From positions 1 to 64,000 of the forward strand of contig JAUCBJ010000602.1 in NCBI GenBank assembly GCA_032718475.1: 64,000 nt of DNA, in the 5' to 3' direction. A model generated the notes under the pieces. The model saw only the letters and a list, made by a program, of their open reading frames with translations. It was not told where the DNA came from and did no database searches. Made by a program: the position numbers and the translations under genes. Position 1 is the first letter of the stretch. Each line of letters starts with the position of its first letter. This document shows, one piece after another, positions 1 to 64,000 of the stretch. The DNA comes from Nemertoderma westbladi (taxonomy: Eukaryota > Animalia > Xenacoelomorpha).

Positions 1-3000
1 TACATAAAGAACTCGTTTTGATTAAGTTTAGCAGCGCCACCGAACAGGTACATAACGAACTCGTTTTGTTTAGGTTTAGCAGCGCCACCGAACGGGTACA
101 TAACGAACTCGTGTTGTTTAGGTTTAGCAACGCCACCGAACGGGTACATAAAGAACTCGTTTTGTTTAGGTTTAGCAGCGCCACCGAACGGGTACATAAA
201 GAACTCGTTTTGATTAGGTTTAGCAGCGCCACCGAACGGGTACATAAAGAACTCGTTTTGTTTAGGTTTAGCAGCGCCACCGAACGGGTACATAACGAAC
301 TCGTTTTGTTTAGGTTTAGCAGCGCCACCGAGCGGGTACATAAAGAACTCGTTTTGTTTAAGTTTAGCAGCGCCACCGAACGGGTACATAAAGAACTCGT
401 GTTGTTTAAGTTTAGCAGCGCCACCGAACGGGTACATAACGAACTCGTGTTGTTTAGGTTTAGCAACGCCACCGAACGGGTACATAAAGAACTCGTTTTG
501 ATTAGGTTTAGCAGCGCCACCGAACGGGTACATAAAGAACTCGTTTTGTTTAGGTTTAGCAGCGCCACCGAACGGGTACATAAAGAACTCGTTTTGTTTA
601 GGTTTAGCAGCGCCACCGAACGGGTACATAACGAACTCGTGTTGTTTAAGTTTAGCAGCGCCACCGAACGGGTACATAACGAACTCGTTTTGATTAGGTT
701 TAGCAGCGCCACCGAACGGGTACATAAAGAACTCGTGTTGTTTAAGTTTAGCAGCGCCACCGAACGGGTACATAAAGAACTCGTTTTGTTTAAGTTTAGC
801 AGCGCCACCGACCGGGTACATAAAGAACTCGTTTTGTTTAAGTTTAGCAGCGCCACCGAACGGGTACATAAAGAACTCGTTTTGATTAAGTTTAGCAGCG
901 CCACCGAACAGGTACATAACGAACTCGTTTTGTTTAGGTTTAGCAGCGCCACCGAAGGGGTACATAACGAACTCGTGTTGTTTAGGTTTAGCAACGCCAC
1001 CGTGCGGGTACATAAAGAACTCGTTTTGTTTAAGTTTAGCAGCGCCACCGAACGGGTACATAAAGAACTCGTTTTGATTAGGTTTAGCAGCGCCACCGAA
1101 CGGGTACATAAAGAACTCGTTTTGTTTAGGTTTAGCAGCGCCACCGAACGGGTACATAACGAACTCGTTTTGTTTAGGTTTAGCAGCGCCACCGTGCGGG
1201 TACATAAAGAACTCGTTTTGTTTAAGTTTAGCAGCGCCACCGAACGGGTACATAAAGAACTCGTGTTGTTTAAGTTTAGCAGCGCCACCGAACGGGTACA
1301 TAACGAACTCGTGTTGTTTAGGTTTAGCAACGCCACCGAACGGGTACATAAAGAACTCGTTTTGATTAGGTTTAGCAGCGCCACCGAACGGGTACATAAA
1401 GAACTCGTTTTGTTTAGGTTTAGCAGCGCCACCGAAGGGGTACATAAAGAACTCGTTTTGTTTAGGTTTAGCAGCGCCACCGAACGGGTACATAACGAAC
1501 TCGTGTTGTTTAAGTTTAGCAGCGCCACCGAACGGGTACATAACGAACTCGTTTTGTTTAGGTTTAGCAGCGCCACCGAACGGGTACATAACGAACTCGT
1601 GTTGTTTAAGTTTAGCAGCGCCACCGAACGGGTACATAAAGAACTCGTTTTGTTTAAGTTTAGCAGCGCCACCGACCGGGTACATAAAGAACTCGTTTTG
1701 TTTAAGTTTAGCAGCGCCACCGAACGGGTACATAACGAACTCGTGTTGTTTAGGTTTAGCAACGCCACCGAACGGGTACATAAAGAACTCATTTTGTTTA
1801 AGTTTAGCAGCGCCACCGAACGGGTACATAACGAACTCGTTTTGATTAGGTTTAGCAGCGCCACCGAACGGGTACATAAAGAACTCGTTTTGATTAGGTT
1901 TAGCAGCGCCACCGAACGGGTACATAACGAACTCGTTTTGATTAGGTTTAGCAGCGCCACCGAACGGGTACATAACGAACTCGTTTTGTTTAGGTTTAGC
2001 AACGCCACCGAACGGGTACATAAAGAAGTCGTTTTGATTAAGTTTAGCAGCGCCACCGAACGGGTACATAAAGAACTCGTTTTGTTTAGGTTTAGCAGCG
2101 CCACCGAACGGGTACATAAAGAACTCGTTTTGTTTAGGTTTAGCAGCGCCACCGAACGGGTACATAAAGAACTCGTTTTGATTAGGTTTAGCAGCGCCAC
2201 CGAACGGGTACATAAAGAACTCGTTTTGTTTAGGTTTAGCAGCGCCACCGAACGGGTACATAAAGAACTCGTTTTGTTTAGGTTTAGCAGCGCCACCGAA
2301 CGGGTACATAACGAACTCGTTTTGATTAGGTTTAGCAGCGCCACCGAACGGGTACATAACGAACTCGTTTTGATTAGGTTTAGCAGCGCCACCGAACGGG
2401 TACATAACGAACTCGTTTTGATTAGGTTTAGCAGCGCCACCGAACGGGTACATAACGAACTCGTTTTGATTAGGTTTAGCAGCGCCACCGAACGGGTACA
2501 TAACGAACTCGTTTTGATTAGGTTTAGCAGCGCCACCGAACGGGTACATAAAGAACTCGTTTTGATTAGGTTTAGCAGCGCCACCGAAGGGGTACATAAC
2601 GAACTCGTGTTGTTTAGGTTTAGCAACGCCACCGTGCGGGTACATAAAGAACTCGTTTTGTTTAAGTTTAGCAACGCCACCGTGCGGGTACATAAAGAAC
2701 TCGTTTTGTTTAAGTTTAGCAGCGCCACCGAACGGGTACATAAAGAACTCGTTTTGTTTAAGTTTAGCAGCGCCACCGAACGGGTACATAACGAACTCGT
2801 TTTGATTAGGTTTAGCAGCGCCACCGAAGGGGTACATAAAGAACTCGTTTTGTTTAGGTTTAGCAGCGCCACCGAACGGGTACATAAAGAACTCGTTTTG
2901 ATTAAGTTTAGCAGCGCCACCGAACGGGTACATAAAGGAGTCGTTTTGATTAAGTTTAGCAGCGCCACCGAACAGGTACATAAATAAGTCGTTTTGATTA

Positions 3001-6000
3001 AGTTTAGCAGCGCCACCGAACGGGTACATAAAGAACTCGTTTTGTTTAGGTTTAGCAACGCCACCGAACGGGTACATAAAGAACTCGTTTTGTTTAAGTT
3101 TAGCAGCGCCACCGAACAGGTACATAAAGAACTCGTTTTGATTAAGTTTAGCAGCGCCACCGAACGGGTACATAAAGAACTCGTTTTGATTAAGTTTAGC
3201 AGCGCCACCGAACGGGTACATAAAGAACTCGTTTTGTTTAGGTTTAGCAGCGCCACCGAACAGGTACATAAAGAACTCGTTTTGATTAAGTTTAGCAGCG
3301 CCACCGAACGGGTACATAAAGAACTCGTTTTGTTTAGGTTTAGCAGCGCCACCGAACAGGTACATAAATAAGTCGTTTTGATTAAGTTTAGCAGCGCCAC
3401 CGAACGGGTACATAAAGAACTCGTTTTGATTAAGTTTAGCAGCGCCACCGAACGGGTACATAAAGAACTCGTTTTGTTTAGGTTTAGCAGCGCCACCGAA
3501 CAGGTACATAAAGAACTCGTTTTGATTAAGTTTAGCAGCGCCACCGAACGGGTACATAAAGAACTCGTTTTGATTAAGTTTAGCAGCGCCACCGAACGGG
3601 TACATAAAGGAGTCGTTTTGATTAAGTTTAGCAGCGCCACCGAACAGGTACATAAATAAGTCGTTTTGATTAAGTTTAGCAGCGCCACCGAACGGGTACA
3701 TAAAGAACTCGTTTTGTTTAGGTTTAGCAACGCCACCGAACGGGTACATAAAGAACTCGTTTTGTTTAAGTTTAGCAGCGCCACCGAACAGGTACATAAA
3801 GAACTCGTTTTGATTAAGTTTAGCAGCGCCACCGAACGGGTACATAAAGAACTCGTTTTGATTAAGTTTAGCAGCGCCACCGAACGGGTACATAAAGAAC
3901 TCGTTTTGTTTAGGTTTAGCAGCGCCACCGAACAGGTACATAAAGAACTCGTTTTGATTAAGTTTAGCAGCGCCACCGAACGGGTACATAAAGAACTCGT
4001 TTTGTTTAGGTTTAGCAGCGCCACCGAACAGGTACATAAATAAGTCGTTTTGATTAAGTTTAGCAGCGCCACCGAACGGGTACATAAAGAACTCGTTTTG
4101 ATTAAGTTTAGCAGCGCCACCGAACGGGTACATAAAGAACTCGTTTTGTTTAGGTTTAGCAGCGCCACCGAACAGGTACATAAAGAACTCGTTTTGATTA
4201 AGTTTAGCAGCGCCACCGAACGGGTACATAAAGAACTCGTTTTGATTAAGTATAGCAGCGCCACCGAACGGGTACATAAAGAACTCGTTTTGTTTAGGTT
4301 TAGCAGCGCCACCGAAGGGGTACATAACGAACTCGTGTTGTTTAGGCTTAGCAACGCCACCGTGCGGGTACATAAAGAACTCATTTTGTTTAAGTTTAGC
4401 AGCGCCACCGAACGGGTACATAACGAACTCGTTTTGATTAGGTTTAGCAGCGCCACCGAACGGGTACATAAAGAACTCGTTTTGTTTAGGTTTAGCAGCG
4501 CCACCGAACGGGTACATAAAGAACTCGTTTTGATTAAGTTTAGCAGCGCCACCGAACGGGTACATAAAGAACTCGTTTTGTTTAGGTTTAGCAGCGCCAC
4601 CGAACGGGTACATAACGAACTCGTGTTGTTTAAGTTTAGCAGCGCCACCGAACGGGTACATAACGAACTCGTTTTGATTAGGTTTAGCAGCGCCACCGAA
4701 CGGGTACATAAAGAACTCGTTTTGTTTAGGTTTAGCAGCGCCACCGAAGGGGTACATAACGAACTCGTGTTGTTTAAGTTTAGCAGCGCCACCGAACGGG
4801 TACATAAAGAACTCGTTTTGTTTAAGTTTAGCAGCGCCACCGACCGGGTACATAAAGAACTCATTTTGTTTAAGTTTAGCAGCGCCACCGAACGGGTACA
4901 TAACGAACTCGTGTTGTTTAGGTTTAGCAACGCCACCGAACGGGTACATAAAGAACTCGTTTTGATTAGGTTTAGCAGCGCCACCGAACGGGTACATAAC
5001 GAACTCGTTTTGATTAGGTTTAGCAGCGCCACCGAACGGGTACATAACGAACTCGTTTTGTTTAGGTTTAGCAACGCCACCGAACGGGTACATAAAGAAG
5101 TCGTTTTGATTAAGTTTAGCAGCGCCACCGAACGGGTACATAAAGAACTCGTTTTGTTTAGGTTTAGCAGCGCCACCGAACGGGTACATAAAGAACTCGT
5201 TTTGTTTAGGTTTAGCAGCGCCACCGAACGGGTACATAAAGAACTCGTTTTGATTAGGTTTAGCAGCGCCACCGAACGGGTACATAAAGAACTCGTTTTG
5301 TTTAGGTTTAGCAGCGCCACCGAACGGGTACATAAAGAACTCGTTTTGTTTAGGTTTAGCAGCGCCACCGAACGGGTACATAACGAACTCGTTTTGATTA
5401 GGTTTAGCAGCGCCACCGAACGGGTACATAACGAACTCGTTTTGATTAGGTTTAGCAGCGCCACCGAACGGGTACATAACGAACTCGTTTTGATTAGGTT
5501 TAGCAGCGCCACCGAACGGGTACATAACGAATTCGTTTTGATTAGGTTTAGCAGCGCCACCGAACGGGTACATAACGAACTCGTTTTGATTAGGTTTAGC
5601 AGCGCCACCGAACGGGTACATAAAGAACTCGTTTTGATTAGGTTTAGCAGCGCCACCGAAGGGGTACATAACGAACTCGTGTTGTTTAGGTTTAGCAACG
5701 CCACCGTGCGGGTACATAAAGAACTCGTTTTGTTTAAGTTTAGCAACGCCACCGTGCGGGTACATAAAGAACTCGTTTTGTTTAAGTTTAGCAGCGCCAC
5801 CGAACGGGTACATAAAGAACTCGTTTTGTTTAGGTTTAGCAGCGCCACCGAACGGGTACATAACGAACTCGTTTTGATTAGGTTTAGCAGCGCCACCGAA
5901 CGGGTACATAAAGAACTCGTTTTGATTAGGTTTAGCAGCGCCACCGAACAGGTACATAAAGAACTCGTTTTGTTTAGGTTTAGCAGCGCCACCGAACGGG

Positions 6001-9000
6001 TACATAAAGAACTCGTTTTGTTTAGGTTTAGCAGCGCCACCGAAGGGGTACATAAAGAACTCGTTTTGTTTAGGTTTAGCAGCGCCACCGAACAGGTACA
6101 TAAATAAGTCGTTTTGATTAAGTTTAGCAGCGCCACCGAACAGGTACATAAAGAACTCGTTTTGTTTAGGTTTAGCAGCGCCACCGAACGGGTACATAAA
6201 GAACTCGTTTTGATTAAGTTTAGCAGCGCCACCGAACAGGTACATAAAGAACTCGTTTTGTTTAGGTTTAGCAGCGCCACCGAACGGGTACATAAAGAAC
6301 TCGTTTTGTTTAGGTTTAGCAGCGCCACCGAAGGGGTACATAAAGAACTCGTTTTGTTTAGGTTTAGCAGCGCCACCGAACAGGTACATAAATAAGTCGT
6401 TTTGATTAAGTTTAGCAGCGCCACCGAACAGGTACATAAAGAACTCGTTTTGTTTAGGTTTAGCAGCGCCACCGAACGGGTACATAAAGAACTCGTTTTG
6501 ATTAAGTTTAGCAGCGCCACCGAACAGGTACATAAAGAACTCGTTTTGTTTAGGTTTAGCAGCGCCACCGAACGGGTACATAAAGAACTCGTTTTGTTTA
6601 GGTTTAGCAGCGCCACCGAAGGGGTACATAAAGAACTCGTTTTGTTTAGGTTTAGCAGCGCCACCGAACAGGTACATAAATAAGTCGTTTTGATTAAGTT
6701 TAGCAGCGCCACCGAACAGGTACATAAAGAACTCGTTTTGTTTAGGTTTAGCAGCGCCACCGAACGGGTACATAAAGAACTCGTTTTGATTAAGTTTAGC
6801 AGCGCCACCGAACAGGTACATAAAGAACTCGTTTTGTTTAGGTTTAGCAGCGCCACCGAACGGGTACATAAAGAACTCGTTTTGATTAAGTTTAGCAGCG
6901 CCACCGAACAGGTACATAAAGAACTCGTTTTGTTTAGGTTTAGCAGCGCCACCGAACGGGTACATAAAGAACTCGTTTTGATTAAGTTTAGCAGCGCCAC
7001 CGAACGGGTACATAAAGAACTCGTTTTGATTAAGTATAGCAGCGCCACCGAACAGGTACATAAAGAACTCGTTTTGATTAAGTTTAGCAGCGCCACCGAA
7101 CAGGTACATAAAGAACTCGTTTTGTTTAGGTTTAGCAGCGCCACCGAACGGGTACATAAATAAGTCGTTTTGATTAAGTTTAGCAGCGCCACCGAACGGG
7201 TACATAAAGAACTCGTTTTGATTAAGTTTAGCAGCGCCACCGAACGGGTACATAAAGAACTCGTTTTGTTTAGGTTTAGCAGCGCCACCGAACAGGTACA
7301 TAAAGAACTCGTTTTGATTAAGTTTAGCAGCGCCACCGAACGGGTACATAAAGAACTCGTTTTGATTAAGTTTAGCAGCGCCACCGAACGGGTACATAAA
7401 GGAGTCGTTTTGATTAAGTTTAGCAGCGCCACCGAACAGGTACATAAAGAACTCGTTTTGATTAAGTTTAGCAGCGCCACCGAACGGGTACATAAAGAAC
7501 TCGTTTTGTTTAGGTTTAGCAGCGCCACCGAACGGGTACATAAAGAACTCGTTTTGTTTAAGTTTAGCAGCGCCACCGAACAGGTACATAAAGAACTCGT
7601 TTTGATTAAGTTTAGCAGCGCCACCGAACGGGTACATAAAGAACTCGTTTTGATTAAGTTTAGCAGCGCCACCGAACGGGTACATAAAGAACTCGTTTTG
7701 TTTAGGTTTAGCAGCGCCACCGAACAGGTACATAAAGAACTCGTTTTGATTAAGTTTAGCAGCGCCACCGAACGGGTACATAAAGAACTCGTTTTGTTTA
7801 GGTTTAGCAGCGCCACCGAACAGGTACATAAATAAGTCGTTTTGATTAAGTTTAGCAGCGCCACCGAACGGGTACATAAAGAACTCGTTTTGATTAAGTT
7901 TAGCAGCGCCACCGAACGGGTACATAAAGAACTCGTTTTGTTTAGGTTTAGCAGCGCCACCGAACAGGTACATAAAGAACTCGTTTTGATTAAGTTTAGC
8001 AGCGCCACCGAACGGGTACATAAAGAACTCGTTTTGATTAAGTATAGCAGCGCCACCGAACGGGTACATAAAGAACTCGTTTTGTTTAGGTTTAGCAGCG
8101 CCACCGAAGGGGTACATAACGAACTCGTGTTGTTTAGGCTTAGCAACGCCACCGTGCGGGTACATAAAGAACTCATTTTGTTTAAGTTTAGCAGCGCCAC
8201 CGAACGGGTACATAACGAACTCGTTTTGATTAGGTTTAGCAGCGCCACCGAACGGGTACATAAAGAACTCGTTTTGTTTAGGTTTAGCAGCGCCACCGAA
8301 CGGGTACATAAAGAACTCGTTTTGATTAAGTTTAGCAGCGCCACCGAACGGGTACATAAAGAACTCGTTTTGTTTAGGTTTAGCAGCGCCACCGAACGGG
8401 TACATAACGAACTCGTGTTGTTTAAGTTTAGCAGCGCCACCGAACGGGTACATAACGAACTCGTTTTGATTAGGTTTAGCAGCGCCACCGAACGGGTACA
8501 TAAAGAACTCGTTTTGTTTAGGTTTAGCAGCGCCACCGAAGGGGTACATAACGAACTCGTGTTGTTTAAGTTTAGCAGCGCCACCGAACGGGTACATAAA
8601 GAACTCGTTTTGTTTAAGTTTAGCAGCGCCACCGACCGGGTACATAAAGAACTCATTTTGTTTAAGTTTAGCAGCGCCACCGAACGGGTACATAACGAAC
8701 TCGTGTTGTTTAGGTTTAGCAACGCCACCGAACGGGTACATAAAGAACTCGTTTTGATTAGGTTTAGCAGCGCCACCGAACGGGTACATAACGAACTCGT
8801 TTTGATTAGGTTTAGCAGCGCCACCGAACGGGTACATAACGAACTCGTTTTGTTTAGGTTTAGCAACGCCACCGAACGGGTACATAAAGAAGTCGTTTTG
8901 ATTAAGTTTAGCAGCGCCACCGAACGGGTACATAAAGAACTCGTTTTGTTTAGGTTTAGCAGCGCCACCGAACGGGTACATAAAGAACTCGTTTTGTTTA

Positions 9001-12000
9001 GGTTTAGCAGCGCCACCGAACGGGTACATAAAGAACTCGTTTTGATTAGGTTTAGCAGCGCCACCGAACGGGTACATAAAGAACTCGTTTTGTTTAGGTT
9101 TAGCAGCGCCACCGAACGGGTACATAAAGAACTCGTTTTGTTTAGGTTTAGCAGCGCCACCGAACGGGTACATAACGAACTCGTTTTGATTAGGTTTAGC
9201 AGCGCCACCGAACGGGTACATAACGAACTCGTTTTGATTAGGTTTAGCAGCGCCACCGAACGGGTACATAACGAACTCGTTTTGATTAGGTTTAGCAGCG
9301 CCACCGAACGGGTACATAACGAATTCGTTTTGATTAGGTTTAGCAGCGCCACCGAACGGGTACATAACGAACTCGTTTTGATTAGGTTTAGCAGCGCCAC
9401 CGAACGGGTACATAAAGAACTCGTTTTGATTAGGTTTAGCAGCGCCACCGAAGGGGTACATAACGAACTCGTGTTGTTTAGGTTTAGCAACGCCACCGTG
9501 CGGGTACATAAAGAACTCGTTTTGTTTAAGTTTAGCAACGCCACCGTGCGGGTACATAAAGAACTCGTTTTGTTTAAGTTTAGCAGCGCCACCGAACGGG
9601 TACATAAAGAACTCGTTTTGTTTAGGTTTAGCAGCGCCACCGAACGGGTACATAACGAACTCGTTTTGATTAGGTTTAGCAGCGCCACCGAACGGGTACA
9701 TAAAGAACTCGTTTTGATTAGGTTTAGCAGCGCCACCGAACAGGTACATAAAGAACTCGTTTTGTTTAGGTTTAGCAGCGCCACCGAACGGGTACATAAA
9801 GAACTCGTTTTGTTTAGGTTTAGCAGCGCCACCGAAGGGGTACATAAAGAACTCGTTTTGTTTAGGTTTAGCAGCGCCACCGAACAGGTACATAAATAAG
9901 TCGTTTTGATTAAGTTTAGCAGCGCCACCGAACAGGTACATAAAGAACTCGTTTTGTTTAGGTTTAGCAGCGCCACCGAACGGGTACATAAAGAACTCGT
10001 TTTGATTAAGTTTAGCAGCGCCACCGAACAGGTACATAAAGAACTCGTTTTGTTTAGGTTTAGCAGCGCCACCGAACGGGTACATAAAGAACTCGTTTTG
10101 TTTAGGTTTAGCAGCGCCACCGAAGGGGTACATAAAGAACTCGTTTTGTTTAGGTTTAGCAGCGCCACCGAACAGGTACATAAATAAGTCGTTTTGATTA
10201 AGTTTAGCAGCGCCACCGAACAGGTACATAAAGAACTCGTTTTGTTTAGGTTTAGCAGCGCCACCGAACGGGTACATAAAGAACTCGTTTTGATTAAGTT
10301 TAGCAGCGCCACCGAACAGGTACATAAAGAACTCGTTTTGTTTAGGTTTAGCAGCGCCACCGAACGGGTACATAAAGAACTCGTTTTGTTTAGGTTTAGC
10401 AGCGCCACCGAAGGGGTACATAAAGAACTCGTTTTGTTTAGGTTTAGCAGCGCCACCGAACAGGTACATAAATAAGTCGTTTTGATTAAGTTTAGCAGCG
10501 CCACCGAACAGGTACATAAAGAACTCGTTTTGTTTAGGTTTAGCAGCGCCACCGAACGGGTACATAAAGAACTCGTTTTGATTAAGTTTAGCAGCGCCAC
10601 CGAACAGGTACATAAAGAACTCGTTTTGTTTAGGTTTAGCAGCGCCACCGAACGGGTACATAAAGAACTCGTTTTGATTAAGTTTAGCAGCGCCACCGAA
10701 CAGGTACATAAAGAACTCGTTTTGTTTAGGTTTAGCAGCGCCACCGAACGGGTACATAAAGAACTCGTTTTGATTAAGTTTAGCAGCGCCACCGAACGGG
10801 TACATAAAGAACTCGTTTTGATTAAGTATAGCAGCGCCACCGAACAGGTACATAAAGAACTCGTTTTGATTAAGTTTAGCAGCGCCACCGAACAGGTACA
10901 TAAAGAACTCGTTTTGTTTAGGTTTAGCAGCGCCACCGAACGGGTACATAAAGAACTCGTTTTGATTAAGTTTAGCAGCGCCACCGAACAGGTACATAAA
11001 GAACTCGTTTTGTTTAGGTTTAGCAGCGCCACCGAACGGGTACATAAAGAACTCGTTTTGATTAAGTTTAGCAGCGCCACCGAACGGGTACATAAAGAAC
11101 TCGTTTTGATTAAGTATAGCAGCGCCACCGAACAGGTACATAAAGAACTCGTTTTGATTAAGTTTAGCAGCGCCACCGAACAGGTACATAAAGAACTCGT
11201 TTTGATTAAGTTTAGCAGCGCCACCGAACAGGTACATAAAGAACTCGTTTTGATTAAGTTTAGCAGCGCCACCGAACAGGTACATAAAGAACTCGTTTTG
11301 TTTAGGTTTAGCAGCGCCACCGAACGGGTACATAAAGAACTCGTTTTGATTAAGTTTAGCAGCGCCACCGAACGGGTACATAAAGAACTCGTTTTGATTA
11401 AGTTTAGCAGCGCCACCGAACGGGTACATAAAGAACTCGTTTTGATTAAGTATAGCAGCGCCACCGAACGGGTACATAAAGAACTCGTTTTGTTTAGGTT
11501 TAGCAGTGCCACCGAAGGGGTACATAACGAACTCGTGTTGTTTAGGCTTAGCAACGCCACCGTGCGGGTACATAAAGAACTCATTTTGTTTAAGTTTAGC
11601 AGCGCCACCGAACGGGTACATAACGAACTCGTTTTGATTAGGTCTAGCAGCGCCACCGAACGGGTACATAAAGAACTCGTTTTGTTTAGGTTTAGCAGCG
11701 CCACCGAACGGGTACATAAAGAACTCGTTTTGATTAAGTTTAGCAGCGCCACCGAACGGGTACATAAAGAAGTCGTTTTGATTAAGTTTAGCAGCGCCAC
11801 CGAACGGGTACATAACGAACTCGTGTTGTTTAGGTTTAGCAGCGCCACCAAGCGGGTACATAACGAACTCGTTTTGTTTAAGTTTAGCAGCGCCACCGAA
11901 CGGGTACATAAAGAACTCGTTTTGTTTAAGTTTAGCAGCGCCACCGAGCGGGTACATAAAGAACTCGTTTTGTTTAAGTTTAGCAGCGCCACCGAACGGG

Positions 12001-12961
12001 TACATAAAGAACTCATTTTGTTTAAGTTTAGCAGCGCCACCGAAGGGGTACATAACGAACTCGTGTTGTTTAGGTTTAGCAGCGCCACCGAACGGGTACA
12101 TAACGAACTCGTTTTGTTTAAGTTTAGCAGCGCCACCGAACGGGTACATAAAAAACTCGTTTTGTTTAGGTTTAGCAGCGCCACCGAACGGGTACATAAC
12201 AAACTCGTTTTGTTTAGGTTTAGCAGCGCCACCGAACGGGTACATAAAGAACTCGTTTTGTTTAGGTTTAGCAGCGCCACCGAACGGGTATATAAAGAAC
12301 TCGTTTTGTTTAAGTTTAGCAGCGCCACCGAACGGGTACATAAAGAACTCGTTTTGATTAAGTTTAGCAGCGCCACCGAACGGGTACATAAAGAACTCGT
12401 TTTGATTAAGTTTAGCAGCGCCACCGAACGGGTACATAACGAACTCGTGTTGTTTAGGTTTAGCAGCGCCACCGAACGGGTACATAACGAACTCGTTTTG
12501 TTTAGGTTTAGCAGCGCCACCGAACGGGTACATAACAAACTCGTTTTGTTTAGGTTTAGCAGCGCCACCGAACGGGTACATAACGAACTCGTTTTGTTTA
12601 GGTTTAGCAGCGCCACCGAACGGGTACATAACAAACTCGTTTTGTTTAGGTTTAGCAGCGCCACCGAACGGGTACATAACGAACTCGTGTTGTTTAGGTT
12701 TAGCAGCGCCACCGAACGAGTACATAACGAACTCGTTTTGTTTAGGTTTAGCAGCGCCACCGAACGGGTACATAACAAACTCGTTTTGTTTAGGTTTAGC
12801 AGCGCCACCGAACGGGTACATAACAAACTCGTTTTGTTTAGGTTTAGCAGCGCCACCGAACGGGTACATAACGAACTCGTTTTGTTTAGGTTTAGCAGCG
12901 CAACCGAGCGGGTACATAACGAACTCGTTTTGTTTAGGTTTAGCAGCGCAACCGAGCGGGT
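1..12961 (+). repeat. 48-bp tandem array (~270 copies, continues off the 5' edge) made of the dvl 3' splice-site junction
   Basis: Unit ACATAAAGAACTCGTTTTGTTTAG|GTTTAGCAGCGCCACCGAACGGGT = 24 nt intron + 24 nt exon; the last copy runs directly into the exon at 12938. Confidence 0.97.
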
Positions 12962-13086
12962 GCAGCAGTCGCGGTTTCGCAGTAAGATGAGGAAGAGACG
13001 CCGTCGTCCACCTCCCAGACTCCCAACCCGCCAGCTGGTAGGTCCCAGTGGGGCTATGAGTGTCAACTCATACTCATCTATAACCG
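12938..13086 (+). CDS. dvl: Dishevelled exon, basic region between DIX and PDZ
   Basis: tttag|G TTT AGC...ACC G|gtaagc, phase 2 to 1, 149 nt; (R)FSSATERVQQSRFRSKMRKRRRRPPPRLPTRQLVGPSGAMSVNSYSSIT resembles Dvl RFSSSTEQS...RRRR...SFSSIT. Confidence 0.9.
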
Positions 13087-13249
13087 GTAAGCCCTAAATA
13101 ATCTCGTCTAACACGTTTTTTTTATTCAATTTCATTTATAATATTAATAGTTCAAATGTATGTATAAAAATATAACAAGTTAGCGCGAAATTCAAATTTC
13201 TTATTCGGAATAATAATATTATACATTTAAAGGGTTAGTATGGTAATGC

Positions 13250-13455
13250 AGTATAGTATAATTCGATGCACCCCGTTCGACCTGTATTCTAGAACTGGTT
13301 TGCCAGCCCCTCGCCACGCAGACCAGCCCAGCAGGATTATTATGTAACACATTAACCATATCAACCGACCTTGAGGCTCGAACCCGGTACCTAGGTTCAA
13401 ACTTTTGGTCATCTTCAGATGGTTTTGTCTCTAAGACCACTGAGCGACGAGGACG
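13250..13455 (-). mobile_element. Possible tRNA-derived SINE
   Basis: Minus strand has an A-box-like TCGCTCAGTGG and a B-box-like GGGTTCGAGCC in a GC-richer island inside an AT-rich intron; no clear TSD; boundaries approximate. Confidence 0.45.
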
Positions 13456-13682
13456 GATGAATAATTTATTTGCTATGGAGCGGAGAGTGGTCTATTAGTT
13501 GGTGGCCGTTTGTTAATCAATAAACATGAACGTACAGCTTTTTGGCGTTTAGCGTTTATTTTTCGCCAGGGAGAGTGTTATCATTATATTATATTATATT
13601 ATACATTATTATTCCCCCCCCCCCCCCCCCCTCCCCCCAAACCACAACTATTAATGTATTATTATTATTGTTTTACATTTCA

Positions 13683-14700
13683 GTGTTATCTGTTATATGT
13701 TCCAGGATGTCATTAAACATTTTTATATCCGTCATAGATTCAAGTATGTCATTGATGGTTATCTGTTATAGATTCCAGTATATCATTGATCATGGTTCTC
13801 TGTTATAGATTCCAGTATGTCATTGATGGTTATCTGATATAGATTCCAGTATGTCATTGAACATGGTTATCTGTAATAGATTCCAGTATGTCATTGAATA
13901 TGGTTATCTGTAATAGATTCCAGTATGTCATTGAACATGGTTATCTGTTATAGATTCCAGTATGTCATTGAACATGGTTCTTTGTTATAGATTCCAGTAT
14001 ATCATTGAACATGGTTATCTGTTATAGATTCCAGTATGTCATTGAACATGGTTCTCTGTTATAGATTCCAGTATGTCATTGATTGTTCTCTGTTATAGAT
14101 TCTAGTATGTCATTGAACATGGTTATCTGTTATAGATTCTAGTATATCATTGAACATGGTTATCTGTTATCGATTCCAGTATGTTATTGAACATGGTTCT
14201 CTGTTATAGATTCCAGTATATAATTGAACATGGTTATCTGTTATAGATTCCAGTATGTCATTGAACATGGTTATCTGTTATAGATTCCAGTATGTCATTG
14301 AACATGGTTATCTGTTATAGATTCCAGTATATTATTGAACATGGTTCTCTGTTATAGATTCCAGTATATCATTGAACATGGTTATCTGTTATAGATTCCA
14401 GTATGTCATTGAACATGGTTATCTGTTATAGATTCCAGTATGTCATTGAACATGGTTATCTGTTATAGATTCCAGTATGTCATTGAACATGGTTATCTGT
14501 TATAGATTCCAGTATGTCATTGAACATGGTTCTCTGTTATAGATTCCAGTATGTCATTGATTGTTCTCTGTTATAGATTCTAGTATGTCATTGTACATGG
14601 TTATCTGTTATAGATTCTAGTATATCATTGAACATGGTTATCTGTTATAGATTCCAGTATATTATTGAACATGGTTCTCTGTTATAGATTCCAGTATGTC
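13683..14700 (+). repeat. 37-bp tandem array (~27 copies) made of the acceptor junction of the first PDZ exon
   Basis: Unit GGTTATCTGTTATAG|ATTCCAGTATGTCATTGAACAT; the last copy is the real acceptor at 14687/14688; 5' copies are degenerate. Confidence 0.95.
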
Positions 14701-14820
14701 GCTTAACATCGTCAATGTGACACTGAATATGGAGAACGTGAATTTTCTCGGTATCAGCATTGTCGGCCAGACAAATATTGGTGGAGACGGCGGAATTTAT
14801 GTTGGATCTATTATGAAAGG
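14688..14820 (+). CDS. dvl: Dishevelled exon, PDZ N-terminal half
   Basis: ttatag|AT TCC...AAA GG|gtaagt, phase 1 to 2, 133 nt; [45 protein letters not shown] is the canonical Dvl PDZ start. Not present in the ORF track. Confidence 0.97.
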
Positions 14821-15049
14821 GTAAGTCTATCGGGTAGATCGTTATAAAACTAGTTAATTCAATTCGGACTATGTAAGTTCAATAAAATCAAGCAATATCG
14901 TATGATTTGAGGTATGAGGATGTTGATTTGATTAGAATTATAATATTTGGCGTCTATTAAAGGTTTTTATTGCACTAGTTTTTCTATTCATTATGTCATT
15001 ATTGTATTTGAATTGTTATATTTTTTGTTAAAATGCGTTAAATCGCTTA

Positions 15050-15795
15050 ATTAGTAACTCATTACGTCACTTTGAGTCACTCATTACGTCACTTTAGTAA
15101 TTCATTACGTCACTTTAGTAACTCATTACGTCACTTTAGTAACTCATTACGTCACTTTAGTAACTCATTACGTCACTTTAGTAACTCATTACGTCACTTT
15201 AGTAACTCATTATGTCACTTTAGTAACTCATTACGTCACTTTAGTAACTCATTACGTCACTTTAGTAACTCATTACGTCACTTTAGTAACTCATTACGTC
15301 ACTTTAGTAACTCATTACGTCACTTTAGTAACTCATTACGTCACTTTAGTAACTCATTACGTCACTTTAGTAACTCATTATGTCACTTTAGTAACTCATT
15401 ACGTCACTTTAGTAACTCATTACGTCACTTTAGTAACTCATTACGTCACTTTAGTAACTCATTACGTCACTTTAGTAACTCATTACGTCACTTTAGTAAC
15501 TCATTACGTCACTTTAGTAACTCATTACGTCACTTCGAGTCACTCATTACGTCACTTTAGTGACTCATTACGTCACTTCGAGTCACTCATTACGTCACTT
15601 TAGTAACTCATTACGTCACTTTAGTAACTCATTACGTCACTTTAGTAACTCATTACGTCACTTTAGTAACTCATTACGTCACTTTAGTAACTCATTACGT
15701 CACTTTAGTAACTCATTACGTCACTTTAGTAACTCATTACGTCACTTTAGTAACTCATTACGTCACTTTAGTAACTCGTTACGACACTTTAGTAA
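15050..15795 (+). repeat. 21-bp minisatellite (~35 copies)
   Basis: Unit CTCATTACGTCACTTTAGTAA; ends about 20 nt before the acceptor of PDZ exon A. Confidence 0.95.
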
Positions 15796-15814
15796 ATGAT
15801 TGCACAATGTTTAG

Positions 15815-16023
15815 CGGCGCCGTTGCTAACGACGGTCGTATCGACCCTGGTGACGTCATACTCCAAGTGAACGACGTCACCTTCGACAATCTGACCAATG
15901 ACGAGGCGGTCCATGTACTCAGAGAAGTCGCGTCTAAACCCGGCCCCGTGCGCCTCCTAGTGGCCAAGTGTTGGAACTCTACACCAGGAACTAATTCTAG
16001 TCGCTACCTAAATATTGCTAAGT
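15815..16023 (+). CDS. dvl: Dishevelled PDZ C-terminal half, alternative exon A
   Basis: tttag|C GGC GCC...AAG T|gtgagt, phase 2 to 1, 209 nt; [69 protein letters not shown]. Confidence 0.9.
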
Positions 16024-16577
16024 GTGAGTGGTGTTGCTATGGTTACCAAGTCGGTTGCCATGGTACACAAGTCGACGCAGGCATGGGAAGTCGCTGCTTT
16101 ATACTAACAACAATTTTGTTTTTTAGCTTTAATGAATGGTTTTAATAAAATTTATTAACATTAAACTAGCATTTTTTAACTAGCAACATTTAACAGTACT
16201 AAATTACTTATATTTTTTAATATTTGCTTTATTAATTTTATTAATTTATAATGAAAATATTTTTTCTTATCTCTTTGCTTCCGCTCGACCTTCTGATGTT
16301 GGTTTGTATAATTTATTATATTTATCGCATTTTATCTCATCCAAAAACACCTGTTTCATACGTGTTTCCTTTTCATTGGCTGATTCCTACGTGCCGCATG
16401 GTTCATACATTACATACTGTATAATATATTAATTGATGTTTATTGTGGCAATTACATTATCATACTGCTGTTTGCGTTCGCTTCGTTATTCTGGTGGTGT
16501 ATGTTCCCCCCCCCCCCCCCATCCCCTACCACACACTGTATTACCTCAACCCTCCCAATCTATATATCAACCCACAG

Positions 16578-16789
16578 TGGTGCCGTGGCTGCTGATGGAC
16601 GTATAGAACCCGGCGATATGATCCTACAAGTCAATGACGTCAGCTTAGAGAATCTATCCAATGACGAAGCAGTTCGTGTTCTAAGGGACGTTGTGAATAA
16701 ACCTACCCCGGGCCCTGTGCGCCTCCTAGTGGTTAAATGCTGGAACCCCAACCCTCGATTAGGTTACCTATCACTGGATAGAAATCATT
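16578..16789 (+). CDS. dvl: Dishevelled PDZ C-terminal half, alternative exon B
   Basis: cacag|T GGT GCC...CAT T|gttagt, phase 2 to 1, 212 nt; [70 protein letters not shown]. Confidence 0.92.
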
Positions 16790-17098
16790 GTTAGTCCTCT
16801 AGGTTGCTCGTTTTTGTTGTTGCTCAGATTATAGTGTGTGACCGTTTGCCATAATTATCTGACCAGCTACCCAGCAACTCTGCGCCCGAATGGAAAATAG
16901 CAAATTGTTTTTAAATAGCAAAAGTTTTTGATTGTCTCATTTCCTTCTGTTGTAAAAATTTCAATATGGCTTGATGTGGTTTGCATGCTGCTATGTTAAG
17001 TTACATTATGTTTTAGCAGGGTAATGATAATTAATACATTGGATGGCCATAACGTTACGCATGCTAGTAGGGCATAATAGATGTAAATTGCTAATTTA

Positions 17099-17363
17099 CA
17101 GCAGCAGCGTGGTCTAGTGGTGACATCACTGTGCTTCCGATTAGGGAGCCCGGGTTCGATCCCTAGATGGGGCAGCACTGTTTGGGCACAGTGCTTTAAA
17201 TGCTGCAGCATAGCCCAACCCTGGCTTTCATCCTTCAGTGGTCGATAAATGGGAACCAAGGCAACTTGGGAAACAGAGTGGAAGGGTTTACTGTGGAAGA
17301 TCACCCATGATAGTGGTGAACAGGCATTCCTTGGCTTAACGAGCCTAAAAGATTCTCCCATTC
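17099..17363 (+). mobile_element. tRNA-derived SINE with 14-bp target-site duplication
   Basis: A box TGGTCTAGTGG, B box GGTTCGATCC, central CTTTCATCCTTCAGTGGTCGATAAATGGGAACC resembling the Deu/Nin conserved SINE core; flanked by AAATTGCTAATTTA at 17085-17098 and 17364-17377. Confidence 0.85.
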
Positions 17364-17459
17364 AAATTGCTAATTTATACATCCACTTTATTTCCATTTT
17401 TTTGAACTGCGAACTACTGTAAAATTAAATAGACTAATTATTTTACCATTATAATTATA

Positions 17460-20400
17460 CCAGACTATTTATTTGTCACGTTACCATATTATCTCTGTAT
17501 CTGGTTGATTTATTTGTTACGTTACCAGATTGATGTATTTGTCACGTTACCATATTTTCTCTGTATCCGGTTGATGTATATGTCATGTTACCATACTGTC
17601 TCTTTATCTGATTGATTGATTTATTTGTCACGTTACCAGATTGATGTATTTGTCACGTTACCATATTGTCTCTGTATCTGGTTGATTTATTTATCACGTT
17701 ACCAAATTGATGTATTTGTCACGTTACCATATTTTCTCTGTATCTGGTTGATTTATTTGTCACGTTTCCAGATTTATTTATTTGTCACGTTACCATATTT
17801 TCTCTGTATCTGGTTGATTTATTTGTCACGTTTCAGATTGATGTATTTGTCACGTTACCATATTGTCTTCGTATCTGGTTGATTTATTTGTCACGTTTCA
17901 GATTGATGTATTTGTCACGTTACCATATTGTCTTTGTATCTGGTTGATTTATTTGTCACGTTACCAGATGGATGTATTTGTCACGTTACCATATTGTCTC
18001 TGTATCTGGTTAATGTATTTGTCATGTTACCATATTGTCTCTGTATCTGGTTGATGTATTTGTCACGTTACCAGATTGATGTATTTGTCACGTTACCATA
18101 TTGTCTCTGTATCTGGTTGATTTATTTGTTACGTTACCAGTTGGATGTATTTGTCACGTTACCATATTGTCTCTGTATATGGTTGATGTATTTGTCATGT
18201 TACCATATTGTCTCTGTATCTGGTTGATGTATTTGTCACGTTACCAGATTGATGTATTTGTCACGTTACCATATTGTCTCTGTATCTGGTTGATTTATTT
18301 GTTACGTTACCAGTTGGATGTATTTGTCACGTTACCATATTGTCTCTGTATATGGTTGATTTATTTGTCATGTTACCATATTGTCTCTGTATCTGGTTGA
18401 TGTATTTGTCACGTTACCAGATTGATGTATTTGTCACGTTACCATATTGTCTCTGTATCTGGTTGATTTATTTGTTACGTTACCAGTTGGATGTATTTGT
18501 CACGTTACCATATTGTCTCTGTATATGGTTGATTTATTTGTCACGTTTCAGATTGATGTATTTGTCATGTCACCATAATGTCTCTTTATCTGATTTATTT
18601 ATTTATCACGTTACCAGATTGATGTATTTGTCACGTTACCATATTTTCTCTGTATCCGGTTGATGTATATGTCATGTTACCATACTGTCTCTTTATATGA
18701 TTTATTTATTTGTCACGTTACCAGATTGTTGTATTTTGTCGCGTTACCATATTTTCTCTGTATCTGGTTGATTTATTTGTCATGTTACCAGATTGATGTA
18801 TTTGTCACGTTACCAGATTGATGTATTTGTCACTTTACCAGATTGATGTATTTGTCACGTTACCATATTTTCTCTGTATCTGGTTGATTTATTTGTCACG
18901 TTTCCAGATTGATTTATTTGTCACGTTACCATATTGATGTATTTGTAACGTTACAATATTGTCTTCCTATCTGGTTGATTTATTTGTTACGTTACCAGTT
19001 TGATGTATTTGTCACGTTACCATATTTTCTCTGTATCTGGTTGATTTATTTATCACGTTACCAGATGGATGTATTTGTCACGTTACCATATTGTCTTTGT
19101 ATCTGGTTGATTTATTTGTTACGTTACCAGTTTGATGTATTTGTCACGTTACCATATTTTCTCTGTATCTGGTTGATTTATTTGTAACGTTACCAGATGG
19201 ATGTATTTGTCACGTTACCAGATTGTCTTTGTATCTGGTTGATTTATTTGTTACGTTACCAGTTTGATGTATTTGTCACGTTACCATATTTTCTCTGTAT
19301 CTGGTTGATTTATTTGTAACGTTACCAGATGGATGTATTTGTCACGTTACCAGATTGATGTATTTGTCACGTTACCATATTGTCTTTGTATCTGGTTGAT
19401 TTATTTGTTACGTTACCAGTTTGATCTATTTGTCACGTTACCATATTTTCTCTGTATCTGGTTGATTTATTTGTCACGTTACCAGATGGGTGTATTTGTC
19501 ACGTTACCATATTGTCTCTGTATATGGTTGATTTATTTGTCACGTTACCATATTGATGTATTGTTCTCGTTATCACATTGTCTCTGTATCTGGTTGATGT
19601 ATTTGTCACGTTACCATATTGTCTCTGTATCTGGTTGATGTATTTGTCACGTTACCTGATTGATGTATTTGTCATGTTGTCATATTTTATCTGTATCCGG
19701 TTGATGTATTTGTCACGTTACCATATTGTCTTTGTATCTGGTTGATTTATTTGTCACGTTACCATATTATCTCTGTATCTGGTTCATTTATTTGTCACGT
19801 TACCAAATTGATGTATTTGTCACGTTACCAAATTGATGTATTTGTCACGTTACCAAATTGATGTATTTGTCATGTTGTCATATTTTATCTGTATCCGGTT
19901 GATGTATTTGTCACGTTACCATATTGTCTTTGTATCTGGTTGATTTATTTGTCACGTTACCAGATTGATGTATTTTGTCACGTTACCATATTGTCTCTGT
20001 ATCTGGTTGATTTATTTATTACGTTACCAGATGGATGTATTTGTCACGTTACCATATTGTCTCTGTATCTGGTTGATTTATTTGTCACGTTACCAGATTG
20101 ATGTATTTTGTCACGTTACCATATTGTCTCTGTATCTGGTTGATTTATTTGTCACGTTACCATATTGTCTCTGTATCAGGTTGATTTATTTATTACGTTA
20201 CCAGATGGATGTATTTGTCACGTTACCATATTGTCTCTGTATCTGGTTGATTTATTTGTCACGTTACCAGATTGATGTATTTTGTCACGTTACCATATTG
20301 TCCCTGTATCTGGTTGATTTATTTGTCACGTTACCAGATTGATGTATTTGTCATATTATCATATTTTATCTGTATCTGGTTGATGTATTTGTCACGTTAC

Positions 20401-22200
20401 CAGATTGATGTATTTGTCATGTTGTCATATTTTATCTGTATCCGGTTGATGTATTTGTCCCGTTACCATATTGTCTTTGTATCTGGTTGATTTATTTGTC
20501 ACGTTACCATATTGTCTCTGTATCTGGTTGATTTATTTGTTACGTTACCAGATGGATGTATTTGTCACGTTACCATATTGTCTCCGTATCTGGTTGATTT
20601 ATTTGTCACGTTACCAGATTGATGTATTTTGTCACGTTACCATATTGTCTCTGTATCTGGTTGATTTATTTGTCACGTTACCAGATTGATGTATTTGTCA
20701 TATTATCATATTTTCTCTGTATCTGGTTGATGTATTTGTCACGTTACCAGATTTATGTATTTGTCATGTTGTCATATTTTATCTGTATCCGGTTGATGTA
20801 TTTGTCACGTTACCATATTGTCTTTGTATCTGGTTGATTTATTTGTCACGTTACCATATTGTCTCTGTATCTGGTTGATTTATTTGTTACGTTACCAGAT
20901 GGATGTATTTGTCACGTTACCATATTGTCTCTGTATCTGGTTGATGTATTTGTCACGTTACCATATTGTCTTTGTATCTGGTTGATTTATTTGTCACGTT
21001 ACCATATTGTCTCTGTATCTGGTTGATTTATTTGTTACGTTACCAGATGGATGTATTTGTCACGTTACCATATTGTCTCTGTATCTGGTTGATGTATTTG
21101 TCACGTTACCAGATTGATGTATTTTTCACGTTACCATATTGTCTCTGTATCTGGTTGATGTATTTGTCATGTCACGTTACCAGATTGATGTATTTTTCAC
21201 GTTATCACATTGTCTCTGTATCTGGTTGATGTATTTGTCACGTTACCATATTGTCTTTGTATCTGGTTGATATATTTGTCACGTTACCATATTGTCTCTG
21301 TATCTGGTTGATGTATTTGTCACGTTAGCAGATTAATGTATTTGTCACGTTACCATATTGTCTCTGTATCTGGTTGATGTATTTGTCACGTTACCAGATT
21401 GATGTATTTTTCACGTTACCATATTGTCTCTGTATCTGGTTGATGTATTTGTCATGTCACGTTACCAGATTGATGTATTTTTCACGTTATCACATTGTCT
21501 CTGTATCTGGTTGATGTATTTGTCACGTTACCATATTGTCTCTGTATCTGGTTGATGTATTTGTCACGTTACCAGATAGATGTATTTGTCATGTTATCAT
21601 ATTTTCTCTGTATCTGGTTGATGTATTTGTCACGTTACCATATTGTCTTTGTATCTGGTTGATTTATTTGTCACGTTACCATATTGTCTCTGTATCTGGT
21701 TGATGTATTTGTCACGTTACCAGATTAATGTATTTGTCACGTTACCATATTGTCTCTGTATCTGGTTGATGTATTTGTCACGTTACCAGATTGATGTATT
21801 TTTCACGTTACCATATTGTCTCTGTATCTGGTTGATGTATTTGTCACGTTACCAGATTGATGTATTTTTCACGTTACCATATTGTCTCTGTATCTGGTTG
21901 ATGTATTTGTCACGTTACCAGATTGATGTATTTGTCATGTTATCATATTTTCTCTGTATCTGGTTGATTTATTTGTCACGTTACCAGATTGATGTATTTT
22001 GTCAAGTTACCATATTATCTCTATATCTGGTTGATTTATTTGTTACGTTACCAGATTGATGTATGTGTCACGTTACAATATTGTCTCTATTTCTGGTTGA
22101 TTTATCGTCAACGTTACCAAATTTTCTCTGAACCCGGACCAGATCTCGTTACCAGAGTGTTTATGTAACCTGATTGAATTATTTGCCATATTACCAGATT
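17460..22200 (+). repeat. Compound satellite of interspersed 25-bp and 41-bp related units
   Basis: TTGATGTATTTGTCACGTTACCAGA and TTGATTTATTTGTCACGTTACCATATTGTCTCTGTATCTGG alternate irregularly; the array decays at its 3' end. Confidence 0.92.
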
Positions 22201-22321
22201 ATTCCTGAATCTGTTTTAATTATTTGGACTGTTACTAGATTGTTTCTATAAAGTCCCGAATTAGCTGCCTGCAACTGATTCGTAACTGGACCTTCTTAAC
22301 TATTAACTAATGATTCCACAG

Positions 22322-22474
22322 GTGAGCCCATCCGACCAATTGACCCATCCACTTGGATTGACCAATCACGAAGCAGCAACGACTACCGGGATTACAGGAA
22401 TTCTGCCATCAGCCCATCAAGAAGTTCCGTTTCCCATAGCAGCAGTGTAAATAGTAGCGTTCCAGAATCCGAGC
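22322..22474 (+). CDS. dvl: Dishevelled exon, proline-rich/SH3-binding linker
   Basis: cacag|GT GAG CCC...GAG C|gttagt, phase 1 to 1, 153 nt; (C)EPIRPIDPSTWIDQSR...SSVNSSVPESE contains the Dvl EPIRPIDP motif. Confidence 0.95.
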
Positions 22475-22609
22475 GTTAGTACTTCTGTAAACAGTTCTAG
22501 CGTTCTAGAATACTCGAGTTGGTACCTCAGTAAAAAGTTAGCGTTCCAGAATCCTAGAGATATAGTAATAAGTTTATTTAAATGTTATTATTGTAATTAA
22601 TTATTTTAG

Positions 22610-22741
22610 GTTACGAACAAGATCGGCTAACTATTAACACTGACATTGCAACTGTTGTGAAACACTTACAACGAGATGATATCGGTTTGGACATCAGAGA
22701 CCGTCAGTGGCTCAAGATTACTATCCACGACGCCTTTATAG
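22610..22741 (+). CDS. dvl: Dishevelled exon, DEP N-terminal part
   Basis: tttag|GT TAC...ATA G|gttcgt, phase 1 to 1, 132 nt; YEQDRLTINTDIATVVKHLQRDDIGLDIRDRQWLKITIHDAFI includes the DEP WLKITI motif. Confidence 0.95.
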
Positions 22742-22780
22742 GTTCGTGTCAGCTGATTGTCACCCAACATTGTTATTAGG

Positions 22781-25700
22781 CCTGTTACCGGTACTCGCGT
22801 TATAGGTAGATCAGTAGATAGCCTGTTCCTGTTACCGGTACTCGCGTTATAGGTAGATCAGTAGATAACCTGCTACCGGTACTCGCGTTATAGGTAGATC
22901 AGTAGATAACCTGTTCCTGTTACCGGTACTCGCGTTATAGGTAGATCAGTAGATAACCTGTTCCTGTTACCGGTACTCGCGTTATAGGTAGATCAGTAGA
23001 TAACCTGTTCCTGTTACCGGTACTCGCGTTATAGGTAGATCAGTAGATAACCTGTTCCTGTTACCGGTACTCGCGTTATAGGTATATCAGTATATAACCT
23101 GTTCCTGTTACGGGTACTCGCGTTATAGGTAGATCAGTAAATAACCTGTTCCTGTTACCGGTACTCGCGTTATACAGTTATAGGTAGATCAGTAGATAAA
23201 CTGTTCCTGTTACCGGTACTCGCGTTATAGGTAGATCAGTAGATAATCTGTTACCGGTACTCGCGTTATACAGTTATAGGTAGATCAGTAGATAAACTGT
23301 TCCTGTTACCGGTACTCGCGTTATAGGTAGATCAGTAAACAACCTGTTCCTGTTACCGGTACTCGCGTTATACAGTTATAGGTAGATCAGTAGATAACCT
23401 GTTCCTGTTACCGGTACTCGCGTTATAGGTAGATCAGTAGATAACCTGTTCCTGTTACCGGTACTCGCGTTATAGGTAGATCAGTAGATAATCTGTTCCT
23501 GTTACCGGTACTCGCGTTATATGTAGATCAGTATATAACCTGTTCCTGTTACCGGTACTCGCGTTATATGTAGATCATTATATAACCTGTTCCTGTTACC
23601 GGTACTCGCGTTATATGTAGATCAGTATATAACCTGTTCCTGTTACCGGTACTCGCGTTATATGTAGATCAGTAGATAACCTGTTCCTGTTACCGGTACT
23701 CGCGTTATAGGTATATCAGTATATAACCTGTTCCTGTTACGGGTACTCGCGTTATAGGTAGATCAGTATATAACCTGTTCCTGTTACCGGTACTCGCGTT
23801 ATATGTAGATCAGTAGATAACCTGTTCCTGTTACCGGTACTCGCGTTATAGGTATATCAGTAGATAACCTGTTCCTGTTACCGGTACTCGCGTTATAGGT
23901 ATATCAGTATATAACCTGTTCCTGTTACCGGTACTCGCGTTATATGTAGATCAGTAGATAACCTGTTCCTGTTACCGGTACTCGCGTTATAGGTAGATCA
24001 GTAGATAACCTGTTCCTGTTACCGGTACTCGCGTTATAGGTAGATCAGTAGATAAACTGTTCCTGCTACCGGTACTCGCGTTATAGGTAGATCAGTAGAT
24101 AACCTGTTCCTGTTACCGGTACTCGCGTTATATGTAGATCAGTAGATAAACTGTTCCTGTTACCGGTACTCGCGTTATACAGTTATAGGTAGATCAGTAG
24201 ATAAACTGTTCCTGCTACCGGTACTCGCGTTATAGGTAGATCAGTAGATAACCTGTTCCTGTTACCGGTACTCGCGTTATAGGTAGATCAGTAGATAACC
24301 TGTTCCTGTTACCGGTACTCGCGTTATAGGTAGATCAGTAGATACTACTACTACTAGGATCTGCATTGCAGCTGCATTTTTAAGAATGCTGTGCCGGCTT
24401 GTCAACAAAATTGCACCGCCACAACTCCCTATCACCCATGACATTTGCTAGATCATCCGCATCTTTAAGGGCAGTGTCCTTTAAGATGCGTCTCAAGAAA
24501 GTCATGGGCTGTCCACCATGCTTATTCACTCCATGAGGCTGCCAAAGTACAAGATTATGCACTGGCTGGTCCTCACGGCGAAAGCAATGTCCTGCAAAGC
24601 GGAGGCGATTTTGTTCTAGTGTCAAGCTTGGGGGAACCAAAGAGACACCTCCAATGTTATATAGTGTCTGGTTGGAGATGTGTGCATTGTACTTGACACA
24701 ATGTACCCGGCGTAGCATTCTTGTGAATGTGCCATCCAGAGATTTGGTGTCCTCAGCAGTTAGAGCCCAGCATGGACTCCCGTAGAGGAGTACTGGAACT
24801 ACTGCTGCTCTAAATAATCGGACCTTAAGTTTCCGATTAATTCTAGGTGACTTCCAAATCCTGGAAAGCCTATTCAAGGCTGCCCATGCCTTTCCCTTAC
24901 GTATTCGAAGGTCCTCACCTGACTTCCGGATCCATGATCCCAGGTAACAGAAGTCGTCCACATGCTCAAGCATACCATCCTTTGAGCTTATGCTCATCCG
25001 ATCAGAGACTTGCTGAGGACTTTCAAAGTTAACTGTCAGAATTTTGGTCTTTCTGGAGTTAATAAAAAGACCAACACTAGAAGCAGCATGTTCTAATGAG
25101 CTGAGGAGCCGCTGGGCTCCCTCTAATGATTCTGAGAGTACTCCTAAGTCATCAGCAAAGTCTAGATCAGTTAGGTACTTGGCAGGATTTCCTCGACTTC
25201 TGGAGCCAGTAGGTGGAGTTATCATCACCCCATCATCATTATAATGATCTAAGGACATGCGTAGAACATAGTCAACCACAATAATGAACAAGAATGGTGC
25301 AAGTGTGTCTCCTTGGAGGACGCCCCATAACACTTCAAATGGTTCTGTGTCACCGTCAACAGTAGACACAAATGTTGTCGAACCATCGTATACTGATCTG
25401 ATTGCTGCAACAATTTCATCAGGAATCCCATATAATGAAAGTATGCTGAACATACGTGAGCGAGAGACTGAATCAAAGGCCTTGAAGAAGTCAACAAAGA
25501 TAACAGCCAGATGCCTGTCTTTCTTTTTTGATAACTCTTCAATTATCCTTCTAAGTGCCAAAATGGGCTCCATAGTCCCACGACCTTTACGGAACCCATT
25601 CTGATTTCCACGTAGCAGTCTCTCAATGGGATCCCTGATGCGATTTAATAGAATTCTATTGTATAGTTTTGCAGCAATCGAGATCAATGAGATTCCCCGA

Positions 25701-28700
25701 AAAGAACCATAGAGTGTTAGGTTGCCCTTCTTGGGAACTGGCACCAACTTATTTGTTTTCATTTCTTGTGGGACTCTTGTTGTACGGTACATGTCTACTA
25801 TGATGGGATAGATGAGCTTTAAACACTCAGGTATTTTAAAGACCTCAGGGGGAACACCATCTACTCCACTGGCACGATTGGTCTTAATGCTCTTTGCAGC
25901 AGCCTTCACTTCTGCAAAGGAGATATCGCCAATGGGAATATCTGGGAGTACAGACTCAGACACTTTTACTTCTATAAAGTTATCAGGCAATACCCTGTCA
26001 TTATTGAGGAGCTTTTCAAAGTGGGCTTTCCAACCATTGAGGCGATCGGCTGGTGATTCAGCCTTAACCTTGGTGGTTGGTTGGCTTTTCCGCCCAGTCA
26101 GCAGATTGATCGATTTCCATGCCTGGGATGATTGCCTGCTGTCGTCAGCATCATTGATGGCATCAACCTGTTGGTTTAGTAGATAACCTGTTCCTGTTAC
26201 CGGTACTCGCGTTATAGGTATATCAGTATATAACCTGTTCCTGTTACCGGTACTCGCGTTATATGTAGATCAGTAGATAACCTGTTCCTGTTACCGGTAC
26301 TCGCGTTATAGGTAGATCAGTAGATAACCTGTTCCTGTTACCGGTACTCGCGTTATAGGTAGATCAGTAGATAAACTGTTCCTGCTACCGGTACTCGCGT
26401 TATAGGTAGATCAGTAGATAACCTGTTCCTGTTACCGGTACTCGCGTTATAGGTAGATCAGTAGATAAACTGTTCCTGTTACCGGTACTCGCGTTATAGG
26501 TAGATCAGTAGATAACCTGTTCCTGTTACCGGTACTCGCGTTATAGGTAGATCAGTAGATAAACTGTTCCTGTTACCGGTACTCGCGTTATATGTAGATC
26601 AGTAGATAACCTGTTCCTGTTACCGGTACTCGCGTTATAGGTAGATCAGTAGATAACCTGTTCCTGTTACCGGTACTCGCGTTATATGTAGATCAGTAGA
26701 TAACCTGTTCCTGTTACCGGTACTCGCGTTATAGGTATATCAGTATATAACCTGTTCCTGTTACGGGTACTCGCGTTATAGGTAGATCAGTAGATAACCT
26801 GTTCCTGTTACCGGTACTCGCGTTATATGTAGATCAGTAGATAACCTGTTCCTGTTACCGGTACTCGCGTTATAGGTATATCAGTAGATAACCTGTTCCT
26901 GTTGTTCCTGTTACCGGTACTCGCGTTATAGGTAGATCAGTAGATAAACTGTTCCTGCTACCGGTACTCGCGTTATAGGTAGATCAGTAGATAACCTGTT
27001 CCTGTTACCGGTACTCGCGTTATAGGTAGATCAGTAGATAACCTGTTCCTGTTACCGGTACTCGCGTTATACAGTTATAGGTAGATCAGTAGATAAACTG
27101 TTCCTGCTACCGGTACTCGCGTTATATGTAGATCAGTAGATAACCTGTTCCTGTTACCGGTACTCGCGTTATAGGTATATCAGTATATAACCTGTTCCTG
27201 TTACGGGTACTCGCGTTATAGGTAGATCAGTAGATAACCTGTTCCTGTTACCGGTACTCGCGTTATAGGTAGATCAGTAGATAACCTGTTCCTGTTACCG
27301 GTACTCGCGTTATAGGTAGATCAGTAGATAACCTGTTCCTGTTACCGGTACTCGCGTTATAGGTATATCAGTATATAACCTGTTCCTGTTACCGGTACTC
27401 GCGTTATATGTAGATCAGTAGATAACCTGTTCCTGTTACCGGTACTCGCGTTATAGGTAGATCAGTAGATAACCTGTTCCTGTTACCGGTACTCGCGTTA
27501 TAGGTAGATCAGTAGATAAACTGTTCCTGCTACCGGTACTCGCGTTATAGGTAGATCAGTAGATAACCTGTTCCTGTTACCGGTACTCGCGTTATAGGTA
27601 GATCAGTAGATAAACTGTTCCTGTTACCGGTACTCGCGTTATAGGTAGATCAGTAGATAACCTGTTCCTGTTACCGGTACTCGCGTTATAGGTAGATCAG
27701 TAGATAAACTGTTCCTGTTACCGGTACTCGCGTTATATGTAGATCAGTAGATAACCTGTTCCTGTTACCGGTACTCGCGTTATAGGTAGATCAGTAGATA
27801 ACCTGTTCCTGTTACCGGTACTCGCGTTATATGTAGATCAGTAGATAACCTGTTCCTGTTACCGGTACTCGCGTTATAGGTATATCAGTATATAACCTGT
27901 TCCTGTTACGGGTACTCGCGTTATAGGTAGATCAGTAGATAACCTGTTCCTGTTACCGGTACTCGCGTTATATGTAGATCAGTAGATAACCTGTTCCTGT
28001 TACCGGTACTCGCGTTATAGGTATATCAGTAGATAACCTGTTCCTGTTGTTCCTGTTACCGGTACTCGCGTTATAGGTAGATCAGTAGATAAACTGTTCC
28101 TGCTACCGGTACTCGCGTTATAGGTAGATCAGTAGATAACCTGTTCCTGTTACCGGTACTCGCGTTATAGGTAGATCAGTAGATAACCTGTTCCTGTTAC
28201 CGGTACTCGCGTTATACAGTTATAGGTAGATCAGTAGATAAACTGTTCCTGCTACCGGTACTCGCGTTATAGGTAGATCAGTAGATAACCTGTTCCTTTT
28301 ACCGGTACTCGCGTTATAGGTAGATTAGTAGATAACCTGTTCCTGTTACCGGTACTCGCGTTATAGGTAGATCAGTAGATAACCTGTTCCTGTTACCGGT
28401 ACTCGCGTTATAGGTAGATCAGTAGATAAACTGTTCCTGTTACCGGTACTCGCGTTCTACAGTTATAGGTAGATCAGTAGATAAACTGTTCCTGCTACCG
28501 GTACTCGCGTTATAGGTAGATCAGTAGATAACCTGTTCCTTTTACCGGTACTCGCGTTATAGGTAGATCAGTATATAACCTGTTCCTGCTACCGGTACTC
28601 GCGTTATAGGTAGATCAGTAGATAAACTGTTCCTGTTACCTGTGCTCGCGTTATAGGTAGATCAGTAGATAAACTGTTCCTGTTACCGGTACTCGCGTTA

Positions 28701-29620
28701 TAGGTAGATCAGTAGATAACCTGTTACCGGTACTCGCGTTATAGGTAGATCAGTATATAACCTGTTCCTGCTACCGGTACTCGCGTTATAGGTAGATCAG
28801 TAGATAAACTGTTCCTGTTACCTGTGCTCGCGTTATAGGTAGATCAGTAGATAAACTGTTCCTGTTACCGGTACTCGCGTTATAGGTAGATCAGTAGATA
28901 ACCTGTTACCGGTACTCGCGTTATAGGTAGATCAGTAGATAAACTGTTCCTGTTACCGGTACTCGCGTTATAGGTAGATCCGTAGATAAACTGTTCCTGT
29001 TACCGGTACTCGCGTTATAGGTAGATCAGTAGATAAACTGTTCCTGTTACCTGTACTCGCGTTATAGGTAGATCAGTAGATAGACTGTTCCTGTTACCGG
29101 TACTCGCGTTATAGGTAGATCCGTAGATAAACTGTTCCTGTTACCGGTACTCGCGTTATAGGTAGATCAGTAGATAGACTGTTCCTGTTACCGGTACTCG
29201 CGTTATAGGTAGATCCGTAGATAAACTGTTCCTGTTACCGGTACTCGCGTTATAGGTAGATCAGTAGATAGACTGTTCCTGTTACCGGTACTCGCGTTAT
29301 AGGTAGATCCGTAGATAAACTGTTCCTGTTACCGGTACTCGCGTTATAGGTAGATCCGTAGATAAACTGTTCCTGTTACCGGTACTCGCGTTATAGGTAG
29401 ATCAGTAGATAGACTGTTCCTGTTACCGGTACTCGCGTTATAGGTAGATCAGTAGATAGACTGTTCCTGTTACCGGTACTCGCGTTATAGGTAGATCAGT
29501 AGATAAACTGTTCCTGTTACCGGTACTCGCGTTATAGGTAGATCCGTAGATAAACTGTTCCTGTTACCGGTACTCGCGTTATAGGTAGATCAGTAGATAG
29601 ACTGTTCCTGTTACCGGCAC
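22781..29620 (+). repeat. 47-bp tandem array (~105 copies) interrupted by a LINE
   Basis: Unit GGTAGATCAGTAGATAACCTGTTCCTGTTACCGGTACTCGCGTTATA; arms 22781-24344 and 26178-29620. Confidence 0.96.
24345..26177 (-). mobile_element. 5'-truncated non-LTR retrotransposon (RTE-like LINE), reverse transcriptase
   Basis: ORF 24380-25990 has RT motifs (QNGFRKGRG, FVDFFKAFDSV, GVLQGDTLAPFLF, DFADD, YLG) and stays open up to the truncation point; short 3' UTR with (TAG)n tail; 8-bp TSD AGTAGATA at 24337-24344 and 26178-26185. Confidence 0.95.
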
Positions 29621-29720
29621 TCTGAATTTAAAACGCCTCACAATAAATATTACATTATCAATCTCCATTGATACTATCAGAGTGACATAAGTGAAACAAA
29701 TATTATTTATTTATTATCAG

Positions 29721-29885
29721 GGCACGACCTTGTCGATTGGTTGTACGAGCATGTGGATGGGTTCAACGATCGCAGAGACGCAAGGAAATACGCGGCCAAC
29801 TTATTGAAATCCGGCCATATTCGGCACACAGTAAACAAACACACATTCAGTGAACAGTGCTATTACGTACTGTCCGACGTTGCAG
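29721..29885 (+). CDS. dvl: Dishevelled exon, DEP C-terminal part
   Basis: atcag|GG CAC...GCA G|gtacgt, phase 1 to 1, 165 nt; [55 protein letters not shown]. Confidence 0.97.
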
Positions 29886-32858
29886 GTACGTTGCGGTGCT
29901 ATTACGTACTGTCCGACGTTGCAGGTACGTTGCGGTGCTATTACGTACTGTCCGACGTTGCAGGTACGTTACAGTGCTATTACGTACTGTCCGACGTTGC
30001 AGGCAGGTTCAGTCTACAGTGCTATTACGTACTGTCCGACGTTGCAGGTACGTTACAGTGCTATTACGTACTGTCCGACGTTGCAGGTACGTTACAGTGC
30101 TATTACGTACTGTCCGACGTTGCAGGTACGTTACAGTGCTATTGCGTACTGTCCGACGTTGCAGGTACGTTACAGTGCTATTACGTACTGTCCGACGTTA
30201 CAGGTACGTTACAGTGCTATTACGTACTGTCCGACGTTACAGGTACGTTACAGTGCTATTACGTAATACGTACTGTCCGACGTTACAGGTACGTTACTGT
30301 GCTATTACGTACTGTCCGACGTTATAGGTACGTTACAGTGCTATTACGTACTGTCCGACGTTACAGGTACGTTACAGTGCTATTACGTACTGTCCGACGT
30401 TACAGGTACGTTACAGTGCTATTACGTACTGTCCGACGTTACAGGTACGTTACAGTGCTATTACGTACTGTCCGACGTTACAGATACGTTACAGTGCTAT
30501 TACGTACTGTCCGACGTTACAGGTACGTTACAGTGCTATTACGTACTGTCCGACGTTACAGGTACGTTACAGTGCTATTACGTACTGTCCGACGTTACAG
30601 GTACGTTACAGTGCTATTACGTACTGTCCGACGTTACAGGTATGTTACAGTGCTATTACGTACTGTCCGACGTTACAGGTACGTTACAGTGCTATTACGT
30701 ACTGTCCGACGTTACAGGTACGTTACAGTGCTATTACGTACTGTCCGACGTTACAGGTACGTTACAGTGCTATTACGTACTGTCCGACGTTACAGGTACG
30801 TTACAGTGCTATTACGTACTGTCCGACGTTACAGGTACGTTACAGTGCTATTACGTACTGTCCGACGTTACAGGTACGTTACAGTGCTATTACGTACTGT
30901 CCGACGTTACAGGTACGTTACAGTGCTATTACGTACTGTCCGACGTTGCAGGTACGTTACGTCTACAGTGCTATTACGTACTGTCCGACGTTACAGGTAC
31001 GTTACAGTGCTATTACGTACTGTCCGACGTTACAGGTACGTTACAGTGCTACTACGTACTGTCCGACGTTACAGGTACGTTACAGTGCTATTACGTACTG
31101 TCCGACGTTACAGGTACGTTACAGTGCTATTACGTACTGTCCGACGTTGCAGGTACGTTACGTCTACAGTGCTATTACGTACTGTCCGACGTTACAGGTA
31201 CGTGACAGTGCTATTACGTACTGTCCGACGTTACAGGTACGTTACAGTGCTATTACGTACTGTCCGACGTTGCAGGTACGTTACGTCTACAGTGCTATTA
31301 CGTACTGTCCGACGTTACAGGTACGTTACAGTGCTATTACGTACTGTCCGACGTTGCAGGTACGTTACAGTGCTATTACGTACTGTCCGACGTTACAGGT
31401 ACGTTACAGTGCTATTACGTACTGTCCGACATTACAGGTACGTTACAGTGCTAGTACGTACTGTCGGACGTTGCAGGTACGTTACGTCTACAGTGCTATT
31501 ACGTACTGTCCGACGTTACAGGTACGTTACAGTGCTATTACGTACTGTCCGACGTTACAGGTACGTTACAGTGCTATTACGTACTGTCCGACGTTGCAGG
31601 TACGTTACAGTGCTATTACGTACTGTCCGACGTTACAGGTACGTTACAGTGCTATTACGTACTGTCCGACGTTGCAGGTACGTTACGTCTACAGTGCTAT
31701 TACGTACTGTCCGACGTTACAGGTACGTTACAGTGCTATTACGTACTGTCCGACGTTACAGGTACGTTACAGTGCTATTACGTACTGTCCGACGTTGCAG
31801 GTACGTTACGTCTACAGTGCTATTACGTACTGTCCGACGTTACAGGTACGTTGCAGTGCTATTACGTGCTGTCCGACGTTATAGGTACGTTACAGTGCTA
31901 TTACGTACTGTCCGACGTTACAGGTACGTTACAGTGCTATTACGTACTGTCCGACGTTACAGGTACGTTACAGTGCTATTACGTACTGTCCGACGTTACA
32001 GGTACGTTACAGTGCTATTACGTACTGTCCGACGTTGCAGGTACGTTACGTCTACAGTGCTATTACGTACTGTTCGACGTTACAGGTACGTTACAGTGCT
32101 ATTACGTACTGTCCGACGTTACAGGTACGTTACAGTGCTATTACGTACTGTCCGACGTTACAGGTACGTTACAGTGCTATTACGTACTGTCCGACGTTAC
32201 AGGTACGTTACAGTGCTATTACGTACTGTCCGACGTTACAGGTACGTTACAGTGCTATTACGTACTGTCCGACGTTGCAGGTACGTTACGTCTACAGTGC
32301 TATTACGTACTGTCCGACGATACAGGTACGTTACAGTGCTATTACGTACTGTCCGACGTTGCAGGCAGGTTACGTCTACAGTGCTATCACGTACTGTCCG
32401 ACGTACTGTCCGACGTTACAGGTACGTTACAGTGCTATTACGTACTGTCCGACGTTACAGGTACGTTACAGTGCTATTACGTACTGTCCTACGTTACAGG
32501 TACGTTACAGTGCTATTACGTACTGTCCGACGTTGCAGGTACGTTACGTCTACAGTGCTATTACGTACTGTCCGACGTTGCAGGTACGTTACGTACTGTC
32601 CGACGTTGCAGGCAGGTTACGTCTACAGTGCTATTACGTACTGTCCGACGTTACAGGTACGTTACAGTGCTATTACGTTCTGTCCGACGTTACAGGTACG
32701 TTACAGTGCTATTACGTATTCTCCGACGTTGCAGGTACGTTACAGTGCTATTACGTACCGTCTGACGTTACAGGTACGTTACAGTGCTATTACGTACTGT
32801 CCGACGTTACAGGTACGTTACAGTGCTATTACGTACTGTCCGACGTTACAGGTACGTT
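29854..32858 (+). repeat. 39-bp tandem array (~77 copies) made of the DEP exon donor junction
   Basis: Unit ACAGTGCTATTACGTACTGTCCGACGTT(G/A)CAG|GTACGTT = 32 nt exon + 7 nt intron; the first copy is the real exon end. Confidence 0.97.
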
Positions 32859-33053
32859 ATGTCTTAGGTGGAACTAGTTTGATTGTTTATGGATTGGATC
32901 AGTGGGTTTACTGTTTTGGTCGGTTGGATTACTCTTTGAGTCGTGGGGTTACTGCTTGGCTCTGTGTGGGTTTACTATTTTGGAAGGCTATAACGTTTTA
33001 ATTACAAAATATCTATCAAAATAATCTCAATCATTCTCAATAAACTCGTTTAG

Positions 33054-33161
33054 GTCATATGGGGGATCTCTCATTGGCCGGTGGTATGGAGCAATCGGGC
33101 GATCATATGGACAACCTGCCTCAACTTCCTCCACAGTACGGCTGGGCACCAAATTATGCAA
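33054..33161 (+). CDS. dvl: Dishevelled exon, post-DEP region
   Basis: tttag|GT CAT...GCA A|gtaagt, phase 1 to 1, 108 nt; GHMGDLSLAGGMEQSGDHMDNLPQLPPQYGWAPNYA resembles the Dvl MxxLSL...D.L.PLP...W segment. Confidence 0.85.
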
Positions 33162-33259
33162 GTAAGTGAAAAGCGGTTTCTGATTTTTGGTAAATACATC
33201 CAACAAAATGACGGTATATTTATATAGCGTTATAATTAATTACAACATTATAATTACAG

Positions 33260-33436
33260 CGGCCCATTACTACCAACCCCATTCTGCCGGATACTCCAGC
33301 TACGCAGTTGACTATGGCGATATCGACAGCTGTTCCACCAATACTTACAACTCTGTACCACAAGAGCAGTATGGTGGTACACGGGAAAGGGACACAAAGG
33401 GCACAGGCAGAAGTCACCACTCTGTAGATAGTGCTG
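33260..33436 (+). CDS. dvl: Dishevelled exon, C-terminal low-complexity region
   Basis: tacag|CG GCC...GCT G|gttagt, phase 1 to 1, 177 nt; AHYYQPHSAGYSSYAVDYG...GRSHHSVDSA; phases fit both neighbouring exons. Confidence 0.82.
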
Positions 33437-36400
33437 GTTAGTAATCAACTCTAGTAGACAGAAGTCACCGCTCTGTAGATAGTGCTGGTTAGTAATCAAC
33501 TCTAGTAGACAGAAGTCACCACTCTGTAGATAGTGCTGGTTAGTAATCAACTCTAGTAGACAGAAGTCACCACTCTGTAGATAGTGCTGGTTAGTAATCA
33601 ACTCTAGTAGACAGAAGTCACCACTCTGTAGATAGTGCTGGTTAGTAATCAACTCTAGTAGACAGAAGTCACCACTCTGTAGATAGTGCTGGTTAGTAAT
33701 CAACTCTAGTAAACAGAAGTCACCACTCTGTAGATAGTGCTGGTTAGTAATCAACTCTAGTAGACAGAAGTCACCACTCTGTAGATAGTGCTGGTTAGTA
33801 ATCAACTCTAGTAGACAGAAGTCACCACTCTGTAGATAGTGCTGGTTAGTAATCAACTCTAGTAGACAGAAGTCACCACTCTGTAGATAGTGCTGGTTAG
33901 TAATCAACTCTAGTAGACAGAAGTCACCACTCTGTAGATAGTGCTGGTTAGTAATCAACTCTAGTAGACATAAGTCACCACTCTGTAGATAGTGCTGGTT
34001 AGTAATCAACTCTAGTAGACAGAAGTCACCACTCTGTAGATAGTGCTGGTTAGTAATCAACTCTAGTAGACAGAAGTCACCGCTCTGTAGATAGTGCTGG
34101 TTAGTAATCAACTCTAGTAGACAGAAGTCACCACTCTGTAGATAGTGCTGGTTAGTAATCAACTCTAGTAGACAGAAGTCACCGCTCTGTAGATAGTGCT
34201 GGTTAGTAATCAACTCTAGTAGACAGAAGTCACCACTCTGTAGATAGTTCTGGTTAGTAATCAACTCTAGTAGACAGAAGTCACCACTCTGTAGATAGTG
34301 CTGGTTAGTAATCAACTCTAGTAGACAGAAGTCACCACTCTGTAGATAGTTCTGGTTAGTAATCAACTCTAGTAGACAGAAGTCACCACTCTGTAGATAG
34401 TGCTGGTTAGTAATCAACTCTAGTAGACAGAAGTCACCACTCTGTAGATAGTGCTGGTTAGTAATCAACTCTAGTAGACAGAAGTCACCACTCTGTAGAT
34501 AGTTCTGGTTAGTAATCAACTCTAGTAGACAGAAGTCACCACTCTGTAGATAGTGCTGGTTAGTAATCAACTCTAGTAGACAGAAGTCACCACTCTGTAG
34601 ATAGTGCTGGTTAGTAATCAACTCTAGTAGACAGAAGTCACCACTCTGTAGATAGTGCTGGTTAGTAATCAACTCTAGTAGACAGAAGTCACCACTCTGT
34701 AGATAGTGCTGGTTAGTAATCCACTCTAGTAGACAGAAGTCACCACTCTGTAGATAGTGCTGGTTAGTAATCAACTCTAGTAGACAGAAGTCACCACTCT
34801 GTAGATAGTGCTGGTTAGTAATCAACTCTAGTAGACAGAAGTCACCACTCTGTAGATAGTGCTGGTTAGTAATCAACTCTAGTAGACAGAAGTCACCACT
34901 CTGTAGATAGTGCTGGTTAGTAATCAACTCTAGTAGACAGAAGTCACCGCTCTGTAGATAGTGCTGGTTAGTAATCAACTCTAGTAGACAGAAGTCACCG
35001 CTCTGTAGATAGTGCTGGTTAGTAATCAACTCTAGTAGACAGAAGTCACCGCTCTGTAGATAGTGCTGGTTAGTAATCAACTCTATTAGACAGAAGTCAC
35101 CACTCTGTAGATAGTGCTGGTTAGTAATCAACTCTAGTAGACAGAAGTCACCACTCTGTAGATAGTGCTGGTTAGTAATCAACTCTAGTAGACAGAAGTC
35201 ACCACTCTGTAGATAGTGCTGGTTAGTAATCAACTCTAGTAGACAGAAGTCACCACTCTGTAGATAGTGCTGGTTAGTAATCAACTCTAGTAGACAGAAG
35301 TCACCGCTCTGTAGATAGTGCTGGTTAGTAATCAACTCTAGTAGACAGAAGTCACCGCTCTGTAGATAGTGCTGGTTAGTAATCAACTCTATTAGACAGA
35401 AGTCACCACTCTGTAGATAGTGCTGGTTAGTAATCAACTCTAGTAGACAGAAGTCACCACTCTGTAGATAGTGCTGGTTAGTAATCAACTCTAGTAGACA
35501 GAAGTCACCACTCTGTAGATAGTGCTGGTTAGTAATCAACTCTAGTAGACAGAAGTCACCACTCTGTAGATAGTGCTGGTTAGTAATCAACTCTAGTAGA
35601 CAGAAGTCACCACTCTGTAGATAGTGCTGGTTAGTAATCAACTCTAGTAGACAGAAGTCACCACTCTGTAGATAGTGCTGGTTAGTAATCAACTCTAGTA
35701 GACAGAAGTCACCACTCTGTAGATAGTGCTGGTTAGTAATCAACTCTAGTAGACAGAAGTCACCACTCTGTAGATAGTGCTGGTTAGTAATCAACTCTAG
35801 TAGACAGAAGTCACCACTCTGTAGATAGTGCTGGTTAGTAATCAACTCTAGTAGACAGAAGTCACCACTCTGTAGATAGTGCTGGTTAGTAATCAACTCT
35901 AGTAGACAGAAGTCACCACTCTGTAGATAGTGCTGGTTAGTAATCAACTCTAGTAGACAGAAGTCACCACTCTGTAGATAGTGCTGGTTAGTAATCAACT
36001 CTAGTAGACAGAAGTCACCACTCTGTAGATAGTGCTGGTTAGTAATCAACTCTAGTAGACAGAAGTCACCACTCTGTAGATAGTGCTGGTTAGTAATCAA
36101 CTCTAGTAGACAGAAGTCACCGCTCTGTAGATAGTGCTGGTTAGTAATCAACTCTAGTAGACAGAAGTCACCGCTCTGTAGATAGTGCTGGTTAGTAATC
36201 AACTCTAGTAGACAGAAGTCACCACTCTGTAGATAGTGCTGGTTAGTAATCAACTCTAGTAGACAGAAGTCACCGCTCTGTAGATAGTGCTGGTTAGTAA
36301 TCAACTCTAGTAGACAGAAGTCACCGCTCTGTAGATAGTGCTGGTTAGTAATCAACTCTAGTAGACAGAAGTCACCACTCTGTAGATAGTGCTGGTTAGT

Positions 36401-39400
36401 AATCAACTCTAGTAGACAGAAGTCACCACTCTGTAGATAGTGCTGGTTAGTAATCAACTCTAGTAGACAGAAGTCACCGCTCTGTAGATAGTGCTGGTTA
36501 GTAATCAACTCTAGTAGACAGAAGTCACCACTCTGTAGATAGTGCTGGTTAGTAATCAACTCTAGTAGACAGAAGTCACCGCTCTGTAGATAGTGCTGGT
36601 TAGTAATCAACTCTAGTAGACAGAAGTCACCACTCTGTAGATAGTGCTGGTTAGTAATCAACTCTAGTAGACAGAAGTCACCACTCTGTAGATAGTGCTG
36701 GTTAGTAATCAACTCTAGTAGACAGAAGTCACCACTCTGTAGATAGTGCTGGTTAGTAATCAACTCTAGTAGACAGAAGTCACCACTCTGTAGATAGTGC
36801 TGGTTAGTAATCAACTCTAGTAGACAGAAGTCACCACTCTGTAGATAGTGCTGGTTAGTAATCAACTCTAGTAGACAGAAGTCACCACTCTGTAGATAGT
36901 GCTGGTTAGTAATCAACTCTAGTAGACAGAAGTCACCACTCTGTAGATAGTGCTGGTTAGTAATCAACTCTAGTAGACAGAAGTCACCACTCTGTAGATA
37001 GTGCTGGTTAGTAATCAACTCTAGTAGACAGAAGTCACCACTCTGTAGATAGTGCTGGTTAGTAATCAACTCTAGTAGACAGAAGTCACCACTCTGTAGA
37101 TAGTGCTGGTTAGTAATCAACTCTAGTAGACAGAAGTCACCACTCTGTAGATAGTGCTGGTTAGTAATCAACTCTAGTAGACAGAAGTCACCACTCTGTA
37201 GATAGTGCTGGTTAGTAATCAACTCTAGTAGACAGAAGTCACCACTCTGTAGATAGTGCTGGTTAGTAATCAACTCTAGTAGACAGAAGTCACCACTCTG
37301 TAGATAGTGCTGGTTAGTAATCAACTCTAGTAGACAGAAGTCACCACTCTGTAGATAGTGCTGGTTAGTAATCAACTCTAGTAGACAGAAGTCACCAGCT
37401 CTGTAGATAGTGCTGGTTAGTAATCAACTCTAGTAGACAGAAGTCACCACTCTGTAGATAGTGCTGGTTAGTAATCAACTCTAGTAGACAGAAGTCACCA
37501 CTCTGTAGATAGTGCTGGTTAGTAATCAACTCTAGTAGACAGAAGTCACCACTCTGTAGATAGTGCTGGTTAGTAATCAACTCTAGTAGACAGAAGTCAC
37601 CACTCTGTAGATAGTGCTGGTTAGTAATCAACTCTAGTAGACAGAAGTCACCACTCTGTAGATAGTGCTGGTTAGTAATCAACTCTAGTAGACAGAAGTC
37701 ACCACTCTGTAGATAGTGCTGGTTAGTAATCAACTCTAGTAGACAGAAGTCACCACTCTGTAGATAGTGCTGGTTAGTAATCAACTCTAGTAGACAGAAG
37801 TCACCACTCTGTAGATAGTGCTGGTTAGTAATCAACTCTAGTAGACAGAAGTCACCACTCTGTAGATAGTGCTGGTTAGTAATCAACTCTAGTAGACAGA
37901 AGTCACCACTCTGTAGATAGTGCTGGTTAGTAATCAACTCTAGTAGACAGAAGTCACCACTCTGTAGATAGTGCTGGTTAGTAATCAACTCTAGTAGACA
38001 GAAGTCACCACTCTGTAGATAGTGCTGGTTAGTAATCAACTCTAGTAGACAGAAGTCACCACTCTGTAGATAGTGCTGGTTAGTAATCAACTCTAGTAGA
38101 CAGAAGTCACCACTCTGTAGATAGTGCTGGTTAGTAATCAACTCTAGTAGACAGAAGTCACCACTCTGTAGATAGTGCTGGTTAGTAATCAACTCTAGTA
38201 GACAGAAGTCACCACTCTGTAGATAGTGCTGGTTAGTAATCAACTCTAGTAGACAGAAGTCACCACTCTGTAGATAGTGCTGGTTAGTAATCAACTCTAG
38301 TAGACAGAAGTCACCACTCTGTAGATAGTGCTGGTTAGTAATCAACTCTAGTAGACAGAAGTCACCACTCTGTAGATAGTGCTGGTTAGTAATCAACTCT
38401 AGTAGACAGAAGTCACCACTCTGTAGATAGTGCTGGTTAGTAATCAACTCTAGTAGACAGAAGTCACCACTCTGTAGATAGTGCTGGTTAGTAATCAACT
38501 CTAGTAGACAGAAGTCACCACTCTGTAGATAGTGCTGGTTAGTAATCAACTCTAGTAGACAGAAGTCACCACTCTGTAGATAGTGCTGGTTAGTAATCAA
38601 CTCTAGTAGACAGAAGTCACCACTCTGTAGATAGTGCTGGTTAGTAATCAACTCTAGTAGACAGAAGTCACCACTCTGTAGATAGTGCTGGTTAGTAATC
38701 AACTCTAGTAGACAGAAGTCACCACTCTGTAGATAGTGCTGGTTAGTAATCAACTCTAGTAGACAGAAGTCACCACTCTGTAGATAGTGCTGGTTAGTAA
38801 TCAACTCTAGTAGACAGAAGTCACCACTCTGTAGATAGTGCTGGTTAGTAATCAACTCTAGTAGACAGAAGTCACCACTCTGTAGATAGTGCTGGTTAGT
38901 AATCAACTCTAGTAGACAGAAGTCACCACTCTGTAGATAGTGCTGGTTAGTAATCAACTCTAGTAGACAGAAGTCACCACTCTGTAGATAGTGCTGGTTA
39001 GTAATCAACTCTAGTAGACAGAAGTCACCACTCTGTAGATAGTGCTGGTTAGTAATCAACTCTAGTAGACAGAAGTCACCACTCTGTAGATAGTGCTGGT
39101 TAGTAATCAACTCTAGTAGACAGAAGTCACCACTCTGTAGATAGTGCTGGTTAGTAATCAACTCTAGTAGACAGAAGTCACCACTCTGTAGATAGTGCTG
39201 GTTAGTAATCAACTCTAGTAGACAGAAGTCACCACTCTGTAGATAGTGCTGGTTAGTAATCAACTCTAGTAGACAGAAGTCACCACTCTGTAGATAGTGC
39301 TGGTTAGTAATCAACTCTAGTAGACAGAAGTCACCACTCTGTAGATAGTGCTGGTTAGTAATCAACTCTAGTAGACAGAAGTCACCACTCTGTAGATAGT

Positions 39401-42400
39401 GCTGGTTAGTAATCAACTCTAGTAGACAGAAGTCACCACTCTGTAGATAGTGCTGGTTAGTAATCAACTCTAGTAGACAGAAGTCACCACTCTGTAGATA
39501 GTGCTGGTTAGTAATCAACTCTAGTAGACAGAAGTCACCACTCTGTAGATAGTGCTGGTTAGTAATCAACTCTAGTAGACAGAAGTCACCACTCTGTAGA
39601 TAGTGCTGGTTAGTAATCAACTCTAGTAGACAGAAGTCACCACTCTGTAGATAGTGCTGGTTAGTAATCAACTCTATTAGACATAAGTCACCACTCTGTA
39701 GATAGTGCTGGTTAGTAATCAACTCTAGTAGACAGAAGTCACCACTCTGTAGATAGTGCTGGTTAGTAATCAACTCTAGTAGACAGAAGTCACCACTCTG
39801 TAGATAGTGCTGGTTAGTAATCAACTCTAGTAGACAGAAGTCACCACTCTGTAGATAGTGCTGGTTAGTAATCAACTCTAGTAGACAGAAGTCACCACTC
39901 TGTAGATAGTGCTGGTTAGTAATCAACTCTAGTAGACAGAAGTCACCGCTCTGTAGATAGTGCTGGTTAGTAATCAACTCTAGTAGACAGAAGTCACCAC
40001 TCTGTAGATAGTGCTGGTTAGTAATCAACTCTAGTAGACAGAAGTCACCACTCTGTAGATAGTGCTGGTTAGTAATCAACTCTAGTAGACAGAAGTCACC
40101 GCTCTGTAGATAGTGCTGGTTAGTAATCAACTCTAGTAGACAGAAGTCACCACTCTGTAGATAGTGCTGGTTAGTAATCAACTCTAGTAGACAGAAGTCA
40201 CCGCTCTGTAGATAGTGCTGGTTAGTAATCAACTCTAGTAGACAGAAGTCACCACTCTGTAGATAGTGCTGGTTAGTAATCAACTCTAGTAGACAGAAGT
40301 CACCACTCTGTAGATAGTGCTGGTTAGTAATCAACTCTAGTAGACAGAAGTCACCACTCTGTAGATAGTGCTGGTTAGTAATCAACTCTATTAGACATAA
40401 GTCACCACTCTGTAGATAGTGCTGGTTAGTAATCAACTCTAGTAGACAGAAGTCACCACTCTGTAGATAGTGCTGGTTAGTAATCAACTCTAGTAGACAG
40501 AAGTCACCACTCTGTAGATAGTGCTGGTTAGTAATCAACTCTAGTAGACATAAGTCACCACTCTGTAGATAGTGCTGGTTAGTAATCAACTCTAGTAGAC
40601 AGAAGTCACCACTCTGTAGATAGTGCTGGTTAGTAATCAACTCTAGTAGACATAAGTCACCACTCTGTAGATAGTGCTGGTTAGTAATCAACTCTAGTAG
40701 ACAGAAGTCACCACTCTCTAGATAGTGCTGGTTAGTAATCAACTCTAGTAGACATAAGTCACCACTCTGTAGATAGTGCTGGTTAGTAATCAACTCTAGT
40801 AGACAGAAGTCACCACTCTGTAGATAGTGCTGGTTAGTAATCAACTCTAGTAGACAGAAGTCACCACTCTGTAGATAGTGCTGGTTAGTAATCAACTCTA
40901 GTAGACAGAAGTCACCACTCTGTAGATAGTGCTGGTTAGTAATCAACTCTAGTAGACAGAAGTCACCGCTCTGTAGATAGTGCTGGTTAGTAATCAACTC
41001 TAGTAGACAGAAGTCACCACTCTGTAGATAGTTCTGGTTAGTAATCAACTCTAGTAGACAGAAGTCACCACTCTGTAGATAGTGCTGGTTAGTAATCAAC
41101 TCTAGTAGACAGAAGTCACCACTCTGTAGATAGTGCTGGTTAGTAATCAACTCTATTAGACAGAAGTCACCACTCTGTAGATAGTTCTGGTTAGTAATCA
41201 ACTCTAGTAGACAGAAGTCACCACTCTGTAGATAGTGCTGGTTAGTAATCAACTCTAGTAGACAGAAGTCACCACTCTGTAGATAGTGCTGGTTAGTAAT
41301 CAACTCTAGTAGACAGAAGTCACCACTCTGTAGATAGTGCTGGTTAGTAATCAACTCTAGTAGACAGAAGTCACCACTCTGTAGATAGTGCTGGTTAGTA
41401 ATCAACTCTAGTAGACAGAAGTCACCACTCTGTAGATAGTGCTGGTTAGTAATCAACTCTATTAGACAGAAGTCACCACTCTGTAGATAGTTCTGGTTAG
41501 TAATCAACTCTAGTAGACAGAAGTCACCACTCTGTAGATAGTGCTGGTTAGTAATCAACTCTAGTAGACAGAAGTCACCACTCTGTAGATAGTGCTGGTT
41601 AGTAATCAACTCTATTAGACAGAAGTCACCACTCTGTAGATAGTTCTGGTTAGTAATCAACTCTAGTAGACAGAAGTCACCACTCTGTAGATAGTGCTGG
41701 TTAGTAATCAACTCTAGTAGACAGAAGTCACCACTCTGTAGATAGTGCTGGTTAGTAATCAACTCTAGTAGACAGAAGTCACCACTCTGTAGATAGTGCT
41801 GGTTAGTAATCAACTCTAGTAGACAGAAGTCACCACTCTGTAGATAGTGCTGGTTAGTAATCAACTCTATTAGACAGAAGTCACCACTCTGTAGATAGTT
41901 CTGGTTAGTAATCAACTCTAGTAGACAGAAGTCACCACTCTGTAGATAGTGCTGGTTAGTAATCAACTCTAGTAGACAGAAGTCACCACTCTGTAGATAG
42001 TGCTGGTTAGTAATCAACTCTAGTAGACAGAAGTCACCACTCTGTAGATAGTGCTGGTTAGTAATCAACTCTATTAGACAGAAGTCCCCACTCTGTAGAT
42101 AGTTCTGGTTAGTAATCAACTCTAGTAGACAGAAGTCACCACTCTGTAGATAGTGCTGGTTAGTAATCAACTCTACTAGACAGAAGTCACCACTCTGTAG
42201 ATAGTGCTGGTTAGTAATCAACTCTAGTAGACAGAAGTCACCACTCTGTAGATAGTGCTGGTTAGTAATCAACTCTAGTAGACAGAAGTCACCACTCTGT
42301 AGATAGTGCTGGTTAGTAATCAACTCTAGTAGACAGAAGTCACCACTCTGTAGATAGTGCTGGTTAGTAATCAACTCTAGTAGACAGAAGTCACCACTCT

Positions 42401-43394
42401 GTAGATAGTGCTGGTTAGTAATCAACTCTAGTAGACAGAAGTCACCACTCTGTAGATAGTGCTGGTTAGTAATCAACTCTAGTAGACAGAAGTCACCACT
42501 CTGTAGATAGTGCTGGTTAGTAATCAACTCTAGTAGACAGAAGTCACCACTCTGTAGATAGTGCTGGTTAGTAATCAACTCTAGTAGACAGAAGTCACCA
42601 CTCTGTAGATAGTGCTGGTTAGTAATCAACTCTAGTAGACAGAAGTCACCACTCTGTAGATAGTGCTGGTTAGTAATCAACTCTATTAGACAGAAGTCCC
42701 CACTCTGTAGATAGTTCTGGTTAGTAATCAACTCTAGTAGACAGAAGTCACCACTCTGTAGATAGTGCTGGTTAGTAATCAACTCTAGTAGACAGAAGTC
42801 ACCACTCTGTAGATAGTGCTGGTTAGTAATCAACTCTAGTAGACAGAAGTCACCACTCTGTAGATAGTGCTGGTTAGTAATCAACTCTAGTAGACAGAAG
42901 TCACCACTCTGTAGATAGTGCTGGTTAGTAATCAACTCTAGTAGACAGAAGTCACCACTCTGTAGATAGTGCTGGTTAGTAATCAACTCTATTAGACAGA
43001 AGTCCCCACTCTGTAGATAGTTCTGGTTAGTAATCAACTCTAGTAGACAGAAGTCACCACTCTGTAGATAGTGCTGGTTAGTAATCAACTCTAGTAGACA
43101 GAAGTCACCACTCTGTAGATAGTGCTGGTTAGTAATCAACTCTAGTAGACAGAAGTCACCACTCTGTAGATAGTGCTGGTTAGTAATCAACTCTATTAGA
43201 CAGAAGTCACCACTCTGTAGATAGTTCTGGTTAGTAATCAACTCTAGTAGACAGAAGTCACCACTCTGTAGATAGTGCTGGTTAGTAATCAACTCTAGTA
43301 GACAGAAGTCACCACTCTGTAGATAGTGCTGGTTAGTAATCAACTCTAGTAGACAGAAGTCACCGCTCTGTAGATAGTGCTGGTTAGTAATCAA
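33408..43394 (+). repeat. 51-bp tandem array (~196 copies) made of the exon donor junction
   Basis: Unit CAGAAGTCACCACTCTGTAGATAGTGCTG|GTTAGTAATCAACTCTAGTAGA = 29 nt exon + 22 nt intron; very homogeneous; fills almost the whole 10-kb intron. Confidence 0.97.
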
Positions 43395-43486
43395 TCAATA
43401 TCAAGGTTCTAACTTTGCGGCTTTCGGCTCACAATTATCGGTGTTACTCTTCCATTTATTATTATTTATTATCTTTACTACTACAG

Positions 43487-43735
43487 GGAGTAGCGGCGGT
43501 TCCAACCACTCTGGGAGAGGTCCATCCTCCTCCCGACGCACTCACTCCCTTCCGAGGGGAGCAACCGCAGCTCCTGGTCCAGCAGTAGGGTGCCCGTCGT
43601 CCGTGAGCAGCAGTGGAATCGAGTCGCTAAGGGGGGCCTCTAGTCAGGGGATGGTGACCGGGTGCCCTCCTGGGAGTCCAGTAGTGGCGGGAAGTTTGAA
43701 TCGGAGCGGCGCTGGCGGGTTGACACAGCCATCAT
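43487..43735 (+). CDS. dvl: Dishevelled penultimate exon, Ser/Gly-rich tail
   Basis: tacag|GG AGT AGC...TCA T|gttagt, phase 1 to 1; GSSGGSNHSG... resembles the Dvl GSRSSGSNRSG segment; GC-rich island. Read-through gives a stop at 43738-43740. Confidence 0.8.
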
Positions 43736-43816
43736 GTTAGTGTGTTATATTATGTAATTCCGGTAAGTAGCTGAGTATAATATATTTTTTATATCTATTT
43801 ATTTATTTTATTTCAG

Positions 43817-43830
43817 CGGAAATCTTCTGA
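43817..43830 (+). CDS. dvl: Probable Dishevelled terminal coding exon (...PSSEIF*)
   Basis: Strong acceptor ttttatttcag|CG GAA ATC TTC TGA in phase 1; resembles a shortened PSEFFVDVM Dvl C-terminus. Confidence 0.6.
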
Positions 43831-44684
43831 GCTCCTAATTGGCTGGCATCGATTGAGTCCGATGGGATGGTTTTGGTTGGCCAAACTGCCATTGATTTGG
43901 TTTTAATGATTAACAACAGTAAATAGCTGAGGCTCCGCTGCAGTAGTAGTTTGTGAATAGCCTATATAGACCTAATAGACTATAGAGTAGATAAATTAGT
44001 TACAAACAAGCAGCTTTTACAATTTATTTGTGCGGTCACATTAGGAATTATATTTACAGCAATAATCGCGTGCGCCATCTAGTGTCTGCGTTAGCAATAT
44101 TTGGCTTTGTGTGTCTCTGTCCACTTAACTATAAGCACTTATGTTTTCTTAACTGAGCAAAATGTTGTTTGTCTCGTCTTAACTCATTTATATTTATTTG
44201 GCTTAAAATTAAATTTTTGATACACGTGTACTTATTTTTCCCAGAGTCTTATTCATACAAAGCATCACAAAGAATAATTACCGTTATTATTATTGCGTTA
44301 ATATCACAGACGAATTACGTTTAAGTATAAATTACATTAACTTTGTTTATTTGAACACGATATGAAAATATTTACCTGTTTTTCTTAGTTGTTTTTAAAT
44401 CAAGATAAATCCATCAAGATAAAGTCTATTAATTATTTCATATCTTTTCTTTTAATTCTATTGTTTACTTAAATATTAAATTTAGGTTTAAAGTTAATTT
44501 TGTTTGTTAAATGTTGTTCATCAACTTGTCAAGTACAACTATATATAGTCGTGAAAGGTGTTACTAATCATATTATTATTAGTGCCGCTTATCTGATTTT
44601 ATATATTTTTATTTTGCTTTTTTATTAACTCATTTGAATTCGCGTACATTAGTTTGTGATCATTGTATGTTGCGGTTGTAAGCT

Positions 44685-47600
44685 ATTCAACAGAATACTT
44701 CCGGGTTGAACTTAGTGTAACGTTTTATTTAACAGAATACTTCTGGGTTGAACTTAGTGTAACGTTTTATTTAACAGAATACTTCCGGGTTGAACTTAGT
44801 GTAACGTTTTATTTAACAGAATACTTCTGGGTTGAACTTAGTGTAACGTTTTATTTAACAGAATACTTCTGGGTTGAACTTAGTGTAACGTTTTATTTAA
44901 CAGAATACTTCCGGGTTGAACTTAGTGTAACGTTTTATTTAACAGAATACTTCCGGGTTGAACTTAGTGTAACGTTTTATTTAACAGAATACTTCCGGGT
45001 TGAACTTAGTGTAACGTTTTATTCAACAGAATACTTACGGGTTGAACTTGTGTAACGTTTTATTTAACAGAATACTTCCGGGTTGAACTTGTGTAACGTT
45101 TTATTTAACAGAATACTTCCGGGTTGAACTTAGTGTAACGTTTTATTTAACAGAATACTTCTGGGTTGAACTTAGTGTAACGTTTTATTTAACAGAATAC
45201 TTCCGGGTTGAACTTAGTGAAACGTTTTATTTAACAGAATACTTCCGGGTTGAACTTAGTGTAACGTTTTATTTAACAGAATACTTCTGGGTTGAACTTA
45301 GTGTAACGTTTTATTTAACAGAATACTTCTGGGTTGAACTTAGTGTAACGTTTTATTTAACAGAATACTTCCGGTTTGAACTTAGTGTAACGTTTTATTC
45401 AACAGAATACTTCCGGGTTGAACTTAGTGTAACGTTTTATTTAACAGAATACTTCCGGGTTGAACTTGTGTAATGTTTTATTTAACAGAATACTTCTGGG
45501 TTGAACTTAGTGTAACGTTTTATTTAACAGAATACTTCCGGGTTGAACTTAGTGTAACGTTTTATTCAACAGAATACTTCCGGGTTGAACTTGTGTAACG
45601 TTTTATTTAACAGAATACTTCCGGGTTGAACTTGTGTAACGTTTTATTTAACAGAATACTTCCGGGTTGAACTTGTGTAACGTTTTATTTAACAGAATAC
45701 TTCCGGGTTGAACTTGTGTAACGTTTTATTTAACAGAATACTTCTGGGTTGAACTTAGTGTAACGTTTTATTTAACAGAATACTTCTGGGTTGAACTTAG
45801 TGTAACGTTTTATTTAACAGAATACTTCCGGGTTGAACTTGTGTAACGTTTTATTTAACAGAATACTTCTGGGTTGAACTTAGTGTAACGTTTTATTTAA
45901 CAGAATACTTCTGGGTTGAACTTAGTGTAACGTTTTATTCAACAGAATACTTCCGGGTTGAACTTGTGTAACGTTTTATTTAACAGAATACTTCCGGGTT
46001 GAACTTGTGTAACGTTTTATTTAACAGAATACTTCTGGGTTGAACTTAGTGTAACGTTTTATTTAACAGAATACTTCTGGGTTGAACTTAGTGTAACGTT
46101 TTATTTAACAGAATACTTCCGGGTTGAACTTAGTGTAACGTTTTATTCAACAGAATACTTCCGGGTTGAACTTAGTGTAACGTTTTATTTAACAGAATAC
46201 TTCCGGGTTGAACTTGTGTAACGTTTTATTTAACAGAATACTTCTGGGTTGAACTTAGTGTAACGTTTTATTTAACAGAATACTTCCGGGTTGAACTTAG
46301 TGTAACGTTTTATTCAACAGAATACTTCCGGGTTGAACTTGTGTAACGTTTTATTTAACAGAATACTTCCGGGTTGAACTTAGTGTAACGTTTTATTCAA
46401 CAGAATACTTCCGGGTTGAACTTGTGTAACGTTTTATTTAACAGAATACTTCCGGGTTGAACTTAGTGTAACGTTTTATTCAACAGAATACTTCCGGGTT
46501 GAACTTGTGTAACGTTTTATTTAACAGAATACTTCTGGGTTGAACTTAGTGTAACGTTTTATTTAACAGAATACTTCTGGGTTGAACTTAGTGTAACGTT
46601 TTATTTAACAGAATACTTCTGGGTTGAACTTAGTGTAACGTCTTATTTAACAGAATACTTCTGGGTTGAACTTAGTGTAACGTTTTATTTAACAGAATAC
46701 TTCTGGCTTGAACTTAGTGTAACGTTTTATTTAACAGAATACTTCCGGGTTGAACTTGTGTAACGTTTTATTTAACAGAATACTTCCGGGTTGAACTTGT
46801 GTAACGTTTTATTTAACAGAATACTTCTGGGTTGAACTTAGTGTAACGTTTTATTTAACAGAATACTTCCGGGTTGAACTTGTGTAACGTTTTATTTAAC
46901 AGAATACTTTCGGGTTGAACTTGTGTAACGTTTTATTTAACAGAATACTTCTGGGTTGAACTTAGTGTAACGTTTTATTTAACAGAATACTTCCGGGATG
47001 AACTTGTGTAACGTCTTATTTAACAGAATACTTCTGGGTTGAACTTAGTGTAACGTTTTATTTAACAGAATACTTCTGGGTTGAACTTAGTGTAACGTTT
47101 TATTTAACAGAATACTTCTGGGTTGAACTTGTGTAACGTTTTATTTAACAGAATACTTCCGGGTTGAACTTAGTGTAACGTTTTATTTAACAGAATACTT
47201 CCGGGTTGAACTTGTGTAACGTTTTATTTAACAGAATACTTCTGGGTTGAACTTGTGTAACGTTTTATTTAACAGAATACTTCTGGGTTGAACTTGTGTA
47301 ACGTTTTATTTAACAGAATACTTCTGGGTTGAACTTAGTGTAACGTTTTATTTAACAGAATACTTCTGGGTTGAACTTAGTGTAACGTTTTATTTAACAG
47401 AATACTTCTGGGTTGAACTTAGTGTAACGTTTTATTTAACAGAATACTTCCGGGTTGAACTTAGTGTAACGTTTTATTTAACAGAATACTTCCGGGTTGA
47501 ACTTAGTGTAACGTTTTATTTAACAGAATACTTCTGGGTTGAACTTAGTGTAACGTTTTATTTAACAGAATACTTCCGGGTTGAACTTAGTGTAACGTTT

Positions 47601-50362
47601 TATTTAACAGAATACTTCCTGTTGGAACTTAGTGTAACGTTTTATTTAACAGAATACTTCCGAGTTGAACTTAGTGTAACGTTTTATTTAACAGAATACT
47701 TCCGGGTTGAACTTAGTGTAACGTTTTATTTAACAGAATACTTCCGAGTTGAACTTAGTGTAACGTTTTATTTAACAGAATACTTCCGGGTTGAACTTAG
47801 TGTAACGTTTTATTTAACAGAATACTTCCTGTTGGAACTTAGTGTAACGTTTTATTTAACAGAATACTTCCGAGTTGAACTTAGTGTAACGTTTTATTTA
47901 ACAGAATACTTCTGGGTTGGACTTAGTGTAACGTTTTATTTAACAGAATACTTCCTGTTGGAACTTAGTGTAACGTTTTATTTAACAGAATACTTCTGGG
48001 TTGAACTTAGTGTAACGTTTTATTTAACAGAATACTTCCTGTTGGAACTTAGTGTAACGTTTTATTTAACAGAATACTTCCGAGTTGAACTTGTGTAACG
48101 TTTTATTTAACAGAATACTTCTGGGTTGAACTTAGTGTAACGTTTTATTTAACAGAATACTTCCGGGTTGAACTTGTGTAACGTTTTATTTAACAGAATA
48201 CTTCCGGGTTGAACTTAGTGTAACGTTTTATTTAACAGAATACTTCTGGGTTGAACTTAGTGTAACGTTTTATTTAACAGAATACTTCCGGGTTGAACTT
48301 GTGTAACGTTTTATTCAACATAATACTTCCGAGTTGAACTTAGTGTAACGTTTTATTTAACAGAATACTTCTGGGTTGAACTTAGTGTAACGTTTTATTT
48401 AACAGAATACTTCCGGGTTGAACTTAGTGAAACGTTTTATTTAACAGAATACTTCCTGTTGGAACTTAGTGTAACGTTTTATTTAACAGAATACTTCTGG
48501 GTTGAACTTAGTGTAACGTTTTATTTAACAGAATACTTCCTGTTGGAACTTAGTGTAACGTTTTATTTAACAGAATACTTCCGAGTTGAACTTGTGTAAC
48601 GTTTTATTTAACAGAATACTTCTGGGTTGAACTTAGTGTAACGTTTTATTTAACAGAATACTTCCGGGTTGAACTTAGTGTAACGTTTTATTTAACAGAA
48701 TACTTCTGGGTTGAACTTAGTGTAACGTTTTATTTAACAGAATACTTCCGGGTTGAACTTGTGTAACGTTTTATTCAACATAATACTTCCGAGTTGAACT
48801 TAGTGTAACGTTTTATTTAACAGAATACTTCTGGGTTGAACTTAGTGTAACGTTTTATTTAACAGAATACTTCCGGGTTGAACTTGTGTAACGTTTTATT
48901 TAACAGAATACTTCCGGGTTGAACTTGTGTAACGTTTTATTTAACAGAATACTTCTGGGTTGAACTTAGTGTAACGTTTTATTTAACAGAATACTTCCGG
49001 GTTGAACTTGTGTAACGTTTTATTTAACAGAATACTTCCGGGTTGAACTTAGTGTAACGTTTTATTTAACAGAATACTTCTGGGTTGAACTTAGTGTAAC
49101 GTTTTATTTAACAGAATACTTCCGGGTTGAACTTGTGTAACGTTTTATTTAACAGAATACTTCCGGGTTGAACTTAGTGTAACGTTTTATTTAACAGAAT
49201 ACTTCTGGGTTGAACTTAGTGTAACGTTTTATTTAACAGAATACTTCCGGGTTGAACTTGTGTAACGTTTTATTCAACATAATACTTCCGAGTTGAACTT
49301 AGTGTAACGTTTTATTTAACAGAATACTTCTGGGTTGAACTTAGTGTAACGTTTTATTTAACAGAATACTTCCGGGTTGAACTTAGTGAAACGTTTTATT
49401 TAACAGAATACTTCTGGGTTGAACTTAGTGTAACGTTTTATTTAACAGAATACTTCTGTGTTGAACTTAGTGTAACGTTTTATTTAACAGAATACTTCCG
49501 GGTTGAACTTAGTGTAACGTTTTATTTAACAGAATACTTCTGGGTTGAACTTAGTGTAACGTTTTATTTAACAGAATACTTCTGGGTTGAACTTAGTGTA
49601 ACGTTTTATTTAACAGAATACTTCTGGGTTGAACTTAGTGTAACGTTTTATTTAACAGAATACTTCTGGGTTGAACTTAGTGTAACGTTTTATTTAACAG
49701 AATACTTCTGGGTTGAACTTAGTGTAACGTTTTATTTAACAGAATACTTCTGGGTTGAACTTAGTGTAACGTTTTATTCAACAGAATACCTCCGGGTTGA
49801 ACTTAGTGAAACGTTTTATTTAACAGAATACTTCTGGGTTGAACTTGTGTAACGTTTTATTTAACAGAATACTTCTGGGTTGAACTTAGTGTAACGTTTT
49901 ATTTAACAGAATACTTCCGAGTTGAACTTAGTGTAACGTTTTATTTAACAGAATACTTCCGGGTTGAACTTAGTGTAACGTTTTATTTAATAGAATACTT
50001 CCGGGTTGAACTTAGTGTAACGTTTTATTCAACAGAATACCTCCGGGTTGAACTTAGTGAAACGTTTTATTTAACAGAATACTTCTGGGTTGAACTTGTG
50101 TAACGTTTTATTTAACAGAATACTTCTGGGTTGAACTTAGTGTAACGTTTTATTTAACAGAATACTTCCGGGTTGAACTTGTGTAACGTTTTATTTAACA
50201 GAATACTTCCGGGTTGAACTTGTGTAACGTTTTATTTAACAGAATACTTCTGGGTTGAACTTAGTGTAACGTTTTATTTAACAGAATACTTCCGGGTTGA
50301 ACTTGTGTAACGTTTTATTTAACAGAATACTTCCGGGTTGAACTTAGTGTAACGTTTTATTT
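44685..50362 (+). repeat. 42/41-bp tandem array (~136 copies)
   Basis: Unit AACAGAATACTTC(C/T)GGGTTGAACTT(A)GTGTAACGTTTTATTT; AATAAA at about 50419 just downstream. Confidence 0.96.
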
Positions 50363-51269
50363 TTTGCTTATTTTTTTGTACATTGTTACATTGATGTTAT
50401 TTCTATGAATTTGAAATTAATAAATTAAACTATTATTTATTTCTACGATATTATTAATTTATTTAGTGTTCGAGTTGTATGACGAATTTAAACTTTTAAA
50501 ATAGAATGAGTTTACTATAAGATCAGCATTATTATAAGATATTATGATTTTGAGTATTATCGATTATAATGGTCCAATAGTTGATACTATTTGATTCACC
50601 ATGATGGTGTTGGTACCGGTAATGTGTAGTGGATGCGAGCCACATGCCATGCGATACTTCAGCGGTCAGCGCAATAATTACAGGGACCATTTCGCTATTT
50701 GTCCACTTATTTTCACAAAACTTTAATCATAAACTTTCTTGAATGTTTGTGTAGGTGTGCGTGCATACTTTGGTGTTTCTCTCGGTGCATACTTTGGTGT
50801 TCGTTAGGTGCATACCGGTACTTTTGGAAATAATACGTGCTAACAATTTTCCGACATTTATCACACTTATTTTCAATAATTAACAATTCACTTAACGTCT
50901 TATTCAACATATCACATTCTAAAACTATTATATTTTTTGTGAGCAAAATAATGGTTTAATAAGATTTGCCACAAATTTCGTATCGTGCCCCAAGGAGATT
51001 TTGTTTCTCTATATGTAGTGCATGTGTTTTACTTAATTGGTGTTACTCACCGTGTCTGCGTCTATGGGTATGGAGTCATGGTTTTGGTGCGGTTTATTCT
51101 GTGTTTTTGGTTAAAAATATCAATAAAATAATTATTGCAGAAGTAGTGCCACTTGATAATAATGAATTTTCCGTATTGAAAAAATAGAAACTTGTTCCTC
51201 CGGACATCCATTCCGTTCACGTCCATTGAATCTTCTGGTGTATCAGCAACTAATACTACCTCAAAAGTA

Positions 51270-52580
51270 TACTACCATAGTACCTGGTGCCTCGGCACTC
51301 AGTACTACCATAGTACGTGGTGCCTCGGCACTGTACTACCATAGTACCTGGTGCCTCGGCATTCAGTACTACCATAGTACCTGGTGCCTCGGCACTCAGT
51401 ACTACCATAGTACGTGGTGCCTCGGCACTGTACTACCATAGTACCTGGTGCCTCGGCACTCAGTACTACCATAGTACGTGGTGCATCGGCACTGTACTAC
51501 CATAGTACCTGGTGCCTCGGCACTCAGTACTACCATAGTACGTGGTGCATCGGCACTGTACTACCATAGTACCTGGTGCCTCGGCACTCAGTACTACCAT
51601 AGTACCTGGTGCCTCGGCACTCAGTACTGCCATAGTACCTGGTGCCTCGGCACTCAGTACTACCATAGTACCTGGTGCCTCGGCACTCAGTACTACCATA
51701 GTACCTGGTGCCTCGGCATTCAGTACTACCATAGTACCTGGTGCCTCGGCACTCAGTGCTGCCATAGTACCTGGTGCATCGACACTCAGTACTACCATAG
51801 TACCTGGTGCCTCGGCACTCAGCACTACCGTAGTACCTGGTGCATCGGCACTCAGTACTACCATGGTACCTGGTGCCTCGTCACTCAGTACTACCATAGT
51901 ACCTGGTGTGGTGCCTCGACACTCAGTACTACCATAGTACCCGGTGCCTCGGCACTCAGTACTGCCATAGTACCTGGTGCATCGACACTGTACTACCATA
52001 GTACCTGGTGCCTCGGCACTCAGTACTACCATAGTACCTGGTGCCTCGGCACTCAGTACTGCCATAGTACCTGGTGCCTCGGCACTCAGTACTACCATAG
52101 TACCTGGTGCCTCGGCACTCAGTACTACCATAGTACCTGGTGCCTCGGCATTCAGTACTACCATAGTACCTGGTGCCTCGGCACTCAGTGCTGCCATAGT
52201 ACCTGGTGCATCGACACTCAGTACTACCATAGTACCTGGTGCCTCGGCACTCAGCACTACCGTAGTACCTGGTGCATCGGCACTCAGTACTACCATGGTA
52301 CCTGGTGCCTCGGCACTCAGTACTACCATAGTACCTGGTGTGGTGCCTCGGCACTCAGTACTACCATAGTATCTGGTGTGGTGCCTCGGCACTCAGTACT
52401 ACTATAGTACCTGGTGCCTCGGCACTCAGTACTACCATAGTACCTGGTGCCTCGGCACTCAGTACTACCATAGTACCTGGTGCCTCGGCACTCAGTACTG
52501 CCATAGTACCTGGTGCCTCGGCACTCAGTACTACCATAGTACCTGGTGCCTCGGCACTCAGTACTACCATAGTACCTGGT
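51270..52580. repeat. 33-bp GC-rich minisatellite (~40 copies)
   Basis: Unit TACTACCATAGTACCTGGTGCCTCGGCACTCAG. Confidence 0.93.
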
Positions 52581-53190
52581 GCTGGGTAGTACCTGGTGCT
52601 GGGTAGTACCTGGTGCTGGGTAGTACCTGAGGCCAGGTAGTACCTGAGGCCAGGTTGCACCTGAGGCCAGGTATTACCTGAGGCCAGGTAGTACCTGAGG
52701 CCAGGTAGTACCTGAGGCCATGTAGTACCTGATGCCAGGTAGTACCTGTGGCCAGGTAGTACCTGGTGCTGGGTAGTACCTGGTACGAGGTAGTACCTGG
52801 TGCCAGGTAGTACCTGGTGCCAGGTAGTACCTGAGGCCAGGTAGTACCTGAGGCCAGGTAGTACCTGAGGCCAGGTAGCACCTGAGGCCAGGTATTACCT
52901 GAGGCCAGGTAGTACCTGAGGCCAGGTAGTACCTGAGGCCAGGTAGTACCTGGTGCCGGGTAGTACCTGGTGCCGGGTAGTACCTGGCGCCAGGTAGTAC
53001 CTGAGGCCAGGTAGTACCTGGTGCCGTCTAGTACCTGGTGCCAGGTAGTACCTGGTGCCAGGTAGTACCTGGTGCTGCGTAGTACCTGGTACGGGGTAGT
53101 ACCTGGTGCCGGGTAGTACCTGGTGCCTGGTAGTACCTGGTGCCGGTAGTACTAGTACCTTGTACGGTACATGTAGTACCTGGTGCCGGG
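52570..53190. repeat. 17-bp minisatellite (~36 copies) related to the adjacent 33-mer
   Basis: Units TAGTACCTGAGGCCAGG / TAGTACCTGGTGCCAGG share the TAGTACCTGGTGCC core with the 33-mer. Confidence 0.9.
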
Positions 53191-53508
53191 TAAATGAAGC
53201 CAAATACAGTAGTAACTGCAACAGTCAACAGTTTATATGTAAATAAATCTGGTATGGAATTTTTTTTGGAGGGGGGGGGGGGGGGGGGTCGACTTTATAG
53301 TTTTGTGCGGTTTTAAACGAATAAAAGAGAAGACTAAATGACAGAACGTCATCTCATGGTACTAAGATATAGTTGATATATTATTTCAATAATTGTGATC
53401 GCAATTGTGTTAATTGTGTTAATGTTGATAATAAATATGGACCTAATACCGATGAAATATAAAGTGGAAGTTTAGCAAAACGTTTGGCAGAAAATAAATC
53501 TCATCCAT

Positions 53509-53944
53509 CTAACATGCGTCGTCGTCGGAAGATGAGCCTTTGGAGAACATGTAAAATGGCGGACCCAAACCGTAAAACTGACGGAAGTCTGACGGAAGGC
53601 CGCTTCCGGTGGATAGACTGCTCAGTGACTCGTTCAGTCTATTAGTTCCTTCGTCTCTAAACATCCGGACCTGATCGGGATCAGTATCAGCTAGGTTTAC
53701 ATCATCCACGTACTTATGAATCACCTCGGAGTCCAATGAGGTAACGTCATTAGTGGGTTCAGTAGATACGCTCTCTATATCAATTGAGTCAGTGGGTATA
53801 GGTATAACTCTTGTCTTTAGTTTGTTTACCGGGTATGATTGTCCTGGGGATGTGATTGGTTTCTCGTATGGTCGCATTAACGCGGTCTCACGTGTCGGAA
53901 CTAACGCCAACTGAAGGGGCGTCTCGTCACTTAACTTTTCTAGC
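53509..53944 (-). CDS. Terminal exon of an uncharacterised convergent gene
   Basis: Minus-strand ttttag|G CTA GAA AAG... open to TAG at 53511-53509; phase 2 matches the upstream exon ending ...CTC AG|gtagat. Confidence 0.75.
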
Positions 53945-54277
53945 CTAAAATATAATATATCAGTATTTATTTCGTGTAAAATAAAATATTATGTTCATTA
54001 CTAAAGGTAGGGAAAGATAATTCCGGACGTAATTTGTTAAGGACAAAATATTTATGTTCTTGAGAGCGATGATGCAGAAATCAACATACGATTAAAATTA
54101 TCAGATATTGAGAGAATGCTACAAGCAATTGCATAACTTGATGACTTTAAAATAATGATAATATTACAACAAGTAAATAAAATAATTAGTTAATGAATTA
54201 TATTATATTGAAAAATTATCGGTATTAAATTTAATAAAAAAAATAAAATTTAAGTATTATAATGTGGCATCATCTAC

Positions 54278-56046
54278 CTGAGAATCGTAGTGTCACTGTC
54301 CGAATCAGCAGCCAAGTTGTCTATTGCATTGTGTCTAAGATCCGCAATAAATCCGTCGGAGGTACGCCGTGAGTCTCCAACATATCTGAGGTCTGTACAG
54401 AGATCTATTTCAGGGTGACTTGGCGAGCGAGATTGGGATCCAGTGTGGGGGGTAGTTGCTACTCTCAACAAAGGCAAGGCTCGTTGCATCGGCGTGCTGA
54501 TGTCGATGGTTTCTTGACGAAGGTCTGGGGCTACCACGGTGTTAGACACTAACATACCTCTAGGCGCCACCATACCTCCAGGCACTCTCGTATCATCATC
54601 TTTAAGTGTCTCTTCAGACAATATAGACCCTTCGGAGATATCCGAAACGCTCTCTTCGTCACCCCAAATAATGTCCGCTTTACAAGAACTGCTGCCACTG
54701 TCCGGGTTATCAAACGCTCGTCTGTTTCGATCCAAAGCGGATTGGTTTCCCGGAATACCGAATGAACGTCCCCCGTATCGAATGTCGTCTTCATTATTTG
54801 ACACTTCCATCATCCGAGGTCCCGTCACATGTATGTTCCTCACGTACCGAGTAGGTATGTCATAAGGTGACGGACCTTCGGGGTCGTAGTATCGATTCAA
54901 TGCTTCATTTGGGTAGCGGTACGATGTTTCAATAGGGTACGCTGTTTCATTAGGGTACGATGTTTCATTAGGGTACGATGTTTCATTAGGGTACGCTGTT
55001 TCATTAGGGTACGATGTTTCATTAGGGTACGCTGTTTCATTAGGGTACGCTGTTTCATTAGGGTACGATGTTTCATTGGGGTACGATGTTTCATTAGGGT
55101 ACGCTGTCTCAATAGGGTACGCAGTTTCATTAGGGTACGATGTTTCATTAGGGTACGATGTTTCATTAGGGTACGCTGTTTCATTAGGGTACGATGTTTC
55201 ATTAGGGTACGATGTTTCATTGGGGTACGATGTTTCATTAGGGTACGCGGTCTCAATAGGGTACGCAGTTTCATTAGGGTACGATGTTTCATTGGGGTAC
55301 GATGTTTCATTAGGGTACGCTGTCTCAATAGGGTACGCAGTTTCATTAGGGTACGATGTTTCATTAGGGTACGCTGTTTCAATAGGGTACTCTGTTTCAT
55401 TAGGGTACGCTGTTTCATTAGGGTACGCTGTTTCATTAGGGTACGCTGTTTCATTATGGTACGATGTTTCATTAGGGTACGCTGTTTCATTAGGGTACGA
55501 TGTTTCTTTAGGGTACGCTGTTTCATTAGGGTACGATGTTTCGTTTGCGTTATACTCTGACCAATGCGAGTGAGTTTGCGATCTATACCCACCGTTGACC
55601 CGAAATGGTTTACGTTCTGGAATTGGAGGCGGCCTATCTTCCCCCACGGTTTCTATATCCACGTTACAATAGTGATTGTCGGTGTTGGATACATTGAACC
55701 CGCGGTTGACCATCCCGTTGAGCAGTCTGTCGTGATTTAACGATACATCTTCCTCGCTGGTGAAAGATGATGTCCCGAGGTTGTTATGGAAACCTACGTT
55801 ACCAAACTTGGCGGGGTTGTTATATTTATAGTCCAAGCTAACCATTGGATGAATTAGACCGACATTGAGGGTCATAGGGAATGAGTTTCCTTGAGGATCA
55901 GTAGATTTAGATCGTAAATCTTCTTGTAATATTGTCATTGGATGGGCATCGGGTCTCTTATTCGTTAATGTTCTTTCACAGTTTCCTTTTTCGCTTCGCA
56001 TTGCGGAATAAATAAATTCGCGATCTCCAGAATCCAACCCCGGACC
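54278..56046 (-). CDS. Large internal exon of an uncharacterised low-complexity protein with YPNET(A/S) repeats
   Basis: tttttag|GGT CCG GGG TTG...CTC AG|gtagat, 1769 nt, phase 0 to 2; open across >1 kb of non-repetitive sequence; no recognisable domain. Confidence 0.8.
54903..55550 (-). repeat. 18-bp coding tandem repeat (~35 copies, YPNET[A/S])
   Basis: Plus-strand unit GTTTCATTAGGGTACG(AT/CT); in frame within the exon. Confidence 0.93.
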
Positions 56047-56336
56047 CTAAAAAACAATTCCTCGTGCTAATCTATATCTATAGAGGTTTGTTAAATAATT
56101 ATATCAGTCAGTTTCAATTATTGTATGCCCAACGTGAATTGAGTCAGAAAACATATTACCTTTACCAATAGACCTACAGTACAGTAACTGTTCGTAACGT
56201 GTCACACAGCAGACGTACCATATCCGACTGTTAAACCATTAAAAAACAGTTGAAACTATTTTACATTCATTGATTCAAGTCCCCCGGGCTAGTTATAAAC
56301 CCTCGGCTCCTCGAGTAACAATGTTTAAGTCTAACA

Positions 56337-56419
56337 GTTTATGTCATGTGTACCGCTTTATGTCATGTGTACCACTTTATGTCATGTGTACCACTTTATG
56401 TCATGTGTACCACTTTATG
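56337..56419. repeat. 19-bp x4 tandem repeat
   Basis: ATGTCATGTGTACCACTTT repeated four times. Confidence 0.85.
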
Positions 56420-56960
56420 ATATCTATAACTCTATGAAACGGGTGATGAGTGCGGGACACCCCCCCCCCCCCCCCCCCCCCACCCGACACTCTTATGATC
56501 TGAACCAAACCATCCGATCCCAATAATACAAATTATATTTTATGCTCTCCGTAGCAACAAGAACTCATTATACGAAGATCATTTAAGAAAATATTTGTTA
56601 TAAGTTGTGTTATAATAATAACAAAGTAAATTTTTACATGACGCACATTATGTTAAAATTATATTGTTGACTAAAATGACAATTTCTTAAAGTTTATCTT
56701 TCTATTGGCAACTTCGACTCCAATAATTCGCTACGTATAAACGACAGTTTGAATTGCTCAAGACATTTCCGCGTAACCTCATTATTACATAGTAACAGTA
56801 TAATCCAATTGTAATTCCTCCCGTTCCGAAATCCAATACAATAATATAGTAGATTGTAAGGAATGTTGGACTTTTCAGTTTCTTATAATAGGCAAATATT
56901 GTACAATGTATAGGTTGTTAATTAATAACGTTTTAGTTATTATAGCCGCACTAATTACAC

Positions 56961-57167
56961 GATACTGTAACACATTCGTGTTGGCTGCTTCCCTCCAGTG
57001 GCAACCTCTATCTCCACACTGTCGTTAGAGACCCGATTTTTATAAACAACTGCTCCTAGCGAGATAGACGGTCTCCGCTCGTTTTCTGTATCATGGACAC
57101 CAATATCTCGAGATAATTCCATATTACTACCTCTTTCGTCGCGAGATACCGGACGCACCAACGGTAA
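56961..57167 (-). CDS. Probable upstream exon of the minus-strand gene
   Basis: ttttattag|TTA CCG TTG GTG CGT...; only one frame is open (LPLVRPVSRDERG...CYSI); the donor is ambiguous (GTGTAA phase 0 or GTAATT phase 2). Confidence 0.55.
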
Positions 57168-57872
57168 CTAATAAAAACAGATACTGTGTGAGAAAATATA
57201 AACTAAATTAATAATTAAAAGGTTAAGTTTTTAATGGAAATAGATAATTATGTATAATACAGAGAGACACACAGACAGACTTCTATATATAGTTCCTCTG
57301 TCAGCTGCTATAGGGTCGAATAACTACAGTAGGTCGTCTAACTTACGCCTACGGCTACGGCTACGCAAAGGCTTATCTGGTGAAATAATATAATCTATAT
57401 AAAATTATTATTATCATTACATTATTATTATATTCAGTATAACATTATTTATGGGTAAAAACTCAAAGTACAAACGTACTCCAAAAAACCATTGACACCA
57501 TTCGAAAAAGCCGGGCTATTTAATTCCACACACCCTTTGAATTCTACATGAATGTTCATTGAGAATAATATGAAAATAATTAAGTAAGATTTTAATTGCA
57601 ATATAAAAACGTCCCCACAGTCTAGCAGAATCAAGCTAATTAGGTCTAGCGGTACTTCAAAGGGCTGTTAAAACCTCGGAAATAGTTAGCAAAATTAATT
57701 AATATAAATTATCTATATGGTAATAATTTCGTTATTGCTTTTCTTCATTTCATTGATAATTCGATTTATTGACTCGGTATTCACGGCCTGTGCTCTATAA
57801 TATTACAATAATATATATTTTAGAAGCGAATAAATAACTACAATATTTGATGATTTGACACGGACTCACACG

Positions 57873-59690
57873 ACCCCCACTCCCTGGTCAGCCACAGAAA
57901 TATAGCCCCCACTCCCTGGTCAGCCACATAATCATAGCCCCCACTCCCTGGTCAGCCACATAAATATAGCCCCCACTCCCTGGTCAGCCACATAAATATA
58001 GCCCCCACTCCCTGGTCAGCCACATAAATATAGCCCCCACTCCCTGGTCAGCCACAGAAATATAGCCCCCACTCCCTGGTCAGCCACAGAAATATAGCCC
58101 CCACACTCTGGTCAGCCACAGTAATATATATAGCCTCCACTCCCTGGTCAGCCACATAAATATAGCCCCCACTCCCTGGTCAGCCACAGAAATATAGCCC
58201 CCACTCCCTGGTCAGCCACAGAAATATAGCCCCCACTCCCTGGTCAGCCACAGAAATATAGCCCCCACTCCCAAATCAGCCACAGAAATATAGCCCCCAC
58301 TCCCTAGTCAGCGACAAAAATATAGCCCCCACTCCCTGGTCAGCCCATAAATATAGCCCCCACTCCCTGGTCAGCCACAGTAATATAGCCCCCACTCCCT
58401 GGTCAGTCACAGAAATATAGCCCCCACTCCCTAGTCAGCCACAGAAATATAGCACCCACTCCCTAGTCAGCCACAAATATATAGCCTCCACTCCCTGGTC
58501 AGCCACATGAATATAGCCCCCACTCCCTGGTCAGCCACAGAAATATAGCCCCCACTCCCTGGTCAGCCACATAATCATAGCCCCCACTCCCTGGTCAGCC
58601 ACATAAATATAGCCCCCACTCCCTGGTCAGCCACATAAATATAGCCCCCACTCCCTGGTCAGCCACATAAATATAGCCCCCACTCCCTGGTCAGCCACAG
58701 AAATATAGCCCCCACTCCCTGGTCAGCCACAGAAATATAGCCCCCACACTCTGGTCAGCCACAGTAATATATATAGCCTCCACTCCCTGGTCAGCCACAT
58801 AAATATAGCCCCCACTCCCTGGTCAGCCACAGAAATATAGCCCCCACTCCCTGGTCAGCCACAGAAATATAGCCCCCACTCCCTGGTCAGCCACAGAAAT
58901 ATAGCCCCCACTCCCAAATCAGCCACAGAAATATAGCCCCCACTCCCTAGTCAGCGACAAAAATATAGCCCCCACTCCCTGGTCAGCCCATAAATATAGC
59001 CCCCACTCCCTGGTCAGCCACAGTAATATAGCCCCCACTCCCTGGTCAGTCACAGAAATATAGCCCCCACTCCCTAGTCAGCCACAGAAATATAGCACCC
59101 ACTCCCTAGTCAGCCACAAATATATAGCCTCCACTCCCTGGTCAGCCACATGAATATAGCCCCCACTCCCTGGTCAGCCACAGAAATATAGCCCCCACTC
59201 CCTGGTCAGCCACAGAAATATAGCCCCCACTCCCTGGTCAGCCACAGAAATATAGCCCCCACTCCCTAGTCAGCCACAGAAATATAGCCCCCACTCCCTG
59301 GTCAGCCAATAAATATAGCCCCCACTCCCTGGTCAGCCACAGAAATATAGCCCCCACTCTCTGGTCAGCCACAGTAATATAGCCTCCACTCCCTGGTCAG
59401 CCACAGAAATATAGCCCCCACTCCCTGGTCAGCCACAGAAATATATCCCTCACTCCCTGGTCAGCCACAGAAATATAGCCCCCACTCCATGGTAAGCCAC
59501 AGAAATATAGCCCCCACTCCCTGGTCAGCCACAGAAATATATCCCTCACTCCCTGGTCAGCCACAGAAATATAGCCCCCACTCCCTGGTCAGCCACAGAA
59601 ATATATCCCCCACTCCATGGTCAGCCACAGAAATAGCCCCTACTCCCTAGTCAGCCACATAAATATAGCCCCCACTCCCTCAGGTCAGCA
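57873..59690. repeat. 32-bp minisatellite (~57 copies) with a ~643-bp higher-order duplication
   Basis: Unit CCCCCACTCCCTGGTCAGCCACAGAAATATAG; the variant CCAAATC recurs at 58271 and 58914. Confidence 0.94.
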
Positions 59691-59752
59691 AAAATGATCA
59701 TTAATTAATACTGTATTTTGCATATTAATAACATATGGGTGTAATAACTATT

Positions 59753-60483
59753 TACATCATTGTGTGCAAAGTAGCACTTTGCAGCGTTATGACCCGAGTT
59801 TATTTATGTACCGAGCGAGCGCAGCGAGGGAGGTTCACATAAATAAACAAGGGTCTTTAACGCTGAAAAGTGACCTTCGCACACAATGATGTATGTAATT
59901 TTGTTACATTATGTCAACTTATCAGCGTTCGGTATGTGAAGAAAGGATTTTATGGAAACTCATTTATACATTTTAATAATGTACTATATCGATCGAATAG
60001 GCCTATAAGTGAAATTTATTAACAGGTACACAGTGCAGTATTAATTATATATTTAAATCTAATTAAAGTTATTGGAAGTTTTCTCCTGCATGGATGTGAT
60101 AAATCATTAATCCAGCTTGACTATAATTGACTGAAGCAAACTTATTCACCGTCTGTGTCCGTTCAGTTTTACTGAACACTGTCGGCATTTCCTTAGGTCA
60201 TTTTCTCTAAAGTGTTTATATTGGGTGTTTCGGCATAATGGAATAGGTACAGTATACACGTTAAACAATTATTTACATACAGAAGCTAGTCCCGTCACTG
60301 CAAACTGGATAATAAAGCAGCACTGATTAATATAAATGGAAATAATACATTCTGGAATACGGTAATTTAAGTTGTTTCCTTGCAGCGTTCCGTCCTATAG
60401 GCCGCAACGCTGCAAAGTAGTACTTTGCAGCGTTACGAGTTTAGTTCACCAGAACGCTGTTAAGTTGACATAATGTAACAAAA
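59753..60483. mobile_element. Composite foldback / MITE-like inverted-repeat element
   Basis: ~140-bp hairpin at 59753-59893, ~35-bp inverted repeats at 59899-59933 and 60448-60483, and an internal palindrome at 60406-60434 that shares sequence with the first hairpin arm. Confidence 0.65.
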
Positions 60484-61147
60484 AATTATTAGTATTTTAG
60501 AATTGTAATAAATGTGATCAATCAGGGTTTTGGACATTAATTAATTATTGTTCGAAGGAGTTGATTATAGAATTTGTAAGTATTGAAAAGGGTTTGTTTG
60601 ATATTTGATATGTAGGTCTACATTGAACAGAAAATTATAAAGATTTTATATGATTATATAATGAATATTATTATATAGAAAACTCGATTTTCTAGAAATT
60701 ATTTAGTTTCCAGGAATCCGGACCATAGTATGTCATTTCGGGACGTATGTCGCCAATTAATATGGGTTTTATATTTTTCGATTTTTTTAGTTGAGAGATA
60801 GATTAACTTAGCATAAATATCGTCCATCGAAGCTTCTTCCATAGTGAAATACGGGCATTACTATACCTTGGGTACCCATAGTTTGACCAATTTTTTTAAT
60901 ATGGAAAATGCGGTTATCACGACGTATCTTTTTCTAGAACAAGTATTTGACCTTCTGACAGTTCTAGAACAAAAATATTTATCAAAATTGATAACTAAAA
61001 AAAATAACACGTATTCTATAACATTTATAAAAAAAATTAGCAAAAACTAGCTAGTATATAAAATCAATATCATGGGATGGAATTTGAAATTTAATTCATC
61101 ATTACTTATTTTATTGACAAAAAAGTGTTATTTTTTTGTCAAACCTG

Positions 61148-61249
61148 TAAACGACTTTGACAAAAAAGTGACTTACTATACAACAAATAAAGCTAGCTAA
61201 ACGACTTTGACAAAAAAGTGACTTACTATACAACAAATAAAGCTAGCTA
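61148..61249. repeat. 50-bp tandem duplication
   Basis: TAAACGACTTTGACAAAAAAGTGACTTACTATACAACAAATAAAGCTAGC occurs twice. Confidence 0.85.
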
Positions 61250-62279
61250 CCATGGTTACAATTCACAACCAATTTGTTTAGAACTTATTGCAGAGTTGTT
61301 GTCAGCAGATGATCCCGTAAGACAGCGACAGTAATGTAGAGAGGCCTTGCATACGTGGATGGTAGTTAGGTATAGTAAATCTGGAACCGATTTTAAAAAT
61401 TGAGACTGATAATATGAGGAGAGTTCTAGAAATTCACATTTGTTGCAATTCCTTCAATGATCAAATGTCCCTTTCATATTCAAGCAACTGAAATTTATGG
61501 TAGCTATATTTTAGATAAACATAGCTATTATTTTCGGCACTACTGGTTCCGTTCTCCTACTTTACCCTATAAATTTTTTATCGTAGCATTTGTTAATTTT
61601 TATATATAATTTCATTTTTTTATACTGTAGTTCCTTTTGAAAAAATATTATTCTAGAAAGAATACCGTTTTGACTAGAGTTCCTTATAGCACTACATTTT
61701 TAAAACATATATCATTGTTACTATGGCAACGTTAAAGAGTTGTAGAACAAATGAAACGTATTATATACTATTCTAGAACATAAATAAAAAAAATATATTA
61801 CGTTCTATAACATATTGCTAGTTTTTATTAATTTAAAAATTGCTAGTAAATTAAATATAATTGTATTTAAATGAATTTCTGAATACATGTAAATGAATAT
61901 TGAAAATTGGTATATTTGTAACATATACCAGTAGCTAGTTTTTTTTTAATTAAAATACAGTAGCTACCGGTAGTAGATTAAAAAAATTTATTTTTAAGTA
62001 AATTTCAAAATACATTTAAATTAATATTGAAAATTTCCAAACTACAGTACCAAACATTAATAAAAAAAGTTTTTTATATTTTTTTAAAATTTCTAGCTAT
62101 TTTAAAATTGAAAAATAACTAGCTACTGTATATGTTCTAGAACGCTATATTTTTAATTTTATTTATGTTCTAGAATAGTGTATAATATTTATATTGTGTT
62201 CTAGAACTCTACAATGTTGCCATGGTATCCATGATTTATGGAATAAAAATGTAGTGCTACACGGATACGGAACTGTTAC

Positions 62280-62355
62280 CTTAGTTTTAATATTGTCTGC
62301 GTCAAAAGAGTCAGTCCCCCAATCTTCGACCCATCTCGGCGAATTCATATTTCGT
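62280..62355 (-). CDS. Possible further upstream exon of the minus-strand gene
   Basis: attaag|A CGA AAT ATG...ACT AAG|gtaaca; RNMNSPRWVEDWGTDSFDADNIKTK; its phase-0 end fits the acceptor at 57167. Confidence 0.35.
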
Positions 62356-63090
62356 CTTAATGTTAAATTAAAAATTAAGGGAAATGAGCGGGTTACAATT
62401 GCACATACTGTAATTCTAACCAAAACAATAAATTAAAGACAATAGAAAAGGTTACAGTTGTATTTTTAGGAGTTATCAGCGGAGCGGCATAAAACTAAAA
62501 AAAAGTAAAATTGTTATTCGGCCGTTAGGCCAGGGATTACGAGCAAAGTTTGACAACTTATTTCCAGTGCGGTACCTCTCGAACTATACTCCCCAATGGA
62601 AAAGCCAGTACTCATTTAGCTATCATTTAAGGATGCAAACAAAAATGCTAATTGTTACACCCGCTTTTTATTCCGTCGAAAGTCCCCTTATCTGTAGCTG
62701 GGAAATAAATATGAGAAATAGAGCTATAACATTTACGCTGTTACCTACTATATAAATACATAATTTCATAAATTTATTGCTTTACTGTAGAAAGGCCATA
62801 TATGAAAGCATTTAAAATGACTGAAATAGTAGACATAAAATAAGATTACTGAAATAATGTCTACCATAAGTCATATTCGTTGTATAGGAACAAAATAGAA
62901 GTGATAAAAATATATATGCATAGTTATTTCCCCCTCAAAATACCACGCCCCATTTTTAATCAACTCCCCCCAAACAAAACCCTTTTAGAAATGTTTGAAG
63001 CTTCAGCAATAAATTACTCGTTGGTGAATGAAGGTAATGGGGAATAACACACTTATTACACTATTATTGAGTTATTTTCCCGGTTATTTA

Positions 63091-63147
63091 ACCCGCGGGT
63101 AGGAAACAACCCGAGGGCGAAGCCCGAGGGTGTTCTTGCCCAAGGGT
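63091..63147. repeat. Short foldback hairpin centred on GCGAAGC
   Basis: ACCCGCGGGTAGGAAACAA-CCCGAGGGC-GAA-GCCCGAGGG-TGTTCTTGCCCAAGGGT, followed by (GTAA)n. Confidence 0.6.
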
Positions 63148-64000
63148 AGTAAGTAAGTAAGTAAGTAGGCCCAAGTAATAAATATAGATAGTTTAATAAT
63201 TAGTTTTCAATCTTTAGCTACACGAGCGTTTAAAAAACGTTGTTCAAAATTGCACCTACAACACCGAAAGTTATTCTTCAACCTTAGTCGCTTGTTTGCA
63301 CTGCTGTACATGCAAGGATTTCAAAAATATAAAAACTTTCAATTGGGTTGAGAAATAGCTGTGCACTGTCGACCACACCAAAAACCGCTATAAACGTTTT
63401 ATTAAGCGAAAGGAGCAGGTTATGTTGGCAAGTTATTATAATCAAATCAACAAACGACAGCGAACAGCGCAGGACCCAGTTACATTGTTGTTCGAAATAC
63501 GGGTTGTCGGCAGTCGCCGTAGCGTTTGCACCCTTCGAACGCCCCCATCTCAGCTATTTCGGATCGAAATTCAGATTTTGGAACCTTAAAATCGCCACAA
63601 CGTAAAATTTGAGGCACATAAATATCCGAGGTACAAAAAACCGTAGGTGGCAGCCTAGAAATACCAACTGTCGGTATCGGTAGGCCTTCATACCCACGTG
63701 TTGCTATTATTACTAGACTTTATTACGTGAAGACACTTGCAGCACGTCACCACAATAATGAAGACGCAAGGTGTCACCTTTACAGGCACTTACTTACAGC
63801 ACTGCGCTCTGCGCTCATCCTGTTGAGTAGATTTTCAACGGATGTTTAATTAAAATATATCTATGGATTTACTTTAGTTGTTCATTGTTAAAAACTTCCC
63901 ACACCTAGGTAGCAGCAAGCCTGTGTCATATCCGTTGTGATAAGCGCAGTGCGTTGGCGGATTCACTTATTCTAGGAGGTTGTTGTTTCCTGCTTATTTT

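Follow-up and report, generated by a model that had tools for sequence, protein, structure and literature searches.

Mirage-type minisatellites at five splice junctions of the dvl gene of Nemertoderma westbladi

Minisatellites derived from exon–intron boundaries have been described in amphioxus (lancelet) under the name of mirages, with the alcohol dehydrogenase gene Adh3 and the globin genes BflGb6 and BflGb9 among their hosts (PMC3087553). Troponin C and PGBD5 are reported as further amphioxus hosts (PMC3902484). According to the published description, mirage units are 10–160 bp long, and BflGb6 contains 3–6 of them (PMC3087553). A comparable group is known from human genes, comprising the 37-bp VNTR of F7 intron 7 and minisatellites in 6-16, CBS, lamin B2 and PDGF. 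These are described as donor-side arrays of 5–25 units; the most upstream donor is used in F7, lamin B2 and PDGF, and a first-met choice of site was shown for human F7, whose silent pseudo-sites are described as functional, the next in line being activated when the first is mutated in minigenes (PMC1557585). Internal tandem repeats at exon–intron boundaries of human duplicated genes are described as giving rise to new introns or alternative transcripts (PMC2812944). A sequence-only reading of the locus studied here had known of no named system for its repeats; the mirages and the five human minisatellites had in fact already been published (PMC3087553, PMC1557585).

We analyzed a window of 64,000 nt (positions 1–64,000 of contig JAUCBJ010000602.1, assembly GCA_032718475.1, forward strand) and called its arrays with Tandem Repeats Finder. 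The gene carrying the arrays is dvl, with PDZ and DEP domains matched by Pfam. Its translated exons A–I, whose ends we set by reading the sequence, form an open C-terminal part of Dishevelled of 492–493 residues that is 52–63% identical to its best database relatives. The sequence is divergent and sits with acoel sequences, grouping with Hofstenia (98/96) on a long end branch, in a thinly sampled tree of 15 rows that has no molluscs, annelids, flatworms, echinoderms, tunicates or cnidarians and on which we do not rely. A probable short intron with strong donor and acceptor motifs lies in the 3' UTR at 43763–43816 (+), about 22 nt past the stop codon.

Four large arrays have units that straddle dvl splice sites (Table 1), and Tandem Repeats Finder places all four where the sequence-only reading had put them. 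Its copy numbers held for the 48-mer and 51-mer arrays (270 and 196), whereas its figures of ~27 and ~77 for the other two became 28 and 75 on counting. The 48-mer unit consists of 24 intron and 24 exon nt. As assembled, the arrays account for 26,872 extra bases of intron. Their units are unrelated to one another, as had been claimed: all six pairwise comparisons scored at shuffle level (p 0.29–0.94), which supports four independent origins. Within the window, none of the four was found outside its own array. Unit-to-unit divergence is 1.2–5.8%, with 98% matches within the 51-mer array and 45 distinct unit types in the 48-mer array. As regards the mirage feature that boundary units escape homogenization during concerted evolution, the terminal 48-mer copy is 3 nt off the commonest unit and the first 51-mer copy is identical to the commonest unit of its array. 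In the 48-mer array, 71 consecutive units are identical at a lag of 79 units; a block of 3.8 kb was recently duplicated, or the assembly produced the match.

Table 1. Arrays and dvl exons in the 64,000-nt window.
Feature	Positions	Strand	Details
48-mer acceptor array	1..12961	+	270 copies; open at the left edge of the window; last copy is the exon A acceptor (12938)
37-mer acceptor array	13685..14700	+	28 copies; 13 exon nt per unit; last copy is the exon B acceptor (14688)
39-mer donor array	29854..32859	+	75 copies; 32 exon nt per unit; first copy is the exon F donor (29885)
51-mer donor array	33408..43394	+	196 copies; 29 exon nt per unit; first copy is the exon H donor (33436)
Degenerate 43-mer	22447..22559	+	2.7 copies; straddles the exon D donor; score reached by 0/1000 shuffles
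21-mer intronic array	15051..15795	+	Stops 19 nt short of the exon C acceptor; junction origin rejected by test
25/41/66-mer intronic array	17458..22123	+	Straddles no site
47-mer intronic array	22781..29622	+	Begins 39 nt past the exon E donor; split by a LINE insertion; junction origin rejected by test
dvl exon A	12938..13086	+	Basic region; both ends joined in X4
dvl exon B	14688..14820	+	First half of PDZ
dvl exon C	15815..16023	+	Second half of PDZ, copy 1
dvl exon C2	16578..16789	+	Second half of PDZ, copy 2
dvl exon D	22322..22474	+	Length fits X4 contig
dvl exon E	22610..22741	+	Start of DEP
dvl exon F	29721..29885	+	DEP
dvl exon G	33054..33161	+	GT..AG skip 33161 to 33260 in X4
dvl exon H	33260..33436	+	X4 contig evidence
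dvl exon I, coding part	43487..43740	+	Stop codon at its end

The degenerate 43-mer at the exon D donor had escaped the sequence-only reading and is an older mirage. It brings the arrays to 5 of the 19 coding splice sites in view (two acceptors and three donors). The remaining dvl arrays gave a different result. When the 21-, 66- and 47-mer arrays were compared with the flanks of their nearest junctions, there was no significant likeness, the scores being reached by 744, 923, 269 and 1000 of 1000 shuffles. A junction origin was thus rejected for these three arrays and for two weak 21-mers (6/6 comparisons non-significant). Within the 47-mer array lies a LINE-like reverse-transcriptase open reading frame (~24345–26177, minus strand) that spans 629 aa between stops. 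The element, which we take to be RTE-like, carries a trinucleotide tail, and 7 nt of target sequence appear to be duplicated.

Other repeats occur outside the dvl coding span. At 44684–50362 and 57874–59689 there are a 42-mer of 136 copies with an acceptor-like motif and a 32-mer of 57 copies. On the minus strand, 33-mer and 17-mer arrays (51270–53189) with units reading CCAG|GTACTA lie by a possible 36-nt exon (53180–53215) and may be another donor mirage, in a neighboring minus-strand gene. This neighbor has a 590-codon open frame (54274–56046, minus strand) with a coding 18-mer array, a six-residue repeat of about 35 copies. Searches of four open reading frames of this gene against Pfam gave two weak matches, both below the cut-off. 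None of our counts includes the arrays of this neighbor.

Set beside the amphioxus mirages as described, the dvl units likewise span real exon–intron boundaries on both the acceptor and the donor side, have lengths (37, 39, 43, 48 and 51 nt) inside the reported range, and keep the AG or GT in many, though not all, copies while normal splicing is retained (PMC3087553). The dvl arrays share five of seven mirage features. They depart from the few units of BflGb6 in having 28–270 copies, in reaching at least 13 kb and in occurring five to a gene (PMC3087553). As in F7, the first unit of each donor array spans the donor and pseudo-sites then repeat downstream. The human kind is donor-side and short, whereas dvl has 74 and 195 donor decoys in addition to two acceptor arrays, which 5'-to-3' first-met scanning of the F7 type does not explain (PMC1557585). 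Minisatellite expansion at exon–intron boundaries is also shared with the human duplicated genes, but in dvl the intron positions are unchanged and only use of the terminal site is seen (PMC2812944). The kind of repeat is therefore known already, as mirages; what sets dvl apart from these accounts is scale and density, with as many as 270 copies and an array of 13 kb or more compared with 3–25 units.

Evidence on which copy is spliced comes from contigs of a single sequencing run, X4; contigs drop rare forms. This run is labelled 'DNA?', yet its contigs are exon-only and skip from 33161 to 33260 at GT..AG, so we read them as spliced cDNA. A processed retrocopy is a less likely source because X4 has zero depth in the intron bins of the gene. 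One contig joins an unrelated upstream coding sequence to 12938, in the last 48-mer copy, and one joins exon A to 30 letters that are unique to 14688, in the last 37-mer copy. In a contig of 1,686 nt, exon H, ending at the first 51-mer copy, is joined to exon I. The same contig has 450 nt upstream of exon G, which is exactly exons D, E and F (153 + 132 + 165), and from this we infer use of the first donor copy in both the 39-mer and the 43-mer. For the 39-mer site the length is the evidence, as the 30 letters visible before exon G fit 17 of the 75 copies. The main spliced form thus uses the exon-adjacent copy, seen directly for three arrays and by exact length for the 39-mer, as the sequence-only reading had supposed. 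Regular splicing is likewise undisturbed for the main form in X4, although contigs cannot show minor forms. The statement that the protein is unaffected is also good for the main form; beyond it, the 48- and 39-nt lengths divide by three, and the closest decoys stay in frame with no stop. Transcripts made by low-level decoy use would not always be destroyed.

Exons C and C2 are a tandem pair. Each codes for the second half of PDZ, and 45 of 66 aligned residues are identical between them. Both are open and both have a length of 3n+2, so that including both would shift the frame; they are therefore predicted to be spliced in a mutually exclusive manner, which would give two PDZ variants. One X4 contig begins exactly at exon D, as a splicing branch would produce. 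A literature search for a duplicated Dvl PDZ exon pair found no title on such a pair among the matches listed.

The decoys are numerous and partly decayed. The AG is retained in 156/269 of the 48-mer decoys and 25/27 of the 37-mer decoys, and positions –3 to +6 of the donor are the same as at the true site in 66/74 of the 39-mer and 195/195 of the 51-mer decoys. The single acceptor used at exon A is preceded by 156 AG-intact decoys across 13 kb. Many decoys have exactly the sequence of the true site, so the choice among them must depend on context, and the sequence-only reading was right to ask how one site is picked. Selective weakening of the decoy acceptors was not indicated: the signal half of the unit carries 1.87 differences against 2.36 in the exon half, with 9 and 11 variable columns.

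Our preferred explanation, to which we assign a probability of roughly 0.72, is that these are mirage minisatellites produced by ordinary local duplication in short introns, which then grew through unequal exchange and whose extra sites go unused in the main form seen. Duplications of 37–51 nt would have been frequent in this repeat-rich gene. Because the ancestral introns would have been short (65–932 nt when collapsed), approximately one duplication in five would be expected to overlap a splice site by chance. Tandem copying of a boundary unit, in simulation, spares the exon and its adjacent site and places all extra copies in the intron, so a straddling duplication would be tolerated. Slippage, unequal crossing-over and conversion may then have expanded and homogenized the arrays, as suggested by the 79-unit block and the low unit divergence. 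At the donors, the first-met site would be chosen, as in human F7. At the acceptors the decoys are transcribed first, and exon definition, in which an acceptor is paired with the nearest donor, here the nearest one downstream, is therefore the likely route. Of the earlier demand for strong exon definition, the need for a context-based choice of site is supported. It also fits duplication in short introns that dvl has three arrays just as large that straddle no site, with more downstream, and no function of the arrays is needed to explain them.

The alternative that deserves the most attention is that, in this lineage, tandem duplications arise or persist preferentially at splice junctions, which would make the mirages systematic rather than a by-product of short introns. 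Possible causes include exon-edge breaks linked to transcription or splicing, or the step in composition at the edge. We evaluated this with a null in which each array was collapsed to one unit and founders were placed at random, excluding wholly exonic positions. Collapsing reduced nine introns from 29,111 to 3,040 nt (65–932 nt each), a reconstruction within this gene and not orthologous data. For the seven clear arrays, four straddlers were seen against 1.53 expected (P 0.043); adding the degenerate 43-mer gave five against 1.75 (P 0.014), and leaving out the open intron gave three of six against 1.30 (P 0.116). Across all 48 null settings, P ranged from 0.116 to <0.001, the latter with stricter overlap and a long first intron. 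We dropped a null based on present-day intron lengths (0.02 per array), which overstated the enrichment about tenfold.

The resulting excess of straddlers, ~2.5–3-fold in one gene picked for showing the pattern, is a hint and not a demonstration. In favor of a junction bias are the arrays at 5 of 19 splice sites, an excess of 2.4–2.9-fold with the simplest null that rises when the null is made stricter, and the different ages of the arrays, from the degenerate 43-mer to the 51-mer with its 98% matches. Against it stand the single gene, the loss of significance once the open intron is removed, and the three large dvl arrays that straddle nothing. We consider such a bias unlikely on balance. The stronger version, in which a lineage bias in seeding or retaining junction duplications is a main route of intron expansion (from ~3 kb to >40 kb of dvl intron) and one acceptor is picked after 156 AG-intact copies over 13 kb, strikes us as doubtful too. 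Of the systematic, splice-site-focused process proposed by the sequence-only reading, what survives is an excess of ~2.5–3-fold, which is weak and comes from one gene chosen post hoc. The strict polarity of the arrays, which had been offered as evidence of a process, does not help. Copying of a boundary unit always leaves the original junction next to the exon (1000/1000 donor simulations, the acceptor case being the mirror image), so polarity is forced by tandem duplication and is uninformative about process. A search of mainly open-access literature found no genome-wide enrichment test of junction-spanning arrays, which does not establish that there is none.

It is very unlikely that the arrays are put to use, either as in-frame repeat insertions in Dvl or with AG|GT-like units serving as stepwise (recursive) splicing points. 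In favor of such use, two of the unit lengths, 48 and 39, divide by three, and both of these units contain AG followed by GT. Past its last in-frame stop, the 48-mer array still has 25 decoys with an intact AG, and in the 39-mer array the first nine decoys keep the phase and contain no stop. There is also a precedent in the two pseudo-sites reported to be used in human 6-16 and CBS (PMC1557585). Nevertheless, the X4 contigs contain only joins at terminal copies, 37 does not divide by three, and in the 51-mer a stop follows immediately after the donor. The 48-mer frame contains 12 in-frame stops and 113/269 decoys have lost the AG, while the phase of the 39-mer is broken by units of 46 and 28 nt. 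The same stops and phase breaks ruled out the arrays as long coding ORFs.

Sequencing runs bear on the arrays themselves. Eight runs were listed, none of them as RNA, of which five, from three studies, carry the last-exon stretch whole or in part. X1 may be the source and was not counted as support; X2 and X3 derive from sample S2 of a different study. The head-to-tail joint of the 51-mer, where the sequence goes back by 51, is present in X1, X2 and X3, and that of the 39-mer in X2. In X3, a contig connects exons G and H with the far end of the 39-mer array, and a second one, which shows no difference from the window, connects exon A and its intron with the last 48-mer unit. DNA from an independent study thus supports the 39-, 48- and 51-mer arrays; the DNA contigs did not cover the 37-mer array. 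X5 contributed two records of intronic repeat only. As regards allelic or somatic length instability, another mirage feature, repeat-to-flank depth differs between samples S1 and S2, but contig depths are not copy numbers. At the far edge of the 39-mer array there is a structural polymorphism: contigs of X1 and X2 join the array directly to 32947, without 32860–32946, while X3 has the form seen in the window. That assembly inflated arrays which are far shorter in actual chromosomes is most improbable, since the 71 identical 48-mer units and a 51-mer joint at ~33–35x flank depth in S2 against 196 copies (such depths not being copy numbers) are outweighed by the joints and array-to-gene contigs of the independent study, by the 45 distinct 48-mer unit types and by the allelic length differences expected of minisatellites.

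Among the published cases compared, dvl is the largest and densest example of mirages. It offers a natural substrate for studying the choice of a 3' splice site whose identical copies are transcribed before it, and could serve as an extreme natural test of acceptor-side exon definition. Junction arrays of this kind mislead gene prediction and read mapping. If a genome-wide bias toward junctions were true, it would suggest that splicing or transcription is mutationally tied to local duplication, and that introns can grow and be gained by this route.
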